Made by a program: the position numbers and the translations under genes. From Patescibacteria group bacterium (GTDB taxonomy: Bacteria > Patescibacteriota > Minisyncoccia > Phycocordibacterales > UBA9973): a stretch of DNA of 64,000 bases. Under the pieces are notes generated by a model. That model did no database searches. It was not told the DNA's origin and was given only the letters and a program-made list of their open reading frames with translations. The number at the start of each line of letters is the position of its first letter. Position 1 is the first letter of the stretch. The stretch is taken from assembly GCA_038063915.1 (NCBI GenBank), contig JBBTUE010000001.1, positions 23,619 through 87,618 on the forward strand. The letters are read 5' to 3'. This document shows, piece after piece, positions 1-64,000 of this stretch.

Positions 1-504
1 AATATCGTTAGTAAGTGAACAAAGCTCAGACACACGAAGACCCGTAGAGAATAAAAGTTCAAGAATGGATCTATCGCGCAGAGATTTTATGTCATCACCC
101 GGAGAAGCTTTGAGAAGGCGAGTAAGCTCACTACTAGAAATAAGATCAAGGTGACGCTCGGGCACTTTGGCTAAATCTATTTCTTCCGCGGACATTGATT
201 TTATATTTTTGCGAGTTAAATACTTCAAGAAAACACGAAGAGCTATCATGTAGTAATTCTGTGTCTTTCTTGAAACAGTTTTGCCCGTGGCTCTGTTGTT
301 GCCCATAGACTGGCGATTGAGCCACAACCGAAACTCGCGCACCGACGTGCTATCTATATCTTCCGGATTTTTAGCCTTTGAAAACTCTAAAAATCGAGTA
401 ATATAGTGGTCGTAATTCTCCACCGTTTTCAAGCTTCGGCCTTTTTCAATTTCTATATGTTCTAAAAATTCTCTCTTTAATTGTTCTAATTTATTAGTAG
501 CCAT
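1..504 (-). CDS. XerC/XerD-family tyrosine site-specific recombinase, N-terminal part (gene continues beyond window start)
   Basis: Minus-strand translation from ATG (504-502) gives MATNKLEQLKREFLEHIEIEKGRSLKTVENYDHYITRFLEF...SILELLFSTGLRVSELCSLTNDI. This is the SAM-like N-domain and the LLxxTGLRxSEL box typical of XerC/XerD. The ORF is open at position 1 and is absent from the ORF track because it is truncated. Confidence 0.7.
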   Translation of the reverse strand, partial: MATNKLEQLKREFLEHIEIEKGRSLKTVENYDHYITRFLEFSKAKNPEDIDSTSVREFRLWLNRQSMGNNRATGKTVSRKTQNYYMIALRVFLKYLTRKNIKSMSAEEIDLAKVPERHLDLISSSELTRLLKASPGDDIKSLRDRSILELLFSTGLRVSELCSLTNDI

Positions 505-564
505 ATTTATGCCTACACACCCTTGGAGTGTCGCACAATAATTTTACCACATTTTGTAATAAAA

Positions 565-594
565 ATAGCTACTTTAGTTAACTAAAGTAGCTAT
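565..594. promoter_or_regulatory. 30-bp perfect palindrome ATAGCTACTTTAGTTAACTAAAGTAGCTAT (11-6-11 architecture); intrinsic terminator for the 601-1497 gene and/or operator upstream of the xer-like gene
   Basis: Perfect inverted repeat followed on the minus strand by TTTTATT. Contains the AACTAAAGTA half-site twice (inverted), the same half-site found in the yerC-like promoter (3348-3375). Confidence 0.5.
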
Positions 595-600
595 TAATCC

Positions 601-1497
601 TCAAATGGATATACTTTTCAAGAAATCTATATAACTTCCAGATTCAGGTTGGCCTATAACCTTTCGTTCTATATCAGAACAATTAATAGCCTTGCTTGAA
701 GATTTTTCTATTTCTTTAAACAAAATTATTGTTTGATTTATACAAAATCTTGAAAATGCTTTGCGGAAACTCTTAGGAATAGAAGCCCACTCCTCCGGTT
801 CACCAAATGGTAATATATAAGGCAACCCTATATTTTTACTACCAGTTAAAGAACGTCCAGAAAATGGAATTCCAAGATAGAAATCTCTTTCACAAACTTC
901 GTCAATAACTTCATTATAGACTTTTGAACAGTGAATTTCTATTTTAGGATTAACATATGGATTGAGAACGAGATTAATTCCATTTTGTATCCCTATCCCA
1001 GCACAAATAATCGGGACACGAATCCCAATACGAGAAAGTAGTTTAAACACTCTCATCATAAAAACACCGGAGAAAATTACATCGTCCACCAAACACACCT
1101 CTTTAATTCCATGTGACTTTAATTGGTTCAACTGCTTTAAGAGTGAATAACTTCCAAAGCGACTTTGTAATCCTTTATTCACGCCTTGCAAATCGATCTT
1201 TCTGGTAAGTTCAATTGAAAAATCACAAGGGAAGTATACTGGATCAAGCGACACACAAGGTAAGTTGCTACTTTCTGTAACCATTTGCATATGACCTAAA
1301 ATTTCTTCTTCTGAAATAAATTCAAAGTCAGGAAATATCTGAAACATGTAATTTGAGAATTCCTTTCTTAACTCATCAAAGAATTCTTTTGTGGGTAAGA
1401 TAAAGCTTTTTTGCTTTGCCCATTTCTTAAGCAATAGATAAATGTCTGCTGAAACAACGTATTTCATATTTATAATTTTTAAGATGAAAGATAACAA
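601..1497 (-). CDS. hypothetical protein with type-I phosphoribosyltransferase-like PRPP-binding motif
   Basis: 298-aa ORF. The internal motif VCLVDDVIFSGVFMM resembles the PRTase PRPP loop (VLLVDDVxTTGxT). The rest is not assignable by eye. Palindromic hairpin plus U-tract at its 3' end (565-594). Confidence 0.4.
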   Translation of the reverse strand: MLSFILKIINMKYVVSADIYLLLKKWAKQKSFILPTKEFFDELRKEFSNYMFQIFPDFEFISEEEILGHMQMVTESSNLPCVSLDPVYFPCDFSIELTRKIDLQGVNKGLQSRFGSYSLLKQLNQLKSHGIKEVCLVDDVIFSGVFMMRVFKLLSRIGIRVPIICAGIGIQNGINLVLNPYVNPKIEIHCSKVYNEVIDEVCERDFYLGIPFSGRSLTGSKNIGLPYILPFGEPEEWASIPKSFRKAFSRFCINQTIILFKEIEKSSSKAINCSDIERKVIGQPESGSYIDFLKSISI

Positions 1498-2219
1498 TTA
1501 ATTTTTTGTTTTGAGAGTTTTTCAACATTCACAAAGAGACAGCCATCTTTTGTGCGTTTATAAGCATAAGGAAGAATGGGTATGTACTCTGTTGTTTCCG
1601 CCTTTATTGGTTTAAAACTATCGATATTTCTATTAAGTATATGGGGGAGTTCGCTTACCTTACCAATAACTCTATAGATAATTTTCTTATAAGATTTTGT
1701 TTTTTGCATATTGATATTTTCTAAAAAAATACGCAAGGTTCTTTCGAGTTCGTATTTGGCCTTTGGTATATTATTTAGTCCATATTCAATTTCAAATCCC
1801 GCACCTTTGAACAATTTTACGGAAGGTCCAGTTTTACTTTGGAGTGATTCCCATATTACTGTTTTTGGAATAGGTAATAACTCAGCAAGTTTGAATGAGT
1901 TTACTCGATTGATCTCATTACATAAGATAATGAATGGCTCATGTTTTTGTTTTGGTACCCCATGAATATCAACCACATAATCATATGCTTGCATGTAGTT
2001 GAATATTTTTAGAGCCCGTTTTTCTTCATAGGTACCACATTTTTTGCCCGGGAATACACGATTTAGATCAGATTCAATAAATCGAACGTTAGTCTTTATA
2101 GCTTTCGGATTACCAATAATATAGTCAAAGGATTTAAATTCTTTCCTTAACTTCTTAATCACAGAAATAGAATAATGTTCATTTCCGTGTGTGCCAACAA
2201 TGAATAGTAGTTTTTTCAT
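1479..2219 (-). CDS. AstE/AspA-family zinc hydrolase (succinylglutamate desuccinylase/aspartoacylase-like deacylase)
   Basis: N-terminal IVGTHGNEH (HxxE zinc ligands) and downstream DIHG motif characteristic of the AstE_AspA family. Overlaps the downstream gene by 19 nt, which suggests an operon. Confidence 0.5.
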   Translation of the reverse strand: MKKLLFIVGTHGNEHYSISVIKKLRKEFKSFDYIIGNPKAIKTNVRFIESDLNRVFPGKKCGTYEEKRALKIFNYMQAYDYVVDIHGVPKQKHEPFIILCNEINRVNSFKLAELLPIPKTVIWESLQSKTGPSVKLFKGAGFEIEYGLNNIPKAKYELERTLRIFLENINMQKTKSYKKIIYRVIGKVSELPHILNRNIDSFKPIKAETTEYIPILPYAYKRTKDGCLFVNVEKLSKQKINCYLSS

Positions 2220-2261
2220 TTTATTTGTTTTTAGTTATTAAATTTTCAAAGAACAATCTCT

Positions 2262-2292
2262 TCCTAAAAGAAAAACCTCTTCTGGGAAGAGG
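2262..2292 (-). terminator. Rho-independent terminator after the LOG-family gene
   Basis: CCTCTTC-TGG-GAAGAGG stem-loop followed by a U-tract on the minus strand. Confidence 0.5.
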
Positions 2293-2380
2293 TTGAGTGT
2301 AGAAAATTAAGTACTTTCAACAACCAGTCTCTTCTAAGAAAAGATGGGTGTGGTGAGCGGTATTTTTAATGTAATATCTT

Positions 2381-2920
2381 TTATTCATTATTCTTCTTAA
2401 TTAAAATGAGTATTTTTTCAACTGCCTCCTCTGGATTATCAACTCCTTCAATTTTTATTCTTTTCCTTTCGTCTAAGTACTGACCAGACAATTTATCACT
2501 CCACCCACCAGTATTTTTCATAGCAATAATTGGAATATTAGCTTGATAAGCAATTGCAATCTCAGTAAGTGTTCCAGAGCCTCCGCCAATTGTAATAATT
2601 CCGTCACAACTCAATATAAGAGCTGTTTCTCTACCACCACCCCTCTCGAGTCCTGTTGAAATAACAACATCCACATTTTCTTTCTCAAATATATCAAGCC
2701 CACGATTATATGTTAGACCCACAGTCAAACCACCTGCCTTTTTTGCTCCTCGGCAAGCTGCAGTAGAAAGTGAATCGTAATCTTTTTCCGCACCAAAAAT
2801 AAGAGTTGCACCATTTTTAGCAACTAGATAACCGATCTGTTCAGCTAGATTTTCTAATTTTTTTGAATAATTTAAGTCAGCTGCCGACCCCATAACGCCA
2901 ATTTGTATTTTTCTTTTCAT
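2381..2920 (-). CDS. TIGR00725/LOG-family Rossmann-fold nucleotide-binding protein (lysine-decarboxylase-like / nucleotide N-glycosidase family)
   Basis: 179 aa. GVMGSA N-terminus and ITIGGGSGTLTEIA (GGGxGT) motif of LOG/TIGR00725 proteins. Hairpin plus U-tract terminator downstream at 2262-2292. Confidence 0.55.
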   Translation of the reverse strand: MKRKIQIGVMGSAADLNYSKKLENLAEQIGYLVAKNGATLIFGAEKDYDSLSTAACRGAKKAGGLTVGLTYNRGLDIFEKENVDVVISTGLERGGGRETALILSCDGIITIGGGSGTLTEIAIAYQANIPIIAMKNTGGWSDKLSGQYLDERKRIKIEGVDNPEEAVEKILILIKKNNE

Positions 2921-2940
2921 AAACTTTGATACTAAATAAT

Positions 2941-2973
2941 AAAATTCCCTTCCTAAGAAAACTTAAGAAGGGG
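2941..2973 (-). terminator. Rho-independent terminator after the yerC-like gene
   Basis: 11-bp stem CCCTTCCTAAG/CTTAAGAAGGG (one mismatch), AAAA loop, U-rich tail on the minus strand. Confidence 0.5.
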
Positions 2974-2993
2974 TTGGTTTCGAAGTGTAGAGT

Positions 2994-3332
2994 TTAATTA
3001 CGCGTCAAAGACAATCCTTTCCCAAGTTTGGTAGGATTGTGATGATGATTTGATATACGAGAGAGGATAAGGCGATAGCCACCGAGCGAACCTTTGAGCC
3101 ATTTGGAGATGCGAGCAATGGTAGTAGAGGATAGGCCAGTTAGCTCTATAATCGAAGCATATTGAGTATCGCGGGAGAGTAGGCGAGCAGCTTCAAGGCG
3201 TTTGCCAAATTCTTCGATTTCGCCTGAAGTCATAAGATCGCGGAGAAAACGCTTGGCTTCATCTTTTGATTCCAAGGCTAAAATAGCATTTAAAAACTGA
3301 TTATTCTCTTTTTTACTCCAACTGGCTTCCAT
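2994..3332 (-). CDS. YerC/YecD-type Trp-repressor-like DNA-binding protein
   Basis: FLRDLMTSGEIEEFGKRLEAARLLSRDTQYASIIELTGLSSTTIARISKWLKGSLGGYRLILSR matches the YerC/YecD (TrpR-like, PF01371) pattern. Promoter with a palindromic operator lies immediately upstream (3339-3367). Confidence 0.6.
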   Translation of the reverse strand: MEASWSKKENNQFLNAILALESKDEAKRFLRDLMTSGEIEEFGKRLEAARLLSRDTQYASIIELTGLSSTTIARISKWLKGSLGGYRLILSRISNHHHNPTKLGKGLSLTRN

Positions 3333-3338
3333 ATATCC

Positions 3339-3367
3339 ACTTTATCGAACTAAAGTACTTTAGTCAA
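3339..3367 (-). promoter_or_regulatory. sigma70-like promoter of the yerC-like gene (-35 TTGACT, 17-nt spacer, -10 TAAAGT) with embedded 16-bp perfect palindrome ACTAAAGTACTTTAGT (3349-3364)
   Basis: Read on the minus strand: TTGACT-AAAGTACTTTAGTTCGA-TAAAGT, then 6 nt, then ATG (3332). The palindrome occupies the -35/spacer region, and a third AACTAAAGTA copy sits at 3366-3375. Flanked by inverted TATCCAC (3335-3341) / GTGGATA (3377-3383). Confidence 0.5.
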
Positions 3368-3417
3368 CTAAAGTATGTGGATAACTAATCTACATCAAAT
3401 AGGAAATGGGGCTGGGC

Positions 3418-3446
3418 TTGCAATTTTTTGTAAAATGTGCTAGTAT
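3418..3446 (+). promoter_or_regulatory. rpsO promoter (-35 TTGCAA, 17-nt spacer, extended -10 TGcTAGTAT)
   Basis: -10 ends 8 nt before ATG 3455 with no convincing SD. Confidence 0.4.
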
Positions 3447-3454
3447 ATAAGGGT

Positions 3455-3715
3455 ATGTTAACAACAAAGAAAAAGCAGAATATTATAAAGAAAAGCCAAA
3501 TTCACGATAAAGATACTGGCTCACCCGAAGTGCAGATAGCAATTCTAAGTAAAAAGATAGATGAGCTTGCCGTCCACCTAAAGGAACACAAAAAAGATAA
3601 CCACTCCCGCAGAGGTCTAATCAAGATGGTCGCAGATCGCCGAAAACATCTAAAACATCTAGAGAAGACAGACAAGACACGATTTGCAACTCAAACTAAA
3701 CTATTAAAAGCCTAA
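3455..3715 (+). CDS. rpsO: 30S ribosomal protein S15
   Basis: TGSPEVQIAILSKKIDELAVHLKEHKKDNHSRRGLIKMVADRRKHLKHL is the classic S15 signature. The track ORF starts at GTG 3437; the ATG at 3455 (MLTTKKK) fits S15 N-termini better. Terminator at 3721-3757. Confidence 0.9.
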   Translation: MLTTKKKQNIIKKSQIHDKDTGSPEVQIAILSKKIDELAVHLKEHKKDNHSRRGLIKMVADRRKHLKHLEKTDKTRFATQTKLLKA

Positions 3716-3720
3716 GCATC

Positions 3721-3757
3721 GTGTCCTCCGACCCCTGTCGGAGGACACTTTGTTTTG
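3721..3757 (+). terminator. Rho-independent terminator after rpsO
   Basis: GTGTCCTCCGAC-CCCT-GTCGGAGGACAC perfect 12-bp stem, followed by TTTGTTTTG. Confidence 0.8.
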
Positions 3758-3770
3758 ATACAATATATAC

Positions 3771-4277
3771 ATGAGCATAATTAAACACAAAGAACAGAGG
3801 GTCGGGGTATTTATAGATACTTCAAACCTTTACCATAGCGCTAAAAATTTATACAAACGAAAAGTAAACTTTGGGGCAGTACTAAAAGATGCTGTCGCAG
3901 GACGCAAACTCGTACGTGCAACAGCATACGTAATCACATCAGAAGGTGGAGAAGAAAAAAACTTTTTCGAAGCTCTGACTAAACTCGGCATTGAAACAAA
4001 GACAAAAGAACTCCAAATATTCTCTGGCGGAGCTAAAAAGGGCGACTGGGATGTAGGTATCGCAGTTGACGCAATGAAAATGGCTCCAAAGCTCGACGCA
4101 GTAGTGCTCGTCGCTGGCGACGGTGACTTTGTACCACTGGTAGAATATTTACAGAGTACTTCTGGTATTCAAGTCGAAGTAGTATCTTTTGGTAAGTCCT
4201 CCTCTATGAAATTAAAAGAAGTCGCCGACGACTTCCTCGACCTCTCCGAAAATCCAAGAAAATACCTAATATATTAA
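3771..4277 (+). CDS. NYN-domain (LabA/PIN-like) putative RNA nuclease
   Basis: RVGVFIDTSNLYHS...DVGIAVDAMKMA...VVLVAGDGDFVPLVEYLQ...QVEVVSFG is the NYN/LabA-like domain pattern. Confidence 0.6.
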   Translation: MSIIKHKEQRVGVFIDTSNLYHSAKNLYKRKVNFGAVLKDAVAGRKLVRATAYVITSEGGEEKNFFEALTKLGIETKTKELQIFSGGAKKGDWDVGIAVDAMKMAPKLDAVVLVAGDGDFVPLVEYLQSTSGIQVEVVSFGKSSSMKLKEVADDFLDLSENPRKYLIY

Positions 4278-4281
4278 TAAG

Positions 4282-4310
4282 AAAAAAGAACATCCGGAGA
4301 TGTTCTTTTT
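4282..4310. terminator. bidirectional hairpin terminator between convergent NYN gene and 4331-4768 gene
   Basis: AAAAAAGAACATC-CGGA-GATGTTCTTTTTT: 8-bp stem flanked by A-run and T-run. Confidence 0.65.
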
Positions 4311-4330
4311 TAAATTCAGCGGTGAATAAT

Positions 4331-4768
4331 TTAGTGTAATAATTTATCCTCACTACCATCATTCCCATCATCTATAGGACTTACATTGTGCTCTACGCCG
4401 AAATCAATTGAGACTTTTACTAAATAGCCATCACTTCTTACATAGTGATCAGTGCGCTTACCATGGCCAAGCTCGGTATAGATGTGAGGACCTTTACTGC
4501 CTGGCTTATGCGTTCTTGAGTGATTGTAACTGAAAGTAGTCTTGTTCACTTCAGTAATTGCACACTCAATGTAGGTAAGTGGTTTACCTTTACCACTAAA
4601 ATATGTAAGTATCGCAGCATGTTTTTTCCCGACGCATTTTTTCAACAAGTGCTGCATCTTTAAAAGAACTTTAAGGTATGGACCACAGAATCTTAACGCA
4701 CATACCTGCTCTATAGGGAGTGACCCGAATCCAATAAATGATACATTATTTGCGGTTATAGTTTTCAT
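4331..4768 (-). CDS. hypothetical protein
   Basis: 145-aa ORF with no motif recognisable by eye (Cys/His-containing: CALRFCGPY, HYVRSDGY). A bidirectional hairpin terminator (4282-4310) lies between its 3' end and the NYN gene. Confidence 0.35.
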   Translation of the reverse strand: MKTITANNVSFIGFGSLPIEQVCALRFCGPYLKVLLKMQHLLKKCVGKKHAAILTYFSGKGKPLTYIECAITEVNKTTFSYNHSRTHKPGSKGPHIYTELGHGKRTDHYVRSDGYLVKVSIDFGVEHNVSPIDDGNDGSEDKLLH

Positions 4769-4973
4769 GCTAAAAGATTTAAAAGGTTTGTTTTTTCTTC
4801 ACTTTATACCTTAATTTAAAGTAAGTCAAAGTGTTAATTAGACCCTTTATAAAATAGTGTCTTTCTGCTATGCTATCGGTATTAGTAGATAATAATAGTT
4901 ATTCTCCAGACGGATAGAGTTGAAACCAATACAGAGTTTCAAAACTAGGGTCTGGAGGGGAGCTCATATATAT

Positions 4974-7103
4974 ATGCATAGGAAAGAATACGAGGTAGAA
5001 ATCGGTGGTAAGAAGATTACTGCTATTTTCAGTGATTTAGCAGAGCAAGCTAATGGCTCAGTCATGCTCGAGTGCGAGGGTACAGTAATTATGGCTACGG
5101 CTGTAATATCGAAAAGCGGAGAGAATAACCCGGGATTTTTTAACTTAACAGTTGAATACTTAGAGAAGTTCTACGCTTCCGGCAAGATTCTTGGCAGTCA
5201 ATTCATGCGCCGAGAGGGTAGACCATCGGACCAAGCCATACTCGCAGCTCGAATGACAGACCGTACTATCCGCCCACTTTTCGACCACCACATAAAAAAT
5301 GCAGTCCAAGTCATTATCACAGTCATTGCAATCGGCGGTGCTGACCCAAAAACTCTAGCAATCAACGCCGCATCTATAGTGCTTTATATATCAGATATCC
5401 CATGGAAAGGTCCTATTGGAGCAGTACATATAAGCAAAGCCCGTGGCGACTCTACATTAAAAGTAAATAATTATATTCCAAACTCTGATGAGGCAGTATA
5501 TGATCTTGATCTACTAGTATGTGGTAAAGAACAAACTATAAATATGATCGAGTCTATGGCATTTGAACTTGGTGAAGAAGAAATGGGTAAATGTTTTGAC
5601 ACTGCAATGGTTGAAATTACAAAGTGGGAAGAATTTCAAAAGAAACTAAAGAAAGAACTTGGTAAAGAAAAACTTCTATTTCCTAAATTAGAAACACCGA
5701 GTGAGGTAATAGAACTTTTTAACGAAAAGGTGAAACCTATCTTAGATAAAGGATTATTCAGTAAAGACAGCAAGAAAATTACTGCTGAGGCAGAAGTAGT
5801 TTGGAAAAATACTATTGATGAGAAATATGAGAAGGACGATATCCAATCAAAATATGTTGCCCATGACTATATGCATCATTATCTAGATCATGCATTTCAC
5901 AACGAAGCTATTCTAAATAACGCGCGCGCAGATGGTAGAGCTCTAGATGAAGTGCGTGGACTCTATGCGAAAGCTGGAGGAATATCTCCCTCCCTTCATG
6001 GTTCGGGAATATTTTATCGTGGTGAGACTCACGTCCTATCTGTACTTACCCTTGCAGGACCAGAGAGTATGCATACGATTGATGGCATAGAATTTTCTGC
6101 AAAGAAAAGATTCATGCATCATTATAATTTCCCTCCATATTCAAGTGGTGAGACTGGCCGTGTCGGTGCTACGAGTCGTAGAGAAATGGGCCACGGCTTC
6201 CTCGTTGAGAAAGCTCTGACTCCCGTCATGCCTGACAAAATCTTATTCCCATATACAGTACGTGTTGTATCCGAATCTGTAGCTTCAAACGGATCGACAT
6301 CCCAAGCATCAATTTGCGCTACAACTATTACCTTAATGGATGGAGGAGTGCCTATCAAGGCGCCGGTAGCTGGTATATCAATAGGTGCAATGATAGATGA
6401 AAAAGATAAAAATAAATACGTACTCCTCACTGACATCCAAGGGCCAGAAGATCACTACGGCGATATGGATTTCAAAGTAGCCGGAACTTCAGATGGTATC
6501 ACAGCCATACAGCTTGATGTAAAAGTAGATGGAATCCCAGCTTCTATTTTAAAAGAAGCTCTAACTCGTGCTAAAGTAGCAAGACTAAAAATCTTAGAAA
6601 CTATTAAAACAGAAATAGCTACACCACGCCCAAATATCTCACCAAACGCTCCGATGATACTCACTGTCAAAATCAAGAAAGATCAAATCGGTATGATTAT
6701 CGGCCCAGGAGGTAAGAATGTAAACGCAATTCGTGAAGAGACAGGAGCCGAAATTACAATTGAAGAAGACGGTACCGTATTTATCACTGGAAAAAATGGC
6801 GGAGCAGAGAAGGCCAAGAAAATTATTGAAGATATGACCCACGAGTACACAGTTGGTGACCTTGCCTCAGGTGAAGTAGTAAAGCTTATGGACTTCGGTG
6901 CATTCGTTAAAATAGCGACTGGCACAGAAGGGCTAGTGCACGTATCTGAAATTGCCCCATTCCGTGTAGAAAAAGTTTCTGATATTCTTAAGGAAGGCGA
7001 CAAGGTTCCAGTGAAGATAATAAAAGTAGATGAGAAGGGACGTTTGAATTTATCCATCAAAGAAGCTGACCCTAACTTCTTTAAACCAAATGGAGGAAAA
7101 TAA
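4974..7103 (+). CDS. pnp: polynucleotide phosphorylase (PNPase)
   Basis: Two RNase-PH-like domains, KH (IGMIIGPGGKNVNAIREETGAEI) and S1 (YTVGDLASGEVVKLMDFGAFVKI) domains. The track ORF starts at TTG 4920; the ATG at 4974 (MHRKEYEVEIGGKKI) aligns with PNPase N-termini. GGAGGGG lies upstream. Confidence 0.9.
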   Translation: MHRKEYEVEIGGKKITAIFSDLAEQANGSVMLECEGTVIMATAVISKSGENNPGFFNLTVEYLEKFYASGKILGSQFMRREGRPSDQAILAARMTDRTIRPLFDHHIKNAVQVIITVIAIGGADPKTLAINAASIVLYISDIPWKGPIGAVHISKARGDSTLKVNNYIPNSDEAVYDLDLLVCGKEQTINMIESMAFELGEEEMGKCFDTAMVEITKWEEFQKKLKKELGKEKLLFPKLETPSEVIELFNEKVKPILDKGLFSKDSKKITAEAEVVWKNTIDEKYEKDDIQSKYVAHDYMHHYLDHAFHNEAILNNARADGRALDEVRGLYAKAGGISPSLHGSGIFYRGETHVLSVLTLAGPESMHTIDGIEFSAKKRFMHHYNFPPYSSGETGRVGATSRREMGHGFLVEKALTPVMPDKILFPYTVRVVSESVASNGSTSQASICATTITLMDGGVPIKAPVAGISIGAMIDEKDKNKYVLLTDIQGPEDHYGDMDFKVAGTSDGITAIQLDVKVDGIPASILKEALTRAKVARLKILETIKTEIATPRPNISPNAPMILTVKIKKDQIGMIIGPGGKNVNAIREETGAEITIEEDGTVFITGKNGGAEKAKKIIEDMTHEYTVGDLASGEVVKLMDFGAFVKIATGTEGLVHVSEIAPFRVEKVSDILKEGDKVPVKIIKVDEKGRLNLSIKEADPNFFKPNGGK

Positions 7104-7995
7104 AAAACCTGAAAACTTAAATAACGAAGTAAAAACAATCCATACCTACACTACGGATATGGCTGAAGCTGTACGTGACAATGAGACATCTATCATAAAG
7201 ATAGCCCTGGCCGAAAAAGATAAGAGGGAGAGGGAAGAGGTCTATCAAGTAGCAAAAGGTACTCCGCTATCTAAAACCCTACTTCTCTTGGGAGGGTTAG
7301 TATTTACTGCGGTTGCAGTAATAACTTCCTATCTTATTATCAAAAAAAATAAAGAGAGTAACATTGTCCCACAAGCTGTGGTAGAAATCGTAGCTCCGAT
7401 ATCATACGACGACAAAGTATTTATAGATGTCACAGAAATATCTAGCCAAGTAGAGTTAGCGACTGCTATTAACAAGGAGGTGTCTAACCCAAACAAAGTA
7501 AGATCGATAAAATCAATATTCTTAAAAGAGATAGTAGGTGGGGTGCCCAAGCTAACAACTCTCAGTGAATTTCTCTCATTAATGAAAGTAAGTGCTCCGC
7601 AAGCTCTGACGAGGAATCTAGACGAGTCGTACATGATAGGAGTTTATACCCCTTTACCTGAGAATTCGGACAGGAATCATTTATTCCTAATACTAAAAAT
7701 CAGAGATTATAACCAAGCATATGCGTCGATGCTTACTTGGGAGAAGACAATACTCTCTGATATGTTTGCATTATTTGATATAAACGTAAGTGGTGAGAAG
7801 AGTGAACTTTTTGAAAAACCATGGGCTGATATAGTAATAAATAATAAGGACGCGCGAATCCTATACGATAAGACAGGTGAAGATATTTTGTACTATATAT
7901 TCCCAGATAAAAACACACTAATAATCACTGATAATCAGGATGCAATTAGAGAGATAGTTACTAGACTAATAGCTCGCACGACCAAGCCATTATAA
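7090..7995 (+). CDS. hypothetical membrane-anchored protein
   Basis: 301-aa ORF with one predicted TM segment (LLLLGGLVFTAVAVITSYLII). Overlaps the pnp stop by 14 nt. Confidence 0.4.
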   Translation: MEENKKPENLNNEVKTIHTYTTDMAEAVRDNETSIIKIALAEKDKREREEVYQVAKGTPLSKTLLLLGGLVFTAVAVITSYLIIKKNKESNIVPQAVVEIVAPISYDDKVFIDVTEISSQVELATAINKEVSNPNKVRSIKSIFLKEIVGGVPKLTTLSEFLSLMKVSAPQALTRNLDESYMIGVYTPLPENSDRNHLFLILKIRDYNQAYASMLTWEKTILSDMFALFDINVSGEKSELFEKPWADIVINNKDARILYDKTGEDILYYIFPDKNTLIITDNQDAIREIVTRLIARTTKPL

Positions 7996-8032
7996 GATTG
8001 CCAATTACTCCCCATATTGTTAGTATTATAGG

Positions 8033-8392
8033 ATGAAAACAGATACATATAAATTAAAACTACAAGAGGAGAAGAAACTACTAGAAGACGAACTAGGTTC
8101 GATCGGTAAACTTGATAAAGAAACTGGTGAATGGGAAGCAGTTCCAGAAGAGCAGACATCTCCAGAGGCAGATGAAAGTGATATGGCAGATAGAACAGAG
8201 GATTTCGGTGAGCGCTCAGCTACTACTAGCGCACTAGATGCTAGGTTTGATGATATAAATGACGCACTAACTAAAATAGAGAGTGGTATATATGGTATGT
8301 GCGAGTCTTGTGGTAAACAAATTGAAGAGGATAGATTAAATGCAAACCCTGCAGCAAGAACTTGTAAGAATTGTATAGATAAAATGATTTAA
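8033..8392 (+). CDS. DksA/TraR-family C4 zinc-finger protein
   Basis: C-terminal YGMCESCGKQIEEDRLNANPAARTCKNC (CxxC-17-CxxC) with an acidic coiled-coil N-terminus, which is DksA/TraR family architecture. Confidence 0.6.
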   Translation: MKTDTYKLKLQEEKKLLEDELGSIGKLDKETGEWEAVPEEQTSPEADESDMADRTEDFGERSATTSALDARFDDINDALTKIESGIYGMCESCGKQIEEDRLNANPAARTCKNCIDKMI

Positions 8393-8399
8393 TCAATAT

Positions 8400-9968
8400 A
8401 TGTCATTTGCAAGGACATATTCTGCGCAAACCCACTTACTGAAAGGCAAAATAGTCACGGTAGAAGTTGATATTACAAAGAACACTCTGCATGCATTTAC
8501 ACTCGTCGGCCTACCAGATAAAGCAGTAGATGAGTCGAAAGATAGAATGAGTTCAGCTCTCAAGAATTCGGGCTTCGCATCTCCTAAAAATCAGAATCAG
8601 AAAATAGTAATATCCCTGTCCCCAGCCGATCTAAAAAAAGAAGGGCCGTATTTTGATTTGGCTATTGCCCTTGCATACTTATTGTCAGCTGAGGAGATTG
8701 ACTTTGATCCAGAGGGGAGAATATTTCTAGGCGAACTATCATTAAATGGCGAGTTGCAGTCGATAAAAGGTGCACTGCCTCTAGTCCAAGAAGCAAAACG
8801 ACTTGGATATAAAGAAATTTTCTTACCAGAGCAAAATGTAAAAGAAGGAGCACTAGTCGATGGTATCTTGATATACGGCGCACGCACTCTAAAAGAAGTT
8901 ATAGATCATATTTACAAAGTCAAAAAAGATAAGAAGGGTAATCCACTAGAAAAAGAGAGGATTAAACTATCGCCGACTCCAAAAACAGAGATAATATATT
9001 CAAATAAAGAAAATTCGATAGATTTTTCTGATATCCGCGGACAAGAAGGTGCTAAACGTGGTATCGAGATTGCTGCTGCCGGTGGACACAATATCGCTAT
9101 GTCAGGACCACCTGGTACTGGCAAGACTATGCTTGCTCGAGTATTCTCCCACATACTGCCTGATCTTAATACAAATGATATTTTAGAGATTACAGGTATC
9201 CACTCTGTAGTAGGACTATTGGATAATGAGTTAGTAACAGTGGCTCCATTTCGCGCCCCGCATCATACTGCGAGCTATGTATCGATGATTGGGGGTGGGG
9301 CTACTCCGAAACCAGGTGAAGTTACTCTTGCTCACAAGGGAGTTCTTTTCTTGGACGAATTTCCGGAATTTGAAAAACGTGTTTTAGAATCTCTACGCCA
9401 ACCACTCGAAGACAATATAGTATCTATATCGCGCGCTCGAGGATCAGCAATATTCCCGTCAAATTTCATTCTGGTTGCTGCTATGAACCCTTGTCCATGT
9501 GGAAATAAAGGTAGCAAGCAAAAGGCTTGTATTTGTAAGCCTAGCGACTTAGATAGATATACTAGGAAACTCTCGGGGCCTATTATGGATCGTATTGATA
9601 TTTGGGTCACAGTTGGGGCAGTAGACTACGAAAAACTTTCAAGCGAAGAACCATCGGGAGAGAAGACATCTACTATAAAAGGTCGAGTAAAGAGAGCTCG
9701 CGACATACAAATAAAGAGATTCAAGTCTGCCCCAAGAAAAATAAATACAAATAGCGAAATGAATGTAAAAGAGCTCGCGATATATGCACCGATTACCCCT
9801 GAAATTAAAAAATTATTAAATGAATCTGCTGAGCGACTTCAACTCTCCGCTCGAGCATATCATCGCACTATCAAACTCGCCCGCACTATCGCAGATCTCG
9901 AAGGTAGCGAAGCTATAACTTCCGGCCATATCCTCGAAGCACTTCAATACAGACCGAGAAGCTCATAA
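8400..9968 (+). CDS. comM: YifB/ComM-family Mg-chelatase-like AAA+ ATPase
   Basis: N-terminal Lon-like domain, then Walker A (SGPPGTGKTM), Walker B (VLFLDEF), and the C-terminal ChlI-like helical domain. The 522-aa length is typical. Hairpin terminator at 9966-9997. Confidence 0.85.
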   Translation: MSFARTYSAQTHLLKGKIVTVEVDITKNTLHAFTLVGLPDKAVDESKDRMSSALKNSGFASPKNQNQKIVISLSPADLKKEGPYFDLAIALAYLLSAEEIDFDPEGRIFLGELSLNGELQSIKGALPLVQEAKRLGYKEIFLPEQNVKEGALVDGILIYGARTLKEVIDHIYKVKKDKKGNPLEKERIKLSPTPKTEIIYSNKENSIDFSDIRGQEGAKRGIEIAAAGGHNIAMSGPPGTGKTMLARVFSHILPDLNTNDILEITGIHSVVGLLDNELVTVAPFRAPHHTASYVSMIGGGATPKPGEVTLAHKGVLFLDEFPEFEKRVLESLRQPLEDNIVSISRARGSAIFPSNFILVAAMNPCPCGNKGSKQKACICKPSDLDRYTRKLSGPIMDRIDIWVTVGAVDYEKLSSEEPSGEKTSTIKGRVKRARDIQIKRFKSAPRKINTNSEMNVKELAIYAPITPEIKKLLNESAERLQLSARAYHRTIKLARTIADLEGSEAITSGHILEALQYRPRSS

Positions 9969-9997
9969 AAAATCCCTCGCTGTCGAGGGATTTTTTA
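9966..9997. terminator. bidirectional hairpin terminator between comM and convergent PG-binding gene
   Basis: AAAAAATCCCTCG-CTGT-CGAGGGATTTTTT. Confidence 0.75.
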
Positions 9998-10372
9998 TGA
10001 ATTGTAGAGTACTCTAATTTTTGCTCCGGCAATACCGTCTATCGGTAACCCTTTGGCTCTCTGGAATTCCTCGAGAGCTTTCTTTGTCAGTGGCCCAAAA
10101 CGACCATTAGCTTTATTCTGAGCAAGAGCGATAGCAGCAGGGCCTGTAGCTTTTTTAATTAGAAATTTCTGCAATGCGAGGACGTCACTACCGGCCATTC
10201 CAAATTTAAGATTTCTTTTGACTACTTTTCTAGACTTGGGTTTAGCTGAGTGTGGAGCAGTCTCTGGAGTGATAAGAGTCGGAGTACTAATTAATCGCTC
10301 AGCAGAAACAACAAAAGGACTGCTAATGAAAAATGAAAACATTATTAAAATTGGTATAAATTTTTTATTCAT
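9995..10372 (-). CDS. secreted peptidoglycan-binding domain (PG_binding_1) protein
   Basis: Signal peptide (MNKKFIPILIMFSFFISSPFVVSA) and C-terminal LKFGMAGSDVLALQKFL...GRFGPLTKKALEEFQRAKGLPIDGIAG (PF01471-like). Overlaps the upstream M23 gene by 8 nt. Confidence 0.6.
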   Translation of the reverse strand: MNKKFIPILIMFSFFISSPFVVSAERLISTPTLITPETAPHSAKPKSRKVVKRNLKFGMAGSDVLALQKFLIKKATGPAAIALAQNKANGRFGPLTKKALEEFQRAKGLPIDGIAGAKIRVLYNS

Positions 10373-11513
10373 TTATTTCTAAGTCTTTATCATTAATTTT
10401 AAGTCCAATATATGGGTTGCGAAGTTCTCCATGGAAACCGAGGTGAAGATGTGGGCCAGTCGATTTACCAGTTGATCCTACATAGCCGATGATGTCACCC
10501 TTCTTTACATCTTGCCCTGCAACCGCAACTACTTTACTCATATGACCAAATATCGCCTGGCGACCGTCATTAAAATCAATCACAACATACAATCCATACC
10601 CACCGTTGTAACCACTTTTATCAGCAATCAAAACATTACCATCCTGAACTGCATATATAGGAGTGCCCTTCGGTGCGGCAAAATCGTAAGCCTGGTCAGC
10701 ATGCAATCCTTGGGAAACTCGGCCTATGCCAACAGGGAATGGCCATATATAGTCTCCACTTATAGTACCTGTCGGTTGACCAGTAGGTGTATTTTCTTGT
10801 TTTGGTTCTTCAGGAATATTACTCATTGGGTTAGGAATGACAACAGGAGTACTTGGAGGTGTAACAGGTGGAAGTGGTTCAACTATTGGGGTAGTAGGAG
10901 TGAGAGCTGTGTCGTTTATTTGTTTTTCTTCTTTTTCAATAACTACTTTCTCTGTATCAACTGGTTTAGTTTTATTTTCCTTTTTAGTTTTGTCGTCTAT
11001 CGGTTTATCGGTAGCCTTTATTGCAAGAATAGTTAGTTTCTGGCCGATTTTTAGTAGGTCGCTTTTCTTTAGGTCAGCATTTGAGGCAATAATGGTGCTT
11101 TTAGGGACTTTAAGCCTATTACTTATACCTTCTAGTGTGTCTCCTTTTTTAACAATATAAGTCGTAATTTTAACAGATGAGTCATATTTTTCAAGCTCAG
11201 AATCAACTCCGAGTGCACCATTGTTGGATAGGAGTGCTTCATTTAGTGCTATAACTGGGGGTTCATCTTTAATATTTTTAAGATCGGGGTTAATCGAAGA
11301 CTCTAGAAGGGGTACATTTTGAGAGTTGTGAATTATACTTTCTTCCTCATTAGGTATCTCTGAAGCTTGAGTTTCTGGGCCAACTATCTTGGTAATTAAG
11401 TTAGAGAAAAAGCCAGCATTTGTATGACTTGGCTTCATTAATATATATATAAATATAAATGCAAACAAACAGACCTTTAGCATTAAAGGCTTGATAAATA
11501 AGGATATTTTCAT
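10365..11513 (-). CDS. LysM-domain M23-family peptidoglycan endopeptidase
   Basis: LysM (YIVKKGDTLEGISNRLKVPKSTIIASNADLKKSDLLKIGQKLTIL) plus an M23 core (GYNGGYGLYVVIDFNDGRQAIFGHM...GDIIGYVGSTGKSTGPHLHLGF). Start is probably MKISLF at 11513 (signal peptide) rather than the track start at 11591. Confidence 0.75.
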   Translation of the reverse strand: MKISLFIKPLMLKVCLFAFIFIYILMKPSHTNAGFFSNLITKIVGPETQASEIPNEEESIIHNSQNVPLLESSINPDLKNIKDEPPVIALNEALLSNNGALGVDSELEKYDSSVKITTYIVKKGDTLEGISNRLKVPKSTIIASNADLKKSDLLKIGQKLTILAIKATDKPIDDKTKKENKTKPVDTEKVVIEKEEKQINDTALTPTTPIVEPLPPVTPPSTPVVIPNPMSNIPEEPKQENTPTGQPTGTISGDYIWPFPVGIGRVSQGLHADQAYDFAAPKGTPIYAVQDGNVLIADKSGYNGGYGLYVVIDFNDGRQAIFGHMSKVVAVAGQDVKKGDIIGYVGSTGKSTGPHLHLGFHGELRNPYIGLKINDKDLEINE

Positions 11514-11847
11514 CTTATGGTTATTTGGGCAACCAAAATCACCATTAGAATCTTTTGTTTTGAGTAAAATAAGCCTAAATAAATTAACCACACTATATCA
11601 CCCCCTTTGGGAATTACAGTACGACCGCGTGAGCGAGGGCTGTAATTGTATAAGTAATGTTAGTGTGATTGCTACGATCGTCTCGGAGTGGCCGTAAAAT
11701 ATGGCTTTTACATTCTTTTCGGTAGTTTGGGACTGGATTAGTCCTTATTTACAAGGGTAGCCCAGATGGGGCAGTTAGTCAACGGAGTAATACACAGGAC
11801 CACTTGGAGACTGTTTCTACCCTTATAGTACAACACAGATTTAGGAT

Positions 11848-11877
11848 TTGACAAGTGGGGTAGGTGTGTTGTATAAT
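11848..11877 (+). promoter_or_regulatory. consensus sigma70 promoter (TTGACA-18 nt-TATAAT) for the giant-gene pair
   Basis: TTGACAagtggggtaggtgtgttgTATAAT. The first ATG downstream (11885) is 7 nt after the -10 box. Confidence 0.55.
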
Positions 11878-11884
11878 GGAACAC

Positions 11885-14473
11885 ATGTCAGGACAACCAT
11901 GGAAAGAAGTTCTACGTGCAATCACTTCAAACGGGGGTGGTGGCAATTCTAATGAAGATAACAAAATAAGTAAACAAGAAAGGAAAGCGAGGGAAAAGGC
12001 AGAAAAAAAGTCTGTTCCTGCCCTACAAAACAAAGCTAGAGAAAAAAGATATCCTGTTGTTAATATTGAAACTGGAGGCGATCTAAACGTAGATAGTCCT
12101 CTTATTGAGCTAAGGGAGGTTGGAGACTACAACTCGATTTTGTTGGATGCTAATCCGGGGAAGAAAAAGAAGTCTGAACATTTAGGCAAGTTTAGCCCTG
12201 AAGAAAAGAAGGAGAAAAAATATATTAGATCAGGGGAGTATATGGAGCACTTAAAATCGAAAGTTTTTATGGATCCAGGCCATGCAAGAATGGCAGAGAA
12301 AACTCTGGACTATCTTGGAAAAAAGACATTCACTAAAGAATTAGTAGAAAAGTTATTCAGTGGGTACCCTGATGAGTCTACAGGGACAAGTAATAATGAT
12401 ATAATAAAGAAACGGAACATGCCTGGAAAAAATGAACTCAAAAGTAATGTTGTTGTAGAAAAAAAAGCACCTAATGCTGAAGATTTGAAGTTGCAGAATG
12501 AAATATATAGAGAAGCCGATTATTGGAGAGACATATTGAAAAGAAAATCTGGTGATAAGAAAAGGGATGAGAGGAATATGAGAGAGATGGAGACTTTCGA
12601 ACGTAGCCCTTATGGCTGGATGAAAGAAGCACTCACAAATGCTATTAATAAAAATAAAGCATTACTATCTGGTACTACTGATACTCGTGAACGACAAAGA
12701 ATAGATGAAAAGATTAGGATAAACACAGAAAGTTTAAATAATATTGATCACGCTTTTGAAAAGAATTTACCGCTGAAATTAGACAGGAAATTCACCCCAA
12801 ACGAAATGCCTCTAGGTAAAGACACGATATTCAAAGTGGGTGATTGGACAAAAGAAATAAATGACTATGTTGATGGAAAAAGCTCAAAATACTCTATAGA
12901 AGGGGTAGTTCAACGTCGGAATGACGACTTTATAGTTTTAAAAAATGACAAAGGGGAAACTGTTGAGATAAATCTCTGGGACTTGGCAGATGGAGTAAGG
13001 GAAAATCTCCCAGGGAAAAATGAAGGTGGAAAAGAAAAACAAAGTAAGTTTGAAGAAATAAAAAAAGGGTCTGTAGTTAAAGTTAGAACAGGTGGAGTAA
13101 AAGGCCCCGTGACTACCTACGAAATCTTAGATATTAAAGACGGTAAAGTTTTCTTTAAGAACCTGACAAAAAAACACGGAGGTAGTATGAATATGTCTAT
13201 AGAAGGCATGCAGGCTTTCCTTTCTGGTAGTGGTACAGAATTCCTAGTAGAAGAAAAAAAGGTTTTCGAGAAAGCAAAAGATCCTGTGGTTGAAAATAAG
13301 ACTATCCCAAAACCAAAGCAAACTGTCCCTGAGACTAAACCAGTCGTTATCGGAAGTGTAGATGATGTAAAAAGAATAGATAATGACCTTGGTTATGTTA
13401 ATGCTGCAGTCTTAACGAGAGAACTGAAGATTGATAGAAATAAGGCAGAGGAGTTATACAGAGAGTACATGGCAGGCAAGCCAAATGAGGCGACAGATAA
13501 TAAGACAAAAAAGAAGCCAGGAAAAGGTAAGGTGGAGAAAACTCCTGAAACTAAAACGGCTACGACCGAAGAAAAAACTGACAAAAAGGAAGAGAAAAAG
13601 AAGGCGGAGAAAAAAGAGAAGATCGTAGGACTAAGTGAAGAGAAAATGACAGAGATACTTGGATACACAAAGTCTGTAATGGAAAAGTGGAAAGCTGAAA
13701 AAGCACAAGATGATATTGAAAGACAAAAAGAGGAAGCGGAGGAAAAACAAGACGATGCAGAAAGGCAAAAAGAGCTTTATGAAATAAAAGCTGGTGAAGA
13801 AAAGCTAGCAGAACTCATGAAACTCCGAGAAAAACTCGTCGCTGAAGAAGGATTAAAAGAGAAACCGGAGGAAAATATTAATATAAGAGAGAGATTGGCC
13901 GACAATATTGCGCTACTAAAAGCAAATAAAAAGAGAGCCGAGGACGAACTGGCAAACACAAGTGGGCTCAGACTTTTAAAGGTGCTCGGACTCAATAAAT
14001 CAATAAAAAGAGCGAGAGTAGAATTATTGAGAATGGAAAAAATGGATCTTGAGCTCGATAAAAAAGAAAAACCACTACTCTACTATGCGGCCAGCAGAAT
14101 TACAAACGACTATGTACTACAAGAACTCCGAAATAAAGACCTGGGTGAAGTTATTGATTTGCGTCGTCTAAAAAACACCAATGAATACGAATGTAAAACC
14201 AAATATTTACATGGGACTAGAGAGAATGAAGGATTTTATGAATTCAACCCATTTGGGTTTGTAAAAGTTATAAAGAATGTAAAAGAAATACGCGACGATA
14301 AGGGAGTCAATATAGATTCAGAAGATGCTATATATAAAATACTGAGTCCAGATTTTAAGGTTATCGCCAATGACATAAAGGGGTACACCGAGGCGACGAG
14401 GCTTTATAATCAAGCAACTGAACAATATAAAATGAGGGTCGAAGAAAGATTCAACCAATTAAATAAGAAATAA
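11885..14473 (+). CDS. giant K/E-rich hypothetical protein (no TM predicted)
   Basis: Approx. 860 aa, extremely charged and lysine/glutamate-rich with long predicted coiled coils (KEEKKKAEKKEKIVGL..., ERQKEEAEEKQDDAERQKELYEIKAGEEKLAELMKLREKL). A consensus sigma70 promoter (11848-11877) overlaps the track start at 11864; the first ATG after the -10 box is at 11885. Confidence 0.5.
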   Translation: MSGQPWKEVLRAITSNGGGGNSNEDNKISKQERKAREKAEKKSVPALQNKAREKRYPVVNIETGGDLNVDSPLIELREVGDYNSILLDANPGKKKKSEHLGKFSPEEKKEKKYIRSGEYMEHLKSKVFMDPGHARMAEKTLDYLGKKTFTKELVEKLFSGYPDESTGTSNNDIIKKRNMPGKNELKSNVVVEKKAPNAEDLKLQNEIYREADYWRDILKRKSGDKKRDERNMREMETFERSPYGWMKEALTNAINKNKALLSGTTDTRERQRIDEKIRINTESLNNIDHAFEKNLPLKLDRKFTPNEMPLGKDTIFKVGDWTKEINDYVDGKSSKYSIEGVVQRRNDDFIVLKNDKGETVEINLWDLADGVRENLPGKNEGGKEKQSKFEEIKKGSVVKVRTGGVKGPVTTYEILDIKDGKVFFKNLTKKHGGSMNMSIEGMQAFLSGSGTEFLVEEKKVFEKAKDPVVENKTIPKPKQTVPETKPVVIGSVDDVKRIDNDLGYVNAAVLTRELKIDRNKAEELYREYMAGKPNEATDNKTKKKPGKGKVEKTPETKTATTEEKTDKKEEKKKAEKKEKIVGLSEEKMTEILGYTKSVMEKWKAEKAQDDIERQKEEAEEKQDDAERQKELYEIKAGEEKLAELMKLREKLVAEEGLKEKPEENINIRERLADNIALLKANKKRAEDELANTSGLRLLKVLGLNKSIKRARVELLRMEKMDLELDKKEKPLLYYAASRITNDYVLQELRNKDLGEVIDLRRLKNTNEYECKTKYLHGTRENEGFYEFNPFGFVKVIKNVKEIRDDKGVNIDSEDAIYKILSPDFKVIANDIKGYTEATRLYNQATEQYKMRVEERFNQLNKK

Positions 14474-14476
14474 TAT

Positions 14477-17395
14477 ATGAACAGAGAATCAATGCCTACA
14501 ACCTTAGCCGAAGTTGATAAACTTATAGCTGAAACCCAAAGCAAACTCGAGGCTGATACAAAGACGTACGAGGCTAATGAAAAAGCAAGAGATGCAAGAG
14601 GAGCAACTAGGGAAGCCAACGAAAAAATCAGAACCGAAAAAGAAGCCTCACAGGAGACAGAAAAAGAAGCGACCATAGATAGAGTCATTGCAGAAGGCGC
14701 TACAAAAGAACAGGCAAATGCTGTGCGTGAGAGTCTGGGTATGGAAGAAGATTTGAGAACTCCAGAGCAAAAAGTCAACGACGCGCGTAATAAATTTATA
14801 AAAGAATCTTTAAAACTTCGAGAGGAAACTCGTAAACGGACAAAAATAGCAAAAATAAAGAACTCAATTCTAAATGTATTCAGAAGTGATAATAAACAGA
14901 AGATCGCTCCTGAAGGAGTTTACCCTACCGAAAAACACAAGGAGGCAAAAAAGTCATACGATAGAGCCAAGACTGAGATGTATAATGACATGCTCAATAA
15001 AAAACGGATAGAACTAAAAGCGACTGGACTAAGTGGTAAGAAATTAGAAAAAGCTCTAACTGAGTACAAAACTACAGAAATAATACTCAAGACTATGCCA
15101 GAAGAACGTCAAAAAATAATTGACGCTAAAGTAGAGAAACCTGCTTTGTGGAAAAAGCTCGTGAGAGGCTATATGAGTATAAAGCCAAAATGGAAAAGGG
15201 TAGCACTCAGTACCGCACTATTCTTGGCACCAGCTGCTGCTGGAGCGATAGGATCTGCAGCTGCACTTTATTCACTTGGAGGATTGGCAGCTATTAAATT
15301 TGGTAGAAGTATGGCCATAGGTGGAATCAGCGCGACACTCGTCAAAGGAATAGATTGGTTGAAACGAGGTAAGGATGCAGAATTCAAAAGACAACAGGAG
15401 ATAAAAACAGCACAACTACAAGGAGAATTCGCAAAAGGTGAGATGACGGTGGAGCAGTTGGAAAAATATGAGAGTGGATCTGAAAGTATCGAAGATGCAA
15501 GTAGAAAGAGGTTGCGTAATCGTATGATACTTAAAATGAGTGTGGGTATTGCTATTGGTGCTGGAGCGGGTGCCTTATCCCACTTTGCTATGGATGGAGG
15601 AGGGCATCATGATGCGATACAACCTGACAATGGTACAGTTACACCAGATGGACCGGAAGTAAATACAAATATTCATAATGTAGTAGAAGCTGATGTCCTA
15701 AAAGGTCATGGAGCAATCCAGACAATATCTGAACTTCAAGATAAACTGAGAGCAGAATATCCAGATGTAACTCAAGCTCCGCCGAGCGTACAACATATAT
15801 TAAGCATGAAAGCTGATCGACTTGCTATCGAGTACGGCATGTTCAAGCCGGGAGATGATGCAGAAAGTGCAATTATGAAACTCGGTTCGAAGTTTGAAGT
15901 AGACACAGACGGAAATGTATCCTTCCACCAAGAAGGAACTACTACTCTATTAGAACAAGGAACTGACTCAGATGTCAGTCAAGTATATGGAGGTAGGATG
16001 ATTGATGGCGACCACTCTGGAAGAGTAGATGTAGATCGAGACCTTCAATCAGAATATGAGAAGATGCACCCACAGACAAATCCAGAAGGAGTAAAAACTT
16101 CTGATATGACTACTGAAGAATACAAACTGGCTCACCCACAAACAGATCCAGACGCACTACCAGAAGGAGTTAAGGTTTCCGACTTACCAGATGAATACAA
16201 ATCAACTCATCCATATTTAGATGAAAATACTCAGACACCCACTGAAGCTTCAACAACTCCAAAAATAGATGAGATAAAGACTAACCCACCAATTGAACCA
16301 TTAAAGGGCAACTGGAACACTGGTAATGAAGGCGTGATTCGTCCTCTGCAAGGCGACTTCAACATTGGAGGAGCAAGTACGCTCGGCACAGTAGGAGTCG
16401 GTCCATCAAATACTAGCGAGATGATCGATAACGGATTCACAAAAGAAGTACCAATGACAAACGTCGCTTCAAATGAAATTCTAGCCAGTCAGAAAATAGA
16501 TAATATAATAAACGTTGAACACGGTCCGAAGAATATAGATATTGACCGTATAGAAAAAGATGTTAGACACTTGGAAACTGTGAAGGATGTGAGGGAAACA
16601 TTTGGCCGTTCAAATGTAGTTATAGACAAGCCAGACGACAACACTATAGATGGAATAAAATACGATGAATGGAATAAATCTGTAAATGACACATTTGAAG
16701 ATCATAATGTGAAATTTACTTCGTACGAAGACTATAACAAGGAACGTGAATTGCAAGGACTCTTTGGCGAAAGCAATAAAGCAGTAGAATATACAGACGG
16801 CAAAAACGAGAACGTCATAACAACGACATATTTCCGCGACCCAGTTGCTCACCCTGAGTGGAATACTATAAGTAAAATCCCAGCTAAAAACTTCTTTGAA
16901 GACAATATCAACGAGACTACTAAACTAGTAGACGGAACTACTATATCAAAGGAGAACCTTGACCAACTAGTAGAAAAAGGAGTCTTAAATGATAATTATA
17001 AATTTACTCACCACGACGAGCTTGAACGTCTATCGAAAACCTATGAAAAGTTAGTTCCTAAAATTGAAGAAGCTCTTGCGAATGACAAACCGATTGGTAA
17101 CGAGACAATGGAGTCTTATATAGAACGTATTACTAAGAAAGTTTACCAAGCAGATGATGGAACACTCTATGGAGTCAAAGGCAACGTAAACTGGGACAAT
17201 CAAATTGCAAGATCTATAAACACAAGTCAAAATATATCCAATTATAGTGGTAATACCCCGACTACTAGCATCGCCCCTGGATATGGCCTATGGCAGACAA
17301 GTAGTGAATACAACAGGCAGATAACCAGTGATGTACTTAGGAGAGTTTTAGGATATAATGACATGACAACTGTAGTCCGTAATCCATTCAGATAA
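14477..17395 (+). CDS. giant hypothetical membrane protein with internal short repeats
   Basis: 972 aa. Charged coiled-coil N-terminal 240 aa, predicted TM segments (ALSTALFLAPAAAGAIGSAAALYSLGGLAAI; MSVGIAIGAGAGALSHFAM), and a C-terminal ~600 aa with three HPQT(N/D)P...EGVK(T/V)SD repeats. It starts 4 nt after the previous giant gene. Confidence 0.5.
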   Translation: MNRESMPTTLAEVDKLIAETQSKLEADTKTYEANEKARDARGATREANEKIRTEKEASQETEKEATIDRVIAEGATKEQANAVRESLGMEEDLRTPEQKVNDARNKFIKESLKLREETRKRTKIAKIKNSILNVFRSDNKQKIAPEGVYPTEKHKEAKKSYDRAKTEMYNDMLNKKRIELKATGLSGKKLEKALTEYKTTEIILKTMPEERQKIIDAKVEKPALWKKLVRGYMSIKPKWKRVALSTALFLAPAAAGAIGSAAALYSLGGLAAIKFGRSMAIGGISATLVKGIDWLKRGKDAEFKRQQEIKTAQLQGEFAKGEMTVEQLEKYESGSESIEDASRKRLRNRMILKMSVGIAIGAGAGALSHFAMDGGGHHDAIQPDNGTVTPDGPEVNTNIHNVVEADVLKGHGAIQTISELQDKLRAEYPDVTQAPPSVQHILSMKADRLAIEYGMFKPGDDAESAIMKLGSKFEVDTDGNVSFHQEGTTTLLEQGTDSDVSQVYGGRMIDGDHSGRVDVDRDLQSEYEKMHPQTNPEGVKTSDMTTEEYKLAHPQTDPDALPEGVKVSDLPDEYKSTHPYLDENTQTPTEASTTPKIDEIKTNPPIEPLKGNWNTGNEGVIRPLQGDFNIGGASTLGTVGVGPSNTSEMIDNGFTKEVPMTNVASNEILASQKIDNIINVEHGPKNIDIDRIEKDVRHLETVKDVRETFGRSNVVIDKPDDNTIDGIKYDEWNKSVNDTFEDHNVKFTSYEDYNKERELQGLFGESNKAVEYTDGKNENVITTTYFRDPVAHPEWNTISKIPAKNFFEDNINETTKLVDGTTISKENLDQLVEKGVLNDNYKFTHHDELERLSKTYEKLVPKIEEALANDKPIGNETMESYIERITKKVYQADDGTLYGVKGNVNWDNQIARSINTSQNISNYSGNTPTTSIAPGYGLWQTSSEYNRQITSDVLRRVLGYNDMTTVVRNPFR

Positions 17396-17432
17396 ATTAG
17401 GATAGATATTATTAATTAATAGTAATAAAATT

Positions 17433-17747
17433 ATGTTTACAGAAATAAACGACAATATAATAAAAACTTTAGGGATAGATGCTCTACCTGTTGAAAAACA
17501 AAAAGAAGCAATGGAGAAATTGGGGGCAATAGTCTACCAAGAAGTTATGCTTCGCGTACTTGATATCATGAATGATGAAGACAAAGATGCTTTCGAGAAA
17601 TTAATAGAGAAAAACCCTGATCCAGAGATAATGTTCACATATCTGTCCGAGAAAGTACCGACTATTGATGCAATTGTGTCCGAGGAAGCTGAGAAATTAC
17701 GGGCAGAGAGTGCAGAAATAATGAGTGAAATAGGTAAAGAAGAATAA
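17433..17747 (+). CDS. small acidic alpha-helical protein (resembles CPR-restricted DUF5663-type small proteins; from memory, unverified)
   Basis: 104-aa ORF: MFTEINDNIIKTLGIDALPVEKQKEAMEKLGAIVYQEVMLRVLDIMNDEDKDAFEKLIEK.... Confidence 0.35.
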   Translation: MFTEINDNIIKTLGIDALPVEKQKEAMEKLGAIVYQEVMLRVLDIMNDEDKDAFEKLIEKNPDPEIMFTYLSEKVPTIDAIVSEEAEKLRAESAEIMSEIGKEE

Positions 17748-17774
17748 TTTGGAAAAATGTTACAATAGGCTCTT

Positions 17775-19709
17775 ATGAATTATCTAGAGTCCTTAAATGA
17801 TAAACAAAAAGAGGCAGTACTCTATACGGAGGGGCCTCTTTTGATTGTAGCAGGGGCAGGGGCAGGTAAGACAAAGACTATTACTCATCGCATAATTCAC
17901 CTAATTCACGAGGGAGTTAACCCAAGTTCGATTCTTGCCCTAACTTTTACCAACAAAGCTGCAAAGGAAATGCGCGATCGAGTATATTCATTGCTCGAAG
18001 ATAGAGAACATGGCACAAGTGAAGGTGGGCCTTTTCTTTCAACTTTCCACTCTCTCGGAGTCCATATTATAAAAGAAAATGCCCATCTTATAGGTCTAAC
18101 AAAGCACTTCGCTATTGCTGATGAACATGATGCCCTAGTTATCATTAAAGATGCCATGAAGGCTCGCGATATTGATCCAAAGCAGTACGAACCTAGAAAG
18201 ATAAAAAGTATTATATCGAAAGCCAAAGGTGACTTTATCTCTTGTGATACATATACTGAGAACGCTAGTAGCGCTATGGGAAGTATTGTAGCCAGCATTT
18301 GGCGTGAATATGAGCGAAGATTAAAAGAAGAAAAAGCTTTAGACTTTGACGACTTACTACTTGAGACAGTTTTAATATTAAAAAAATATCCAGAAATAAA
18401 ACAAACTTATCGAGAGAGATGGAAATATATTCACATAGATGAGTATCAAGATACGAATGAAGTCCAATATGAACTGACAAAGTTATTAGTTGGAAAGGAC
18501 GAGAATATTTGCGTCGTGGGCGACACTGATCAAAATATTTATAGCTGGCGCGGAGCAAATATTAAAAACATGCTTCACTTTGAGAAAGATTACCCGAATG
18601 CAAAAGTTATAATACTCGAGCAGAACTATCGCTCGACCAAGAATATTATCGAGGCAGCAAATAGTGTCATAAAGAAGAACCAATATCGAGTAGACAAAAC
18701 ACTATTCACAGAAAATAACGTTGGAGATACTATTAGTATATACGAAGCTTATGATGAGGCAGTGGAGGCAGAATTTGTAGCGGAATCAATTCAAGAGTTA
18801 TTGAAAAGTAACTCACCAGAAGATATAGCAATACTATATAGAGCAAACTTTCAATCAAGAGTCCTAGAGGAAGCATTGCTTAGCCGGCTCATACCATATC
18901 AAGTTTTGGGTATTAAATTCTTTGAGAGAAGAGAAGTGAAAGATTTACTCTCTTATATTCGCGCATCTTACAACAGAGAAAGCCTCTCGGATATTAAACG
19001 CATTATAAACACACCAACCCGTGGTATAGGTAAAGTAACATTGGCGAAATTGTTTGCTGGTGATACTACAAACTTGCCAGTTGCGATGCAAGAGAAAATA
19101 AATAAATTCTATTTACTTCTCGATAAAATCCGCGAATACACAGACGCCCATACTCCATCCGAATCTATAAAGTATGTAATAAAAGAAACTGGGCTTGAAG
19201 ATGAACTAGCGCATGGACCAAGTGACGAGCAAGAACGCTTGGAAAATATGAAGGAATTGGTGACCCTAGCCACCAAGTATGATTCTATGCACCAAGGTGA
19301 GGGAATAGAGAAATTGCTTGAAGATGCTTCTTTAGCAAGTGATCAAGATACACTTATGCACAAAGAAAGCCTGCCTGCCGGTAGGCAGGGTGTGAGGCTC
19401 ATGACAGTACATGCATCAAAAGGGCTTGAATTCAAATATGTTTTCGTCACTGGAATGGAGCAAGATCTTTTCCCTCATGCACGAAGCGACGGAAAATCAA
19501 AAGAAGATTCTGAAGAAGAGAGGAGGCTTTTCTATGTAGCTCTGACGCGTGCAAGACACAAATTATTCCTTTCTTACGCGTCGCTTCGTACTATTTTTGG
19601 AAGTAAGCAAGTAAATACTCCGAGTGAATTTATTTATGATATCCCAGAGCATCTGACAGACTTCGACCAAGGTGGACCAAAAAGTGGCGAGAGAGTGGTG
19701 TACTTATAA
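17775..19709 (+). CDS. UvrD/PcrA/Rep-family ATP-dependent DNA helicase
   Basis: Motif I (AGAGAGKTKTITHRI), Ia (ILALTFTNKAAKEM), II (IHIDEYQDTN), III (VVGDTDQNIYSWRGA), V/VI (MTVHASKGLEFKYVFVTG; VALTRARHKLFLSY). Confidence 0.85.
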   Translation: MNYLESLNDKQKEAVLYTEGPLLIVAGAGAGKTKTITHRIIHLIHEGVNPSSILALTFTNKAAKEMRDRVYSLLEDREHGTSEGGPFLSTFHSLGVHIIKENAHLIGLTKHFAIADEHDALVIIKDAMKARDIDPKQYEPRKIKSIISKAKGDFISCDTYTENASSAMGSIVASIWREYERRLKEEKALDFDDLLLETVLILKKYPEIKQTYRERWKYIHIDEYQDTNEVQYELTKLLVGKDENICVVGDTDQNIYSWRGANIKNMLHFEKDYPNAKVIILEQNYRSTKNIIEAANSVIKKNQYRVDKTLFTENNVGDTISIYEAYDEAVEAEFVAESIQELLKSNSPEDIAILYRANFQSRVLEEALLSRLIPYQVLGIKFFERREVKDLLSYIRASYNRESLSDIKRIINTPTRGIGKVTLAKLFAGDTTNLPVAMQEKINKFYLLLDKIREYTDAHTPSESIKYVIKETGLEDELAHGPSDEQERLENMKELVTLATKYDSMHQGEGIEKLLEDASLASDQDTLMHKESLPAGRQGVRLMTVHASKGLEFKYVFVTGMEQDLFPHARSDGKSKEDSEEERRLFYVALTRARHKLFLSYASLRTIFGSKQVNTPSEFIYDIPEHLTDFDQGGPKSGERVVYL

Positions 19710-19713
19710 TATT

Positions 19714-20511
19714 ATGATTCATAAAGCGAAAAAATCTTTAGGCCAAAATTTTCTCAAATCAGAACCGGCTTTGCGCGCTATGTGCGAGGCGGGGAATTTA
19801 AATGCAAACGATGTAGTTCTTGAAATTGGTCCTGGTAAAGGAGCATTGACTGCAAAACTTTTAGAAAAGGCGTCGAAAGTTATCGCCATCGAGAAAGACC
19901 GTGCGCTCGTCACATTTTTAAAAGAGAAATTTAAAAACGAAATAGAAAATAAAAAACTTGAACTAATAGAGGGGGATTGTCTGGAATTTGAACCAGCGTC
20001 CTACAAACTTGGATCTGGAGAATACAAAATAATTGCAAACATTCCATATAATATTACTGGTGCGATATTTAAAAAGTTCTTATCTGGAAATGAGAAGCCG
20101 GGGGTTATGGTGCTATTAGTGCAAAAAGAAGTGGCTATGCGAATAGTTGCTCGAGATAAAAAGGAGAGTATTTTATCTCTTAGTGTGAAACTATACGGCA
20201 CACCAAAATATATCATGAAGGTTGGAAAAAGATTTTTTTCTCCGAGTCCGAAAGTTGACTCCGCAATTATCGCTATCACTGATATTGATAGTACTCATGC
20301 TAATTCTCTAGATAGAAAGTTCTTTGAAGTCATAAAAGCAGGGTTTGCCCACAAGCGCAAAGTTTTGAGGAAGAATCTTGAAATACTAGCACCTATAGAT
20401 GCAATAGATGAAGTGTTCGAAAAGTTAAATATAGGCAAAAGCGCTCGTGCAGAGGACCTTCCACTTGCAATATGGCTTACCGTAACTGTATATTTATCTA
20501 AATATCTCTAG
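19714..20511 (+). CDS. rsmA: 16S rRNA (adenine1518/1519-N6)-dimethyltransferase RsmA/KsgA
   Basis: KKSLGQNFL...VLEIGPGKGALT...IANIPYNITG are the diagnostic KsgA motifs. The track ORF starts at GTG 19672; the ATG at 19714 (MIHKAKKSLGQNFL) is the likely start. Confidence 0.85.
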   Translation: MIHKAKKSLGQNFLKSEPALRAMCEAGNLNANDVVLEIGPGKGALTAKLLEKASKVIAIEKDRALVTFLKEKFKNEIENKKLELIEGDCLEFEPASYKLGSGEYKIIANIPYNITGAIFKKFLSGNEKPGVMVLLVQKEVAMRIVARDKKESILSLSVKLYGTPKYIMKVGKRFFSPSPKVDSAIIAITDIDSTHANSLDRKFFEVIKAGFAHKRKVLRKNLEILAPIDAIDEVFEKLNIGKSARAEDLPLAIWLTVTVYLSKYL

Positions 20512-20547
20512 GATATTCTAGATTTTGATTGTATAATATTCGTATAA

Positions 20548-21420
20548 ATGGATAAGGAATACCTACCGAGTAAGAAGTTTATAGTGAGCGTAGCAACTAT
20601 TGTGATAGGTGTCTCGTTAATTTTTGGTATCTATAAGTTGGTAATATTTATAAAGAATAAGGTAGGTAAAGGAAAGTCGCCGACTGCGCTCATTGTAAAA
20701 GATTTGGTAGAGAAAGATGCCAACGAAAACGGTATCCCAGACTGGGAGGAATCATTATGGGGACTTGATCCCACAAAAAGTGGCTCCGAAAATAAGGAGT
20801 TTATCCTGGCAAAGCGGGCTACTATCGCAAAGGCTCATCCAGAATTAGTAGATAATACCAAGCCAGTATCAGAAAACGAAGCACTATCAAGAGATTTCTT
20901 CTCTATTATTATGTCACTACAGCAAGGTAATGCTCTAGACCAGACTTCAATTCAAGCAGTTTCAGAAGCAATAGGGAAGGACATAGAAGCCGAACCAATT
21001 GCCGATATATACACTAGGAAGACGGTAAAGGTTGTAGAATCTAACCCAAATACTATTAGTGACTATTACGGAGCATTTATCAATCTTGTAATAGAGTATA
21101 GTGATAAAAATATTGGCGACGAGCTGACCTTTATAAATCAAGGACTACAAAACAATGACCCAAAGGCCATAAAAGAAATAAACTCAATATCAAAGGCATA
21201 CAAAGCTTTCGGGGCTGAATTTATAAAGGTCCCAGTACCCAATACCTTGGTAAATACTCATATAAGTCTAGCAAATAACTATGAAAAGGTAGGGCAGATT
21301 GTTGCCAATATGACGGATTTACTCGGCAACCCATTAAATGGCATAAAATCATTTATAAATTATAAAAAATACAGCGATGCTCTGACAGATGATGTAGATA
21401 AACTTACTGCCGACCAATAA
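20548..21420 (+). CDS. membrane-anchored hypothetical protein (first gene of T4SS-like cluster)
   Basis: N-terminal TM (FIVSVATIVIGVSLIFGIYKLVIFI), then NGIPDWEESLWGLDP (thrombospondin-type-3/Ca-binding-like DxDxDG-WEE motif common in CPR surface proteins). Confidence 0.4.
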   Translation: MDKEYLPSKKFIVSVATIVIGVSLIFGIYKLVIFIKNKVGKGKSPTALIVKDLVEKDANENGIPDWEESLWGLDPTKSGSENKEFILAKRATIAKAHPELVDNTKPVSENEALSRDFFSIIMSLQQGNALDQTSIQAVSEAIGKDIEAEPIADIYTRKTVKVVESNPNTISDYYGAFINLVIEYSDKNIGDELTFINQGLQNNDPKAIKEINSISKAYKAFGAEFIKVPVPNTLVNTHISLANNYEKVGQIVANMTDLLGNPLNGIKSFINYKKYSDALTDDVDKLTADQ

Positions 21421-21449
21421 TATGTTATACTATAAGGGATAAATCTATT

Positions 21450-24182
21450 ATGAATAAAGGAATTACAAGAAAAATCGTTTCAACTTTAATCATCGCTTTA
21501 TTCCTAGTGGAAGCTGTTTTACCATTACAGACATATGCCGCTATCTCGACAAACGGTTTTACGACTCCTACGGGCCAAGCATCTACCCCTCTAAACTACG
21601 ACAATCCAAATAAGGGTGACAACCCATTTAAACCAAAAGTTAAAGATTTCTTGAACCCTCAGCTACTATCCCAAGTTGTTGGGTGTACTGGTATTGTAAA
21701 CAAGGTTTCGGACAAAGTACTTGCAGCTGTGGAGAAGGTTGCCGGTAAATTAATAGGCAAGGCGAAAAAGGCCGTAGAAGACTTTGTAAAAAAACAACTA
21801 GCAAAAAAGGTGAAAGATAACGTAGTTATTGTAGTAGTAGATGTCGTCAAAACAGCTTTAGCTGCAACAGTCACTTCACCTGGATCAGGATTTGGAAATG
21901 CAGCTGGTGATGCATTAGAGGACGTTGGAAGAGAGACTATAACGGCAAGAGATGCAAATGACGCAGGTGTGCAGAAAAGACAGGACAAAGCAGCGGAGGA
22001 TAAACTTGCAAAAGATAAAGACGACGAAAGAAAGAGAGTGCAAAAAGAATACAGAGAAAACTGCTTAAACGGTATCGCAATTCAACTTGCGAAAAATCAA
22101 CTCTCAGCAATGACCAAGCACACCATGAGTTGGATAAATACTGGATTTAGTGGAGATCCATTCTATGTCAAAAATGTAAGTAAATATATGGACGATATAG
22201 AAAGGGGAATCTTAGCAGAAGAAACAAGACTATTTAAAGGTGCAGGTAGTAGTATTAATTATCCATATGGTCAGGACTTTGCTCGAGGTGCAATATCGAC
22301 AGAGCAAGCATCTAAAAACTTTGCCGAATCAACAAAACAAAATCTTACCAGTTACCTCGCACCAGGAAAAACCGTTGATGATTTTGCGAATGATTTTTCC
22401 GCAGGTGGAAAACGTCCGTGGGATGCATGGTATTCGCTAACTCAAGATGATAATAATAACCCGTTCGGCTTTGCGGCAAATAATGCTAATAATATTATCG
22501 ACAAACAAGCAGACGCAAAGGAGCAGGCGAAGGCGGAGTTAGTAGAAGGGGAAGGGTATAGACCGCAAAAGGTCTGCAAGGAGTGGGCAAAACCAGACAA
22601 TAATTATGACGCTTCTATGTATTCAACCCCAGAAGAATGGTTTGCTTCGGAAGAATATGCCTCTTTATCTAAAACTAAATGCCTAGTGTATGAGACGGTT
22701 ACCCCTGGTAGTACTATAAAAGCTAAAGTTGATACATACATAAATACACCAGAGAATCAGCTCACATTAGTGCGGACAATGAACGATGCCCTAAACGCTT
22801 TTTTCACTATGATACTTGGCAAATTTACAAGTAAAGGAGGACTTGCTGGACTAAATCCAGCATTAAATATCCCTTCTGGGACTTCTGTTGGTGAAGAGAT
22901 AACGAGAAACATAAGATTCGATGAGGATGGATATGTAATGGTAGAAGATACTCCATACGGAGAAGGAATAATAGCTTCAAATACTACAACTGGAGTAAAT
23001 GTTGGTAATGGCTTCACTACACCTACAGCAACTAGTGGAGGTGGAGTAACGAATAGTTCCCATGCGTATATACAAGATGATGGTTTTGATATCACAAAAG
23101 ACCTTGGTAATATTTACGACCAAGACGGAGTGCTAATCAAAAAAGGTGTTATTCAAAATCAATACGACTACATAGATGCAATGGGTATCTATAGATCAGT
23201 CATTGCCGACGTACTGCCTGCTCTTGGCGAGCTTGATTATTGTATCCCGGGCCCGAATCCAAATTGGAGAGAGAACTCCAAAGAAGCGATAGACGCGTAT
23301 CTGGAGACCCTAACAGGTATAGGAGACGTGGGAGATGTGGGAGGACAACAATTTGAATATGCTCCAGAGGGTGCTTACGAATATCCTAAGCCGGTACCAG
23401 AAGTTCCTGCTAAAAAGAAACTATCATTCATTAAGAGATTGGCCATTATTATTAGTCCTACGGCGAGAATGAACGAAACGAGAAAGAAGTTTAAAGAGAT
23501 AAAGGAAAGAAGACAAAACGAAAAAGAGAGGGCTGTCATAGAGGCAGAGAATGAGAGAATTAGACTAAAGAACGAAAAAATAAGAGACGATATGTTAAAG
23601 GGTAAAAGACCACTCGACCCAATATTTATAGCCAACACTATTGGAAAAGATCGAGATTCTATTTTGAGAATGATTTCTCCAGAGAATACTGGGCTCGACC
23701 CCGTAAAACTTTTGGCAACCTTAGATGACTTTGAGGCATCAATAGATGCAACTTACGGCCTATCTGGTCCTATGCAAAACTACTGGAGCGGGAACAGTAA
23801 ATACTTGCAGATGTCACAAGAGGGCTTGAATCTGACAAAGAATATACCTGACTATATAGAAGAGATTGAGGCGGCCAAATCCGACTCGAGAGATTTGTTA
23901 GCCGAAGCAACTCCAAATCTCGACAAGCTAAAAGCAATTCAAATCAAAGTAAATGAGATAATAGCTGCCGCCCAGAAAAGAAGAAATGAGAAGGTGAGAA
24001 AGCAAGGTGGCCCCACTCTTAGCTCAGCATGTCTATTAAAAGAAAAGGTAACTTACACGGATTACAACGGCAAGATTATGTCTTCAGTTAGCGACAGGCC
24101 ACTGCCAATTATTAAAAGTAGGGAAGAAGTAATCAAAGACTACGCCCCTGTAGATAATTCATTAATAAAAGTATCCCAATAA
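21450..24182 (+). CDS. large secreted hypothetical protein (910 aa)
   Basis: Signal peptide (IVSTLIIALFLVEAVLPLQTYAA), then a long extracytoplasmic polypeptide with no catalytic motif recognisable. First large gene of the T4SS-like cluster; possible surface/adhesin component. Confidence 0.4.
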   Translation: MNKGITRKIVSTLIIALFLVEAVLPLQTYAAISTNGFTTPTGQASTPLNYDNPNKGDNPFKPKVKDFLNPQLLSQVVGCTGIVNKVSDKVLAAVEKVAGKLIGKAKKAVEDFVKKQLAKKVKDNVVIVVVDVVKTALAATVTSPGSGFGNAAGDALEDVGRETITARDANDAGVQKRQDKAAEDKLAKDKDDERKRVQKEYRENCLNGIAIQLAKNQLSAMTKHTMSWINTGFSGDPFYVKNVSKYMDDIERGILAEETRLFKGAGSSINYPYGQDFARGAISTEQASKNFAESTKQNLTSYLAPGKTVDDFANDFSAGGKRPWDAWYSLTQDDNNNPFGFAANNANNIIDKQADAKEQAKAELVEGEGYRPQKVCKEWAKPDNNYDASMYSTPEEWFASEEYASLSKTKCLVYETVTPGSTIKAKVDTYINTPENQLTLVRTMNDALNAFFTMILGKFTSKGGLAGLNPALNIPSGTSVGEEITRNIRFDEDGYVMVEDTPYGEGIIASNTTTGVNVGNGFTTPTATSGGGVTNSSHAYIQDDGFDITKDLGNIYDQDGVLIKKGVIQNQYDYIDAMGIYRSVIADVLPALGELDYCIPGPNPNWRENSKEAIDAYLETLTGIGDVGDVGGQQFEYAPEGAYEYPKPVPEVPAKKKLSFIKRLAIIISPTARMNETRKKFKEIKERRQNEKERAVIEAENERIRLKNEKIRDDMLKGKRPLDPIFIANTIGKDRDSILRMISPENTGLDPVKLLATLDDFEASIDATYGLSGPMQNYWSGNSKYLQMSQEGLNLTKNIPDYIEEIEAAKSDSRDLLAEATPNLDKLKAIQIKVNEIIAAAQKRRNEKVRKQGGPTLSSACLLKEKVTYTDYNGKIMSSVSDRPLPIIKSREEVIKDYAPVDNSLIKVSQ

Positions 24183-24192
24183 TAAGAAATTT

Positions 24193-24963
24193 ATGGAAAA
24201 TAATCCTAAAAAAAGTAAAGCTCTAATCATAACGATAATCGCGATCGTTGTGCTTGTAGCTGCTCTATACTTCTTGTTTAAAAATAGTGACAAAATTTTT
24301 GGCACAAAAGATACAGCCATTAGTAGACTATTTGCACCATTGCTTGGCTCGTCAAAAAAGAAAGCGGTGGATACTGTTAACAATACAAATACAGAACAGG
24401 GTGGGGGTACTACCGAAGACACCAGTGGAACTGTCAATAACGGGACAAATGAAGTAGTGGATGTAAATACAGGCAACAACCCGATAACAGGCGGTGTAAA
24501 CCCTATAACCCCACCACTAACACCTCTTCCGACTCCTGGAAATGATACTGCCAGTGGTGGATATACTCCTGCGCCAATTACTAACAACGATATATCACCG
24601 CTGCCTCCAATTAGAGCTCCTATCGATGAGCCGAAAATCTGCCCTGTTGAAGAAGAATTGGAATACACTAACGCAGAAAAAGACCAGCTTGCAGAACTGC
24701 TTCGTCAATATTATCTAATAGCTCCAGAGCTCAAAACTGCAGGTGAAGTCGCGATGATTAACGACGATGTAAGAAGAAATCAGGATCTAATAGATCATGC
24801 TGATACTTTAACTCTGCAATGTACTGCACAAAAGGTGAATCCAAAATACGCAGGCCCTAGTGCGACAAAGAATAATCCATATTATGGAAACTTAAATATC
24901 AAACCTGAGTTCTATGCTCCTAAACAATTCAATAGTTTAGAAGACGAGCTCAACATTTGGTAA
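24193..24963 (+). CDS. membrane-anchored hypothetical protein with Thr/Pro/Gly-rich linker
   Basis: N-terminal TM (ALIITIIAIVVLVAALYFLF), then a low-complexity NPITGGVNPITPPLTPLPTPGN region and a C-terminal globular part. Confidence 0.4.
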   Translation: MENNPKKSKALIITIIAIVVLVAALYFLFKNSDKIFGTKDTAISRLFAPLLGSSKKKAVDTVNNTNTEQGGGTTEDTSGTVNNGTNEVVDVNTGNNPITGGVNPITPPLTPLPTPGNDTASGGYTPAPITNNDISPLPPIRAPIDEPKICPVEEELEYTNAEKDQLAELLRQYYLIAPELKTAGEVAMINDDVRRNQDLIDHADTLTLQCTAQKVNPKYAGPSATKNNPYYGNLNIKPEFYAPKQFNSLEDELNIW

Positions 24964-24967
24964 CTAC

Positions 24968-27619
24968 ATGATAAGAAAACTCATCCCTTCCATCTTAATA
25001 GTTCTCATAGCCGTGAACCTATTCGCGCCTTTTACGCTTGGGATTGATAAAAAGAATAATATAGAAATAAAAAAATCAGTCGCGGAAGCTGACTTGTCTA
25101 TAACATTAGTAAAAATGAAGAGAACTAAAACATCAATCTCTTTTGGTTTTGATATTACACAACTAAGTAAGACAGATAACTTTGGCATAATAGCAGTGGT
25201 CACAAATAAAAAGGGAACTACTATGTCGAAAGAGTCTTTGGAGTTCATAAACTTCCAAGTTGGGTTAGGTGCTGGTAAAGACTGTGGAGCAATTAATGAT
25301 ACCCTTTTCACAATACCAAAAGATTCTAGAGTTGCTGGTGGTAGAGACGGTTGTGGTAGTAACTGGTTAAAAGATAATAGAAATGAGGGCTTGGCTACCG
25401 TAACTGTACCAAATTTAGTCAAAAATACACCTTATTATATAAGTTTTTTCGGCTATGCTGGAGATAAAGATATTGAAAAAAGTCTTGCCTTTCCAATATA
25501 CGACAGAGAAATTCGCACAACTTCTGATAACGAAGAAGATGATACTATAATGGAGGAACTTGGGACAACAAACTCAGACTCAGGGTACTTACCTTGGTGT
25601 ACTAGAGCTGTTTTTAAAGTTAATATTGGGGGTTGTTTTGCCCAAATTCTATACACAATTACTTTCAAGCCAACTTCATTTATTTTTGGGTTAGCTGGGC
25701 AGTTCTTTGACTTTACCTTCTTTTACTCCATAAGTGATAGCTCGTACCGATCAGGATTCGTAGTAGAGGGGTGGGGAGTAGTGCGTGACTTTGTAAATAT
25801 GTTCTTCATATTTGTCCTCCTCTATATTGCATTCTCGACAATATTATCTCTTCATGGATTTAAAACAAAAGAGATGATCATAAACGTTGTCATTATTGGA
25901 CTTCTTATAAATTTCAGTCTTTTCGCCACGCAAGTAATTATAGATACATCGAATATTCTGGCGCGCGTTTTCTATAACTCTGTAACGTCAGGCAGCGTAG
26001 ATGAAAGTACAAAGGAGTTTAAAGAAGAGAGGGGTGCACAAGGGGAGATTCAGCTTTCGGCACAAATTGTTAATATGGTTGATCCTCAGAAGCTTATAAT
26101 AAAAGCTTCAAGGGTCGGATCTACAGATAGAGGAACTACGGATAATTCGAATCAGTTTTCACGAGGTATAAGTGTTGGAACATTTATATTAGTGACTTTA
26201 CTTGCATCCGCGGTGAATGTAGTGGGTATAATTGTTTTTCTTTCTGTTGGCCTTATATTCTTAGCCCGAGTTATAGGCCTTTGGTTTGCGATGATATTCG
26301 TGCCATTCGCATTCTTCTCATATACCGTACCTGCCATGCAAGACATAGAAATGATTGGTTGGAAGAAGTGGTGGCCGGAAACTTTAAAATTGGCATTCCT
26401 AGCACCAATCTTTATGTTCTTTATGTATCTAATCATTAAATTCTTGGGTGGAAAAGAATTCTTGAAGCTCAACGGAGACAGCGGGGCAGCATTTATAATA
26501 GCAATCATTGTGCCTTTCATTTTTATAATGATTCTCCTACTCCGAGCAAAAGGTATTGCAAAAGATTTGTCTGGGAAAATTGGAGCAGCAATTACAAAAG
26601 GTGCCGTTGTAGCGGGAGGCCTTGCAGTTGCTGGTGGTGGATTGGCAGCTGCGGGTGGAGCAGCCCTTGGTAGGGGTCTGATAACGAACCCAATGAAAAT
26701 GATGCAATCGAGCCAGGCTACTAGAACTGCTGCACTAAAGAATTTCAGTATGGTTAAACCAGCTACTTGGGGCAAGGCTATGAGCGCACGTATGGCGAAT
26801 TTTAGTGTTAAGGGTGGCGGTAAGGGAGTTGGCACAGGAGTATATGATGTAGCTACCAGAAGAGAAATCAAAAGGGAGGGATCTAATAAACTAAGAGATA
26901 GACTACTTGGTATTAAAGATAGAAAAGCTGACAAGGGTCATGCATCACAATTACTCGACGAACAAGCGGATAAAATACAGAAGGGTGCAAAATACTCAGA
27001 TCTTTCTGCTCCAGAACAAGCTAAAGCTAAGACAACTATTAACAACAACGAGGTATCAAAAGCTTTGTTTGGTAAGGAATCTGATAAATTAGATAACTCA
27101 CAGATTTCTATGCTTTCAGGTATTGTAAATACAAACGGAGCAATCAATACTGCAGCACTGTCTACAGCAGCAACTACCTTGGGTAAAGATATATCGAAAT
27201 TCTACGATCCTACTAATGCTGACCCAACAAAAAGAGCAGTAAAGGATGCCAATCATCATGAGAAGATATACAACAAACCAGATAAAGATCACGTGGGTAA
27301 CGCGCTTGCATTCGCAGCGGGTGGAACGTACGACATAAGAAATATGAAGAGTGGTGGCCTTACTGCACTTGGCATTGCCTCAGCATTCCTAGGAATCGCT
27401 CCTGTATTTGCGCTCGCTATGTCAGCTCATACATCTGGCGCCCTAAGGACAGGTTTGAAAAAGTTCACAGGAGTAGATCATGGATTCTCGCAAAAGGACT
27501 TCTTGAAAGACTTGAGTCACACTTTAGACACAGCATTAAGTAGTATTAAAATTAGTGTAAAAACCGACGGCAAGGGTCACAGTGATGCAAAAGCAAAAGT
27601 AGGTGGGGGAGGACATTAA
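24968..27619 (+). CDS. TrbL/VirB6-like polytopic T4SS membrane protein with N-terminal secreted domain
   Basis: 883 aa: signal peptide plus a ~220-aa extracytoplasmic domain, 5-7 predicted TM helices (e.g. FVNMFFIFVLLYIAFSTILSL; VVIIGLLINFSLFATQVIID; FILVTLLASAVNVVGIIVFLSVGLIFLARVIGLWFAMIFVPFAFF; LAFLAPIFMFFMYLIIKFL; FIIAIIVPFIFIMILLL) and a Gly/Ala-rich hydrophilic tail (GAVVAGGLAVAGGGLAAAGGAALGRG) as in TrbL. Position next to the PrgI/VirB3 and VirB4 genes supports the call. Confidence 0.5.
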   Translation: MIRKLIPSILIVLIAVNLFAPFTLGIDKKNNIEIKKSVAEADLSITLVKMKRTKTSISFGFDITQLSKTDNFGIIAVVTNKKGTTMSKESLEFINFQVGLGAGKDCGAINDTLFTIPKDSRVAGGRDGCGSNWLKDNRNEGLATVTVPNLVKNTPYYISFFGYAGDKDIEKSLAFPIYDREIRTTSDNEEDDTIMEELGTTNSDSGYLPWCTRAVFKVNIGGCFAQILYTITFKPTSFIFGLAGQFFDFTFFYSISDSSYRSGFVVEGWGVVRDFVNMFFIFVLLYIAFSTILSLHGFKTKEMIINVVIIGLLINFSLFATQVIIDTSNILARVFYNSVTSGSVDESTKEFKEERGAQGEIQLSAQIVNMVDPQKLIIKASRVGSTDRGTTDNSNQFSRGISVGTFILVTLLASAVNVVGIIVFLSVGLIFLARVIGLWFAMIFVPFAFFSYTVPAMQDIEMIGWKKWWPETLKLAFLAPIFMFFMYLIIKFLGGKEFLKLNGDSGAAFIIAIIVPFIFIMILLLRAKGIAKDLSGKIGAAITKGAVVAGGLAVAGGGLAAAGGAALGRGLITNPMKMMQSSQATRTAALKNFSMVKPATWGKAMSARMANFSVKGGGKGVGTGVYDVATRREIKREGSNKLRDRLLGIKDRKADKGHASQLLDEQADKIQKGAKYSDLSAPEQAKAKTTINNNEVSKALFGKESDKLDNSQISMLSGIVNTNGAINTAALSTAATTLGKDISKFYDPTNADPTKRAVKDANHHEKIYNKPDKDHVGNALAFAAGGTYDIRNMKSGGLTALGIASAFLGIAPVFALAMSAHTSGALRTGLKKFTGVDHGFSQKDFLKDLSHTLDTALSSIKISVKTDGKGHSDAKAKVGGGGH

Positions 27620-27637
27620 TGGTAAAAAATTAATCTC

Positions 27638-28705
27638 ATGGATCAAACACAATTACAACAACAAATAGCTCTATATTACTCAAAACTTTCACCAGATTTA
27701 CAGGCGGTATTTTCTAGTATGAAGTGGATGGACAGTCTCAGGATTATCAACACTAAATACACTTTAAACGAAGCTCAAATACAGACGCTGGGAACAGAAA
27801 CTACTTTACTACTGATTGGTATCATAAACTTAGAAGAATTCGCGGAAACTCTATATAACGAGCTCGGGATAGAGAGTGATGTGGTAGAGAGAATAATAAC
27901 AGAGGTAAACGATTCTATATTAGAACCAATACTACCATCCCTTGATCAAGCATATCAAAATCATGTTGGATCTCTAGTAGCAGAGAAATACGAGGGATTG
28001 GAAAAATTAGACGAGCGTTTCCTTAAGCTGCCGAAAGAAGTCCAAAAAGCTATTAGCGAATCTCACTACCAGCAGACCCTATACACTATCGCAAGTAAAC
28101 AAAAACTTTCTATGGAGCAGATGGGAAGTCTTGAAGAAGCTACGAATAAGGTGTTGCTTGGTATCATTCACCCAGACAAGTACGAAACTGAGTTAAAAGA
28201 AAAACTAGGCCTGCCTGCAGATAAAACCACAGAGCTTGTAAATGACGTGAATGAAGGTGTGCTGAAAAATATCCGAGAAATATTAAAATCACACTGGAAC
28301 GACGGTAAAATCGGAGAAGTAAAACCAGAAGATGAAGTACCTATACCTCCATACGCACAAGTGAAAACTCCTGAAGCGCCAAGAGTTGAAATATCTGTCC
28401 CAAGTATAAATATAGCAGAAGTGCCAATCGAACTTCCTAAAGGAGAATCAGATATATATCAGAACGCAGGAATAGAGATGGTAAGTGAAGAAAAATCAGA
28501 CAAAGAAGACTTGGCCAAGAGTATTATTGGTAGTAAGCTGAGTCACTCTGTCGTTAGTAAACCTATCCTCAGCGATCATTCATTACCAAAAGTAAACTCT
28601 GCTCAGCCAGCCCAGCAACCTCCGGCTCCTGCTCCAGCACCAAGTAGCCCAGCTCCTGTTGCTCCTCCAGCACCAAAGCACGACCCTTACCACGAAGCCA
28701 TATAG
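27638..28705 (+). CDS. hypothetical cytoplasmic protein with Pro/Ala-rich C-terminus
   Basis: 355 aa, no TM; C-terminal QPAQQPPAPAPAPSSPAPVAPPAPK. Embedded between the VirB6-like and VirB3-like genes. Confidence 0.4.
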   Translation: MDQTQLQQQIALYYSKLSPDLQAVFSSMKWMDSLRIINTKYTLNEAQIQTLGTETTLLLIGIINLEEFAETLYNELGIESDVVERIITEVNDSILEPILPSLDQAYQNHVGSLVAEKYEGLEKLDERFLKLPKEVQKAISESHYQQTLYTIASKQKLSMEQMGSLEEATNKVLLGIIHPDKYETELKEKLGLPADKTTELVNDVNEGVLKNIREILKSHWNDGKIGEVKPEDEVPIPPYAQVKTPEAPRVEISVPSINIAEVPIELPKGESDIYQNAGIEMVSEEKSDKEDLAKSIIGSKLSHSVVSKPILSDHSLPKVNSAQPAQQPPAPAPAPSSPAPVAPPAPKHDPYHEAI

Positions 28706-28727
28706 CATTTTGTGATACAATATAAAT

Positions 28728-29141
28728 GTGCAATTTAAAGTTCCACAATTTATCGATATTGAGGACAAACTTTTTGGTCCTTTCACTTTTCGACAATTCG
28801 TATATATGGTTGGTGGGGGAGGAATGATATTTGTGATTTACAGAACACTACCTCTTTGGATTGGAATTTTTATAATTTTACCTGTTGCTGGGCTCACTCT
28901 TCTATTAACTTTCTACAAAATCAATACGAAGCCTTTTATATACTATCTCCAAGCAGCGATAAACTATCTAGTATCGAGCAAGCTATACATATGGAAACAA
29001 CGATTAGTAAAGCCAGGCTCTGAACAAGAAGAGTCTGCTAATGCTCTGCAGCCTACCTCTGTCGTGCCTATCTTGTCGTCCAACTCCCTAAAAGATCTTT
29101 CGTGGAGTTTAGATATACAAGAAAAAGATACTAATAGTTAG
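28728..29141 (+). CDS. PrgI-family (VirB3-like) small T4SS membrane protein
   Basis: MQFKVPQFIDIEDKLFGPFTFRQFVYMVGGGGMIFVIYRTLPLWIGIFIILPVAGLTLLL: N-terminal F-x-GPFT-RQF motif followed by a two-helix hairpin as in the PrgI family (PF12666). Sits immediately upstream of VirB4. Confidence 0.5.
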   Translation: MQFKVPQFIDIEDKLFGPFTFRQFVYMVGGGGMIFVIYRTLPLWIGIFIILPVAGLTLLLTFYKINTKPFIYYLQAAINYLVSSKLYIWKQRLVKPGSEQEESANALQPTSVVPILSSNSLKDLSWSLDIQEKDTNS

Positions 29142-29167
29142 AAATTAATATATGATATAATGCTTTT

Positions 29168-29815
29168 ATGGCAATCAATGCTCGTGCTGCTCAGGATTTC
29201 GTACCAATTAAAGAGATTCGTAATGGCGTCATAATACTCAAAGATGGCGGGTTTCGAGCAATCTTAATCGCTTCATCTATCAATCTATCTCTAAAATCTG
29301 CTGACGAGCAGAGTGCAATTATCAATCAATTTCAATCATTCTTGAATGGTTTAGATTTTTCTACCCAGATAGTCGTCCAATCAAGAAGGCTAGACATAAG
29401 ACCTTATCTTCTGACTCTAGAAGCTAGAGAGAAAGAGCAGACTGAAAAACTTTTGAAAATACAGACGAAGGAATACATAGATTTTATAAGAGCTTTCACT
29501 GACCAAGTAAATATAATGACCAAGACATTCTTCATCGTGGTACCATATAGCCCGACAATTATGAAGTCAAGTGAAGGTATTGTCGACAGATTGATAGGCG
29601 GTGGCCAAAAGAAACAAATTGAAAATACTAAAAAGGCTTTAGATATGGCAAGTTTTGAAGAGAAGCGTAGCCAACTCGACCAGAGAGTCGGAGTCATCAT
29701 ATCTGGACTTGGCGGACTTGGTATACGTAGCACTCAGTTGAAAACCGAAGAGATAGTCGAGCTTTTCTACAAGACATTTAATCCTGGAGATATTAGTCAG
29801 GGTATGAAATTATAA
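29168..29815 (+). CDS. VirB4-family ATPase, N-terminal domain (separate ORF)
   Basis: QDFVPIKEIRNGVIILKDGGFRAILIASSINLSLKSADEQSAIINQFQSFLNGLDFSTQIVVQSRRLD matches the VirB4/TraC N-terminal domain pattern. The stop (29813-29815) is separated by 1 nt from the ATG of the ATPase ORF. Confidence 0.55.
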   Translation: MAINARAAQDFVPIKEIRNGVIILKDGGFRAILIASSINLSLKSADEQSAIINQFQSFLNGLDFSTQIVVQSRRLDIRPYLLTLEAREKEQTEKLLKIQTKEYIDFIRAFTDQVNIMTKTFFIVVPYSPTIMKSSEGIVDRLIGGGQKKQIENTKKALDMASFEEKRSQLDQRVGVIISGLGGLGIRSTQLKTEEIVELFYKTFNPGDISQGMKL

Positions 29816-29816
29816 T

Positions 29817-31655
29817 ATGGGGATTTTCTCTAAAATTTTTGGTGGTAGTAATGTATCTCGAGCAAAGAGTACTCTTGTGATGCCTGTTATCCCTTCTGAA
29901 ATATATAGAGCGGCAACTCTTGAACTCCAAGACATCATCGCGCCTTCGGCTCTTGAAATTACCCCGAAGGGTATCAATCTCGGAGACAAAATTGCTCGTA
30001 CATTTTTTGTTATTTCATACCCAAGATATCTGACCGATAACTGGTTTTCGCCGATTATTAATCTTGATAAAGTTTTTGACGTTTCTATATTTATTCACCC
30101 TATCGACACTTCGGATATATTACGATCTTTCCAAAAGAAAGTAGCCGAGGTTCAAAGTCAGATATCTATCCGCGAATCAAAAGGCCTTGTTCGTGACCCA
30201 ATGCTTGATACTGCCTATCGTGACTTGGAAAGCCTGCGTGATAACTTGATGCAAGCCCAAGAGAAAATGTTTGATGTCGGCTTATACATCACTATCTATG
30301 CAGACAACGAGAACGATTTATTCAAAACTGAAAGTGAGATCAAGTCATTACTTGAATCAAAGCTTATATATTTAAAACCTGCATTGTTCCAGCAAGACGA
30401 GGGGTTTAAAAGTATTATTCCTCTCGGCACAGATTTGCTTGGGATACATCAAAAGCTCAATACTGAGCCACTCTCTAGCTTATTTCCATTCGTATCTTTT
30501 GACCTGACCTCTGATAAGGGTATTTTATACGGGGTAAATCGTCACAATTCTAGCCTTATAATATTTGATAGATTCTCTCTACCAAACTACAACTCCATCA
30601 CTTTTGCAACGTCGGGCGCTGGTAAATCTTATGCCACCAAGCTCGAAATTATACGCACGCTCATGTTTGATACCGAAGTAATAGTCATCGACCCAGAACG
30701 CGAGTACGAATATTTATCTGAAGCTGTTGGTGGTAGATACTTTAATATCGCACTTTCTTCTGACCACCATATCAATCCTTTTGACCTGCCTATACCGAGC
30801 TCTGACGAGACTCCAGCTGACGTGCTTCGGGCAAACACTATAAACTTGGTGGGGCTATTCCGGATAATGCTCGGAGGTCTCACTCCAGAAGAAGATTCTA
30901 TTATCGACCGCGCCATCACTGAAACCTATGCTCTTAAAGACATCACTGCTGATTCTAACTTTGCAAATATTGAACCGCCACTTCTCACAGACTTTGAAAT
31001 GGTGTTGGCTGGCATGGAAGGAAGTGGATCTCTCATTCAACGTTTGGCGAAATTTACTCACGGCTCTTGGGCTTCATTCCTCAACCAAGCATCAAATGTA
31101 GACATCAATCGTAAATTCGTCGTCTTCTCAGTGCGAGACATGGAAGACGAGCTCAAACCTGTAGCCATGTATATCGTGACTCATTATATATGGAATGCGA
31201 TTAGAAAAAATATAAAGAAAAGATTACTCGTAGTAGACGAGGCGTGGTGGATGATGAAATCAGAAGATACTGCCTCATTCCTATACTCTATTGCAAAGAG
31301 AGGACGTAAATACTACCTCGGGCTTGCCACTATCACCCAAGACGTAGGGGACTTCATGAAAAGCCCTTATGGAGTGCCAATTGTCACCAACTCGTCGATT
31401 CAACTATTGTTAAAACAGTCACCTTCGACTGTCGACGTACTACAGAAAACTTTTAATTTAACAGACGAAGAAAAATACCTACTTCTTGAAGCAAATGTCG
31501 GAGAGGGGATATTCTTTGCTGGGCTCAAACACGTAGCAGTGAAGACTATCGCATCATATACTGAGGACCAGATTATAACCTCCGATCCATCACAAATCCT
31601 TGCTATCAAGAAAGCAAAGGACGACTTGGCGGCAACAGAAGCAGTAAAACCTTAG
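29817..31655 (+). CDS. VirB4/TrbE/CagE-family T4SS ATPase, C-terminal ATPase portion
   Basis: Walker A FATSGAGKSYATK, VIVIDPEREY...INPFDL, Walker B LLVVDEAWWMM (DEAW), motif C GLATITQDVGDF. No TM and no VirD4-type features. Confidence 0.8.
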   Translation: MGIFSKIFGGSNVSRAKSTLVMPVIPSEIYRAATLELQDIIAPSALEITPKGINLGDKIARTFFVISYPRYLTDNWFSPIINLDKVFDVSIFIHPIDTSDILRSFQKKVAEVQSQISIRESKGLVRDPMLDTAYRDLESLRDNLMQAQEKMFDVGLYITIYADNENDLFKTESEIKSLLESKLIYLKPALFQQDEGFKSIIPLGTDLLGIHQKLNTEPLSSLFPFVSFDLTSDKGILYGVNRHNSSLIIFDRFSLPNYNSITFATSGAGKSYATKLEIIRTLMFDTEVIVIDPEREYEYLSEAVGGRYFNIALSSDHHINPFDLPIPSSDETPADVLRANTINLVGLFRIMLGGLTPEEDSIIDRAITETYALKDITADSNFANIEPPLLTDFEMVLAGMEGSGSLIQRLAKFTHGSWASFLNQASNVDINRKFVVFSVRDMEDELKPVAMYIVTHYIWNAIRKNIKKRLLVVDEAWWMMKSEDTASFLYSIAKRGRKYYLGLATITQDVGDFMKSPYGVPIVTNSSIQLLLKQSPSTVDVLQKTFNLTDEEKYLLLEANVGEGIFFAGLKHVAVKTIASYTEDQIITSDPSQILAIKKAKDDLAATEAVKP

Positions 31656-31697
31656 TAAAAATTGGCAATCTTCCCCTAGTTATCATATAATATAGAG

Positions 31698-32687
31698 GTG
31701 ATACTATCTCGAGGAAAAATCTTATTCGGTCTGCTTTTTTCGCTAAGTGTATTATTTACACCAGGAATAGGAAGTGCAGCATCGGAAATAGGGCTACAAA
31801 GTGGTGATATTGAAGTAGAGACAATACCAGAGAACCCAGAGCCATATCAAGACGTCACTATCAACTTAACTAGCTTTGCAACTGACTTGAATAAGGCTAC
31901 TATCGTCTGGCAAAGTGGCGGACGTACAGTTCTATCTGGAATAGGCCGTACTAGTTATTCATTTAAGGCGCTTGGACCAAATATAACTATAACCTTGGAC
32001 GTAAGCATAACTCCACCCAACTCTACTGATAAAGTTACAAAAAGAATCTCTATTAACCCCTCCGAGATAGATATACTATGGGAAGGGATTGACTCTTATA
32101 CTCCACCATTTTACAAAGGTAAATCATTCGTATCTAGCGGTGGAATGATCAAAGTAGTCGCTCTCCCAACTACAAGCACAAGTGGTAGAACCAATGCTAC
32201 GTATAGTTGGAAAAATAACGACAACGCAGTATTAAATGCTTCTGGGTACAATAAAGATTCTTACATCTTTGTAAACGATGAATTAAACACCAGAGAGAAC
32301 ATATCAGTCACTGCTTCAACTGTGAACGGGAGTTATAATGCAACCAAAAATTTAAATATCCCGATAGTAAATCCAAAAATTATTTTTTATAAGAAATCTC
32401 CAACCGAAGGAGTATTGTACAACAAAGCACTTATAAATGAGACATTTATAAGTGAAGACGAATTTACTTTAGTAGCTGTGCCTTACTTTTTGTCACTAAA
32501 AGGAAACGAGAACGACTTTAGTTATAAGTGGCAAATAAACGGGGAAGGGATAGAAACTCCTTCCAGAAAAACCGAGCTTACTGTACGCCCATCATCCAAA
32601 GGGGGGTATGCAACTATTAGCTTAGTATTAGAAAATTTAAACGCCTTTTTCCAAAAGGCGAGCGGACAGATAAAGATAAACTTATAG
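31698..32687 (+). CDS. secreted beta-rich hypothetical protein
   Basis: Signal peptide (ILFGLLFSLSVLFTPGIGSAAS), then repeated beta-strand-rich segments (e.g. YQDVTINLTSFATD / TITLDVSITPPNS). T4SS-associated position. Confidence 0.4.
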   Translation: MILSRGKILFGLLFSLSVLFTPGIGSAASEIGLQSGDIEVETIPENPEPYQDVTINLTSFATDLNKATIVWQSGGRTVLSGIGRTSYSFKALGPNITITLDVSITPPNSTDKVTKRISINPSEIDILWEGIDSYTPPFYKGKSFVSSGGMIKVVALPTTSTSGRTNATYSWKNNDNAVLNASGYNKDSYIFVNDELNTRENISVTASTVNGSYNATKNLNIPIVNPKIIFYKKSPTEGVLYNKALINETFISEDEFTLVAVPYFLSLKGNENDFSYKWQINGEGIETPSRKTELTVRPSSKGGYATISLVLENLNAFFQKASGQIKINL

Positions 32688-32688
32688 T

Positions 32689-35337
32689 ATGAAAAAATTA
32701 TACGGATACATTTTAATAGTAATACTCCTCTTGACTTCAATTCTACCACTCACTACTAGCGCGATAGTTAAGGGAAGTATTAATTTTTCTCAAATCACTT
32801 CAGATCTAAGTGGTGAATATACTCTCAATAATAAAATCTTAAGTTTTAAAGTAGCAAACAAGGCAGTAAATGGAACATACAAATCAGTCACGTATTCGCT
32901 GATCGTGCGAGTCGCTAAATCCCCAGTCAAAAACGGGACATACGAGTTTGTAACCCAGAAAGGGTCTGTGTCCGAACCCCTTTATATATCAAATTCTGAG
33001 GAAGCGAATTCAGGATATAAATCAAATAATAGATTGGCGGAGGGGCAGTTTGATAATATTGTTGATGGTAAATATTTTTTGGTTATTCAAGTAGTAAATA
33101 AGTTCCAAACAAAATATGATGGTACTAACGATACTGTAGATATAAATAAGAACGTACAGTCTAGTGAGATAACCGTGCCGGAACCAGCAAATACTGCCAT
33201 AAATCCAATCCTTTCAGTCACTGCAGTAACTACTGATAAAACAATCCAAGTTTCAGTTAGTTACGATACGAAGATTGATACCTCAGTTGATGGCATCTCA
33301 GGAGTTATCACTGGTAACGTGGTTGGTATGGGAGGTGGAGCTTATACCCAAGTACTTGACCCAACTTTTAACCCCAAAGATGGGAGAGTGGGCGCAACTG
33401 GTAAAAAAACATTTGGATTTGCAGAAATAGCTAATTTAACTCCAAACATAAAGTATACAGTTACTGTAACAGCAAAAGCAGGGACTGTAACAAAATATAC
33501 AAAGACTGCTAACTTTACGACAAAGAAAGCAACTGTGGTGACAAGCCCACCGGTTACTAATAACGGGGACCAGACTGGGAACCAAAATACTAATCCACCG
33601 ATAAAGGATACAAACAATCAGGACCAAGCTACTACTTTTGATCCTAAAAAAGATACTCCGGTTGATAACAATTCATACACACTACTCGCTCCAATAGGTG
33701 GGGTAGATAAAGTTCCAATAAACGATATTGGTAGTTATTTTAACATCATCTTCCAAATAGCTATCGGCATATGTGGCGCGTTAGCAGTGGTAATGATAGT
33801 TATCGGCGGAGTGCAGTATATGGGGACTGAATCAGTATTTGGTAAGACAGAAGCCAAAGGACAGATAGTGAAGGCAATTTTAGGGCTTTTGATAGCACTA
33901 GGCGCATATGCACTGTTGAATACCATTAGCCCTGCTCTGACGGGGAAAGGGGGGCTGACATTGGCCACGGTAAACGTATCAATTATGGACACTGTTGACG
34001 TACCCGAAGGAGGTGATATAGATGAAGTAATTACTGACGAGCAAGTTAAAAGTGGAAAACTACCTGGTATTAAGTGTGCCTCTGGATCACCTTCAAATGG
34101 TTTTTGTATGTTTGGCACGATAGATAATCCAAAACCGACTGGAGAAATACCAGCATTGGTTGATTTTTTGAAAAAAAATCCAAATCAGAGAATAACCCAA
34201 ATAGATATAATACACAAAAATAAAGTCGAAAAGTTTGTTTTCACTTTGAGTGATGGTTCTAAATACGCTACTATGGGTATAGGGCATGGTCCAGGCAACC
34301 AAAAATCAACCATGGACTGGAAATTTTCTGAACAAGGAAAAGAATACAGTGGTGACATGAAAACCCCTATAAGAACGTGGACAATTATTAATAAAGATAG
34401 AGCGAAAAACCAAAATACTGTAATAAGAAGTACTCGTAAAGGTAAAGATGGCCTTGGTTACAGTATGGGTGGAGCAAAGTTCAACCTTAATTATAGAGGA
34501 ATCGCAATACACTCGAACAGGAAAAATAGTCAGGGAACTTCAGCGGGTTGTATATTAATGTATAACGACGACTTGTTTGCACTTTATCCTTACATAAAAA
34601 CAAATGGTAGTATTAAGGTTGTGACTACCACTACAGATACATACCCTGGGAGTACTTACACAAATCCTAGTACAAATACGAATACAAACATCGGCGCTAG
34701 TTCCCAGAAATTATGTACCGATGTGGCTAGTTGTCAAAAGTTGTGCACTTCAACTAACAATGGAAACTCATACACCGGTAATCCCCCAGGAGTTCTAGAC
34801 CCAAATAGCACAACTGCATTAACTGGTATTCCCCTTGTTGAAGCTCGGTGTAAAGACTGTAACAATGTAATACCGAGAGGATCGCCTCAAGTCATTGCAG
34901 CTCTAAAGAAAATCGAACCAGCAGTTAAGGAATTAATTAGTAAAAATGAGATACCGAACCGAAAATATAATTTTAGGGTATATTCTGCATATCGATCAGC
35001 CAAAGACCAAATACGAGTTATGTGTATTAACCCAAAGACAGGTGGGACAAACACTGTCACACAAGCTGATTTAGGAAACCTATACGCCTACCCAGCAACA
35101 AGTAACCATGGCACTGGTACTGCTGTTGACTTCAAATTCTACTTTGATAATACAGAAGTATTCAACTATGGAGCTACAAGAAGCGAGGGGAGTATAGAAA
35201 AAATTATGGACAAAGCTGGTCTTCAAAGACTTATCGGGGAATCATGGCACTTCCAAACAAATAGTAGCTCAAAAACATGCAAGTACCCTAGTTGCCCTGC
35301 ACCTAAATATGAGATAGATACTACCCTCGAAGTTTAA
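32689..35337 (+). CDS. multidomain secreted protein: Ig-like N-domain + VirB2/TrbC-like pilin hairpin + L,D-transpeptidase(YkuD)-like domain + M15/VanY-like zinc peptidase domain
   Basis: Signal peptide. Pilin-like two-helix segment YFNIIFQIAIGICGALAVVMIVIGGVQYMGTESVFGKTEAKGQIVKAILGLLIALGAYALLNTISPALTGKGG (compare the VirB2 ...TLTGGG end). YkuD-like IAIHSNRKNSQGTSAGCILMYNDD. M15B/VanY-like YSAYRSAKDQ, ATSNHGTGTAVDF (SxHxxGxAxD), and ESWHFQ. Confidence 0.6.
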   Translation: MKKLYGYILIVILLLTSILPLTTSAIVKGSINFSQITSDLSGEYTLNNKILSFKVANKAVNGTYKSVTYSLIVRVAKSPVKNGTYEFVTQKGSVSEPLYISNSEEANSGYKSNNRLAEGQFDNIVDGKYFLVIQVVNKFQTKYDGTNDTVDINKNVQSSEITVPEPANTAINPILSVTAVTTDKTIQVSVSYDTKIDTSVDGISGVITGNVVGMGGGAYTQVLDPTFNPKDGRVGATGKKTFGFAEIANLTPNIKYTVTVTAKAGTVTKYTKTANFTTKKATVVTSPPVTNNGDQTGNQNTNPPIKDTNNQDQATTFDPKKDTPVDNNSYTLLAPIGGVDKVPINDIGSYFNIIFQIAIGICGALAVVMIVIGGVQYMGTESVFGKTEAKGQIVKAILGLLIALGAYALLNTISPALTGKGGLTLATVNVSIMDTVDVPEGGDIDEVITDEQVKSGKLPGIKCASGSPSNGFCMFGTIDNPKPTGEIPALVDFLKKNPNQRITQIDIIHKNKVEKFVFTLSDGSKYATMGIGHGPGNQKSTMDWKFSEQGKEYSGDMKTPIRTWTIINKDRAKNQNTVIRSTRKGKDGLGYSMGGAKFNLNYRGIAIHSNRKNSQGTSAGCILMYNDDLFALYPYIKTNGSIKVVTTTTDTYPGSTYTNPSTNTNTNIGASSQKLCTDVASCQKLCTSTNNGNSYTGNPPGVLDPNSTTALTGIPLVEARCKDCNNVIPRGSPQVIAALKKIEPAVKELISKNEIPNRKYNFRVYSAYRSAKDQIRVMCINPKTGGTNTVTQADLGNLYAYPATSNHGTGTAVDFKFYFDNTEVFNYGATRSEGSIEKIMDKAGLQRLIGESWHFQTNSSSKTCKYPSCPAPKYEIDTTLEV

Positions 35338-35351
35338 CTTATAACAATAAT

Positions 35352-36683
35352 ATGCCAAGAAAAACAATAATCATTTTCATAACTGTATTTATCCTTATCG
35401 GTGGAGGGGTTCTTGGCTATTATTACTACACAAGTAAATCAGGAACTAATAATGGTAGTACAGATAGTACTGGATATAATCAATTTAATCCTTTTGGTAA
35501 CAACCAAGGGGCTGACTCTTCTTCAAATACAAACGGTGATCAAAACACCAGCGATACCATAGGGGGTAATGGGGAAGTAGTCGAAGATGGAGGGTTACCG
35601 CAGGTTTTAAAACTCCATAAAATAACAGACTTCGCAGTAGCGGGGGCAACATACTTTGAGGAAGAAAGGCTAATACCAGAAACGGTAGTGGCGGAACCTG
35701 AACAAGTAGTAGAACCTTCACCAAAAACTAAGGCTAAAATAGTAGTGAAGAAGCCTGTGGCGCCAAAATTTGAAATAGTTCCATCTCTACGTTATGTAGA
35801 GCGAGTGACTGGTCACATATACCAGATGTATTTGGACAACAAAGTTGAGAGTAAAATTTCGAACTCAACTATTCCAAGTATCTACGAAGCTACTTGGGAC
35901 AGTAAAGCTACTTCTGTTATTTACAGGTACTTAGCGGAAGATAATAAAACTATTAATAGTTTTATGGCTACTCTTGGTGGGGCAAAGGGAGAATTTTTGC
36001 CAACAAATATTACTAGTGTAAGCTTGTCACCAGATGGAACTAAATTCTTTTATTTAACTAAGGTCCCGGGAAGTGTGATTGGGTACACTAGAGCATTTGG
36101 TGAGGATAAAATATCAAAAGTTTTCAATTCTCCATTTTCTGAGTGGCTATCGCAGTGGGCATCCCCACAGAAAATATTTCTAACAACAAAACCTTCCTCT
36201 TCTGTAGGGGGTAGCCTTTTCATGTTAAATATAGGTACAGGTTCAATGTCAAAAGTACTTGGGGGAGTATTAGGCCTTACAACTCTAGCTAACCCTGATG
36301 GATCAGCCGTTCTATACAATTCTTCTACTTCATCGGGCCCAATGCTCCAAGTAATGAATATAGACAAGCATACAACCCTAGATATTTTCACTTATGGGTT
36401 ACCAGAGAAATGCATATGGAGTCTGGATAAAATTAATATTTATTGCGCAGTACCAAATGAAATTAGTGGTAAAGATTACCCGGATACTTGGTACCAAGGA
36501 AGGATATCTTTCGACGATCATTTTGTAAAAATAAATACAGAGACACAAAGTACGACAGAGATATTAGACTCGGTAAATGAAACTGCTGTTGATGCCACAA
36601 ATCTATTTCTAAGTAAAAAAGAGGACACACTATTTTTCATAAATAAAAAAGACTCCACCCTCTGGAGCCTAGACTTAAAATAA
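35352..36683 (+). CDS. membrane-anchored hypothetical protein with TolB/PD40-like beta-propeller repeats
   Basis: N-terminal TM (IIIFITVFILIGGGVLGYYYY), a Gly/Asn/Ser-rich linker, then repeats such as LSPDGTKFFYLT, NPDGSAVLYNS, WSLDKINIYCAVPN, suggestive of PD40/TolB-type blades. Confidence 0.35.
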   Translation: MPRKTIIIFITVFILIGGGVLGYYYYTSKSGTNNGSTDSTGYNQFNPFGNNQGADSSSNTNGDQNTSDTIGGNGEVVEDGGLPQVLKLHKITDFAVAGATYFEEERLIPETVVAEPEQVVEPSPKTKAKIVVKKPVAPKFEIVPSLRYVERVTGHIYQMYLDNKVESKISNSTIPSIYEATWDSKATSVIYRYLAEDNKTINSFMATLGGAKGEFLPTNITSVSLSPDGTKFFYLTKVPGSVIGYTRAFGEDKISKVFNSPFSEWLSQWASPQKIFLTTKPSSSVGGSLFMLNIGTGSMSKVLGGVLGLTTLANPDGSAVLYNSSTSSGPMLQVMNIDKHTTLDIFTYGLPEKCIWSLDKINIYCAVPNEISGKDYPDTWYQGRISFDDHFVKINTETQSTTEILDSVNETAVDATNLFLSKKEDTLFFINKKDSTLWSLDLK

Positions 36684-36684
36684 A

Positions 36685-37140
36685 TTACTGATTGATGTAT
36701 TTTATAACTACCCGACGAGTTGGGCCGTACCCTTCGGATTCTGTCTTTATATCCGTAGCTCCTTCTAGAAACATATGAATAATTCGACGCTCGTACGCTG
36801 GCATAGGATCAACTTCAATATTACTTTTAAAATACCTCGCACGTTCCGCCATCATATGAGCAATAGTTTTCAGACTATCAAAACGTTTTCTTTGATAGCC
36901 ATTCACGTCGATAAAAACCTTAGTTACTTCTTCTGGCAAAGAATCTTTCTCCGCTATCTTTTGAATTAGATGATTGAGTGATTTCAATGTCTCTCCGTCA
37001 CGACCTATCATAGCCCTTGAATCTGGAGTCTCTACCGCAAACCATAGCATCCCACCTTCCTCCTTAAATTCGCAACTCGAAATAGTGCAGTTTGTGTGTT
37101 TGAATATATCTTCTATAATTTTCTTTATTTTATCTTGCAT
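36685..37140 (-). CDS. jag: Jag/KhpB-family RNA-binding protein (Jag_N + KH + R3H)
   Basis: MIGRDGETLKSLNHLIQKI (KH-like) and YERRIIHMFLEG (R3H motif). Conserved position downstream of yidC. Confidence 0.75.
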   Translation of the reverse strand: MQDKIKKIIEDIFKHTNCTISSCEFKEEGGMLWFAVETPDSRAMIGRDGETLKSLNHLIQKIAEKDSLPEEVTKVFIDVNGYQRKRFDSLKTIAHMMAERARYFKSNIEVDPMPAYERRIIHMFLEGATDIKTESEGYGPTRRVVIKYINQ

Positions 37141-37148
37141 AATAAGGG

Positions 37149-37907
37149 TTATATTGAATCTTTAGATAATTTCCTCCTGATGTACCACTCTTGTACGATA
37201 GTGAATATATTACTTGTAATCCAATACAACGCAACCCCAGCAGAGATTGTGTAGGCTATGAAAGCTATGAATATTGGCAATATGTATTTTATATTCATCT
37301 GCATACTTTCAGACATTTGTTCTTGGAATGTCTTTGGTTCATTTTTATCTACCTCTTTAACTATTTCAGTTTTTGGTTTTAAAGGAGATGCTAAATACCC
37401 TTGGATAAATTGAGATACTCCGGCTAGTATAGCGAGGGCTATACTTTTACTATGAACATCTATGAGCCCGAGGAAATTTGTGTGGGGGGCTACAGGAATT
37501 TGCATAAACGAATATAGTGGACCAGTTGATATATCTAAACCTTTATAAAAAACATAGTACAGTGCAAAAATAAATGGTAGCTGAAGAAGCACCACTAGAC
37601 ATCCTGAGAAGGGATTGACTCCATACTTTTTATATAATTGAAACGTTTGCTTAGCTTGCTCTTCTTTATTTGGAAACTCTTTTTTAATACGCTTTAGATC
37701 AGGTTCAATGCGCTTCATCAATATCTGACTTTTTATAGATTTCTTTGTGAGAGGGAAAAGGACAAGTTTGACTAAAATAGTGAGCAGTATTATAGCAAAC
37801 CCAACATCGCCAAAGGTTATGTTATTTATTATAAAAACTAGCCCGTTATAGATTGGTTGGTAGAAGACAGTATTCCAAATTGCTTGCATTGGTCTATTGT
37901 ATATCAA
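37149..37907 (-). CDS. yidC: membrane protein insertase YidC/Oxa1 family (short form)
   Basis: GFAIILLTILVKLVLFPLTKKSIKSQILMKRIEPDLKRIKKEF...YKKYGVNPFSGCLVVLLQLPFIFALYYVF is the YidC 60-kDa-IMP core. Synteny rnpA-yidD-yidC-jag. Confidence 0.85.
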   Translation of the reverse strand: MIYNRPMQAIWNTVFYQPIYNGLVFIINNITFGDVGFAIILLTILVKLVLFPLTKKSIKSQILMKRIEPDLKRIKKEFPNKEEQAKQTFQLYKKYGVNPFSGCLVVLLQLPFIFALYYVFYKGLDISTGPLYSFMQIPVAPHTNFLGLIDVHSKSIALAILAGVSQFIQGYLASPLKPKTEIVKEVDKNEPKTFQEQMSESMQMNIKYILPIFIAFIAYTISAGVALYWITSNIFTIVQEWYIRRKLSKDSI

Positions 37908-37931
37908 AAGGGTCTAAACCCAAAATATTAC

Positions 37932-38138
37932 TTACTTGAGCGGATCGTAGTGATTTTTTTGGAACGGATGGCAACGGCAAATCCTTATAAAACCTAGATA
38001 AATTCCCTTTATCGTACCGTATTTTAAGACGGCATCTTTTGTGTACTCCGAGCAGGTTGGAAGAAAAACACAGGAAGAATGCGACCGAAGAGGTGTTTTT
38101 TGATAGGTATTTACGAGCCAAATTATAATTTTAGTCAT
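37932..38138 (-). CDS. yidD: membrane protein insertion efficiency factor YidD
   Basis: YQKTPLRSHSSCVFLPTCSEYTKDAVLKYGTIKGIYLGFIRICRCHPF is the YidD/haemolytic-domain signature. Confidence 0.8.
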   Translation of the reverse strand: MTKIIIWLVNTYQKTPLRSHSSCVFLPTCSEYTKDAVLKYGTIKGIYLGFIRICRCHPFQKNHYDPLK

Positions 38139-38458
38139 TATTTAGGGTGGATTTTATCTATAATATCCGTAACGCCCTCTTTAATTTCCCTTAATTGGGC
38201 TAATTTAGCCTGTTTTTTAAAGAAAAATATACCAGCACATTGAGGCAGGGGTAATACTCTTAGACTATTATAGCCTTGTCTTCTAAGCTTATTTCTAGAA
38301 CTGGCCTCTTTGGCAATGGTTTTAGGCGCCACAAAAGCGTATTTGGGTTGTTTTTGGGATATATAGCGAAAGAGAAAAAGCGAATTAGACGCTGTCTTCC
38401 CAGTTTTCATGATGCTTTGGAAGAGTTCTTTGTCTATTCGCCTATTCTTAGGAAGCAT
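38138..38458 (-). CDS. rnpA: ribonuclease P protein component
   Basis: 106-aa basic protein (LPKNRRI...ASSRNKLRRQGYNSLR...) immediately downstream of rpmH. Confidence 0.8.
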   Translation of the reverse strand: MLPKNRRIDKELFQSIMKTGKTASNSLFLFRYISQKQPKYAFVAPKTIAKEASSRNKLRRQGYNSLRVLPLPQCAGIFFFKKQAKLAQLREIKEGVTDIIDKIHPK

Positions 38459-38470
38459 GGCTTCTTTTTA

Positions 38471-38611
38471 CTACTTTTTAATAGACACTTTGGCACGACC
38501 CTTTCGGCGACGAGCTTGTGTGACTTTACGGCCAGAAGCCTTTTTTGAACGAGCAAGGAATCCATGGGTTTTAGCTCTTTTCCTTCTGTTTGGTTGGTAT
38601 GTTTGAGACAT
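38471..38611 (-). CDS. rpmH: 50S ribosomal protein L34
   Basis: Minus-strand [49 protein letters not shown] (46 aa). Classic L34. Not in the ORF track (<60 aa). Divergent from dnaA. Confidence 0.85.
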
Positions 38612-38741
38612 AGAGAAAATATATACTATAATGCGCTATAATGCAATGTCCTCGTGGGTAAAAACATATCCACACATTATTAACAGGTTAATCCAGATAA
38701 CCAATTACTGTCGATTTATAAAACAGAGTATAATACGCACT
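38612..38741. other. rpmH-dnaA divergent intergenic region: candidate oriC/dnaA promoter with DnaA-box-like aTATCCACA (38666-38674) and TATAAT (38729-38734)
   Basis: Classic rpmH<->dnaA origin-proximal arrangement; 8/9 match to TTATCCACA. Confidence 0.4.
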
Positions 38742-40094
38742 ATGAATACAAAAGAGCTTTGGAATAACTGTCTTTCTGAGATTGAACTTAATATTTCAAA
38801 AGCAAATTTTACTACGTGGTTTAAAAACACATCAATAGTAAAAGAGGATGAGGGGACGCTTTTTATTGGTGTGCCAAACGAATTTGTTAAAGATTGGTTA
38901 TATAATAAATTTCACAAACTAATATTAAAAACACTTATAACACATGAAGAAGGTGTTAGAAATATTGAGTATATAATAGCGAAACACGAGCAAGTATCTA
39001 AATCCAGTGAGCAAGATTTTATAAGACAAACTACCAACACAAATAAAGAGCTACCCCTCAATGATCTATATATAAACAAGGACGACAACTTAAATCCTAA
39101 ATACAACTTTAACTCTTTTGTAGTGGGGCCGTTCAACGAGCTAGCTTACGCTGTTGCCCAAGCCATTATTACTAACCCGGGGCAGAATTATAATCCATTT
39201 TTCATTTATGGTGGTACTGGACTTGGTAAGACTCATATTATCCAAGCAATTGGTAATATTATAAAAACAAAGCACCCATCAAAAAAGATATACTACGTTA
39301 GTCTAGAGAGATTTGCTATTGATTATATTAACTCAATACAAAACAAAAATCCAAATTCATTTAAAGAAAAGTATAGAAAATACGACGTGATTATTATGGA
39401 TGATATCCAATTTATCTCTGGTAAGGATAAAACTCAAGAGGAGTTATTCCACTTATTTAATACTTTATATGAGAGCAATAAACAAATAATCTTCTCTTCA
39501 GACAAACACCCTAATTTCATACAAGGGCTAGAGGATAGACTACAATCCAGATTCGCTTCTGGTATGACTGTTCAAATCATTGAGCCTGATTATGAGTCAC
39601 GGGTTGCAATTATAAAGGCCAAATTTGAATCAACAAACTGTGTCGTTACAGATGATGTTATTTCATACCTGGCTGAATCCCTAGAGGGTAATATTCGTGA
39701 GCTTGAGGGTAGTTTAAACACAGTTATATGCCAATCTCAATTAAAGAACAAATCTCTAACCTTAGCTGAGGTAAAAACCCTAATAAAAAACAACATTAAA
39801 CCCAAAAAAACAGTAGCAATAAAGGATATTGTGCGTATTATCGCCACACACTATGGCATTTCAGAGGAAATAATTTACGAGAAAACTCGTAGAAAAGAAA
39901 TAGTTAGAGCTCGACAAGTTGCAATGTACATCCTGCGCGAGGACTTTAACATCTCTTACCCATTAATAGGTCAAAAGTTAGGTGGCCGTGACCACACAAC
40001 TGTTATTCACTCTCACTTAAAAATAAGGAGTGACCTAAAAACAGACCCGTCGTTATTACAAGAGATAGAGAAGATAAGAATTATGTTTAAGTAG
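38742..40094 (+). CDS. dnaA: chromosomal replication initiator protein DnaA
   Basis: AAA+ Walker A (IYGGTGLGKTHII), Walker B (VIIMDDIQFI), sensor and arginine finger (DRLQSRFASGMTVQI), and C-terminal DNA-binding domain (VRARQVAMYILRE...LIGQKLGGRDHTTVIHS). The ATG at 38742 (MNTKELWNNCLSEIE) is the likely start; TATAAT at 38729-38734. Confidence 0.9.
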   Translation: MNTKELWNNCLSEIELNISKANFTTWFKNTSIVKEDEGTLFIGVPNEFVKDWLYNKFHKLILKTLITHEEGVRNIEYIIAKHEQVSKSSEQDFIRQTTNTNKELPLNDLYINKDDNLNPKYNFNSFVVGPFNELAYAVAQAIITNPGQNYNPFFIYGGTGLGKTHIIQAIGNIIKTKHPSKKIYYVSLERFAIDYINSIQNKNPNSFKEKYRKYDVIIMDDIQFISGKDKTQEELFHLFNTLYESNKQIIFSSDKHPNFIQGLEDRLQSRFASGMTVQIIEPDYESRVAIIKAKFESTNCVVTDDVISYLAESLEGNIRELEGSLNTVICQSQLKNKSLTLAEVKTLIKNNIKPKKTVAIKDIVRIIATHYGISEEIIYEKTRRKEIVRARQVAMYILREDFNISYPLIGQKLGGRDHTTVIHSHLKIRSDLKTDPSLLQEIEKIRIMFK

Positions 40095-40300
40095 CCTGTG
40101 TATAAGATGTGTTTATAAAAAAATAGAGAGTGGACAACTTCACAAAATCCTACTTAAATCTAAATAGTCCCCAATAAATCATTTTTATAAAAACATAACC
40201 GCTGTAAAAAACATATATAAAACATATATAAAAAAGTAATCCACATAATCACACCCATAATAGTAATAATAAATATTAATAGATAAATATAAACAATACA
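40095..40300. other. dnaA-dnaN intergenic AT-rich region: candidate oriC / DNA unwinding element
   Basis: Very AT-rich 206 bp with a direct repeat AAACATATATA x2 (40209-40230) and DnaA-box-like tAATCCACA (40237-40245) and TGTGtATAA (40098-40106). Confidence 0.4.
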
Positions 40301-41398
40301 ATGAAAATAGAATGCTCAATAGATAAAATAAAAAACGCCCTGATCACAGTTGAAAGATTAACAGGAAAAAATCTTACATTACCAGTTCTTAGTTCAATTC
40401 TGTGGGTTGCGAATAATAAAATTCTTAAACTACGTGCCACAAACTTAAACATCGGTATAGAGATTAGTGTACCTTCTAAAATAGACAAAGAAGGTGTTAT
40501 TGCTATAAAAGGGGATGTATTATCGTCTCTTTTCTCTCAACTATCTGGAGAAGGCACAGTATATTTTGAGACTATAAATAATAATTTATCTGTTAAAACG
40601 AAACAAAATACTATTTTAATAAAAAGTGTTCCTTATGAGGATTTTCCAACAATACCAGTGATAACTGGCGATAGTATAACAATACCAACTCAAAAATTAA
40701 TAGAGGGAATAAAATCAGTCTACTACAGTTCTTCGACTTCTGAGATAAAACCAGAAATAGGGAGTGTTTATATATATCCAGAGAATGATTTATTAATTTT
40801 TGTTGCCACAGATTCTTTTCGTTTAGCCGAAAAGAAAATAAAAATAAAACAAAAACTATCCTTTCCAGGCATATTAATACCCTTCAAAAATACTACAGAA
40901 ATAATCAGAGTTTTTGAAAATACTACCGAAGATGTAAAAATTACACTCCAAAAAAACCAAATATCTTTTACAACATCTAGCATATACTTAACATCTAGAG
41001 TGGTAGATGGGTCGTTCCCCGACTACAAACAGATAATACCAAAAGAGTCTAGTACTGAAGCCGTTATTCTAAAACAAGACTTAATATCCTCTCTAAAGAT
41101 TTCAAATGTGTTTTCTGATAAATTTAACCAAATAACGGTCATAATAAAACCACAAGAAAAATCTTTCGAGATTGAGGCTAGAAACGTAGATGTAGGTGAA
41201 AACACAACCTCTGTCGGGGGGGCTCTTTCAGGGGAAGATGTCTCAGTTAATTTTAATTATAAGTATATATTAGACTGTTTTCAGTCAGTAACATCTGATA
41301 GTTTAAATTTAAAATTAAATGGGAATAACAAGCCGATGATCATAGAGCCAGTAGGTGACACATCTTTTAGGTATTTAATAATGCCAATGAATAAATGA
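40301..41398 (+). CDS. dnaN: DNA polymerase III beta subunit (sliding clamp)
   Basis: 365 aa with a three-domain beta-clamp pattern (MKIECSIDKIKNALITVERLTGK...; domain-3 LNLKLNGNNKPMIIEP). Synteny with dnaA. Confidence 0.9.
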   Translation: MKIECSIDKIKNALITVERLTGKNLTLPVLSSILWVANNKILKLRATNLNIGIEISVPSKIDKEGVIAIKGDVLSSLFSQLSGEGTVYFETINNNLSVKTKQNTILIKSVPYEDFPTIPVITGDSITIPTQKLIEGIKSVYYSSSTSEIKPEIGSVYIYPENDLLIFVATDSFRLAEKKIKIKQKLSFPGILIPFKNTTEIIRVFENTTEDVKITLQKNQISFTTSSIYLTSRVVDGSFPDYKQIIPKESSTEAVILKQDLISSLKISNVFSDKFNQITVIIKPQEKSFEIEARNVDVGENTTSVGGALSGEDVSVNFNYKYILDCFQSVTSDSLNLKLNGNNKPMIIEPVGDTSFRYLIMPMNK

Positions 41399-41399
41399 T

Positions 41400-41663
41400 A
41401 TGGATTACAACCACATCGATAGTTTTCTAGAGAGATTTAAAAAGATTTTATTTAAAGAGGAGGCGACACTTGAAGTTATCACAGGGGTCATAACTAAACA
41501 CATTGAATCACCTATAAAACCCCAATCAATTAAGATTAAAGGCCCTATTGTATATATAAATGAGTCACCAATTCTTCGTAACGAAGTATTAATTCACAAA
41601 GAAGGTATATTAAACGATCTCAAGGAATTCCTACCTCGTCATAGATTTAGTGATATACGATAG
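41400..41663 (+). CDS. DUF721-family (DciA/RemB-like) small protein
   Basis: 87 aa. KGPIVYINESPILRNEVLIHKEGILNDLKEFLP resembles the DUF721 core. Typical location after dnaN. Confidence 0.35.
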   Translation: MDYNHIDSFLERFKKILFKEEATLEVITGVITKHIESPIKPQSIKIKGPIVYINESPILRNEVLIHKEGILNDLKEFLPRHRFSDIR

Positions 41664-41670
41664 TTGGTAT

Positions 41671-44205
41671 TTAATTAACTTCAAAAATTGCCTCTACTTG
41701 GGAACTATTTCCATCGAAATCATATCCTATAATACGGATAGTATTAATTTTTTTTAAACCATTAACTTCGTTTGGAATAACTGATGTTGTAAAGGGACTT
41801 GATTTTAGAGATGTGATGTAATTATTATTTATAAATATATCAGCCTTCTTTATTAGGGCGCCGTTTTTTGGGTTGATTAATATTAATACCGGCTGATCTT
41901 TCCTATAAGGGTTTTCACTTATACCAGATATTTCTAAATCTAGTTTAGTAATTGTAGTGTGTACATTATCATAATAAGTAGGTTTATCGCTCGCGGTTAC
42001 TATCTTGTAATTAGATTTATTATTTTGCCACCATCTCTCTACTCCATACTCCCAGTTTATGTATTGCAAATCTTTCCCTGAGCTATCTGATTTTGGTTGA
42101 AGTGGGTTATCTTTATCTATCCAATATAGTATAGAGTGTATGTTTGTGATTGACTGCTCCTTTTTGGTGCTTGTTGGTGTGTAATCTGTGGCAAGCCCAC
42201 CTGATACAGTATCTATTATAAACGTGTCCCCACCTTGCCAGAACCCTCTTATAATAGGCGATAAAGAAGGACTTATTGGGTCTGGTACACCAAAAGATTC
42301 AATAGGAAGGTTCTTTAGTGCTTCTCTCATAACTTCATTCCAGATTGGTCCAGCAAGAGCAACACCTCCTTTTTTCATTGGAGTATTATCGTTATTACCA
42401 ACCCATACACCCACAGTAGCTGATGGAGTGTACCCTATAGTCCAGGCGTCTCTATTGTTATTTGTAGTACCCGTTTTAACTGCAGTCTCTCTACCTGGGA
42501 TAACTAAACTAGAATTTTCTCCAAAAGTTGGAGAGCGGGCCGAATTATCGGAAAGTATATCTGATAATATTCGAGTAATGTTTGAATCCAAAACCTGATA
42601 AGATTTATCCTCATATTTTTCAAGCACGTTCCCACTCCCGTCTTCTATAGATAATATAGCTTGGTATGGATGTCTTACCCCGTCACTTGCAAATACACTA
42701 TAAACTGAAGTCATATCAAGGAGTGTTGTCTCTCCACCTCCAATAACAAGAGATAGCCCGTAACGAGTGGGATCATTTAATGTTGTAATACCTAAGTCGT
42801 GAGCCATTTTAAGTGCCTCTGGTACACCAACTAAGTAAAGGAGTTTAACGGCTACCACGTTTATAGATTGAGCAAGTGCGTTTTTGAGTGTCATAGGGCC
42901 ACGAAAGCTATTATCATAATTGTCTGGCATATAACATGTTGCATTTTTGTGTCCAGGAAGTGGTTTACCTGTCGGGCTACAAGATGAATTGAATTCGGTT
43001 TTCGCATCAAAAAGGGTAGTGTTTTCTGTGTATCCTTTTTTAAATGCTTCGGCATATACTATTGGCTTGAAAGAAGATCCTGGCTGGCGAGATGCCGTCG
43101 CAACATTAAAATTCCCATCGATAGTCTTATCAAAATAATCTCTTGATCCAACCATCGATAATATTTGGCCGTTCCTAGGGTCAATTACTACAACTGCAGC
43201 ATTTTTACCGTTCCACTTACTCTCATTTTCTTTTGAATGGGCCAGAGCAATAGCTTCTGCTTTCAACTCCAAATCAAAATCCAAAGTAGTTATGACCTTC
43301 AAACCGCCAGAATCTAGTGCATCTTGTCCGTATTTATTTTCTAAATAATCCTTTATAAAAAACACAAAGTGAGGTGCAGCTATATGCATTGGTTGTGACG
43401 GTAGGAATTGCACATTTTCTTTTAACGCTTCATTGTAATTTTTGTCAGTTATAAATCCAAGGTCAAGCATCCTTTTCAAAACTAAATTTTTCCTACTATC
43501 TAAAGATTGCTTGTTCTTACCATACGGCGAATACCTTGTCGGTGCGTTAGGAATGGCTGCTAAATATGCTGACTCGGCAAGAGTAACCTCTTTTGGTTCT
43601 TTACCAAAAAAAGCTTTAGAGGCCTCCTCAACCCCGTAGATATTCCCTCCATAAGGAGCTTCATTTAGATAAAGAGCTAGTATATCTTCCTTACTCATGA
43701 TTTTTTCGAGCTTCATTGCTAGGATCCACTCCTTTATTTTTCTGGTCAAAGTCCTATCCGGGTTTAATAAAGTATTTTTTATAAGCTGTTGGGTTATTGT
43801 TGAACCGCCCTGGACTTTCTTTCCAGTTAACTTTGCCCAAATCGTACCCCTTATTATAGAACTAATACGAATACCATTATGTTGGTAAAATTCAGAATCT
43901 TCTATGGCTACTGTGGCGTTCTTTAAATCTACGCCCATGCTTTCGTAGGGTATGATTGTGCGTTTTATATCTTGGTGGACGTCGTAAAGAAGTATTTTGC
44001 CAGTGCGATCGTATATTTTTGTCGAGCTTTGAACTTTTCGGTCGTTAAAAGATTTAAAATCTGGTAGCTTGAGTGTGCTGACCCAGATCAAAACAATACC
44101 AGCTAGTATTACACCTATACCTAAGATAAATAAAAATATGCTTTTTATTGAGTATTTTTTTAAATGTTTTCTGTATTTGTTTGAGTATTTTCTTATATTA
44201 TCCAT
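41671..44205 (-). CDS. class A penicillin-binding protein (PBP1A-type transglycosylase/transpeptidase) with ~230-aa C-terminal extension
   Basis: N-terminal TM. GT51 motifs (VAIEDSEFYQHNGI, GGSTITQQLIKN). Transpeptidase SxxK-type region (ATASRQPGSSFKP), SxN and KTGT (VKTGTTNN). Confidence 0.85.
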   Translation of the reverse strand: MDNIRKYSNKYRKHLKKYSIKSIFLFILGIGVILAGIVLIWVSTLKLPDFKSFNDRKVQSSTKIYDRTGKILLYDVHQDIKRTIIPYESMGVDLKNATVAIEDSEFYQHNGIRISSIIRGTIWAKLTGKKVQGGSTITQQLIKNTLLNPDRTLTRKIKEWILAMKLEKIMSKEDILALYLNEAPYGGNIYGVEEASKAFFGKEPKEVTLAESAYLAAIPNAPTRYSPYGKNKQSLDSRKNLVLKRMLDLGFITDKNYNEALKENVQFLPSQPMHIAAPHFVFFIKDYLENKYGQDALDSGGLKVITTLDFDLELKAEAIALAHSKENESKWNGKNAAVVVIDPRNGQILSMVGSRDYFDKTIDGNFNVATASRQPGSSFKPIVYAEAFKKGYTENTTLFDAKTEFNSSCSPTGKPLPGHKNATCYMPDNYDNSFRGPMTLKNALAQSINVVAVKLLYLVGVPEALKMAHDLGITTLNDPTRYGLSLVIGGGETTLLDMTSVYSVFASDGVRHPYQAILSIEDGSGNVLEKYEDKSYQVLDSNITRILSDILSDNSARSPTFGENSSLVIPGRETAVKTGTTNNNRDAWTIGYTPSATVGVWVGNNDNTPMKKGGVALAGPIWNEVMREALKNLPIESFGVPDPISPSLSPIIRGFWQGGDTFIIDTVSGGLATDYTPTSTKKEQSITNIHSILYWIDKDNPLQPKSDSSGKDLQYINWEYGVERWWQNNKSNYKIVTASDKPTYYDNVHTTITKLDLEISGISENPYRKDQPVLILINPKNGALIKKADIFINNNYITSLKSSPFTTSVIPNEVNGLKKINTIRIIGYDFDGNSSQVEAIFEVN

Positions 44206-44273
44206 ACACCACTATCATATCATAGTTATAAAAGGATACGGACAAGGAGCCATTTATGTGATAAAATATATAA

Positions 44274-45455
44274 ATGGCAGATAATCTACAAGAAGAACTA
44301 CTCACGAGGGGTATCTCATCAATATATCCATCAAAGGAGTTTTTAGCCTCAAAACTAAATTCTGGAGAGAAACTTACAATATATTTAGGAATTGACCCAA
44401 CGGGCCCCACACTACATTTAGGGCATGCTATTCCCCTCCTTAAACTTGCCCAGTTCCAGAAACAGGGACACAAAATCATACTTTTAATGGGAGATTTCAC
44501 GGCTACAATTGGGGATCCAACTGATAAATCTGCTACTCGCAAGCAACTAACTCGTAAAGAGGTACTCTCAAATCTAAAAACTTACAAAAAACAAGCATCT
44601 CACCTAATATCGTTTACCGGTAAAAATCCTGCCGAGTTTAAATTCAATTCTAAATGGCTAGGGAAACTAAGTTTTACTGAGGGGCTTTCCATTGCATCTA
44701 ATATGACGGTAAGCCAAATGCTTGAGCGTGATATGTTTCAAAAAAGAATGGAAGAAGGGAAGCCAATCTTCATTCACGAATTTTTATATCCACTAATGCA
44801 AGGTTACGATTCTGTTGCTATGAACGTAGATGGGGAAATAGGAGGAAATGACCAGACTTTCAATATGCTCTGTGGGCGTGACTTAATGAAGACGCTCAAG
44901 AATAAAGAAAAGTTTGTAGTAGCGGTTAAACTCCTAGAAGATAGTAATGGTAAGAAAATGGGAAAGACAGAAGGCAATATAGTTGCTCTCTCGGACAGTT
45001 CAGAAGAAATGTATGGGAAAATTATGAGTTGGAGTGATGGGCTCATCATCCCTGCGTTCGAGCTCTGTACTTATGTACCAATGTTAGAGCTTGAAAATAT
45101 TGCAAAAGAGATGGCTGAAGGAAGGAACCCAAAAGATTTAAAAATGAAACTTGCTAAAAAAATCGTTTCTATTTTTCACGGCGAGAAAAAAGCATTGTTG
45201 GCCGAAGAGGGTTTTAATAAAACATTCCAAAAAGGTGGAATCCCTGATGTGATTAAGGAAGTTGAAAATCAAGGCAAATTAATAAAGACGATATTTATAA
45301 GTGGTGCTGCAGCGTCGATCTCTGAAGCTAGCCGGTTAGCTGATGCAGGAGCTGTCACTGATATGACAGAAGATAAAAAAGCTACCTCAAAAGATGACTC
45401 AAAACCTGGGCATGTGTATAAGATCGGTAAACATAAATTTATAAAAGTTAAGTAA
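44274..45455 (+). CDS. tyrS: tyrosyl-tRNA synthetase
   Basis: HIGH-region GIDPTGPTLHLGHAIPLLKLAQFQKQGHKIILLMGDFTATIGDPT and KMSKS-like KKMGKTEGN. Terminator at 45458-45485. Confidence 0.85.
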   Translation: MADNLQEELLTRGISSIYPSKEFLASKLNSGEKLTIYLGIDPTGPTLHLGHAIPLLKLAQFQKQGHKIILLMGDFTATIGDPTDKSATRKQLTRKEVLSNLKTYKKQASHLISFTGKNPAEFKFNSKWLGKLSFTEGLSIASNMTVSQMLERDMFQKRMEEGKPIFIHEFLYPLMQGYDSVAMNVDGEIGGNDQTFNMLCGRDLMKTLKNKEKFVVAVKLLEDSNGKKMGKTEGNIVALSDSSEEMYGKIMSWSDGLIIPAFELCTYVPMLELENIAKEMAEGRNPKDLKMKLAKKIVSIFHGEKKALLAEEGFNKTFQKGGIPDVIKEVENQGKLIKTIFISGAAASISEASRLADAGAVTDMTEDKKATSKDDSKPGHVYKIGKHKFIKVK

Positions 45456-45457
45456 AA

Positions 45458-45485
45458 TAAAAACTCCCGCACGGGAGTTTTTATT
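45458..45485. terminator. hairpin terminator after tyrS (bidirectional with the ruvBC operon end)
   Basis: AAAAACTCCCG-CAC-GGGAGTTTTTATTT. Confidence 0.7.
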
Positions 45486-45649
45486 TAATAAGATGAACCA
45501 TCCAAGTCAGCCAATCCTTCATCTAGGGGTTCGTCGTCATGGGCTTCTGCACCGTCGAGTGGTGCGTCGAGTGGATGGTCCACATCTAGACCGTCGTCTT
45601 CCTCTTCAAAGTCACCCATTTTGAACTCTTCATCGTCGTTGTAACTCAT
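45485..45649 (-). CDS. possible small highly acidic protein (54 aa)
   Basis: Minus-strand ORF MSYNDDEEFKMGDFEEEDDGLDVDHPLDAPLDGAEAHDDEPLDEGLADLDGSSY downstream of ruvC. Compositionally GC-rich relative to its surroundings. Not in the ORF track (<60 aa). A 47-aa ORF also exists on the opposite strand, so coding status is uncertain. Confidence 0.2.
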   Translation of the reverse strand: MSYNDDEEFKMGDFEEEDDGLDVDHPLDAPLDGAEAHDDEPLDEGLADLDGSSY

Positions 45650-45729
45650 AGTTATTTTAACAAGATATTGTAATGCATTATTTGTAACAAAATATTATTT
45701 CATTAACAATACCCAACCTGTGGAAAACT

Positions 45730-46212
45730 TTATACCTTAAATTTCTCACATGCCAGACATGTAAGCCCTATAGCTATAGCATCTAATTCGTCGTCAGAAT
45801 TTGTCTTTTTATCTATTTTTATAAGCTTAGAAACCATTTTTATAACCATATCCTTTGATGCTTTGCCATAGCCAGTGACAGCAACTTTTACTTGTGGAGG
45901 AGTGTATTCGAATATTTTTAAGTTATTGGTTGTAGCTATGTATATAATAGCACCACGTACTTCAGCTACATTCATAACGGTCTTCTGGTTAGTAGTCAGG
46001 TACAACTTTTCTATTGCCAAAACTTCTGGCTTATACTTCTTTATTAAATTTTCAAGTTCGAGACCTATACCACTTAGACGCGCATAAAAAGATGATGAGG
46101 ATTTTGTTTTAAAACAATCAGAATACACTAGAGTATCTTTTCGGTTGATTGCTCTTTCTATTATGGCGATACCAAGCCTCTCATATCCTGGATCAATAGC
46201 TAGTACTCTCAT
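45730..46212 (-). CDS. ruvC: crossover junction endodeoxyribonuclease RuvC
   Basis: MRVLAIDPGYERLGIAIIE (catalytic Asp), RNase-H-like fold pattern. Directly downstream of ruvB. Confidence 0.85.
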   Translation of the reverse strand: MRVLAIDPGYERLGIAIIERAINRKDTLVYSDCFKTKSSSSFYARLSGIGLELENLIKKYKPEVLAIEKLYLTTNQKTVMNVAEVRGAIIYIATTNNLKIFEYTPPQVKVAVTGYGKASKDMVIKMVSKLIKIDKKTNSDDELDAIAIGLTCLACEKFKV

Positions 46213-46214
46213 AA

Positions 46215-47207
46215 TTATTTATCTTTATAATCAAATCCAAGATGTTCGTACCCCATTTTGGTTACAGCTCTTCCGCGGTTAGTACGTTCAAGTAAACCAA
46301 GTTGTATGAGGTATGGTTCCATCACTTCTTCTATTGTAGCTTCTTCTTCAGATGTCGCAGCAGCAATTGTCTTTAGCCCCACTGGGCCACCACCAAATTT
46401 TTCAATAATGATTTTAAGTATTTGCCTATCAGAAGAGGAAAGACCGAGTTCGTCTATTTCAAGAAGCGCTAATGCTTTTTTTACAGCTTCTTTTGATAGC
46501 GGGACTTTATGAACTTGTGCGTAGTCTCTACATCTTTTCAAGAAGTAATTTGCTGTACGAGGAGTGAAGCGCGCTCTCATTGCTATCTCGTCCATGGCGT
46601 CATCTGATAACTCTACTCCAAGTATTTGAGAAGATCTTTTTAAGATTTTTTTAATTTGGTCGTGATTGTAAAATTCGAGTCGGAATACTCCCCCAGAGAA
46701 CCTAGAACGAAGAGGGGAGGATAGTAGTGCAATGCGTGTAGTTGCTGCGATTAATGTAAATGGTGGGAGCTCAAGTTGGATAGTTCGAGCTGACGGACCC
46801 TTGCCGATGATGATATCGAGCACTCCGGACTCCATGGCTGGGTATAAAACTTCCTCAACCATTTTATTTAGTCGATGAATTTCATCTATAAAAATTATAT
46901 CCCCCGGAGCAAGATTAGTCAGAATAGAAGCAAGGTCCCCAACCTTCTCTATAGCAGGGCCAGAAGTGATTTTTATCTGCCTACCTGTCTCTTTAGCGAT
47001 TAGATGAGCGAGGGTGGTCTTGCCTAGACCTGGGGGGCCGTAGAAGAGTATATGTTCTGCCGGGTGGGATCTCTCTTCGGCTGCTGTTAATAGGATTTTA
47101 AGGTTAGCTTTGATGTTTTCCTGCCCAATATACTCACTCCAGAGGTTAGGTCTAAGAGTTTGGTCTAAAAATCCTTCGTCTTTTGTTGTCTGTTTAGTGC
47201 TTGACAT
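46215..47207 (-). CDS. ruvB: Holliday junction branch migration helicase RuvB
   Basis: LFYGPPGLGKTTLAHLIA (Walker A), IIFIDEIHRL (Walker B), sensor II and C-terminal winged helix. Confidence 0.9.
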   Translation of the reverse strand: MSSTKQTTKDEGFLDQTLRPNLWSEYIGQENIKANLKILLTAAEERSHPAEHILFYGPPGLGKTTLAHLIAKETGRQIKITSGPAIEKVGDLASILTNLAPGDIIFIDEIHRLNKMVEEVLYPAMESGVLDIIIGKGPSARTIQLELPPFTLIAATTRIALLSSPLRSRFSGGVFRLEFYNHDQIKKILKRSSQILGVELSDDAMDEIAMRARFTPRTANYFLKRCRDYAQVHKVPLSKEAVKKALALLEIDELGLSSSDRQILKIIIEKFGGGPVGLKTIAAATSEEEATIEEVMEPYLIQLGLLERTNRGRAVTKMGYEHLGFDYKDK

Positions 47208-47442
47208 TAATTTGTAATCATGCTATACTTTCTCCAGAAATTTAATACAAGTTAATTATATCATCTTAGTGTGATTTTAATGAAAAAGGCATAAATCTCT
47301 AAGCAATCGGCCCCGTGCTCTATGTATGCGCGTAGGACGCCCTGGTTTCTATTTATATTTACTGGGTCTATCCTGCAACCTTACGTTACTTTATTTACGC
47401 ATGTTTATAAAGGATTGTTTAGAGATTTATGTTTTTTTATTT

Positions 47443-49143
47443 CTACTCAGCGTAGAAATCTACAACACTTGCGACTTCGTCGTAAGAAGTAATACCTTTT
47501 AAAATTTTAACTACTCCATCTTCCGCCATATCAAGAGTTCCTTGATGGCTTGCGACTTCTTTTATCTCTCTTTCGCTAGGATTTTTTGGTATTATTGCTT
47601 CTATCTCCTTATTATTATGAATAGCTTCAAATACTCCCATACGCCCTTTGTATCCAGTATTGTTGCACTCTAGACATCCGACTGGCTCATATATTTTAAA
47701 TGGAGAATTCATATCTACCCCATAACCACTAAAGTCTTTGTCGTGGGCTTTTGCGTTATCACTTACTTTTTTTATAATTCTCATCTCTTCTTCTCCTATG
47801 ACTTTCTCTTTTTTACAACTTACACATAGTTTTCTTACTAAACGCTGAGCAATAGATAATGAGAGGGCTGATACTAATATTTTAGGATTTACATCTAGAT
47901 CTATCAGACGTGGGATCACTCCCGCAGCATTATTGGTATGTAAAGTAGAGAAGACCAAGTGTCCAGTCAAAGCTGATTCAACGGCAATTTTTGCTGTTTC
48001 GCCATCTCGTATTTCTCCAACCATTATCACATCTGGGTCTTGACGAAGTGCAGAACGTAGGCCGTCGAGGAATGTGTAACCTTTTTCGCTATCAGTCTGA
48101 GTCTGAGTTATACCTGGCAAGTGATATTCAATAGGGTCTTCGATAGTTATTATCTTTATTTCTGTTGAATAAATTTTCTGGAGAAATGAATAGAGGGTAG
48201 TCGTCTTACCTGACCCAGTTGGACCAGTCAGAAGTATCATCCCGTTCGGTTTTTTAATCTCACGCATAAATACTTCAAATAATTTTGGCTCTATTCCCAT
48301 GTCTTCGAGTTTAACTCGGATAGATTTAGGGTTGAGAATACGCATAACTATTGATTCACCATAAGCACCTGGAATCAGAGAAACACGCAGACTGATTTCA
48401 TCTTGATCGAGATATATACTAAAGCGACCGTCTTGAGCTATAGATGAGTTAGTTATTTTCAGTCCAGCCAAAAGTTTAATACGAGAATTTATAAATTTGT
48501 GTATTGCAGGGTCGATCTCCATAACTGTATGAAGTACTCCATCAAGACGAAAACGCAATCTTACAGTTTTTTCTTCAGGTTCAAAGTGTAAATCGGATGC
48601 GTTGATGGCTATCGCACCAGCTAGTGCAATTTCTAGTATGTGAGATGTGGTATGAGCTTTATCTTTTTCTGTTTCCGTTATAGCTTTCTTAATATCTTCT
48701 ATATTATTGATACCCACCATTATTTTCTTAAGAGATTCTTCAGATATTGCTATACTTCCAGCTTTTGATTCTGATGCATAAGATATTTCTTTATATCTTT
48801 CCCAAGCCTTATTCAAACTAGCAAGCGACGCCATATAAAAATGAGGAATAAACCCGTGTTTAGTAAAATAATCAGTTAAGTTGGCGAGCTTATCTTCTTG
48901 TGGGGATCTGACTGCCACGTGAATATCTTTACCAAGGACCTTAAAAGGCGCGATTTCTTCTTCAATTGCCTCCTTTTCAGATATTGATCGAAGAGCGTCG
49001 TTATCAATAGGCAGTCCCGCCAAGTTTATAGGGGGGACCCCATATTTAGATTCAGCCAGTGCCTGCACTAGATCCTCCTCCTCCTGCTTCCTCAAGTCTC
49101 CTAGCTCCTTCTCCTCCTTTTCCTCATCAAATTGAATCGTCAT
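47443..49143 (-). CDS. pilB: type IV pilus assembly / type II secretion ATPase (GspE/PilB family)
   Basis: GspE N-domain, Walker A (ILLTGPTGSGKTTTLYS), Asp box, Walker B (IMVGEIRD), His box, and tetracysteine (CVSCKK...CLECNNTG). Start is probably MTIQFDEE at 49143. Confidence 0.85.
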   Translation of the reverse strand: MTIQFDEEKEEKELGDLRKQEEEDLVQALAESKYGVPPINLAGLPIDNDALRSISEKEAIEEEIAPFKVLGKDIHVAVRSPQEDKLANLTDYFTKHGFIPHFYMASLASLNKAWERYKEISYASESKAGSIAISEESLKKIMVGINNIEDIKKAITETEKDKAHTTSHILEIALAGAIAINASDLHFEPEEKTVRLRFRLDGVLHTVMEIDPAIHKFINSRIKLLAGLKITNSSIAQDGRFSIYLDQDEISLRVSLIPGAYGESIVMRILNPKSIRVKLEDMGIEPKLFEVFMREIKKPNGMILLTGPTGSGKTTTLYSFLQKIYSTEIKIITIEDPIEYHLPGITQTQTDSEKGYTFLDGLRSALRQDPDVIMVGEIRDGETAKIAVESALTGHLVFSTLHTNNAAGVIPRLIDLDVNPKILVSALSLSIAQRLVRKLCVSCKKEKVIGEEEMRIIKKVSDNAKAHDKDFSGYGVDMNSPFKIYEPVGCLECNNTGYKGRMGVFEAIHNNKEIEAIIPKNPSEREIKEVASHQGTLDMAEDGVVKILKGITSYDEVASVVDFYAE

Positions 49144-49320
49144 TATAGCCTTATTATATCGTACAAAATCACTAAATAGATACTTGACAATTGCTCGTAT
49201 ATATGCTATCATACCAGCAAACGGGTTTTCTCAAGTTAATTGATGTTTTTGCATGTTTTTCTCTGAATTTGAGGAATATATACAGAAACATCAATTTTCT
49301 AAACGACTAAACTCAAAAGC

Positions 49321-50166
49321 ATGAACATTAAAATCTTTTTGGTTGCGATGACCCTTTTGGGTTTTCAACCAATAAAAGGACAAATTAGTCCGTGTGTGAC
49401 CTATGATCAAAAAAGGACCATGGCTCAATTTAAAAACCTCATACTTTACGGGAAGGACCCGTTCATCTGGCGCCAATTGTGGCCAGAGTATGCGAGGTTA
49501 GGTAACATGATCCTGCAAACCTCCAAAGATTCATCTGTTAGAACAAAAGTTCTGTCAGCTGATCAAAAGAGTATGCAATGGTTAATGGACCACTCAAAGG
49601 ACTACGCCGAATCGTTTTATGACTGGAGTGATTACAGGAATGCTGGTAGAGAAAAGGATCAACTCATCTATACAAATTCGAAAGGGTTACCCAGTTCCTG
49701 GGTTGTACTTTCTTATAAAGATGTTGAGGGTATGTATGCCAAATTGGCATGCGGTAATGCCGAAGATCCAAAAGAGTATAAATCCTATACTCCACCGCCT
49801 ACTATAGTAACACCACCACCTGTGGTAGTTTTTCCACCACCTGTTGTTCCCAAAAAAGATACGGTGTATCTTCCTACTCCTCCGGTAAAAAAAAGATTGC
49901 CAGAATTAGTAACAAAAGAGGAAAAGAAACCGGTTCGTGATACTGTTTTTTATTTTGTAAAAGAGACAAAAACAATAATTCATGAAGGCGGTAATGACTG
50001 GAGTAGACCAGTAGGAAATTATTACGATCCCTACAGACCCCGTCCGCAAGTGTCATTTTGGATTAATGGCAGTAATAACAGGCAGAGTAATTATCAGCCT
50101 GACCGCCGCTTTGACCCTCAGGGCCTTGGTGGAGGTGGTAACCGCTGGGATCCACCTGGTGGATAA
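49321..50166 (+). CDS. secreted proline-rich hypothetical protein
   Basis: Signal peptide (IFLVAMTLLGFQP), Pro-rich tract (YTPPPTIVTPPPVVVFPPPVVPKKDTVYLPTPP), and a GGGGNRWDPPGG tail. Locally higher GC than its neighbours. Confidence 0.4.
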   Translation: MNIKIFLVAMTLLGFQPIKGQISPCVTYDQKRTMAQFKNLILYGKDPFIWRQLWPEYARLGNMILQTSKDSSVRTKVLSADQKSMQWLMDHSKDYAESFYDWSDYRNAGREKDQLIYTNSKGLPSSWVVLSYKDVEGMYAKLACGNAEDPKEYKSYTPPPTIVTPPPVVVFPPPVVPKKDTVYLPTPPVKKRLPELVTKEEKKPVRDTVFYFVKETKTIIHEGGNDWSRPVGNYYDPYRPRPQVSFWINGSNNRQSNYQPDRRFDPQGLGGGGNRWDPPGG

Positions 50167-50293
50167 AATGATTTAAGTGGGTTAACAAACGTAAAGAAGC
50201 TGTTTGAAATACAGCAGCTTCCTTACTTCTTTAAGTCTTGAACGCTTCGAAACCGTTGAAGGTTTAAAATTGTAAGATTAAATTAATATTAAT

Positions 50294-52618
50294 ATGAAAA
50301 ATTTTATGAAAAAAATAATAGTCGGAGTATTCTCACTAGCATTGATGCTCGTGGGTGTTAACATGGCGCAAGCAGCAGGATGGAATCAATATCCTGGCGA
50401 CTGCCCTGCAATTAATATAGGTAACTACAGTACTGGCCAAGGTATAAACCCTGGCTCTTGTTGGAACCTGACCAGTGTCTCGGCAACTGGTGGGCAAATT
50501 ATAAATGTCAAGATTTTTTACGACAATACAAACGGTGTTGCAGCGAATAATACAAATATTAGTCTTACAAAATCTCCTTCAGGTGCGAGTACAAATTTTT
50601 CCTTCTCAGGAAATCTAACTTCAAGTGCTGGTAACTTGCCATTTAGCCAAGTTACAGCAAATATTGCAACTTCTGAGACTTTGACGTTCAACCAAGCAAA
50701 ATGGTATCAAAACGGATCTTCTAGTCCTGTATCATTTCCTAGTGGTCAAACTGGCTCTGAAGCTTTTAGTGGAGGATTATCTCTAGGGACAATACCAAAC
50801 AATGATTGGGGGGCGATAGTATTCTCATTCAATGTTAGTTCAACTCAGCAAAGCATCTGTACAATTTCAAACTTCACTGCCAATGGTTCACAAACAGCAA
50901 ATATCTCTACTGGTCAGTCTGTAAATTTGGTTTGGAATACAACCGGCTGTACTTCAGTCACAGTTACAGGTTCAAATTACAACAACAACGCTCTAACTGG
51001 CAATCAAACAATTTATCCGACAACTTCAGGAACTTACACAATAAGTGCTTTTGGTCCAAATGGAGCTGTACCGACTCAGACTGTCTCTGTAAATATTACA
51101 AATACTCAGAGTAATTGCTACATAAATAGTTTCACCGCAAACGGTTCTTCAAATAATGTCTATATACAGATGAATAGCCCTGTCTATATAGTTTGGAGTA
51201 CCACTGGTTGTACATCAGCCACAGCTTCAGGCCTAGGGCTCTATAGCAACCAACTCTCAGGTAGTCAGACGATTTACCCATCATATTCAGGCAATGTTAA
51301 TCTAAATGCATACGGGAGTAACGGAAATCCAACACAGACTATTTATATAAACGTCGGTAATAATAATTACCAGACATGCCAAGACCCAAATGCTACTAAT
51401 TACGGTGGAGCACTTCCATGTAATTACTACAATCAATACAACAATTGTTATATAAATAGTTTTACAGCTAATGGCTCAAATTCCGTTAATATTAATTCAG
51501 GCCAAGCAGTCACACTTGCTTGGAATACAAATAATTGTACGTCAGTAAGTATTGCAGGTGTCGGTAGTAATCTACCAGCGTCTTATAGTCAAATTGTCTA
51601 TCCGACGTACACAACTACTTATGTCATGAATGCTTATGGTACTTATGGTGGAAACGCTAGCCGATCAGTAAGTGCAAATGTAAACAATGTTATATATCCA
51701 CCAATCTATAGTAATACATGTGCAGTCACTACAGTTGCAACAAATGTAACAAAGAATTCCGCTCAATTAAACGGTCTGGTAACAAATAATAATCAAAATT
51801 CAAATGCTTACTTTGAGTACGGTACCACCGTTGGCCTTGGGTCACGTACAAACGCACGTTCTACTAATGGTTCATTTAATGAAATCATAAGCGGTCTTAC
51901 AGAAGACACTATCTACTATTTCAGATCAGTAGCTGACTGCAGTGGAGGTACTAGTCGTGGAAAAATAGAAATTTTCAGCACTCTAGCTGAAAAAGTAATA
52001 AGACCTGTTATTATCCAAGGTACTACAGTTGTCGGTACACGCTCACCTATAATGCTAAAAATAGAAGATCGTTACCAATCAATCGGAGTAGGGGATATTG
52101 TAGATTATACTGTTACTTATAAAAATATAAGCAAGTTACTACTCTCTGATCCAGTTGTCCAAGTCGTAGTCCCTCGTGGAATTACAGTTATTAATTCTTC
52201 AGCAGGTACGTACTCCACAGACACAAATACCCTAACTGTACCACTTGAGAATCTAAAGCCAGGTGATGAAGGAGTGATATATGTCCAAGGGCGAGTAGAC
52301 TCGATCTCCTCAAACGTTGCTCAGATTGTCACAACTGCGATATTAGTATATACAGCTCCAAATAGTGCTCAAGAAAATGCAATTGCCTATGTGTTAAATA
52401 GTCCTAGAGAAATTGTACCTGTTGTAAAAGCAGATACAAATGGATTGGGTGCTGCCGCATTCTTTGCAGGCATATTCCCAACTACTTTACTTGGATGGTT
52501 GCTACTCATCGCACTGATTTTAGCTATCATTCTTGCTACTCGTAAATATGGTAGTAAGTCAGTAGTGCGTACAACTTCTCCAACTGGTAATCATACAACT
52601 ACGACTACAAGTTATTAA
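50294..52618 (+). CDS. cell-surface protein with three tandem ~85-aa Cys-pair Ig-like repeats, Fn3-like and DUF11-like domains and C-terminal TM anchor
   Basis: Signal peptide. Repeats built around C(Y/T)I(N/S)(S/N)FTANGS...W(N/S)TxxCTS. An Fn3-like segment (YFEYGTTVGLGSRT...TIYYFRSVA). C-terminal LGAAAFFAGIFPTTLLGWLLLIALILAIILATRKYGSK. Confidence 0.5.
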   Translation: MKNFMKKIIVGVFSLALMLVGVNMAQAAGWNQYPGDCPAINIGNYSTGQGINPGSCWNLTSVSATGGQIINVKIFYDNTNGVAANNTNISLTKSPSGASTNFSFSGNLTSSAGNLPFSQVTANIATSETLTFNQAKWYQNGSSSPVSFPSGQTGSEAFSGGLSLGTIPNNDWGAIVFSFNVSSTQQSICTISNFTANGSQTANISTGQSVNLVWNTTGCTSVTVTGSNYNNNALTGNQTIYPTTSGTYTISAFGPNGAVPTQTVSVNITNTQSNCYINSFTANGSSNNVYIQMNSPVYIVWSTTGCTSATASGLGLYSNQLSGSQTIYPSYSGNVNLNAYGSNGNPTQTIYINVGNNNYQTCQDPNATNYGGALPCNYYNQYNNCYINSFTANGSNSVNINSGQAVTLAWNTNNCTSVSIAGVGSNLPASYSQIVYPTYTTTYVMNAYGTYGGNASRSVSANVNNVIYPPIYSNTCAVTTVATNVTKNSAQLNGLVTNNNQNSNAYFEYGTTVGLGSRTNARSTNGSFNEIISGLTEDTIYYFRSVADCSGGTSRGKIEIFSTLAEKVIRPVIIQGTTVVGTRSPIMLKIEDRYQSIGVGDIVDYTVTYKNISKLLLSDPVVQVVVPRGITVINSSAGTYSTDTNTLTVPLENLKPGDEGVIYVQGRVDSISSNVAQIVTTAILVYTAPNSAQENAIAYVLNSPREIVPVVKADTNGLGAAAFFAGIFPTTLLGWLLLIALILAIILATRKYGSKSVVRTTSPTGNHTTTTTSY

Positions 52619-52673
52619 TTAATATCTTAGCAAAACCCTCTCGGCTTAGGCTGGGAGGGTTTTGTGTTAGTAT

Positions 52674-53117
52674 ATGTCTATGGAAATCATTGTTACCAAG
52701 GGCGAGCTCCAAGCCGTCGCGCACAAGCTAATAAAAAAAATTTACAGCCTCAAAAGTGGTACGGCTATTGTTGTTGCCCTTGAAGGTGAGCTCGGTAGTG
52801 GCAAGACGACTCTAACTCAAGAAATTGCTAAAATTCTCGGAGTCAAAGAGGGAGTCATCTCGCCAACTTTCGTGATTATGAAAAAATACAAAGTTAGTGA
52901 CAAAAAATTCAAACAGTTAATTCATATAGATGCCTACCGACTAAATAAAAGTTCAGAGTTACTACATCTTGGCTGGCAGGAACTGCTTGAAGATAAAAAC
53001 AATCTGATAATAATCGAGTGGCCGGGCAATGTACCAGAATGTATTCCAAGTAACGCTTGCCACCTCGAACTTGCTCACGATAAAGAGCACACTCGCACGA
53101 TAAAATTCAAAGCTTGA
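52674..53117 (+). CDS. tsaE: tRNA threonylcarbamoyladenosine biosynthesis protein TsaE
   Basis: IVVALEGELGSGKTTLTQEIAKILGV...SPTFVIMKKY...IHIDAYRL is the YjeE/TsaE P-loop pattern. Confidence 0.8.
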   Translation: MSMEIIVTKGELQAVAHKLIKKIYSLKSGTAIVVALEGELGSGKTTLTQEIAKILGVKEGVISPTFVIMKKYKVSDKKFKQLIHIDAYRLNKSSELLHLGWQELLEDKNNLIIIEWPGNVPECIPSNACHLELAHDKEHTRTIKFKA

Positions 53118-53181
53118 TTTTTCGTGGTTTTGTGGTAGTATTAGCCCAAAAGAAAAATCTTTTCACCCTAAATCTAAATAA

Positions 53182-54207
53182 GTGAATATATTTAAAAGTA
53201 GGATTTGGCTTAACTATTTTGTATACGCCATCCCTTTAACATTTACTTGGTATCTAACTAAAGGTATCCTTTATTTAGCTAACCTTGGGCATAGGTCAGA
53301 TGATATATTTGGTGTCTATCTGGTATTTGTCGGATTTGTGGTTCTCAGTATTATTATAGGAACGGTTTATGTAATATTAGAGATAAAAAAACCTTTTATC
53401 TTGAGATTTATACTTACTTTGATTTTTGGGATCTTGTTTATACCGACCTTTCTGTTATTTTTAATTGGGGGACTAGTTATTACTATCTTCCCAAAACTAA
53501 GTTGTCCTATCACTTACTTTATAAATATCCTCACGCAGTTTATGACTGGTATGTTTATTGTAAAAAAGGGCAACTTAAAATCCTTAAACAAAGGCAAAGC
53601 CATTTTAGTTTTGAACCATAGGAGTTCGGGCGACTATTCATTAGCATCTACAATCGCTGGATCAGCTCAATGGCGCGTCATGATAGGCGCGAATTTATGG
53701 AAAATTTGGTGGCTACGCTGGTTTTTTGACAGGATTGGTTTAAAGATTCCAAGAGAACAAGACAAAGCAGAAGAAAGAGCAGCAGCTGTTCGTGAAGCAC
53801 AAACATTTATAAATGAGGGGAAAAATGCAAAAGTTATTATTTTTTCGGAGGGGACAAGAAACCGTGATGATAATATTCCGATGCTTCCATTTAAACCTGG
53901 TGCGTTCAAATTGGCCTGCGATATGAAAGTACCAATCATCCCAATAGTAATAATCGGTATGCAATACTGGAGAAGGCCAAGTCCTCAAGACCCTACTTCG
54001 TTTAAAAAGAAAAAAAGAAAATTTTCCTTACGAAGTTTACCTAAAAAGGTCACCGCTTTCCTGGTATATATATTTAAGGAAGGGATTAATCCTACGATTA
54101 TCAAGGTTCATTACCTTGACCCTATAGAGTCAAGCGGGAAAGAACCCAAGGATTTACAGCAAGAAGTATGGTCTAAAATGTCCACGTTATATGAGAAGTA
54201 CTCGTAG
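53182..54207 (+). CDS. PlsC-family lysophospholipid acyltransferase with N-terminal polytopic membrane domain
   Basis: VLNHRSSGDY (HX4D), FSEGTRNRD (EGTR), and a PIIPIVIIG block. Four or five N-terminal TM segments. Confidence 0.65.
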   Translation: MNIFKSRIWLNYFVYAIPLTFTWYLTKGILYLANLGHRSDDIFGVYLVFVGFVVLSIIIGTVYVILEIKKPFILRFILTLIFGILFIPTFLLFLIGGLVITIFPKLSCPITYFINILTQFMTGMFIVKKGNLKSLNKGKAILVLNHRSSGDYSLASTIAGSAQWRVMIGANLWKIWWLRWFFDRIGLKIPREQDKAEERAAAVREAQTFINEGKNAKVIIFSEGTRNRDDNIPMLPFKPGAFKLACDMKVPIIPIVIIGMQYWRRPSPQDPTSFKKKKRKFSLRSLPKKVTAFLVYIFKEGINPTIIKVHYLDPIESSGKEPKDLQQEVWSKMSTLYEKYS

Positions 54208-54235
54208 GCCATATAATAAAAAGAAATGTTTGATT

Positions 54236-54266
54236 ATCGAGATACCTAATACGGTCTCGATTTTTT
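54236..54266 (+). terminator. Rho-independent terminator after the PlsC-family gene
   Basis: ATCGAGAT-(10-nt loop)-GTCTCGAT followed by TTTTTT. Confidence 0.55.
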
Positions 54267-54278
54267 AATACCCAAAAA

Positions 54279-54287
54279 TGCTATAAT
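54279..54287 (+). promoter_or_regulatory. polA extended -10 promoter element TGcTATAAT
   Basis: -10 ends 6 nt before ATG 54294, so the mRNA is leaderless or has a very short leader. Confidence 0.4.
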
Positions 54288-54293
54288 CGACTT

Positions 54294-56726
54294 ATGTCAA
54301 AAGGGAAAAATGCTCAAAAAAGACTTGTTTTGCTTGATGTTCACGCGATTATTCACCGCGCCTATCATGCCTTACCCGAATTTTCTAGTTCCAAAGGGGA
54401 ACCGACTGGGGCGATATATGGCCTAGCAACAATGCTTTTTAAAATCATCACCGAGCTCAAACCAGACTATATTGTAGCCTGCTTTGACTTACCCAAGAAA
54501 ACTTTTCGTCATGAAGCTTATGATAACTATAAAGCAGGTAGAGCAAAGACTGATGATGCATTAGTGGCGCAGATTATTCGCTCGCGAGATTTCTTTAAAG
54601 CTTTTTCTATACCAATGTATGAGTGTGAAGGTTTTGAAGCGGATGATTTACTAGGGACAATCGCTGAACATTTGAAAAACAATCACAAAGATGTCGACGT
54701 CATCATCGCATCAGGCGATATGGATACACTCCAACTTGTAGATGACGAAAAAGTCCGAGTCTACACTCTCAAGAAAGGAATCAACGATACTATTTTATAT
54801 GATGAAGATAAAGTCAAAGAGCGATTTGGATTTCTACCGAAATACTTACCAGATTATAAAGGGCTTCGCGGTGATCCGTCAGATAATATTATTGGCATCA
54901 AAGGCATAGGTGAGAAAACGGCTACGACCCTAATAGTAGAATATGGCACGATAGAAAAAATGTACGAAGCGATGAAGAAAAGCGACACAGTGGTACGCAA
55001 ACTCGGTATTACTGAGCGGATTTTTAATTTATTAAAAGATGGCGAGGAAGAAGCACTATTCTCAAAAACTCTCGCTACTATTCGTCGTGATGCGCCGATT
55101 AAGTTCGAGTTACCTAAAATGTCTTGGCGCGATACTGTGATCAAAGATGATGTAGCAGAATTTTTCCGTTATATGGAGTTCAAGAGTCTTCAGACAAGAT
55201 TTGTAAATATTTTAGATGGTAATGAAAATAAAAAAGCCTCGACCAAAGTCGGGGCCCCGATAGAGGTCAGGGAGGAAATTATAGACCCAAATATAAGTAG
55301 AGACAAATTAACCAAAGCTAAAATTGCTCTCTGGCTTCTCAATTCCGAGAAAACAGATCCAAATATGGATGATATTACTCACTATAAAGGAAGCTCTTCT
55401 TTTGACGAGGCATTCACCAAACTAGAGAGGGACATTGAGAAGGAGAATTTAACCTACGTCTACAAGGATATTGAGCTACCTATCATTCATATCATCGCGG
55501 GTATGGAAGAGCGGGGTATCAAAGTGGACCTAGAGTATTTAAAAAAGTTGTCAAAAGATTATCATACAGAGCTTACCAAAATAGAAAAAAGTATTTGGAA
55601 GATGGCGGGGCGAGAATTCAATATAAACTCACCAAAGCAATTAGGAGAAGTACTTTTTGATGAATTAAAAATTCAAGAGATGGGGGACAAGGGAGCACGC
55701 ACAAAAATGAAAAAGACTGCTGGTGGCGCCCGCTCGACTCGCGAAAGTGAACTCGAGAAACTAAAAGGAGAGCATCCAATTATAGATGAGATATTAAAGT
55801 ACCGTGAACTTCAAAAATTACTATCGACGTATATCGATACTATCCCAGAGCAAGTATCAAGTGATGGCCGTCTTCACGCAAAGTTTATCCAAACAGGTTC
55901 TTCAACTGGACGATTCTCGTCTCAGAATCCTAATTTACAAAATATTCCCATCAAGACAGAACTTGGTAAAAATATTCGAAAGAGCTTTGTCGCAGAGAGT
56001 GGTTATGTCCTCGCGTCTTTTGATTATTCGCAAATAGAACTTCGAGTTGCAGCGCTGATGTCGCAAGATCCATACTTCATAGAAGTATTCAAAGAGGGGA
56101 AGGATATTCACTCTGCGGTGGCGATGAAAGTTTTCGGCGTCAAAGAGAGTGATGTAACGTATGACATGCGTCGTCGCGCCAAGATTATTAACTTCGGAAT
56201 GCTCTACGGTATGGGGGTCAACGCCTTGCGCCAGAATATTGGCACTGACCGAAAAGAAGCGCAGATTTTCTATGATAATTATTTTGCCCAATTTCCGAGC
56301 ATCGTGGCTTATTTAGATAGTATTAAAAAATTCGCCAAGGACCATGGCTATACAGAGACGCTCTTTGGGCGCAAACGCTACTTCTCAGGCATTCGCTCAC
56401 CTATACCGTTTATCAAGGCTATGGCCGAGCGAATGGCTATCAACGCACCTATTCAAGGCACAGCTACGGCTGATATCATCAAGATTAGCATGAGAAGAGT
56501 TGAGGACGATCTAAAGAAAGCAGGGATACTAGACGATGTGCGACTTGTCCTCCAAGTCCACGATGAACTAGTATATGAGATAAAGGAGGATAAGGTAAAG
56601 CAGGCTATGAAGATAGTGGAAACGGCCATGAAGCACGTAATACCCAGTGAATTCTTGGCCAATTTAGAGTCAGTTCCGCTTGAAGTCTCATCGAGCTCTG
56701 GTCCAACTTGGGGGGATTTGAAGTAG
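54294..56726 (+). CDS. polA: DNA polymerase I (5'-3' exonuclease + polymerase, no 3'-5' exonuclease domain)
   Basis: 5' nuclease (RLVLLDVHAIIHRAYHA, GIKGIGEKTATTLI), Pol A motifs A (DYSQIELRVAAL), B (RRRAKIINFGMLYGM), and C (LQVHDELVYE). 810 aa. Confidence 0.9.
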   Translation: MSKGKNAQKRLVLLDVHAIIHRAYHALPEFSSSKGEPTGAIYGLATMLFKIITELKPDYIVACFDLPKKTFRHEAYDNYKAGRAKTDDALVAQIIRSRDFFKAFSIPMYECEGFEADDLLGTIAEHLKNNHKDVDVIIASGDMDTLQLVDDEKVRVYTLKKGINDTILYDEDKVKERFGFLPKYLPDYKGLRGDPSDNIIGIKGIGEKTATTLIVEYGTIEKMYEAMKKSDTVVRKLGITERIFNLLKDGEEEALFSKTLATIRRDAPIKFELPKMSWRDTVIKDDVAEFFRYMEFKSLQTRFVNILDGNENKKASTKVGAPIEVREEIIDPNISRDKLTKAKIALWLLNSEKTDPNMDDITHYKGSSSFDEAFTKLERDIEKENLTYVYKDIELPIIHIIAGMEERGIKVDLEYLKKLSKDYHTELTKIEKSIWKMAGREFNINSPKQLGEVLFDELKIQEMGDKGARTKMKKTAGGARSTRESELEKLKGEHPIIDEILKYRELQKLLSTYIDTIPEQVSSDGRLHAKFIQTGSSTGRFSSQNPNLQNIPIKTELGKNIRKSFVAESGYVLASFDYSQIELRVAALMSQDPYFIEVFKEGKDIHSAVAMKVFGVKESDVTYDMRRRAKIINFGMLYGMGVNALRQNIGTDRKEAQIFYDNYFAQFPSIVAYLDSIKKFAKDHGYTETLFGRKRYFSGIRSPIPFIKAMAERMAINAPIQGTATADIIKISMRRVEDDLKKAGILDDVRLVLQVHDELVYEIKEDKVKQAMKIVETAMKHVIPSEFLANLESVPLEVSSSSGPTWGDLK

Positions 56727-56761
56727 TAGCAGAAATGGATACATGGTGGTAGGATAATTAT

Positions 56762-57274
56762 ATGGCAGAAGACGTAAAATCAACAACAGACGAACTAAAA
56801 GACAAGTCGTATCGTGATGGATTGGTACACCTCATTCTTTCGCATTCGTATACTGTATTTTGGATGGCAGTTGTCCTTGGATTAATATTGGATATTTATG
56901 TTCCAATTGGTATTTTCTATGGACAAATGTATCAGTACGTCGGAGCAGGAATGATAATACTCGGATCTATTATTATCTACTGGGCCCAATCGACTACGAA
57001 CTGTACACTCCGAGAAGTAGAGAAGGGAATATGCCCTATTCGTGAGTTTGCTCGTGGTCCTTACAAATACAGTCGCAACCCAACCCATATTGGACTTTTT
57101 ATTATGACCCTCGGTCTTGCTTTTATTCTCAATTCACTGTTCTCTATTATTTTGGTAGTCGTAGCGTTTTTGATTACAAAATTAGTTTTTGTTAAAAAAG
57201 AGGAGTGTCTCCTTGAGGAAAAATACGGAGATATCTATTGTGATTATAAAAAGAAAGTTCGTACTTGGATATGA
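56762..57274 (+). CDS. isoprenylcysteine carboxyl methyltransferase (ICMT/PEMT)-family membrane methyltransferase
   Basis: Four TM segments and C-terminal GPYKYSRNPTHIGLF...EE..LEEKYGDIYCDYKKKV, which is the ICMT family signature. Confidence 0.55.
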   Translation: MAEDVKSTTDELKDKSYRDGLVHLILSHSYTVFWMAVVLGLILDIYVPIGIFYGQMYQYVGAGMIILGSIIIYWAQSTTNCTLREVEKGICPIREFARGPYKYSRNPTHIGLFIMTLGLAFILNSLFSIILVVVAFLITKLVFVKKEECLLEEKYGDIYCDYKKKVRTWI

Positions 57275-57906
57275 TATATATAATAGTCGGCAATGATATT
57301 AAAAAAAGGAATGAGTATATCCACTCACTTTCGCTTGTAGGTGAGTCTACGAGACTAGACCAAAACACGATAACAAAGGAAGGAATAATAGATTTAGCTC
57401 TCAGCCAGAATCTGTTTAACGAAAATCAAGTTCTCGTCGCAGACGGTATTCTTTCTTCAGACGATTTTTCTTTCTCAAAGGAGAATTTAGTCGAATTACA
57501 AAATTCTCCAAATACATTCGTTTTCTTGGAAGACAAGCTACTTGCAAGTGAGGAGAAGAAATACGATAAGTACGCTACCATCAAGCGCTTTCTAGATAAA
57601 AAGGTTGCAGATACTCCGAAGACCAATACTTTTGCTATTGCCGATGCATATGGTCGCCACGACAAGGTATCTACTTGGATTTTATACAGAGAGGCCATAG
57701 AGTCTGGCTCAGCGCCTGAGGCTATATCTGGAATGTTGTTTTGGAAGATAAAGAATATGGCACTAACAGGGACAAAGAATTTCTCGACTGATACTCTAAA
57801 GAAGCAATCGAGTGCCCTTGTATCGCTCTACCACCAATCACACAGAGGGGAGTCCGACCTATCTCTTGGGCTCGAGCAATTCATTCTAACATCACTAAGC
57901 AAATAA
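57265..57906 (+). CDS. possible DNA polymerase III delta subunit (HolA)-like protein, short
   Basis: MIYIIVGND... N-terminus and NTFAIADAYGRHDKVSTWILYREAIESGSAPEAISGMLFWKIKNMAL resembling HolA domain III. Only 213 aa, so the assignment is tentative. Confidence 0.3.
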   Translation: MDMIYIIVGNDIKKRNEYIHSLSLVGESTRLDQNTITKEGIIDLALSQNLFNENQVLVADGILSSDDFSFSKENLVELQNSPNTFVFLEDKLLASEEKKYDKYATIKRFLDKKVADTPKTNTFAIADAYGRHDKVSTWILYREAIESGSAPEAISGMLFWKIKNMALTGTKNFSTDTLKKQSSALVSLYHQSHRGESDLSLGLEQFILTSLSK

Positions 57907-58213
57907 AAAGGCCTAGGAGTCAAACCTCAATAAGTCTGCTGACTTGATGAGAACTGGCTCCTAGGCCTTTAGCCTTTAGAACGAAAGAACATATGCACTT
58001 ATATAATATATAATTGGTCAGTGCAATAAAATGTACTTGTGTGTATAACCTCTTCCCGATTTATTTATCCCATAATCTTTGGGTGTAGATTGGAAAGCTA
58101 TAAACGATACGACTTAGGTACATTATACACCAGATATCGGAAATAGCAAAATCTCTTGTGGATAAACTATTTAGAAGGTGGTCAGGCTTTGAAAAAGCCG
58201 ATTAGTTCTATTC

Positions 58214-58289
58214 TGGTGCCCTCGGTAGGAATCGAACCTACGACCATCTCCTTAAAAGGGAGCTGCTCTACCAACTGAGCTACGAGGGC
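58214..58289 (-). tRNA. tRNA-Lys (anticodon UUU), CCA encoded
   Basis: Minus-strand GCCCTCGTAGCTCAGTTGGTAGAGCAGCTCCCTTTTAAGGAGATGGTCGTAGGTTCGATTCCTACCGAGGGCACCA. 7-bp acceptor stem, GCTC/GAGC D-stem, anticodon loop CTTTTAA (T33, anticodon TTT, A37), GTAGG/CCTAC T-stem with TTCGATT loop. One G-A mismatch at 27-43. Confidence 0.85.
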
Positions 58290-58353
58290 ATATTGACGAT
58301 TACCCAAAAATACCATATTTAAGCCTTTAAATCAATATGAAATGTTATTATAA

Positions 58354-58581
58354 ATGAGTATGTACATCCATGTAAAAATTATCGCCAAAGCTAAAAAGGA
58401 ATCAATCAAACAAGAAAACGAGGACCACTTCCTCATTTCCGTCCGTGAGCCCGCCGAACGCAACCTCGCCAATACTAGGGTAATAGAGATCCTTGCCCTC
58501 CACTTCAAACTCCCAGTTGCTAAGGTTAAAATTATTAATGGACACAAATCTCCAAGTAAACTTATATCTATTAAGGAATAA
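58354..58581 (+). CDS. DUF167 (YggU/UPF0235) family protein
   Basis: IHVKIIAKAKKESIKQENEDHFLISVREPAERNLANTRVIEILALHFKLPVAKVKIINGHKSPSKLISIK fits the DUF167 pattern. A GC-rich hairpin follows at 58586-58617. Confidence 0.5.
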   Translation: MSMYIHVKIIAKAKKESIKQENEDHFLISVREPAERNLANTRVIEILALHFKLPVAKVKIINGHKSPSKLISIKE

Positions 58582-58687
58582 TCAACGCCCGCCCGCCAAC
58601 CACTTGTGGGGCGGGGGCATCATAGCCCAAGTAAGCTTTTAGCGGTGGATTGAGTTTGAGTTCGTACTAGAGTAGAATGAAGGAGTT

Positions 58688-59251
58688 ATGAGACTAGCAA
58701 AACATAAAATATCATTAGGTGGGAAAAAATTAGAAATCGAGGTTGCTTATTTAGACAAGAAAGACGGGAAGATTTTTAAAAAACTTTTTGATATTTGGAG
58801 AAAGTTAAATATAGGACTTGAAAAGTATGGAAGAAAAGTAAATATTCCTGAGGTTATATCTGAAGGAATGTTCTGTGTTTTTTCTAGCTCTGTTCGTTAC
58901 CAAAAAAAATTAAAAGGGGAGGGGACAGTTTCTTTCGATACAATTAATATAAAAAATCAAAGAAGAGAGCAAATAAAAGCGTCTAGTATAGAAGAAGATT
59001 TAACTTCTTTTGGACCAAGAACTGAATGGGACGATTTGTATTTTCTGGATTTTTTCAATAATGGGAAATTAGATGGAACTTTTAACGTTTACTTAATTCC
59101 AAATAAATTGATATATTCAAATGCTGTGAATAAAGGTCAAACCATGAAAGATCAACAAGGGGAAAAACGCAGACCTCGTTTCAGTATAAAGAAAGATATT
59201 ATTGATAAATATAAAATTAAACCTAAAGCTAAGAATGTGAAGGTTTGGTAA
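58688..59251 (+). CDS. hypothetical protein; candidate Type II restriction endonuclease partner of the adjacent C5-methyltransferase
   Basis: 187-aa ORF with no family motif recognisable. Convergent with the MTase gene, stop codons abutting (TAA 59249-59251 / TTA 59252-59254). No Vsr CFWHxH motif. Confidence 0.25.
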   Translation: MRLAKHKISLGGKKLEIEVAYLDKKDGKIFKKLFDIWRKLNIGLEKYGRKVNIPEVISEGMFCVFSSSVRYQKKLKGEGTVSFDTINIKNQRREQIKASSIEEDLTSFGPRTEWDDLYFLDFFNNGKLDGTFNVYLIPNKLIYSNAVNKGQTMKDQQGEKRRPRFSIKKDIIDKYKIKPKAKNVKVW

Positions 59252-60838
59252 TTATTCCATCGCTTTCATCATTTGTTTCGCTACAGCCTCAACCACAGGA
59301 ACACTCACAGAGTTTCCTGCTTGTTTATATAGAGCTGAGTCAGAGATTTTTGGCAAAATATAATCTTTTGGGAATCCTTGAATTCTAAAGCATTCTAAAG
59401 GAGTAAGTTTTCGTATGCCTATTTTGTCTTTTATAATAGGCACGTTGTGCCCACCCATTCCCATATTTGCTGTTAATGTTGGGCAAACCCCACTTTTGTT
59501 TTCTCTTACATATTGTCTACGCCATTGATATACTTTACCTTCCTCTTTTATATCTTTCTTAAGTTTTTCAAAAAGAGGTTTACCATTGTAATAATATTTT
59601 TCAGGCACGTTTTTCTCTAATATATCGGTGATTTTTTTAGTTAGTTTGATTGGGTGAGGGAATTCAAATTTTTCAGAATAATCCTTATTTTTAAAACCCA
59701 CTATATAAATGCGCTCTCTATTCTGTGGGATATTCCCATATTCCATGCTATTTAGAATTTTTGATTTTACAAAATACCCCATTTCCTTTAATCTTTCCTC
59801 AATAACTTTAAAAGTATTGCCTCCGTCATGACTTTTCAAATTCTTAACATTTTCTAAAAGAAATCCTTCAGGTTTTCTTTCTTCTAAAATCTCTGCCAGT
59901 TTATTAAATAAATTTCCTCTACCTTTTTCATCATCAAAACCTTTTCTATATCCAGCTATTGAAAACGGTTGGCAAGGGAATCCTGCCAAAAGGAAATCAA
60001 ATTTAGGTAAATCATCTATGCCAAGTACATTTAAGTCTTCTACTACAAGTTTTGAGTCCTTAAAATTTAAATCATATGTTTGCCTGCAAGGTTCATCGAA
60101 ATCATTTGCAAAAACTGTTTTAAACCCAGCGTTCTCAAATCCTAAGCGTATTCCACCTACACCTGCAAACAGATCAATTGTTTTAAACCCATGTTTAGTC
60201 TTTTTCGCAACTGACTTTTCTGGCTTATTAGTGATATTACTTATAACTTGAACAACAATACCTCGCACCTCAACATCTGTTCTAAATAGTGTAGGCATAT
60301 TTGGGTTTCTTGGTTCAAGGTTAAAACCTTTTCCTTTTCTATAAAGTTTTTTTAATGTCGCTTCGTTATCGTCAATAATAGCCACAACAGTCTGACCATT
60401 TTCAGCAACAGATTGGTTTTTTATTATCACAATATCACCATCAAAAATACCGTCATCTATCATAGAATCTCCAACGACACGTAGTGCGTAATATCCTTCT
60501 GACGATCTAATTTGTGGATTTATGACAGAAACTGAGCCATCTCTTTCTTCTATTGCTGGGAGTGGGTATCCAGCTTTAATGCTTCCAAGTATTGGAATTT
60601 CAATTACTGGTCTAATTTCTTTTTTTAAAATTAAGCTCCTAGCCGAATTATTAGACTTCGAAAGATACCCTTTTGATTTTAGAGAATTTATATGTTCATG
60701 TATCGTAGAAACTGCTTTTAGTTTTAACCTTTTTCGTATTTCTTCGATGGTAGGGGATATACCGTTTTCCTGAGTATAATTATCTATAAAATCTAATACA
60801 TTTTTTTGTTTTCTTGTTATTGTCTTCATATTTATCAT
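59252..60838 (-). CDS. LexA repressor (wHTH + S24 peptidase) fused to DNA (cytosine-5)-methyltransferase
   Basis: Continuous 528-aa ORF. N-terminal LexA (RKQKNVLDFIDNYTQENGISPTIEEIRKRL...; AG bond in SIKAGYPLP; VVGDSM Ser; ATLKKL Lys). C-terminal C5-MTase motifs I DLFAGVGG, IV GFPCQPFS, VI ENVKNL, VIII QNRERIYIVG, IX-X RKLTPLECFRIQGFP / QAGNSVSVPV. Confidence 0.75.
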   Translation of the reverse strand: MINMKTITRKQKNVLDFIDNYTQENGISPTIEEIRKRLKLKAVSTIHEHINSLKSKGYLSKSNNSARSLILKKEIRPVIEIPILGSIKAGYPLPAIEERDGSVSVINPQIRSSEGYYALRVVGDSMIDDGIFDGDIVIIKNQSVAENGQTVVAIIDDNEATLKKLYRKGKGFNLEPRNPNMPTLFRTDVEVRGIVVQVISNITNKPEKSVAKKTKHGFKTIDLFAGVGGIRLGFENAGFKTVFANDFDEPCRQTYDLNFKDSKLVVEDLNVLGIDDLPKFDFLLAGFPCQPFSIAGYRKGFDDEKGRGNLFNKLAEILEERKPEGFLLENVKNLKSHDGGNTFKVIEERLKEMGYFVKSKILNSMEYGNIPQNRERIYIVGFKNKDYSEKFEFPHPIKLTKKITDILEKNVPEKYYYNGKPLFEKLKKDIKEEGKVYQWRRQYVRENKSGVCPTLTANMGMGGHNVPIIKDKIGIRKLTPLECFRIQGFPKDYILPKISDSALYKQAGNSVSVPVVEAVAKQMMKAME

Positions 60839-61009
60839 ATTTTGCTACATTTACATTATATACGAATAAAAACCGAAAACTAAGGCAGTTATACACAGTT
60901 TCTACACACATTTATCACCAAAGTATACTTTTCGTTAAATGTCAAGGTGATATAATTAATAAGTAGAAGAGAAAGTCGAACTCATTAAAGAACTACAAGT
61001 CTAAAATTT

Positions 61010-61255
61010 ATGGCAAAGTTACCAAAATTTACTCTCGAGTACAACGAGAAAAAAGACCGCTGGGACCTAGAACAGGATAAAACTCATAAGGTAGTTAAGT
61101 CTTTTGAAACAAAGGAAGATGCCACTACGGGTGGCGTTCTCAGAAAAATCCTTGGTGAAGATGGCGGGTCAGTTAAAATCCAGAAAGAAGATGGAAAGTT
61201 TCAGGAAGAACGAACATACCCAAAAAGTGCTGACCCTAAAGAATCGGAAGGATAG
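61010..61255 (+). CDS. DUF2188-family small protein
   Basis: KFTLEYNEKKDRWDLEQDKTHKVVKSFETKEDATTGGVLRKILGEDGGSVKIQKEDGKFQEERTYP fits the DUF2188 pattern. Hairpin plus T-tract terminator at 61372-61399. Confidence 0.45.
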   Translation: MAKLPKFTLEYNEKKDRWDLEQDKTHKVVKSFETKEDATTGGVLRKILGEDGGSVKIQKEDGKFQEERTYPKSADPKESEG

Positions 61256-61371
61256 GTTAACTTGAGCAAAAAAACTGGTTTATAACGCGCTTGATAGATA
61301 GAGAAAATCTGTACTCGTTAGCTCAGTACTATAATCCATGATAGCGGTAGAAAAGTTTTACCTAGCTCATT

Positions 61372-61399
61372 AAAAACCACTCGTCGATAGTGGTTTTTA
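61372..61399 (+). terminator. Rho-independent terminator after the DUF2188 gene
   Basis: AAAAACCAC-TCGTCGATA-GTGGTTTTTAATT. Confidence 0.6.
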
Positions 61400-61440
61400 A
61401 TTGTTAATTCTTTTAATAACATTCTGGTATAATAAAAGTT

Positions 61441-61680
61441 ATGGAAAATAGTCAAAAAGATAATGATAAAAAATCTGAACGAAATTATCTCAATGTAATA
61501 CTTGTGTTTGCAACAATTCAGGTAATTATTACAATTTTACAATTTGTACAATCATCACTGAATTCTGCTACAAACTTAGGTAGATGGTTTGGAGCTGTTG
61601 GTATTACAGTTGTCGTAATTATGATGTGGTATATGTATAAGGTAATAAAAAATGAGAATAAACAAAAGAAATTTAAATAG
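61441..61680 (+). CDS. small two-TM membrane protein
   Basis: 79 aa; LNVILVFATIQVIITILQF and FGAVGITVVVIMMWYMY hydrophobic segments. Extended -10 (TGGTATAAT, 61425-61433) 7 nt upstream of the ATG. Confidence 0.3.
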   Translation: MENSQKDNDKKSERNYLNVILVFATIQVIITILQFVQSSLNSATNLGRWFGAVGITVVVIMMWYMYKVIKNENKQKKFK

Positions 61681-61873
61681 TGGATTTATTGGACTTTTGA
61701 TGCTTTTGATTGGAGTGGCAATTATAATATTTTTCATTGTTCGGACGGATTTGTTTACCGGTAATAAAGACGGCAAAAATATGATAGAGCAGAAGACAAG
61801 TGCCCTAGATCAAGCTAAAGATGTAAAAGCTCAGCTTGAGGAGAATAGTAGAAAAGCAACCGAACAACAATGA
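61652..61873 (+). CDS. small membrane-anchored protein
   Basis: 73 aa; N-terminal FIGLLMLLIGVAIIIFFIV TM and a charged tail. Overlaps the previous small ORF by 29 nt in another frame. Confidence 0.3.
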   Translation: MRINKRNLNSGFIGLLMLLIGVAIIIFFIVRTDLFTGNKDGKNMIEQKTSALDQAKDVKAQLEENSRKATEQQ

Positions 61874-61987
61874 AAACCGAATCAATTCTTATTCTTCCAT
61901 TTATTCGCTCGGTGCTCAAATATGGCCCTTGTTATGCAAAACCTAGTAGTATTTGCTTCGCTGATACTCGTGTGACATAATGCTATT

Positions 61988-62668
61988 ATGAAATTTGAAT
62001 CCCCTGAGGAAATCACAAAAAGAGCACAACAAGAGATTAATAACAGGCTAGACCCTGATTTCGAGCAGAAATACCAAGCCGTTAAACCCGCTCTTGATAA
62101 ATACGCAGAGGTAAAATTTATAGAGGAAAATACCAAGAAAGCCCAAGCTTTGAAGGAACGAAAAGAAAAGGAAAATGATCAAATTGAAGAAATAAGACAA
62201 TCCTTGGGTGCAACTTCTGAACAGGCTAGAAACACAATAGGGCTCGAGTTAAATATGCATTCAAAAGAGAAAATAAATGAACGAGCTCAAAATAGAATAA
62301 ATATGATTAGAGGAACTATACCAAAAGAAACCCTAGATCAGCCATGGTCAGCAAAAGCGGAAGAGGTCCTCAAGCAGTCTGGTGTCGAGAAACGTTTCCC
62401 TACTGAAGAGGCGCCAGTAGCTTCTCCAGTAGAAGTTTTAATAAACGAAAAAGTAGAAGACCAAAAACTTGGTACTCCAGAGGGTAGGGCACGCAATGTA
62501 ATGTCTATGATAGAGAACGGAAAACTCGATACAAACGAAAAGAAAGCTAAAAATCTAATTAATTTTAACGAACGAATTAATGCACTACAGCAAGAAAGAA
62601 GTGAAAAGAAAAACAAAATCCAACAACTCGTATCGTGGTGGAAAACTCTCGGTGAAAGAAATAATTAA
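61988..62668 (+). CDS. hypothetical coiled-coil protein
   Basis: 226 aa, charged/helical; no motif recognised. Confidence 0.35.
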   Translation: MKFESPEEITKRAQQEINNRLDPDFEQKYQAVKPALDKYAEVKFIEENTKKAQALKERKEKENDQIEEIRQSLGATSEQARNTIGLELNMHSKEKINERAQNRINMIRGTIPKETLDQPWSAKAEEVLKQSGVEKRFPTEEAPVASPVEVLINEKVEDQKLGTPEGRARNVMSMIENGKLDTNEKKAKNLINFNERINALQQERSEKKNKIQQLVSWWKTLGERNN

Positions 62669-63149
62669 TAATAAAATAGAGTCTATTCTCATTCTCCCCT
62701 CTATCCGATCCGCTCTCAACGTCGGGGCGATGTTTAGGACAGCAGATGCAGTGGGGATAAGCAAGATTTATTTGACGGGGACGACGCCGAGCCCTAGTGA
62801 TAGGTTTGGTAGGGTACAGAAGGATATTGCTAAAAGCGCACTTGGGGCGGAAACTTGGGTCTCATGGGAATATAAAAAAAGTTTACCCACTCTTATTTCT
62901 AAATTAAAAAAAGACGGTTTTAAAATTATCGCTATTGAGCAAGACAAGAGAGCAGTAGATTACAGAAAAGTATCCACCAAAAGCATGCATAAAGTTGCTA
63001 TCATACTTGGCCCTGAAGTAGAAGGCCTAGATAAAAAGATATTAGATAAATGCGACGCCACTGCCTATATTCCAATGCACGGGAAGAAAGAGTCGCTCAA
63101 TGTATCTGTTGCTGCAGGGATCGCCCTATTTAGAATTTTAGGTAAGTAG
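62580..63149 (+). CDS. SpoU/TrmH-family (SPOUT) RNA 2'-O-methyltransferase
   Basis: LNVGAMFRTADAVG, IIAIEQ, ILGPEVEGL, and ESLNVSVAAGIALF motifs. The ATG at 62580 overlaps the previous ORF by 89 nt; an in-frame GTG at 62649 is an alternative start. Confidence 0.7.
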   Translation: MHYSKKEVKRKTKSNNSYRGGKLSVKEIINNKIESILILPSIRSALNVGAMFRTADAVGISKIYLTGTTPSPSDRFGRVQKDIAKSALGAETWVSWEYKKSLPTLISKLKKDGFKIIAIEQDKRAVDYRKVSTKSMHKVAIILGPEVEGLDKKILDKCDATAYIPMHGKKESLNVSVAAGIALFRILGK

Positions 63150-64000
63150 TTATTTCTGGCAATGAGGGCAGAATACTGTTGCGCGATTGTTGATGAGAAT
63201 TTTTTCTAATGGTTTTTTGCATCGGACGCACGCTTTGCCAGCCTTGCCGTAGACTTTGTGCTCTCTAGCATAGTTACCCATAGATTCGTCGAGCAGGCGA
63301 TAGGTGGCCACCGACGACCCTCCAGTTTTTATCGCTCTTTTCATAATACTAACAATTTTTCCATGGAGCTTTTTAACTTCACTCTGTTTCAAGGTCGATG
63401 CATTTCGGCGAGGGTCAATACCTGATTCAAACAAACTTTCGTCTGTATAAATATTACCTACACCGGTTACAACTTCTTGCCCCATTAGGACTGTTTTTAT
63501 TCTACTCCTTCTATTTTTTAGTGAGCCTTGAAAATATTTCACGGTAAAACTTTTATCCAGTGGTTCCTTGCCGAGCAACTCGAAGTGATTTTCTTTTTCA
63601 AACGCACTGGTAGTAGGGTAGTAGAGGAGGTAGCCAAACATACGAGTGTCATTATAATATAGTGTCCCATTAGCTAATTTGAAAATAATATGAGTATGTT
63701 TGTTGGGCAAAGTTTTTTCAGATATCTCTATCGGGTGGCCTCCGATTATTTTATTTTTCCCACTTGAGGATTTGTATACAAATTGCCCCGTCATTTTTAG
63801 GTGAGCCAGTATTATTTTGTTGTGGCTCAACTTAAAAATTAAATTTTTTGCCCTACGCTCCACAGAGACAAAATGCTCACCCTTAAGTCCCCGAATAAAC
63901 TCTTCTCGTTTCTTTTTAGAGGCAGTACGAATAGTACCCTTGCCCGATACGAGCTTTGGCTTATTTACTATCACTTTTAGAATTTTTTGCCCAAGGATTG
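63150..64000 (-). CDS. fpg: formamidopyrimidine-DNA glycosylase (Fpg/MutM; Fpg/Nei family), 5' end beyond window
   Basis: H2TH region and C-terminal zinc finger (CVRCKKPLEKILINNRATVFCPHCQ). The track start at 63974 is a GTG, and the frame stays open upstream to the window edge, so the PELPEVE N-terminus is expected beyond 64000. Confidence 0.7.
   Translation of the reverse strand, partial: ILGQKILKVIVNKPKLVSGKGTIRTASKKKREEFIRGLKGEHFVSVERRAKNLIFKLSHNKIILAHLKMTGQFVYKSSSGKNKIIGGHPIEISEKTLPNKHTHIIFKLANGTLYYNDTRMFGYLLYYPTTSAFEKENHFELLGKEPLDKSFTVKYFQGSLKNRRSRIKTVLMGQEVVTGVGNIYTDESLFESGIDPRRNASTLKQSEVKKLHGKIVSIMKRAIKTGGSSVATYRLLDESMGNYAREHKVYGKAGKACVRCKKPLEKILINNRATVFCPHCQK

Follow-up and report, generated by a model that had tools for sequence, protein, structure and literature searches.

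The CPR/Patescibacteria, which live attached to other microbes, account for a substantial part of bacterial diversity. A near-universal, chromosomal and non-conjugative T4SS lies next to the replication origin in the ultra-small members of this group and was described between 2023 and 2025. This Patescibacteria T4SS derives from the monoderm MPF-FATA machinery, lacks a relaxase and is located near dnaA (PMC12102498). In Paceibacteria, its repertoire comprises TrsD, PrgI, VirB6 and a VirB2-like pilin, encoded near dnaA, ksgA, rnpA and rpmH, and the published phylogeny indicates vertical inheritance at class level with rare inter-class transfer (PMC12102498). VirD4-like homologues occur elsewhere in most Patescibacteria genomes, and relaxases in a few (PMC12102498). 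Southlakia epibionticum requires its T4SS for epibiotic growth, and neither a coupling protein nor a relaxase can be recognised in that system (PMC10633639). Among genes of unknown function in cultured Paceibacterales, those for T4SS pilins rank with the most strongly expressed (PMC10936435).

The 64-kb stretch of DNA analysed here (the window) carries a system that matches the T4SS reported for the Patescibacteria clade (Wang 2023; Quiñonero-Coronel 2025), with VirB4 relatives, TrsD, PrgI, a pilin, a position near dnaA and no adjacent relaxase or coupling protein (T4CP). Both this locus and the published Paceibacteria-type locus encode TrsD separately and have PrgI/VirB3, VirB6-like and VirB2-like pilin genes close to virB4; both lack a relaxase and, near virB4, a T4CP, and both have ksgA, rnpA, rpmH, dnaA and dnaN as neighbours. 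Nothing essential is different (Quiñonero-Coronel et al. 2025, PMC12102498). The published account does not describe the Paceibacteria-specific accessory proteins termed g1, g2, g5, g9 and g11 here, or a fusion of a pilin to variable peptidoglycan-enzyme domains (PMC12102498). An earlier, sequence-only reading of this DNA had placed the cluster among mechanistically uncharacterised CPR systems, in keeping with the published clade.

Results

Genomic setting and conservation

The cluster is an uninterrupted plus-strand series of ORFs at 20548-36683, with intergenic gaps of 1-42 nt. These are exactly the boundaries of the ~16-kb co-oriented cluster proposed from sequence, although the layout holds 11 closely spaced, co-oriented ORFs (g1-g11) and not thirteen genes; a second contig with the same genes, called independently, gave identical lengths for the 7 complete T4SS genes it covers (g5-g11). 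The genes and their surroundings are as follows.

8400-9968: comM
17775-19709, 5' of ksgA: pcrA/uvrD (UvrD-helicase, 2e-89)
19672..20511, plus strand: ksgA/rsmA, rRNA dimethyltransferase (RrnaAD, 7e-56), upstream boundary, outside the system
20548..21420, plus strand: g1, 290-aa bitopic membrane protein (TM at aa 11-29 by hydropathy)
21450..24182, plus strand: g2, 910-aa signal-peptide protein (hydrophobic segment at aa 9-27, ending in TYA/A)
24193..24963, plus strand: g3, 256-aa bitopic membrane protein (TM at aa 11-29)
24968..27619, plus strand: g4, 883-aa VirB6-like polytopic membrane protein
27638..28705, plus strand: g5, 355-aa cytoplasmic protein (no TM or signal peptide by hydropathy)
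28728..29141, plus strand: PrgI/VirB3-like small membrane protein, 137 aa (Pfam PrgI, PF12666)
29168..29815, plus strand: TrsD/TraD-family protein, 215 aa (NCBIfam TrsD NF041427, 1e-7)
29817..31655, plus strand: VirB4 ATPase, 612 aa (NCBIfam conju_CD1110)
31698..32687, plus strand: g9, 329-aa secreted protein (signal-like N-terminus)
32689..35337, plus strand: g10, 882-aa mosaic surface protein (Pfam and motifs)
35352..36683, plus strand: g11, 443-aa bitopic membrane protein (TM at aa 5-23)
36685..40094, mixed strands: downstream boundary, outside the system; the replication-origin neighbourhood (Pfam matches)
36685-37140, minus strand: jag (Pfam)
37149-37907, minus strand: yidC (Pfam)
38138-38458, minus strand: rnpA (Pfam)
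38471-38611, minus strand: rpmH (L34 peptide read from the sequence)
38631-40094, plus strand: dnaA (Pfam), followed by dnaN
47443-49212: pilB

The cluster ends ~2 kb upstream of dnaA. Its GC content of 0.38-0.41 resembles that of the flanks, and no repeat boundary or compositional break marks the T4SS locus. The slot between ksgA and jag-yidC-rnpA-rpmH with dnaA-dnaN is kept across dozens of Paceibacteria species genomes. The comparative check proposed earlier bears this out, as gene order and strand are the same in 64 of 69 related species loci, a recurrence beyond chance; ksgA immediately precedes g1 in 25 of 25 loci, and yidC lies antisense immediately after g11 in 59 of 59. Identity is higher for VirB4 than for DnaA in 48 of 48 loci, and higher than for YidC in 57 of 57; the 80 related loci were picked by VirB4 similarity, which introduces a mild ascertainment bias into the VirB4-versus-DnaA comparison. 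Sequence identity thus read suggests that the VirB4 ATPase evolves more slowly than DnaA, under stronger constraint.

Absence of a conjugation module

Profile scans of ORFs of at least 100 aa in the window found no VirD4-type ATPase (T4CP) and no relaxase family. The seven Walker-A proteins of the window are ComM, PcrA, VirB4, DnaA, TsaE, PilB and RuvB, and a second VirB4-like ATPase was found neither in the window nor within ±10 kb across the 80 related loci. No internal oriT is to be expected, because the intergenic gaps (at most 42 nt) leave no room for one. Scans, Walker-A census and short gaps all agree with the earlier statement that no VirD4, relaxase or oriT is visible. This absence holds for the 64-kb window; a VirD4-like protein may be encoded elsewhere in this genome, and DNA transfer through an unrecognised relaxase is therefore still conceivable.

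Conjugative MPF-FATA T4SSs of the pCF10, pIP501, pGO1 and CTn2/ICE kinds were considered as a class and rejected, given the lack of a relaxase or T4CP in 64 kb, the housekeeping flanks and the absence of integrase families from the window ORF scans. It is very unlikely that the locus is a degenerate or functional conjugative element, such as an integrated ICE, whose relaxase and coupling protein lie elsewhere or are too divergent to be seen. The homology of VirB4, TrsD and PrgI to conjugative MPF-FATA genes speaks for such an element, as do the VirD4-like proteins found elsewhere in most Patescibacteria, the relaxases of a few (PMC12102498) and the PcrA/UvrD helicase gene two genes upstream. 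It is opposed by the identical chromosomal slot in dozens of species, VirB4 constraint stronger than that of DnaA, the lack of any integrase, repeat boundary or compositional break, the absence of a relaxase or T4CP within 64 kb and the published pattern of class-level vertical inheritance with rare inter-class transfer (PMC12102498). The earlier view that this is not a conjugative element is borne out by the fixed housekeeping slot and the missing integrase.

The PrgI, TrsD and VirB4 module

The PrgI/VirB3-like protein, with a TM at aa 43-61 by hydropathy, matches Pfam PF12666 at E=5.6e-9 (36.9 bits against a cut-off of 27), as the assignment made from sequence had anticipated. It also matches TcpE (2.3e-4), and its orthologues occur in 75 loci at 39-78% identity. 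The adjacent TrsD protein aligns to positions 2-117 of the CD1110 VirB4 model and 104-236 of the mycoplasma VirB4 model of NCBIfam, a precomputed match to PF26593 (TraC-like) is recorded for it, and its orthologues are found in 79 loci at 48-85% identity. Judged by these alignments, TrsD is the counterpart of the N-terminal region of full-length VirB4, encoded as a gene of its own. The TrsD stop and the VirB4 start are 1 nt apart (TAA-T-ATG), an ORF of 211-234 aa precedes VirB4 in 20 of 20 loci compared, and the VirB4 homologues are all ~610 aa long. This conserved two-gene arrangement in related loci rules out a frameshift or lesion as the cause of the "split VirB4" noted earlier; VirB4 itself was correctly named, scoring above the CD1110 cut-off, but what had looked like a split gene is a TrsD and VirB4 pair.

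VirB4 matches conju_CD1110 at 2e-110 (370 bits, cut-off 325, profile positions 183-732), with further matches to P-loop_TraG (9e-25), AAA_10 and DUF87, and its Walker A (ATSGAGKS, nt 30606-30629) and Walker B (LLVVDE, nt 31224-31241) motifs are intact. Identity is 75-95% across the 80 species loci. The best 120 homologues are 88-100% identical, and their source names, where given, are Patescibacteria, Paceibacterota, Nomurabacteria or simply 'bacterium'. The nearest plasmid VirB4s among the matches listed are 27-37% identical, come from Firmicutes and Actinobacteria and are annotated as CD1110 family. With CD1110 as its best curated model, above cut-off, and all listed plasmid relatives monoderm, the ATPase points to a monoderm (FATA) affinity.

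Matches to archaeal models are weak, at 7.6e-8 and 31 bits for CedB (cut-off 700) and 0.011 and 14.5 bits for CedD (cut-off 600), and Pfam and NCBIfam gave no CedA or ComB family match; a DNA-import T4SS was rejected at family level on these grounds. A competence machine of the ComB or Ced kind, taking up DNA from the host or the environment to gain nucleotides or to be transformed, is an unlikely account of the locus. Like H. pylori ComB, the system has no relaxase or T4CP, comM shares the window, and de novo nucleotide synthesis is absent in CPR bacteria (PMC10633639). However, the CedB score amounts to generic VirB4-family similarity, and comM lies ~10 kb off with unrelated genes between. 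Competence in S. epibionticum also proceeds via T4P/ComEC, where deletion of comEC abolishes competence and leaves the cells viable, whereas the T4SS is essential (PMC12857230). The sequence-only reading had invoked comM and pilB in favour of DNA uptake or host interaction. Both genes are indeed present, but they are ordinary chromosomal genes ~10-20 kb away and carry little weight, and the S. epibionticum results weaken the DNA-uptake half of that alternative.

The VirB6-like protein g4

g4 combines a signal/TM segment with an FN3-like ectodomain (aa ~27-205) and a TM core that is helical (aa ~220-545; nt 25625-26602); its long C-terminal region is rich in Gly and Lys and ends in GGGGH. Pfam searches gave no TrbL match to g4 at E<=0.1 and none among 26 family members at E<=1, and g4 has no NCBIfam match and no PDB profile match. 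Six homologues carry a precomputed tag for PF19590, which we take to be a TrbL-like family; the searches made here did not reproduce this match. A VirB6 fold, polytopic topology and adjacent VirB3 and VirB4 genes were all found for g4, whose VirB6-like character is supported at fold level, not at the level of sequence profiles. The proposed TrbL/VirB6-like identity thus survives for the fold but not for the TrbL profile, to which neither g4 nor its 25 orthologues match.

A pilin module fused to peptidoglycan-enzyme domains

The mosaic protein g10 begins with a signal peptide and an Ig/FN3-like N-domain, followed by three further domains.

nt 33661-33948 (aa 325-420), plus strand: VirB2-like T4SS_pilin two-helix module
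nt 34210-34608 (aa 508-640), plus strand: YkuD domain (H608...SAGC621)
nt 34921-35268 (aa 745-860), plus strand: VanY/M15 LAS peptidase domain (HGTGTAVD 807-814, ESWH 851-854)

In Pfam, T4SS_pilin (PF18895) matches at 2.3e-5 and 24.8 bits, slightly below the cut-off of 26.6, and the enzyme domains match YkuD (1.1e-8), VanY (2.6e-5) and Peptidase_M15 (4e-5). The NCBIfam pilin-like model Mbov_0395 matches at 1.3e-3. Of the 45 positional orthologues, 41 match T4SS_pilin (best 9e-10) and 4 match TrbC/VirB2. g10 is the sole ORF of the window with a pilin module. By its profiles and motifs, g10 is a VirB2-like pilin module fused to YkuD (L,D-transpeptidase fold) and VanY/M15 (LAS metallopeptidase) domains. 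The pilin/cell-wall-hydrolase fusion described earlier is therefore retained, with YkuD and VanY/M15 in place of PrgK-type SLT/CHAP domains.

Across ~70 species, the parts of the g10 family that follow the pilin module fall into 20 BLAST-unlinked clusters and the parts that precede it into 30. The post-pilin parts that Pfam recognises belong to about seven families of peptidoglycan enzymes, SLT or NlpC/P60 being present in some orthologues, and the C-terminal part of the g10 studied here clusters with distant relatives, not with its nearest ones. It is possibly a new detail that, in this Paceibacteria lineage, the sole pilin module anchors mosaic ectodomains. Tentatively, the module may not be a pilus subunit but a conserved membrane/T4SS anchor displaying recombining, polymorphic ectodomains directed at the host envelope, which would make the protein a determinant of host range or an effector that the T4SS presents. 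This arrangement would resemble polymorphic toxin systems more than a housekeeping VirB1. Alternatively, the wall enzymes of g10 may serve merely to remodel the cell's own wall.

The domains seen on the C-terminal side of the module are VanY, NlpC/P60, YkuD, SLT, amidase and M15_4, with Ig-like domains on the N-terminal side.

A machine that mainly assembles surface structures, building a pilus or adhesive stalk and opening the wall for attachment with no passage of substrates, is also improbable. Canonical VirB4 is a pilus-biogenesis ATPase and VirB6 a pilin-assembly platform (PMC11294453), the pilin module, Ig-like proteins and propeller-like protein are all extracellular, and a coupling protein that would recruit substrates is missing. 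Yet a sole pilin module inside an 882-aa multidomain protein is hard to fit to helical pilus packing, and some T4SSs, among them Ptl and Brucella VirB, secrete substrates without a T4CP (PMC12102498).

Accessory proteins

Hydropathy places an N-terminal hydrophobic anchor or signal peptide on g1, g2, g3, g9, g10 and g11, consistent with the anchored and secreted proteins listed earlier for the five of these other than g10. g1 has a conserved acidic motif (D-x-D-G..DWEE..LWGLDP, aa ~57-75) ahead of a mainly helical ectodomain, with D57, W66, L70 and G79 invariant, and no match in Pfam, NCBIfam or PDB. g2 has long helices or coiled coil and a conserved Cys-containing core (aa ~200-620), over which positional orthologues are 19-42% identical; C79, C205, C376, C411, C598 and C861 are invariant. 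Its AF2 model is helical and of low confidence (pLDDT 60, pTM 0.35), with neither a fold nor a sequence match in PDB, and we propose that g2 is an extracellular scaffold or stalk. g3, a low-complexity linker and small C-terminal domain after the TM, is detectable in only 10 of the 80 related loci and is a lineage-restricted, optional component.

g5 has a conserved N-terminal region of ~220 aa and a Pro/Ala-rich C-terminal tail, as expected of the Pro-rich cytoplasmic protein named earlier. Its orthologues lie 5' of PrgI in 45 loci, it has no significant family match in Pfam or NCBIfam, and it may act as an adaptor for the ATPase complex in the cytoplasm. g9 contains three ~100-aa repeats, each with the motif Y/I-x-W-x-x-N(G), which are probably tandem Ig-like beta-sandwich domains; Pfam gives a weak aBig_2 match (4e-4), and no PDB sequence match was found. 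Full-length orthologues lie immediately 3' of VirB4 in 78 loci at 28-61% identity. In g11, a Ser/Gly/Asn-rich linker leads into a conserved ectodomain of ~350 aa. Full-length g11 orthologues, found in 66 loci at 28-54% identity, are always the final gene before antisense jag/yidC. The proposed PD40-like anchored protein is confirmed as anchored, and its PD40 character is weak: PD40 is sub-threshold in 6 of 50 mixed g11/g5 orthologues (best 0.0029), NBCH_WD40 occurs in 2, and the match to TolB 7mx5 is at E=0.041. A beta-propeller ectodomain is thus only weakly indicated. Profile-versus-PDB searches of g1, g2, g9 and g11 recognised no NTF2/VirB8-like domain.

Discussion

The T4SS of S. epibionticum ML1 (SEML1_0006-0019), whose locus tags are among the first in that genome, is closely comparable to this locus (Wang et al. 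2023, PMC10633639). Its VirB4 gene has the same length, 1839 bp, and a TrsD-like gene likewise lies upstream; the locus also encodes PrgI, PF18895 pilins and a large polytopic protein that is VirB6-like, with peptidase or lysozyme genes adjoining virB4. However, Saccharibacteria array ~6 small separate pilins, whereas here one pilin module resides inside an 882-aa protein. PrgI is 300 aa in S. epibionticum and 137 aa here, the NTF2/VirB8-like SEML1_0012 has no recognised counterpart in this cluster, and essentiality is established for S. epibionticum only.

The staphylococcal Trs system of pGO1/pSK41 and the enterococcal Tra system of pIP501 (MPF-FATA, pGO1 subclass) also feature a separate TrsD/TraD beside the VirB4 ATPase, a VirB3-like small membrane protein and a monoderm architecture with no outer-membrane core. 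In contrast to the present locus, these conjugation systems are plasmid-borne, possess a T4CP, a relaxase, an oriT and a hydrolase of the SLT+CHAP type, and lack a pilin. The pGO1 subclass lacks a VirB6 homologue (PMC12102498), while a VirB6-like protein and a VirB2-like module are present here. With prgH-prgI-prgJ-prgK of pCF10 and CTn2/CD1110-type clostridial elements, the order VirB6-like, VirB3-like, VirB4 and wall enzyme is roughly common, a parallel drawn in the sequence-only reading. It is approximate: the genes for a cytoplasmic protein, TrsD and a secreted protein lie in between, and the wall enzyme, which differs in type, is joined to a VirB2-like pilin, a component absent from Gram-positive conjugative systems. 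CD1110 is the best family for VirB4, yet identity is 27-37% among the matches listed, and the locus has no PcfC/PcfG equivalents and belongs to the chromosomal core rather than to a mobile element. The models of the Mollicutes ICE match far below their cut-offs (Mbov_0397 VirB4 at 5e-75 for VirB4 and 1.7e-10 for TrsD; Mbov_0395 pilin-like at 1.3e-3 for the g10 module), and the mycoplasma systems, unlike this one, are conjugative and carried on ICEs. The monoderm T4SS-like character first assigned to the cluster is upheld by the presence of VirB6-like, VirB3-like, VirB4 and cell-wall-enzyme genes.

We put at about 65% the probability that the locus encodes a vertically inherited chromosomal T4SS of groundwater Paceibacteria (CPR/Patescibacteria), a member of the Patescibacteria clade descended from MPF-FATA conjugation machinery. 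Homology shows the VirB4 N-terminal region to reside on the separate TrsD polypeptide and VirB4 to be accompanied by PrgI/VirB3, with g4 VirB6-like by fold. PrgI/VirB3 and the g4 platform may dock VirB4, the motor, at the cytoplasmic membrane to form the translocon. Domains and topology suggest that the g10 pilin module sits in the membrane with both ectodomains outside, where YkuD and VanY/M15 would cut or remodel peptidoglycan so that the apparatus spans the wall (its own, the host's, or both). The fast-evolving, anchored or secreted proteins g1, g2, g3, g9 and g11 could form an extracellular scaffold, stalk or adhesive part. With no relaxase or coupling protein found in the window and no room for an oriT inside the cluster, the machine is not expected to conjugate DNA. 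Proteins or other molecules would most likely be moved across the epibiont-host interface, a role central to the host-dependent lifestyle for which experimental support comes from Saccharibacteria only.

CPR/Patescibacteria keep few conserved envelope machines; the T4SS is among them and is essential in the sole lineage tested. The locus adds no new kind of system. Instead, it provides a Paceibacteria example that is clean and complete, with 11 genes between defined boundaries, in which an ATPase module constrained beyond DnaA contrasts with extracellular parts of fast turnover. The mosaic pilin/peptidoglycan-enzyme protein g10 offers a concrete experimental handle on wall specificity and host range.

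Organization and boundaries of the cluster

The cluster comprises 11 ORFs separated by gaps of 1–42 nt, where the sequence-only reading had counted thirteen genes. On a second contig (ENA assembly record Hain_H43_01um), an independent gene call recovers g5 to g11 complete, all seven at the same lengths as here.

Features of the cluster and its edges, in 5' to 3' order
Upstream edge: pcrA/uvrD and ksgA
20548–36683, forward strand: the cluster, g1 to g11
g1: 290 aa, bitopic
g2: 910 aa, signal peptide
g3: 256 aa, bitopic
g4: 883 aa, VirB6-like
g5: 355 aa, cytoplasmic, Pro-rich tail
g6: 137 aa, PrgI/VirB3
g7: 215 aa, TrsD
g8, 29817–31655: 612 aa, VirB4
g9: 329 aa, signal peptide
g10, 32689–35337: 882 aa, pilin/peptidoglycan-enzyme fusion
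g11: 443 aa, bitopic
Downstream edge, strand opposite to the cluster: jag, yidC, rnpA and rpmH; then dnaA (38631–40094, forward strand) and dnaN

Given these downstream genes, the cluster lies directly beside the replication-origin gene set. Its GC content (0.38–0.41) is the same as that of its flanks. A scan for promoters and terminators returned match counts no different from those in shuffled sequence. The widest gap in the cluster, the 42 nt between VirB4 and g9 (31655–31698), holds an 11/12 sigma-70-like match, TTGGCA-18-TATAAT, at 31662–31691; this may be an internal promoter, of a kind of match that is not enriched over shuffled sequence. An Rfam scan of the window found tRNA-Lys alone.

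A conserved VirB4 motor

The VirB4 ORF matches the NCBIfam CD1110 family of VirB4-like conjugal ATPases above cut-off (2e-110, profile positions 183–732), with further matches to P-loop_TraG, AAA_10 and DUF87. Both its Walker A motif (ATSGAGKS, aa 264–271) and its Walker B motif (LLVVDE, aa 470–475) are intact. PrgI/VirB3 scores 36.9 bits against Pfam PrgI, for which the cut-off is 27. The nearest plasmid-borne VirB4s among the matches listed are 27–37% identical, come from Firmicutes and Actinobacteria, and are in many cases annotated as CD1110 family.

VirB4 had been described as split. The preceding ORF stops one base ahead of the VirB4 start (TAA-T-ATG), matches the TrsD/TraD family (1e-7) and also aligns to the first ~120–240 positions of full-length VirB4 models. 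The 120 VirB4 homologues listed at 88–100% identity are 597–627 aa long, and an ORF of 211–234 aa precedes VirB4 in all 20 related loci compared. The arrangement is thus a conserved TrsD–VirB4 gene pair of the kind found in the MPF-FATA subclass pGO1. A frameshift or pseudogene is ruled out by the constant sizes of both members across the related loci and homologues and by TrsD being a known separate family.

Assignment of g4 and the accessory proteins

The TrbL/VirB6 sequence profile matched none of 26 members of the g4 family, nor was a match found against the PDB. PF19590 tags precomputed on six g4 homologues were not reproduced. A bridge to TrbL through remote relatives was not achieved either, the best 150 of 14,189 relatives in the representative search all being close ones. 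The basis of the TrbL/VirB6-like label that the sequence-only reading gave to g4 is corrected: support comes from the fold, not from a sequence profile. The g4 family closes with a conserved Gly-Gly-Gly-Gly-His(-His) tail, and g4 itself ends in GGGGH (27560–27619); G881, G882 and H883 are each at least 90% conserved among 50 homologues.

For the accessory proteins g1, g2, g3, g5, g9 and g11, neither protein families nor PDB sequences gave a significant match, and profile-versus-PDB searches of g1, g2, g9 and g11 were likewise without significant match. The AF2 model of g2 is of low confidence, with no Foldseek match (best E=3). No similarity was found between g5 and the nearby DUF5663 protein. 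In g9, three repeats of ~100 aa carry a Y/I-x-W-x-x-N(G) motif, with a weak match to aBig_2. For g11, earlier described as PD40-like, the propeller signals are weak (PD40 in six members, best 0.0029; TolB, E=0.041).

A pilin module with variable wall-enzyme partners

The g10 protein opens with a signal peptide and an Ig/FN3-like region, continues with a VirB2-like T4SS_pilin module of two helices at aa ~325–420, and ends with a YkuD domain followed by a VanY/Peptidase_M15 domain. The YkuD domain, of L,D-transpeptidase fold (1.1e-8), carries H608...SAGC621; the LAS-type metallopeptidase domain carries HGTGTAVD (807–814) and ESWH (851–854). The earlier description as a pilin fused to a cell-wall hydrolase is thus corrected as to enzyme type. 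The pilin match falls slightly under the Pfam cut-off, and g10 is the one ORF in the window that carries this module. Among 45 positional orthologues the module is present in 41 (best 9e-10), and TrbC/VirB2 matches occur in four.

Across related species, the VirB2-like pilin module is the sole conserved part of the g10 positional orthologues. The domains that follow it are VanY (9), NlpC/P60 (9), YkuD (6), M15_4 (2), SLT_2 (2), SLT (1) and Amidase_5 (2), the others having no family, and those that precede it are TIG, Big_1, Filamin or FN3-like. Clustering of 73 g10-type proteins yielded 20 BLAST-unlinked clusters of C-parts and 30 of N-parts. The YkuD-bearing C-part of the window's g10 clusters with relatives whose VirB4 is 80–86% identical, and not with the closest ones at 92–95%.

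Synteny and graded conservation across related loci

A scan of species-representative genomes yielded 80 loci, all in Paceibacteria/Nomurabacteria-type MAGs, some under the generic record title "uncultured Candidatus Saccharibacteria"; their VirB4s are 75–95% identical. Ten T4SS genes (g1, g2 and g4–g11) were tested, and they keep the same order and orientation in 64 of the 69 loci with enough sequence. Immediately before g1 stands ksgA (25/25 loci), and yidC lies antisense directly 3' of g11 (59/59 loci). The g3 gene was detected in only 10 loci. Median identity declines from VirB4 (80%) through TrsD (60%), PrgI (49%), g11 (37%), g4 (36%) and g9 (35%) to g1 and g2 (26%), the values for g4 and g2 resting on partial-length matches. 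VirB4 shows higher identity than DnaA in 48/48 loci (mean +15.7 identity points) and than YidC in 57/57, with the caveat that similarity in VirB4 was the criterion by which the loci were picked. Subject to this caveat, the constraint on VirB4 is unusually strong for a secretion ATPase. Synteny and graded conservation are those of a core machine passed on vertically, with an exterior that evolves rapidly, rather than those of a mobile element.

Search for a DNA-processing module

The Pfam scan of the 64-kb window covered all non-nested ORFs of at least 100 aa, and an NCBIfam scan those that were left unannotated. Neither returned a coupling protein of VirD4/TcpA type, a relaxase or an integrase family, in agreement with the earlier claim that the cluster has no coupling protein or relaxase. 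The window's seven Walker-A proteins are all assigned (ComM, PcrA, VirB4, DnaA, TsaE, PilB and RuvB). A phmmer search with VirB4, of limited sensitivity for distant VirD4, detected no second VirB4-like ATPase or T4CP near virB4 in the window or within ±10 kb in the 80 related genomes. The short intergenic gaps leave no room for an oriT inside the cluster.

These genes could still belong to a conjugative element whose DNA-processing genes are distal or unrecognized. In Patescibacteria at large, T4CP homologues lie mostly distant from virB4, and relaxases are nearly absent (PMC12102498). We regard this explanation as very unlikely. The conserved housekeeping flanks and the synteny led us to reject an integrative conjugative element.

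Other loci in the window

9995–11591, reverse strand: M23 peptidase with LysM domain (408 aa) and small PG_binding_1 protein (125 aa)
11864–17395, forward strand: adjacent ORFs of 869 and 972 aa
47443–49212, reverse strand: pilB-type T2SSE ATPase
58688–59251, forward strand: Bsp6I-family restriction endonuclease
59252–60838, reverse strand: 528-aa ORF with LexA DNA-binding, Peptidase_S24 and C5 cytosine DNA methylase domains

The M23/LysM and PG_binding_1 proteins are further peptidoglycan-active proteins, ~9 kb upstream of the cluster. The 869- and 972-aa ORFs are co-oriented with the T4SS genes, with a DUF5663 gene, pcrA and ksgA in between. They are very Lys- and Glu-rich, with no family match but weak LTD, and lie within a stretch of strong purine skew (GC skew 0.28, AT skew 0.34); the central segment of the second is hydrophobic and Gly-rich. 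Next to the pilB-type gene are a 281-aa ORF without annotation and the gene of a 774-aa protein with DUF11 repeats; the group (47443–52618) could belong to a locus for type IV pili or the cell surface. The endonuclease gene directly abuts the 528-aa ORF, and the two (58688–60838) have the appearance of a restriction-modification pair in which the methylase is joined to a self-cleaving repressor of LexA type.

Discussion

VirB4 occurs in 2,417 of 3,035 Patescibacteria genomes, and these VirB4s are monophyletic and branch within MPF-FATA (Quiñonero-Coronel et al. 2025, PMC12102498). TrsD is the commonest associated component, and PrgI/VirB3, VirB6 and VirB2-like pilins are encoded near virB4 (PMC12102498). 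The virB4 neighbours in Paceibacteria (dnaA, dnaN, rnpA, ksgA and rpmH; PMC12102498) give exactly the gene context of the cluster described here.

Homology shows an ATPase motor of VirB4 and TrsD, together with the small membrane protein PrgI/VirB3 and the polytopic VirB6-like protein. Following established T4SS architecture (PMC11294453), VirB3 would tether VirB4 to the membrane, and VirB6 would provide the membrane platform and channel base at which pilin-like subunits dock. The signal peptide at the start of g10 and the two transmembrane helices of its pilin module would put the Ig-like N-domain as well as the peptidoglycan-enzyme C-domains on the extracellular side, in a position to open a wall locally. 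The g1, g2, g3, g9 and g11 proteins may build an extracellular scaffold or contact surface. The absence of DNA-processing genes and the genetics of Saccharibacteria suggest a non-conjugative machine at the epibiont–host interface, serving protein export or molecule exchange. We assign this mechanism as a whole a probability of roughly 65%.

In Southlakia epibionticum, the homologous locus SEML1_0006-0019 is essential for epibiotic growth by Tn-seq (Wang et al. 2023, PMC10633639). It encodes a 1839-bp VirB4, PrgI, a VirB6-like protein and PF18895 pilins, with no recognizable coupling protein or relaxase (PMC10633639). The sequence-only reading had favoured a DNA-uptake or host-interaction apparatus. 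DNA uptake is disfavoured by the published genetics in this relative: comEC deletion abolishes competence and leaves viability intact (2025 review, PMC12857230), so the essential T4SS role is not ComEC-linked DNA uptake. We therefore consider DNA uptake unlikely, and the earlier reading is otherwise upheld overall. The same review speculates on a role as conduit for host signals or molecules (PMC12857230). Of the genes without known function in cultured Paceibacterales, those for T4SS pilins rank with the most highly expressed (PMC10936435). That the apparatus serves surface assembly only, with no substrate, seems improbable.

Systems of the kind seen in the window have been published before, and this one is typical of them. 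Pilin/wall-enzyme fusions are not mentioned in the 2025 survey (PMC12102498), and a text search on PF18895 gave no further relevant paper. Under the null reading, any wall-cleaving domain fills a VirB1-like role and turnover is neutral; the alternative, that g10 is a host-directed, polymorphic wall-breaching module, is conceivable but rather doubtful. What may be new here is a pilin module with swapped wall-enzyme partners.

Follow-up and report, generated by a model that had tools for sequence, protein, structure and literature searches.

Genomic context of the fusion gene

The fusion gene (32689..35337, + strand) encodes a predicted secreted membrane-hairpin protein of 882 aa with a VirB2-family core and two peptidoglycan-enzyme heads, and is the second gene 3' of virB4 in a Patescibacteria (Paceibacteria) T4SS operon adjoining dnaA. 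All positions refer to the window, the whole 64,000-nt stretch of DNA that was analysed. The genes follow the order VirB6-like, PrgI, split VirB4, 329-aa protein, fusion gene and 443-aa protein, after which come jag/yidC/rnpA/dnaA/dnaN. The first gene (24968..27619, +) encodes a polytopic membrane protein of 883 aa, recognised by its multi-TM sequence, that may be designated VirB6-like by its relative position; the gene of RAAC4_OD1_1 at the matching position (two genes 5' of prgI) is scored as VirB6 in Table S3 of PMC12102498. The PrgI/VirB3-like protein follows (28728..29141, +; Pfam PrgI 36.9 bits). VirB4 (29168..31655, +) is split into two genes, of which one encodes a 215-aa TrsD/TraC-like N-domain (29168-29815, +) with NCBIfam VirB4/TrsD N-terminal matches and the other the 612-aa ATPase (29817-31655, +; P-loop_TraG 87.6 bits). 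VirB4 is 75-95% identical in 63/63 related loci; in the comparison that also covered the core and ends of the fusion protein its median identity is 88%.

The gene between virB4 and the fusion gene (31698..32687, +) encodes a secreted beta-rich protein of 329 aa with a weak aBig_2 match, which is found in 73/80 loci at a median identity of 53%. The fusion gene starts 1 base past the TAG of this gene, and 14 nt beyond its own 3' end begins the gene for a membrane-anchored protein of 443 aa (35352..36683, +). This protein, present in 74/80 loci, has weak TolB beta-propeller similarity (TolB chains, E 0.0035), and its positional orthologues in loci L001 and L003 carry PG_binding_1. The fusion gene is locked into the virB4 operon: virB4 lies 5' on the same strand in all 63 GTDB loci with enough flank, at a distance of ~1.0-1.1 kb in most of them (range 31 bp to 3.8 kb), and 4/4 metagenomic loci show this operon order irrespective of the type of head. 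A search of the six-frame translation of the window with the family profile matched the fusion ORF alone, with no second pilin gene; the next match (E 0.017) is antisense to a long ORF.

Integrity of the ORF and domain assignment

The fusion gene is one uninterrupted frame, and the motifs quoted in the first-pass annotation were all confirmed in place, namely the hairpin from YTLLAP (330-335) to LTGKGG (417-422), IAIH (605-608), SAGC (618-621), YSAYRS (765-770), SNHGTGTAVD (805-814) and ESWH (851-854). Hydropathy analysis identified three hydrophobic stretches only, at residues 1-29 (signal peptide), 349-380 and 391-415. When the whole protein was compared with Pfam, YkuD scored above its threshold (36.3 bits, cut-off 23.4) and T4SS_pilin (24.8 against a curated cut-off of 26.6), VanY (24.5 against 25) and Peptidase_M15 (23.9 against 27) fell just below theirs. 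Scanned as isolated segments, all four exceed their cut-offs (T4SS_pilin 31.3, YkuD 41.0, VanY 27.8, Peptidase_M15 28.3), and the pilin hairpin, YkuD-like and M15/VanY-like domains named in the first-pass annotation are upheld on this basis. The AF2 model of the whole protein is poor (mean pLDDT 49), so the folds of the heads are assigned from sequence.

The joining of these domains in a single polypeptide is real, as the frame is open and the architecture of N-domain, core and head is conserved in relatives. The junction between N-domain and core is unbroken in 75/75 complete homologous ORFs, and at least 150 aa follow the core in 72 of the 75. A missed stop, for which a check had been proposed at first, is ruled out at the N-domain/core and core/head junctions because this fused architecture is conserved; the junction between the two heads is confined to the 882-aa protein and is considered below.

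N-terminal region and pilin core

The Sec-type signal peptide (32689..32763, +; residues 1 to ~25) falls within the hydrophobic window and is modelled by AF2 as a helix at 2-16; cleavage would occur between LTTSA and IVKG. It is followed by a hypervariable beta-rich region (32764..33648, +; residues 26-320) with a T/N/P/D-rich linker at its end (282-328), for which a homologue is detectable in 1/80 related loci. This region probably forms Ig/fn3-like domains. Pfam analysis of the whole protein gave a weak fn3 match (E 0.015), AF2 places beta strands at 170-280 (pLDDT ~60-77), and TIG/Big/fn3-like domains occupy the N-terminal position in relatives. An isolated-segment scan of residues 1-324 returned no Pfam family, and the Ig-like N-terminus of the first reading has weak support.

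The VirB2-family core (PF18895, T4SS_pilin; 33661..33963, +; residues 325-425) opens with YxLLAPIG and a small beta-hairpin and continues with helix 1 (349-380), the loop MGTESVFGKTEAK (381-390) and helix 2 (391-415). AF2 and hydropathy agree on a pair of hydrophobic helices with a short polar loop between them and a signal peptide ahead, and the AF2 model of the core segment (pLDDT 80.8) places the helices at 23-58 and 62-92 in segment numbering. Among 25 isolated cores of the family, T4SS_pilin (PF18895) was matched by all 25 and TrbC/VirB2 (PF04956) by 18 (E<=0.1; best 2.5e-5), whereas any other Pfam family was matched by at most 5. The core of the 882-aa protein itself reaches E 0.1 and 13.2 bits against PF04956, and NCBIfam provided a weak match to the Mbov_0395 pilin-like conjugal transfer protein. 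The hairpin is thus a pilin-family hairpin, as had been proposed, rather than a generic TM hairpin, and a generic membrane anchor is rejected because of this HMM specificity and the synteny with virB4.

Comparisons with individual pilins were less informative. Alignment of the core with the verified VirB2 of Agrobacterium by hhalign gave a probability of 18% and the wrong register, a profile search of PDB sequences with the core found no pilin, and fold searches returned generic helical hairpins only and did not discriminate. Across all 63 homologues the core shows 50-70% identity, and it is present in 80/80 loci with a median identity of 60%; its invariant residues are Y330, L333, P335, Y350, K386, G399, L400, A403, L410 and P415. 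Past helix 2 conservation is loose, being limited to P415 and L417, and given this and the hhalign result the 'VirB2-like TLTGG ending' described earlier is a superficial likeness. A pilin of this family would be expected to be a small stand-alone protein of ~70-190 aa, from which the 882-aa fusion departs.

C-terminal enzyme heads

Head 1 (33982..34623, +; residues 432-645) is a divergent YkuD domain (PF03734) of predicted L,D-transpeptidase fold. Its putative catalytic residues His608 (34510-34512, +) and Cys621 (34549-34551, +) align in register with the His and Cys of the solved L,D-transpeptidase 9tyw, and 10 YkuD-headed relatives retain the two residues, with (T/S)xGC replacing SHGC. The canonical YkuD motif is (S/T)HGC(I/V)R. 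Head 1 reads SAGCIL and has neither the second His nor the Arg after the Cys, so it may not be a classical transpeptidase; within this YkuD subfamily the residue before the Gly is variable and the Arg is present in some relatives only. This type of head occurs in 5-6 of 80 loci, and the Pfam scan also detected a weak resemblance to Tlde1, a T6SS effector.

A linker that is T/N/S-rich in composition (34624..34680, +; residues 646-664) leads to head 2 (34681..35334, +; residues 665-882), a predicted M15/VanY-type zinc peptidase with a Cys-rich lead-in. The zinc and catalytic motifs of M15/VanY enzymes (PF02557, PF01427) are SxHxxGxAxD and ExxH, and direct reading of head 2 gives S805-N-H807-G-T-G-T-A-V-D814 and E851-S-W-H854. 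A PDB sequence search with head 2 found no match. The entire module is 52% identical to the sole head of the family member P0001, and the type is found in 1/80 loci only (L026). The double head of YkuD and M15 is absent from every other family member examined.

Fixed core and exchanged ends in related loci

The fusion is not peculiar to one gene; it is the norm in the clade, in which no fewer than 236 species genomes and 399 clusters were counted at E<=1e-30. The relatives are mostly 300-620 aa in length and single-copy. The core is retained in them and the ends are exchanged: the N-domain, head 1 and head 2 of the 882-aa protein are detectable in 1, 6 and 1 of 80 loci, respectively. Heads in the other loci belong to VanY, NlpC/P60, YkuD, M15_4, SLT, SLT_2, Amidase_2 or Amidase_5, or are without a known family, and together the heads make up at least 13 BLAST groups. 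The head type differs even between species whose VirB4 proteins are at least 92% identical. The head groups unk-A, C and D have no recognisable family, so it is unproven for the relatives that the head is always a peptidoglycan enzyme. Locus L076 encodes a bare pilin of 156 aa in the identical slot, in which the signal peptide is directly followed by YNLLAPLP, and this is taken as the ancestral form.

In published tables for near-complete relatives the family gene is the sole PF18895-type VirB2 match. In the rows of Table S3 of PMC12102498 for three such genomes, the gene two positions from virB4 is the only VirB2 match in RAAC4_OD1_1 (our L028) and in GW2011_GWF2_30_133 and the only PF18895 match in GW2011_GWE2_31_40, and no VirB1 stands in these rows.

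Proposed role and alternative explanations

We consider it fairly probable that the fusion protein is the VirB2-family subunit of the chromosomal, origin-proximal Patescibacteria T4SS with VirB1-like wall-breaching built in, and that the subunit of this clade has gained variable N-terminal Ig-like domains and one C-terminal peptidoglycan-active head, with two heads uniquely here. The Sec signal peptide would first be removed, and the two helices would enter the membrane as a hairpin whose conserved loop (ESVFGKTEAK) faces the cytoplasm while its two ends lie outside. This hairpin would then dock into the VirB3/VirB4/VirB6 machine as any VirB2 does, which would hold the head or heads in the wall at the apparatus, where they would cut or remodel peptidoglycan and so enable the machine to cross the wall. 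That wall might be the cell's own, that of the host, or both. The heads would thereby supply in cis the VirB1/PrgK/CwlT function that a published survey did not detect in most VirB2-containing genomes. The two heads of the 882-aa protein could act one after the other, with the M15/VanY D,D-carboxypeptidase shortening pentapeptide stems to tetrapeptides, the donors that are used or cleaved by a YkuD enzyme. The pilus-tethered wall-remodelling enzyme suggested at first pass is close to this explanation and compatible with it.

Since the family gene is the sole VirB2 homologue detected in near-complete genomes of the clade, any T4SS pilus or stalk may consist of the fusion protein. Such a conjugative-type filament or channel collar, with a wall-cutting enzyme and an adhesin-like domain displayed outside on each subunit, could serve an ultra-small epibiont as an enzymatic 'drill' into the host wall, and the rapidly swapped heads and N-domains would set host range, although we regard this extension as rather unlikely.

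A host-directed weapon or host-range module is a possible, though not a likely, alternative. The hairpin would deliver or anchor the protein and the ends would act on the host wall, being swapped to match its chemistry in a manner likened to polymorphic toxins or phage tail lysins. Both end modules turn over extremely beside a conserved core and the 75-95% conserved VirB4, the head families span many different peptidoglycan bonds, and the Tlde1 resemblance of head 1 points in the same direction, as do the essentiality of the Patescibacteria T4SS for epibiotic growth and its lack of a relaxase. Neutral swapping of any wall-cutting head predicts the same pattern, however, and there is no variable immunity-like gene, the next gene downstream being the one conserved in 74/80 loci. 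This explanation also overlaps with that of a VirB2 subunit carrying a wall enzyme rather than excluding it.

It is improbable that the 882-aa product is a processed polyprotein, which would be cleaved before YxLLAP and after helix 2 into a small pilin and free N-terminal and enzyme fragments. Canonical VirB2/TrbC proteins are matured by proteolysis, low-complexity linkers flank the core, and the wider family includes 'poly-pilins' with several hairpins. In the bare pilin of L076, YxLLAP lies directly behind the signal-peptide cleavage region and so marks the natural mature N-terminus. Against processing, no S26/TraF-like or other peptidase was detected among the operon genes scanned, and conservation after helix 2 is loose.

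An assembly or annotation artefact, in which the two-headed ORF arose through a missed stop or as a chimera of two strain variants, is very improbable. The junction between the heads (residues ~645-665) is unique, in that no homologue bridges it and no second two-headed protein occurs among the family members examined, and head swapping between strains would provide the raw material for chimeras. The frame is nevertheless open over its full length, repeats and a composition break were sought at this junction and neither was found, the composition being homogeneous, and pieces that share no sequence are unlikely to have been joined in frame. The inter-head linker also has the T/N/S-rich style of the other linkers of the protein, and the two remaining junctions are confirmed in 72-75 homologues. 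Least probable of all is a housekeeping wall-remodelling enzyme with a two-helix anchor and a coincidental T4SS neighbourhood, for although the fold and direct VirB2 comparisons are non-specific and PBP1, yidC and rnpA also lie near dnaA, the slot after virB4 is fixed in 63/63 loci and filled by a bare pilin in L076, pilin HMMs are matched consistently where generic transmembrane families are not, and such an enzyme would not switch catalytic family between species whose VirB4 proteins are 92-95% identical.

Significance

Southlakia epibionticum, the one Patescibacteria species that has been tested, requires its T4SS for epibiotic growth, and the VirB2 subunit with built-in wall enzymes would be a defined candidate for the step of contact or penetration. 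Most VirB2-containing genomes in the current survey are without VirB1, from which it was concluded that pilus biogenesis is independent of VirB1. For a large clade of Paceibacteria the sequences described here suggest otherwise, namely that the wall enzyme is integrated into the VirB2 subunit. The exchangeable heads form a natural set, some members of which are of unknown family and may be new peptidoglycan hydrolases, and a correspondence between the type of head and the wall of the host is testable. The VirB2-family hairpin also tolerates large domains at both of its ends, which bears on the assembly of such pilins.

Comparison with known systems

The closest known proteins are the Patescibacteria T4SS pilins (PF18895; SEML1_0014-0019 in Southlakia epibionticum; PMC12102498, PMC10633639), which share their HMM family with the fusion core and belong to the same kind of operon, with PrgI/VirB3, TrsD, VirB4 and VirB6 near dnaA. 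The pilins described from such operons stand alone, are ~100-185 aa long and often occur in arrays with a mean identity of ~25%, whereas the fusion protein has 882 aa, a 50-70% conserved core and enzyme heads. The gene type is already counted as 'VirB2' in Table S3 of Quinonero-Coronel et al. 2025 (PMC12102498), as far as the table rows named above extend; no description of a pilin-hydrolase fusion was found in the literature searched, including the Patescibacteria T4SS papers PMC12102498 and PMC10633639 (Wang et al. 2023).

SEML1_0007 and SEML1_0006 of S. epibionticum have the same operon position relative to virB4, which they directly follow, and a similar content of peptidoglycan enzymes: SEML1_0007 ends in a Hedgehog/DD-peptidase (M15-like) domain, while SEML1_0006 combines lysozyme-like with Cys-peptidase domains. 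Tn-seq showed that neither gene is dispensable for epibiotic growth. They differ in that no PF18895 match is reported for either, the pilins of Southlakia being separate genes.

PrgK (pCF10), TraG (pIP501), CwlT (ICEBs1) and Agrobacterium VirB1 are likewise peptidoglycan-cleaving enzymes encoded inside a T4SS operon, a placement that the predicted activities of the fusion gene would share. They are multidomain proteins, membrane-associated in monoderms, whose presumed role is to make a local opening in the wall through which the machine can pass. Their SLT/lysozyme and CHAP/NlpC domains are carried on separate proteins without a pilin module, whereas in the fusion protein the VirB2-family hairpin would itself be the anchor and the heads are of the YkuD and M15 types. 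SLT/lysozyme or CHAP-NlpC domains homologous to those of VirB1/TrsG/CD419 are absent from the 882-aa protein, and SLT, SLT_2 and NlpC/P60 heads are found in positional orthologues of its gene.

Enzyme-bearing filament subunits and swappable lysin heads are known from flagellinolysin (proteolytic flagellins), phage tail-associated lysins and polymorphic toxins. These also combine a conserved assembly or delivery core with hypervariable, sometimes enzymatic surface modules, but they are unrelated protein families, and polymerisation of the fusion protein is hypothetical. The pairing of the two heads has a counterpart in Enterococcus faecium, where the M15B enzyme DdcY, a VanY-type D,D-carboxypeptidase, reportedly makes the tetrapeptide donor for the YkuD enzyme Ldt(fm). 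The two enzyme families are the same, but DdcY and Ldt(fm) are separate proteins of wall synthesis, whereas the heads described here share a single T4SS polypeptide, in which the YkuD head has diverged and reads SAGC where SHGC would be expected.

Domain organization of the fusion gene

The gene at 32689–35337 (+) is an uninterrupted ORF of 882 aa in the window, with its ATG one base past the stop of the upstream gene. The first-pass annotation had described a pilin-like hairpin joined to YkuD-like and M15/VanY-like domains, and direct reading found all of its quoted motifs at the residues assigned to them. When separate segments were scanned against Pfam, all four called families exceeded their curated cut-offs, confirming this observation: T4SS_pilin (31.3 bits, cut-off 26.6), YkuD (41.0 bits, cut-off 23.4), VanY (27.8 bits, cut-off 25) and Peptidase_M15 (28.3 bits, cut-off 27). 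In the whole-protein scan YkuD is above threshold, with T4SS_pilin, VanY and Peptidase_M15 just under. Residues 1–324 matched no Pfam family in the segment scan; the AF2 model gives this region a beta-rich structure, and there is a weak fn3 match. Hydropathy analysis identified a signal peptide and exactly two more hydrophobic stretches, at residues 349–380 and 391–415.

The pilin core

As had been proposed, the hairpin core (residues 325–425) belongs to a pilin family and is not a generic hairpin, since PF18895 is matched by all 25 isolated cores. The canonical TrbC/VirB2 family PF04956 is matched by 18 of the 25 at E≤0.1 (best 2.5e-5), and beyond the pilin families none is matched by more than five. 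NCBIfam gave a weak match to a mycoplasma ICE pilin-like protein, and in the AF2 model of the core (pLDDT 80.8) two long helices come after a small beta-hairpin. Alignment of the core with the verified Agrobacterium VirB2 by hhalign was negative, and a core profile search found no pilin among PDB sequences. The C-terminal resemblance to VirB2 through a TLTGG ending did not survive comparison, as it is not conserved in relatives. Membership of the core in PF18895 is supported by these profile matches, and the link to classical VirB2 is suggested by weak but consistent HMM matches, context and published usage.

The related locus L076 (5908–6378; GTDB MAG JBBTYN010000002.1) encodes a bare 156-aa pilin at exactly the fusion gene's place in the operon, flanked by 326-aa and 448-aa genes. 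ENYNLLAPLP and the hairpin come straight after its signal peptide, and the gene shows what appears to be the ancestral or minimal state. Because of this bare pilin, the YxLLAP motif is read as the usual start of the mature protein, and the fused forms as elaborations of an ordinary pilin gene.

A family of fused pilins

The fusion is not peculiar to this gene but is one of a family, with long sequence after the core in many species. A search of 5.8 billion proteins identified 63 relatives of approximately 490–700 aa, all of which share query residues ~310–435 at 50–70% identity and differ over the remainder. A Pfam scan of the protein-search relatives found T4SS_pilin in 50 of 64 proteins, N-terminal TIG domains, and C-terminal VanY (27), YkuD (11), SLT (6), NlpC/P60 (4), Amidase_2 (1) and M15_4 (1) domains. 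Among 1.84 billion cluster representatives, the core profile matched 29,942 clusters at E≤1e-3, of which 399 also passed E≤1e-30. Most of the top matches are 300–620 aa long, with the core mid-protein. Scanning a single genome from each GTDB species placed the core in at least 236 genomes. Among the matches listed are 80 loci, whose 75 complete ORFs range from 156 to 1288 aa; 72 of these 75 carry at least 150 aa after the core. Pfam domains in the GTDB loci are VanY (19), NlpC/P60 (8), YkuD (5), M15_4 (4), SLT (3), SLT_2 (3), Amidase_5 (3) and Amidase_2 (2), and the heads, as the C-terminal domains are termed here, fall into at least 13 groups by BLAST clustering, several without a Pfam family.

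Several head groups gave no Pfam match at E≤0.1 (L005:6319–6792, L030:6322–6945, L008:6322–6987, L056:6292–6888 and L079:6322–6966). Carried on a conserved core, such heads may represent domains not yet recognised, wall-active or of another kind. The core profile also retrieved giant "poly-pilins" (P0065, P0067, P0074, P0143, P0068, P0136 and P0064), one of them a 1775-aa protein with 17 tandem VirB2-like hairpins and others with 7–11; a 443-aa relative in this set has two tandem cores and an SLT-like Cys-rich head. The poly-pilins resemble pilin arrays that have been joined into one ORF.

Operon and genome neighbourhood

The fusion gene sits in a co-directional block that begins with a polytopic 883-aa protein, VirB6-like by position, followed by a 355-aa protein and PrgI/VirB3. 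VirB4 is split in the window between a separate gene for a TrsD/TraC-like N-domain (215 aa; 29168–29815 (+)) and one for the ATPase (612 aa; 29817–31655 (+)). A secreted 329-aa protein is encoded directly upstream of the fusion gene and a membrane-anchored 443-aa protein directly downstream (35352–36683 (+)). The latter begins with a membrane helix, includes a low-complexity stretch and weakly resembles TolB beta-propellers (E 0.0035); its positional orthologues in loci L001 and L003 contain PG_binding_1. This conserved protein may be a wall-binding T4SS component.

Directly 3' of the block are jag, yidC, rnpA, dnaA, dnaN, a class A PBP gene and a class I tRNA synthetase gene (Trp/Tyr-type, PF00579), with ksgA and uvrD upstream of the block. 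The same arrangement has been reported for the Patescibacteria T4SS in Paceibacteria and Microgenomatia (PMC12102498), and the closest genomes, all MAGs, carry the labels Paceibacterota, Nomurabacteria or Parcubacteria. Cumulative GC skew levels off at ~36–38 kb, consistent with a replication origin close to dnaA, and the lowest G+C of the window (0.30) is at 40001–42000, in the region of dnaN and the intergenic DNA after it. Large ORFs of unknown function, all in one direction, lie at 11864–17395 and 20548–24963 (+) and may be further T4SS or surface components; ORFs of 869 and 972 aa, one of them weakly matching a lamin-tail domain, are upstream of uvrD/ksgA, and those of 290, 910 and 256 aa are between ksgA and the VirB6-like gene. 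A small 23S_rRNA_IVP (four-helix bundle) gene is found beside prgI at two related loci, just upstream of it in L001 (5468–5848) and between prgI and the TraC-like gene in L002 (5929–6279); the window has no gene at this place.

Mosaic conservation

Upstream flank of at least 3.5 kb was available for 63 GTDB loci, and in all 63 virB4 is upstream on the same strand, mostly ~1.0–1.1 kb away, a distance of one gene (31 bp to 3.8 kb overall). Across these species the VirB4 ATPase is 75–95% identical to that of the window and far more conserved than its neighbours. Median identity is 88% for VirB4 (72 loci with a match), 80% for DnaA (62), 60% for the pilin core (80 of 80 loci), 53% for the upstream 329-aa protein (73) and 45% for the downstream 443-aa protein (74). 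The query N-domain (residues 26–320) is found in 1 of 80 loci, head 1 (the YkuD module) in 6 and head 2 (the M15/VanY module) in 1. Species with VirB4 at least 92% identical differ in their heads (two unknown types, Amidase_2, NlpC/P60 and VanY), and gene order between the VirB6-like gene and dnaN is the same in four metagenomic loci whose heads are YkuD, SLT, NlpC/P60 or without a Pfam match. Because of this mosaic conservation and the head differences at near-identical VirB4, the core is read as a fixed machine part and the N- and C-terminal ends as exchangeable cassettes.

The two enzyme heads

In an alignment with a solved L,D-transpeptidase, head 1 (residues 432–645) matches the catalytic His and Cys with H608 and C621, both of which are kept in ten YkuD-headed relatives. 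In its subfamily [TS]xGC replaces the canonical SHGC; this protein has SAGC, with Leu in place of the Arg that would come next, so head 1 may be a hydrolase or carboxypeptidase and not a classical cross-linker. Head 2 (residues 665–882) has 52% identity to the single head of the protein-search relative P0001 and carries SxHxxGxAxD and ExxH, the motifs of VanY/VanX-type zinc peptidases. In Enterococcus faecium, a VanY-type D,D-carboxypeptidase supplies tetrapeptide donors to a YkuD enzyme in an established two-step pathway, and by analogy head 2 and head 1 could work in sequence. Two enzyme heads were found in no other member among the relatives examined. In the assembled sequence, the junction between them (~645–665) shows no repeats and no composition shift.

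Proposed function and comparison with known systems

After removal of the signal peptide, the hairpin is predicted to enter the membrane with its two ends on the outer side. Its loop, nearly invariant at E381, S382, F384, G385, K386, T387, E388, A389 and K390, would face the cytoplasm, where VirB4 could engage it; in Agrobacterium, VirB2 is extracted from the membrane by VirB4. At the apparatus, the heads would sit within the wall, where they would cut or remodel the peptidoglycan of the cell itself, of its host or of both. No adjacent immunity-type gene was found beside the rapidly changing heads and N-domains. Their rapid turnover fits host-directed adaptation, and neutral exchange fits it also.

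The T4SS locus, its near-oriC position and VirB2-like pilins are already published (PMC12102498, PMC10633639, PMC12857230), and entries in Table S3 of PMC12102498 tabulate the fusion gene type as VirB2. The papers covered by our literature searches do not describe this VirB2 as a 300–900-aa multidomain protein with peptidoglycan enzymes or enzyme swapping among close relatives around a conserved core, nor do they give the fusion as an account of the missing VirB1. For the near-complete genome RAAC4_OD1_1 (locus L028), the nine T4SS-related rows of that table include CDS 537, two genes past virB4 (CDS 535), as the only VirB2 row, and no VirB1 row. In our GTDB census this VirB2 gene encodes a 469-aa protein with a YkuD-type head. 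In entries of the same source, GW2011_GWF2_30_133 has a single PF18895 match two genes from virB4, GW2011_GWE2_31_40 has the equivalent gene and one distant T_virB2 match far from virB4, and a further Nomurabacteria genome carries a classical pilin array in place of such a gene. The family profile found no second pilin within the 64-kb window. VirB1 has been judged unnecessary for VirB2 biogenesis, since most genomes are without it (PMC12102498). The domain assignments indicate that, in the fusion-gene clade, a wall enzyme is fused to VirB2, and such a predicted enzyme-bearing VirB2 would account for the absence of VirB1 in this clade.

Pilin arrays of other Patescibacteria share ~25% identity (PMC12102498), whereas the core here is highly conserved, which fits a subunit needing to fit a highly conserved machine. 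By analogy, experiments in Southlakia epibionticum support the wall remodelling proposed for the heads: there, virB4 is immediately followed by two genes essential for epibiotic growth, one for an M15-like DD-peptidase protein and the other for a lysozyme/Cys-peptidase protein.

Follow-up and report, generated by a model that had tools for sequence, protein, structure and literature searches.

One gene in the stretch of DNA analysed here (64 kb, referred to below as the window) encodes a LexA-type repressor joined in frame to a C5 cytosine DNA methyltransferase. Within a Type II restriction-modification (R-M) module present in hundreds of Patescibacteria, this fusion constitutes the M gene. 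Taken as a whole, the data are best explained, with moderate confidence, by a mobile R-M methylase that carries its own LexA control element and that would shift the system towards protection when DNA is damaged. The arrangement suggests that these cells may link self-protection from their own restriction enzyme to DNA damage.

The gene consists of a single continuous reading frame without internal stops in translation (Table 1). The likely start codon is M4 at 60829, giving a protein of 525 aa, and this start is probable because the N-termini of 77 homologues consistently begin M-x-x-L-T-K-K-Q-K. All motif strings quoted in the first-pass annotation are present in the translation, and the architecture described there, a full LexA with intact cleavage site and Ser/Lys dyad in frame with a complete C5 methyltransferase, was borne out by profile searches, in which LexA_DNA_bind, Peptidase_S24 and DNA_methylase all matched. 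A frameshift or chimeric join can be ruled out as the source of the fusion, since 81 independent assemblies all read through the junction without interruption; it is unbroken in all 80 loci taken from GTDB species representatives. The same three-domain set is found in every one of the at least 120 database clusters among the matches listed (76-100% identity). Across the family, pairwise identity is 0.50 in the linker versus 0.73-0.86 in the domains, and hinge and linker are ~49% identical versus 73-86% for the folded domains. Conservation of the folded domains while hinge and linker drift points to selection on all three domains. An internal Met is absent from the linker in 75 of 81 sequences and none is conserved, which argues that the methylase is made only as a fusion. 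An AlphaFold model of the fusion, of moderate confidence (mean pLDDT 69.8), adds only that the linker is disordered (pLDDT <50 at model residues 199-213).

Table 1. Positions of the fusion gene, its domains and neighbouring features in the window.
Feature	Position	Strand	Details
LexA-C5 methyltransferase fusion gene	59252..60838	-	Longest ORF 528 aa; stop TAA at 59254-59252
LexA-type winged helix-turn-helix (wHTH)	60638..60829	-	Residues 4-67; PF01726 LexA_DNA_bind 2.5e-15, profile positions 1-64 of 65
Peptidase S24 domain	60251..60595	-	Residues 82-196; PF00717 1.1e-27, full profile
Ala89-Gly90, predicted self-cleavage bond	60569..60574	-	Aligned to E. coli LexA A84-G85
Catalytic Ser125	60464-60466	-	S24 domain of fusion
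Catalytic Lys163	60350-60352	-	S24 domain of fusion
S24-methyltransferase linker	60188..60250	-	Residues 197-217, ~20 aa; poorly conserved
C5 cytosine DNA methyltransferase domain	59267..60187	-	Residues 218-524; M.Bsp6I / M.HhaI-like
Convergent restriction endonuclease gene, Bsp6I family	58688..59251	+	187 aa; PF09504 RE_Bsp6I 4.1e-14
Candidate endonuclease promoter	58650..58678	+	TTGAGT-17-TAGAAT; consensus scan only
Core promoter of fusion gene	60855..60883	-	-35 TTAGTT (60883-60878), 17-nt spacer, -10 TATAAT (60860-60855)
Candidate operator, direct repeat TTCGG-N6-TTCGT	60862..60877	-	11-bp period; fills the -35/-10 spacer
DnaA-box-like 9-mer TGTGTATAA	60889..60897	-	One mismatch from TGTGGATAA; upstream edge of conserved module

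In its N-terminal half the protein is a true, apparently self-cleavable repressor of the LexA family. It matches the lexA equivalog profile TIGR00498 with 172.6 bits (cutoff 110.95) over profile positions 1-202 of 203, and residues 7-198 match Thermotoga LexA in the PDB (3k2z, 2e-31). In a pairwise alignment with E. coli LexA, A89-G90 corresponds to A84-G85, S125 to S119 and K163 to K156. Ala89, Ser125 and Lys163 are invariant in 81 of 81 homologues and Gly90 is present in 80, an invariance that is weakly informative in a family averaging 82% column identity. The cleavage-site and dyad residues are also kept in the most distant member, which is 62% identical. Family comparison indicates purifying selection on both the S24 domain and the wHTH, the latter with a mean pairwise identity of 75%.

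The C-terminal half aligns with nearly the whole of PF00145 DNA_methylase (residues 218-524, 6e-89, profile positions 1-323 of 324) and scores 330 bits against TIGR00675 dcm (cutoff 100.65). Residues 213-521 match M.HhaI in the PDB (2e-55), and residue-level alignment with M.HhaI places motifs I (FxGxG), IV (PCQ), VI (ENV) and VIII (QxRxR), the target-recognition region (TRD), and motifs IX and X (GNSV) in order, all present. The closest methylases from cultured hosts adjoin a Bsp6I-family endonuclease; among these, the methylase of the Lactococcus plasmid pAF22 is 56% identical over the full length of the domain. More distant relatives (46%) are fused to RE_Bsp6I. M.Bsp6I targets GCNGC (PMC2790894), and the specificity of the fused methylase is probably of the same GCNGC type, judging from these relationships. 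Observed/expected ratios in the window are 0.35 for GCSGC and 0.79 for GCNGC.

The restriction activity that the first-pass annotation had placed next to the fusion was identified by profile as an endonuclease of the RE_Bsp6I family, whose specificity is GCNGC. It is encoded tail-to-tail with the fusion gene, so that the two stop codons directly abut (TAA|TTA), and no terminator-like site was detected within M, within R or at their junction. Of the 75 loci that have enough downstream sequence, 74 likewise show a convergent gene directly against the fusion stop, and the RE_Bsp6I arrangement of the window recurs in 28 loci. Altogether, the convergent partner belongs to eight unrelated families, which include RE_Bsp6I, RE_NgoFVII_C and a PD-(D/E)XK nuclease; the target-recognition region of the methylase stays 86% identical across loci despite this variety. 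The NgoFVII-like partner family, of GCSGC specificity, gave no match in a PDB search. A nuclease signature was undetected in five of the eight families by Pfam and NCBIfam, with a PDB search for family R1 only. In 25 loci, a C-protein-like HTH_3 gene (7e-12) lies directly upstream of R and in the same orientation; no C-like ORF was found by tblastn in the 64-kb window.

The fusion promoter carries a candidate operator of the LexA half, proposed from its position and its likeness to known LexA boxes. The family promoter consensus is TTGnnT-17-TATAAT, and TTCGG-N6-TTCG[GT] lies in the -35/-10 spacer of 76 of 77 homologous promoters. The promoter in the window has a degenerate second half-site (TTCGT) and a degenerate -35 element, and the consensus scanner missed it because its -35 is weak. 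The candidate operator is the sole exact match to the repeat in the window, where it has a PWM score of 22.3 and the next best site one of 11.4, and stray exact hits number only two across ~0.9 Mb of related loci. No operator-like repeat was found upstream of the UvrD-like helicase or polA, nor near the candidate endonuclease promoter, by exact match and PWM. TTCGG-N6-TTCGG has the same spacing as GTTC-N7-GTTC, a direct-repeat box of LexA (PMC8565304). Of the palindromic LexA boxes that the first-pass annotation proposed to look for, the Gram-positive type CGAAC-N4-GTTCG is absent from the fusion promoter. A possible ATAAC/GTTAT inverted repeat across the promoter probably arises as a side effect of the -10 element. 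Farther upstream, at a distance of 20-23 nt from the direct repeat, 47 of 70 homologous promoters have TGTGGATAA without a mismatch and 59 of 70 have it with at most one; this element or the repeat itself could instead be bound by another factor. The conserved promoter contains no GCNGC site, and methylation-dependent self-control is thus not indicated.

Relatives of the fusion are encoded in 470 species-level genomes (GTDB species representatives), and the family is large in databases, under the names 'transcriptional repressor LexA' at NCBI and 'DNA (cytosine-5)-methyltransferase 1' at JGI. The module sits in unrelated genomic contexts. About 100 pairs of loci with fusions at least 90% identical have, for the most part, zero flanking ORFs in common, and shared flanks, where found, are far more diverged than the fusion genes. 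One contig carries the fusion twice, as does another MAG. The module is considered mobile because its genes outlast their flanks in conservation and because some genomes hold two copies. Terminal inverted repeats were sought as an inverted TGTGGATAA at the far end of the module, and no consistent copy was found. IMG/VR returned methylase-only relatives alone and no fusion, and no record in the phage and plasmid collections spanned at least 80% of the fusion protein. The first-pass annotation did not recognise the architecture as one already described; literature searches likewise returned no description of a LexA-C5 methyltransferase fusion, and an earlier account may exist in Sanchez-Osuna, Barbe and Erill 2017 (Environ Microbiol 19:3465).

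Seen in this setting, the LexA half is probably a RecA*-cleavable autorepressor of the methylase gene. A dimer of the fusion would occupy TTCGG-N6-TTCGG between the -35 and -10 elements of its own promoter, holding methylase synthesis at a low, self-limiting level; such autorepression would permit a burst of expression in a naive host. When RecA-ssDNA filaments form, through DNA damage that could include cuts introduced by the endonuclease of the module itself where sites are unmethylated, the S24 domain would cut the Ala89-Gly90 bond, releasing the DNA-binding domain and derepressing the promoter. More methylase would then be made, still joined to the S24 dimerisation domain, and transcription of the fusion gene would read through the abutting endonuclease gene in antisense. 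On balance, damage would tip the system towards protection, which would make it a Type II counterpart of restriction alleviation. In this scheme the binding of DNA, the RecA*-dependent cleavage, the derepression, the interference by antisense transcription and the direction in which physiology changes are inferred steps. The tie of methylation and restriction to RecA*-induced self-cleavage that the first-pass annotation proposed is plausible, and indirect evidence for it comes from the invariant or nearly invariant catalytic residues, from purifying selection on both LexA domains beside drifting linkers, and from the LexA-box-like direct repeat within the core promoter. Precedents exist for methylases that bind their own promoters and for antisense or convergent-promoter control of R-M systems (PMC3874152).

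A broader reading would combine four proposals, and as a set they are unlikely. Firstly, RecA filaments, arising from damage or from the action of the module's endonuclease, would induce the LexA-methylase to cut itself, derepressing its own gene and silencing the endonuclease gene in antisense, so that sensor, switch and antidote would be one polypeptide. Secondly, the same protein may also act as the SOS regulator of these reduced genomes. Thirdly, the conserved DnaA box may tie methylase supply to the initiation of replication. Finally, the conserved LexA-M gene, joined in many loci by a conserved C gene, may serve as a docking site, with unrelated isospecific endonuclease genes swapped in and out between the two.

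It has also been considered that the fusion is a bona fide, possibly the only, SOS repressor of its host, a housekeeping lexA joined to a neighbouring methylase and controlling a genome-wide regulon as well as itself. Such a role fits the full-length match to TIGR00498 above cutoff, the NCBI name and the autoregulation of ordinary lexA genes via a box in their own promoters, and gene economy is plausible in small Patescibacteria genomes; moreover, tblastn found no second LexA in the 64-kb window. No recA was found in the window or in related loci with an E. coli RecA query. Against a genome-wide role, however, stand the near-confinement of the repeat to the fusion's own promoter across the 64-kb window and ~0.9 Mb of related loci, the constant pairing of the fusion gene with an endonuclease gene, its occurrence in 470 species representatives only, the double copies, and the unrelated contexts with conservation far above that of the flanks. 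The varied contexts, the conservation, the double copies and the restricted repeat together point to a module-specific regulator. The suggestion in the first-pass annotation that this could be the organism's only LexA is disfavoured on these same grounds, and the broader form of the idea appears quite unlikely.

The LexA half could, alternatively, serve only for dimerisation and autorepression of the SsoII type, with a cleavage that is slow, RecA-independent or vestigial and with no link to damage. The conserved operator-like repeat is compatible with this, methylase autoregulation has precedent (PMC3874152), and the 310-aa domain C-terminal to S24 might hinder docking in the RecA filament groove or block it. 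A simple HTH would be enough for such a task, however, as in other methylases, and yet the entire S24 domain is under purifying selection, and all 81 copies (80 for Gly90), as well as the outlier at 62% identity, keep the scissile bond and the Ser/Lys dyad. Autorepression alone is considered quite improbable.

In a further alternative, RecA*-induced cleavage would destabilise or inactivate the methylase; methylation would lapse and the stable endonuclease would destroy the chromosome, an outcome likened to abortive infection or to a switch resembling post-segregational killing, triggered by damage or infection. The same architecture and the same conserved cleavage residues would serve this purpose, and in E. 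coli the proteases ClpXP and Lon break down the fragments left by LexA cleavage. Type II R-M systems can kill when R and M fall out of balance, and they induce SOS in doing so (PMC3874152). However, the promoter would be derepressed by the same cleavage and new fusion protein supplied, opposing the loss of methylase, and nothing in the sequence points to an unstable S24-methylase fragment. A suicide switch would, moreover, make any ordinary DNA damage lethal, a high cost for a widespread module, and is regarded as very unlikely.

The preferred reading, a damage-responsive and self-controlled methylase, bears on a general problem. Type II restriction systems endanger their host, and how self-restriction is avoided after DNA damage or repair is understood only in part. 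The 470 species-level genomes provide a large natural set of protective methylases that share one polypeptide with a complete LexA-type repressor, and they offer a testable question, namely whether an SOS signal retunes a Type II system. LexA would here be a portable control domain carried by a mobile element and not a global regulator of the chromosome, which bears on the origin of lexA paralogues and of new LexA-binding motifs. In addition, database labels reading 'LexA' or 'cytosine methyltransferase' can lead astray both reconstructions of SOS regulons and counts of R-M systems in Patescibacteria.

Compared with canonical LexA (TIGR00498; E. coli LexA and Thermotoga maritima LexA 3k2z), the fusion has the same wHTH, Ala-Gly hinge and S24 Ser/Lys dyad, and a LexA-box-like repeat in its own promoter. 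It differs in bearing a 310-aa C5 methyltransferase at its C-terminus, in lying always within an R-M module that moves between genomes, and in that the 64-kb window and ~0.9 Mb of related loci yielded no regulon outside the promoter of the fusion gene. A parallel in the way of working, without a claim of membership, may be the SsoII-like methylases. In M.SsoII, M.Ecl18kI, M.EcoRII and M.ScrFIA, which are C5 methyltransferases, an N-terminal DNA-binding region represses the enzyme's own promoter (PMC3874152). As in these, a Type II C5 methylase is combined with an N-terminal DNA-binding module and an operator-like promoter element, and autoregulation of M within the R-M system would be expected. 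In place of a short HTH, however, the fusion has as its regulatory module an entire LexA (~200 aa) whose S24 domain is predicted to be autoproteolytic, and repression should consequently be irreversibly releasable by a DNA-damage signal.

The GCNGC systems of the Bsp6I / LlaDII type share the RE_Bsp6I-family endonuclease and, through pAF22, a related methylase. In these plasmid systems a stand-alone M lies in tandem with R, whereas here a LexA-fused M is convergent with R, and the Patescibacteria family swaps R among unrelated families. C-protein-controlled R-M systems, of the PvuII, BamHI and Esp1396I type, resemble the 25 related loci with a small co-oriented HTH_3 gene before R; the window differs in having no C gene, and LexA-type control of M would be additional to, and independent of, C-protein control. 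Lastly, UV- and SOS-linked restriction alleviation is known in Type I systems, and regulators of the CapH/CapP type sense damage in CBASS. The likeness is one of concept only, in that a damage signal retunes defence via proteolysis or repressor cleavage. The components are unrelated, and in the fusion the sensor, the repressor and the protective enzyme would be one polypeptide.

At the protein level, the minus-strand ORF was recovered as the first-pass annotation had described it, uninterrupted and with all quoted motifs present, and both proposed halves were recognized on it by profile searches. Pfam matches were obtained for LexA_DNA_bind (residues 4-67, 2.5e-15), Peptidase_S24 (residues 82-196, 1.1e-27) and DNA_methylase (residues 218-524, 6e-89, nearly the whole profile). 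Among NCBIfam models, the lexA equivalog TIGR00498 scored 172.6 bits (cutoff 110.95 bits) over profile positions 1-202 of 203, and dcm TIGR00675 scored 330 bits. The closest solved structures are Thermotoga LexA for residues 7-198 and M.HhaI for residues 213-521. The Ala-Gly bond and S24 Ser/Lys dyad, noticed earlier by eye, align exactly on their counterparts in E. coli LexA, with A89-G90 on A84-G85, S125 on S119 and K163 on K156. The gene probably starts at M4 (60829), since homologues begin M-x-x-LTKKQK.

Features of the window discussed in the text
Feature	Position	Strand	Remark
LexA-methylase fusion ORF	59252..60838	-	528 aa, uninterrupted
Bsp6I-family endonuclease	58688..59251	+	Pfam profile match 4.1e-14
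Candidate operator repeat	60877-60862	-	window copy of promoter direct repeat
DnaA-box-like 9-mer TGTGTATAA	60897-60889	-	window version
Very large ORFs (four, 869-972 aa)	11864-17395, 21450-24182, 24968-27619		no Pfam match at 1e-5
UvrD/PcrA-like helicase	17775-19709		neighbour of very large ORFs
TraG-like ATPase	29817-31655		neighbour of very large ORFs

The fusion is real, and is neither an artefact nor rare. With clustering at 90% identity, the protein database yields at least 120 groups of this type, every one with all three domains in about 525 aa and sharing 76-100% identity with the window protein. The proteins derive from Patescibacteria/Parcubacteria assemblies of several origins and are named 'transcriptional repressor LexA' by NCBI and 'DNA (cytosine-5)-methyltransferase 1' by JGI. 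Relatives are encoded at 470 loci of GTDB species representatives, and in the best 80 of these 470 (68-84% identity to the window protein) an intact full-length fusion spans the domain junction, except for three truncated by a contig end. Many lineages are represented among these 80, namely Nomura-, Vogel-, Moran-, Giovannoni-, Falkow-, Uhr-, Staskawicz-, Taylor- and Zambryskii-bacteria. All fusion proteins fall into one cluster at 50% clustering and therefore constitute a single tight family. Record titles label the MAGs of four fusion-bearing loci (L010, L025, L076 and L082) as Rhabdochlamydiaceae, Flavobacteriales, Gammaproteobacteria and Bdellovibrionales, and many others as Saccharibacteria; such non-Patescibacteria and Saccharibacteria labels are probably binning or labelling errors, not true hosts.

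Over 81 fusions, mean pairwise identity is 0.75 in the wHTH, 0.73 in S24 and 0.82-0.86 in the methylase segments, the target-recognition region being the most conserved part (0.86). The hinge (0.49) and linker (0.50) are less identical than these folded domains, which shows that all three domains are maintained. No fusion departs from Ala89, Ser125 or Lys163 (81/81), and Gly90 is present in 80/81; an outlier fusion at 62% identity keeps the same cleavage and dyad residues. Set beside this conservation, a LexA half serving for dimerisation and autorepression without being inducible seems improbable. No conserved Met was found in the linker among the fusions compared, so the methylase should be produced only as a fusion.

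The restriction gene suspected next to the fusion gene was identified as a Bsp6I-family endonuclease, convergent with it and with touching stop codons (TAA/TTA). Of the 75 related loci with enough sequence, 74 have a convergent ORF that touches the fusion gene or overlaps it a little, mostly with gaps of -12 to +9 nt. These partners belong to eight unrelated families: R0 is Bsp6I-like (28 loci, the window among them), R5 has an NgoFVII C-terminal B3-like domain (1.9e-15), R6 is a PD-(D/E)XK nuclease (6e-9), and five, for which profile searches gave no domain, are presumed to be endonucleases. Partner family is scattered across the fusion-protein tree, which, together with the conserved target-recognition region, points to one methylase specificity and many interchangeable (partly presumed) endonucleases. 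In 25 loci (e.g. L016:8160-8414), an HTH_3 protein of 73-85 aa (7e-12) carrying the sequence ...SKIESGQRRFDVLQLKEFAKLYKKSLDFF is encoded just 5' of the partner gene and co-oriented with it; classical R-M controller (C) proteins likewise lie directly upstream of the endonuclease gene. This C gene is absent from the window. One and the same C protein occurs with five unrelated partner families, and only the partner gene, between C and the fusion gene, seems to be exchanged. No terminator-like site was found between or inside the two window genes, so each transcript should run antisense through the other gene. At one related locus (L042), a tandem repeat CAACGGCT (x4-5) followed by a partial inverted copy lies ~110 nt 5' of the Bsp6I-like gene start.

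The methylase specificity is probably GCNGC, judging by its relatives. Among methylases of cultured hosts, the nearest (56% identity over the full length) are encoded on Lactococcus plasmid pAF22, next to a gene annotated 'Bsp6I family type II restriction endonuclease', and M.Bsp6I recognises GCNGC (PMC2790894). Two methylase-domain relatives (46% identity), P0217 (539 aa) and P0187 (567 aa), have an N-terminal RE_Bsp6I domain and would thus unite both activities of this type of R-M system in a single chain. Against dinucleotide shuffles of the window, GCSGC, which NgoFVII cleaves, has an observed/expected ratio of 0.35, and GCNGC is mildly depleted at 0.79; depletion extends to CCGG (0.60), CCNGG (0.66) and GATC (0.67) but not to GCWGC (1.04) or GGCC (0.97), and CGNCG is over-represented (1.73). 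The depletion of palindromes suggests pressure from several restriction systems.

Comparison of loci indicates that the module of fusion and partner is mobile. Almost no synteny exists beyond the fusion, partner and C genes, and most of ~100 locus pairs from different species with fusions at least 90% identical have no common flanking ORF within 6 kb. Where flanking proteins are common to both loci, they have diverged much further than the fusion has (46.6% vs 90.5% identity for L005/L007, 62.2% vs 95.4% for L066/L070, 43.5% vs 77% for window/L026). The histories of partner and fusion disagree: the endonucleases of L068 and the window share 92.5% identity, their fusion proteins only 74%. Two fusion copies on one Vogelbacteria contig, CAIRHC010000009.1 (L019 and L054), have different partners (Bsp6I-like and R4) but share the operator, and their recognition regions are almost identical (0.925); two others (L004 and L063) lie on separate contigs of MAG JAVHOH01. 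In L002 (1-7910), the region 5' of the fusion gene encodes an N6/N4 methylase, an OLD-family TOPRIM nuclease and a pair of large serine recombinases and also contains an FtsK-gamma-like gene; it resembles a mobile or defence island that has integrated. No fusion copies were found in IMG/VR, phage or plasmid records. Elsewhere in the window, the very large ORFs may encode cell-surface proteins or proteins related to type IV secretion, of kinds typical of Patescibacteria.

A search for conserved LexA-box candidates upstream of the fusion gene yielded a direct repeat. Among 77 aligned upstream regions, homology starts abruptly ~95 nt before the start codon, with the consensus tgtggataa..t.GCTTtg..TTTCGGtTT.t.TTCGGTTATAaT.aAAtTGTAGCg, comprising a -35 (TTGnnT) and a -10 (TATAAT) 17 nt apart. 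In 76/77 loci, TTCGG-N6-TTCG[GT] fills the spacer, and its 11-bp period does not vary. As TTC-N8-TTC, this candidate operator has the same geometry as the LexA boxes of Alphaproteobacteria that are direct repeats, GTTC-N7-GTTC (PMC8565304), and a repressor occupying it would block access of RNA polymerase. Within the whole window, the repeat occurs in exact form once, at the fusion promoter (PWM score 22.3 vs 11.4 for the runner-up), and in ~0.9 Mb of related loci at fusion promoters and two stray places. Alongside this distribution, a global SOS role for the fusion is unlikely, and the earlier idea that it is the organism's only LexA found no support in the sequence examined. A 9-mer with the DnaA-box consensus TGTGGATAA lies ~20-23 nt 5' of the repeat, at the module's upstream edge (perfect in 47/70 promoters, at most one mismatch in 59/70), and might tie methylase expression to DnaA/replication or be another operator. 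In the most divergent member (L079:5925-5960), the DnaA-box-like motif and TTCGG repeat are inverted relative to the fusion gene, immediately adjacent to a different -10 and oriented towards a divergent ORF of 229 aa.

On the most economical reading of these sequences, the LexA half serves the module as a control element of its own. This half would autorepress the methylase promoter via the direct repeat, and, because it is a complete LexA, self-cleavage stimulated by the RecA-ssDNA filament (RecA*) could release repression irreversibly. Derepression would provide more methylase and more antisense transcription through the endonuclease gene, with a damage-triggered shift towards protection as the net outcome; every step past architecture, context and motif conservation is one we infer. 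The appeal of such a response is that self-restriction is itself a source of the RecA signal; SOS induction by an imbalance of Type II R-M systems is known (PMC3874152). The opposite outcome, a suicide switch in which cleavage takes protection away, is quite unlikely. The fusion family makes SOS control of a Type II system directly testable, hence its clear interest to the R-M and SOS fields alike. The architecture had not been recognised as described in the first-pass annotation, and no account of it was found in the searchable literature; the family is real and widespread. Methylases of the SsoII/EcoRII type bind their own promoters (PMC3874152), and an autorepressing fusion would be functionally alike, combining two known kinds of protein, the autoregulatory R-M methylases and the LexA-family repressors.
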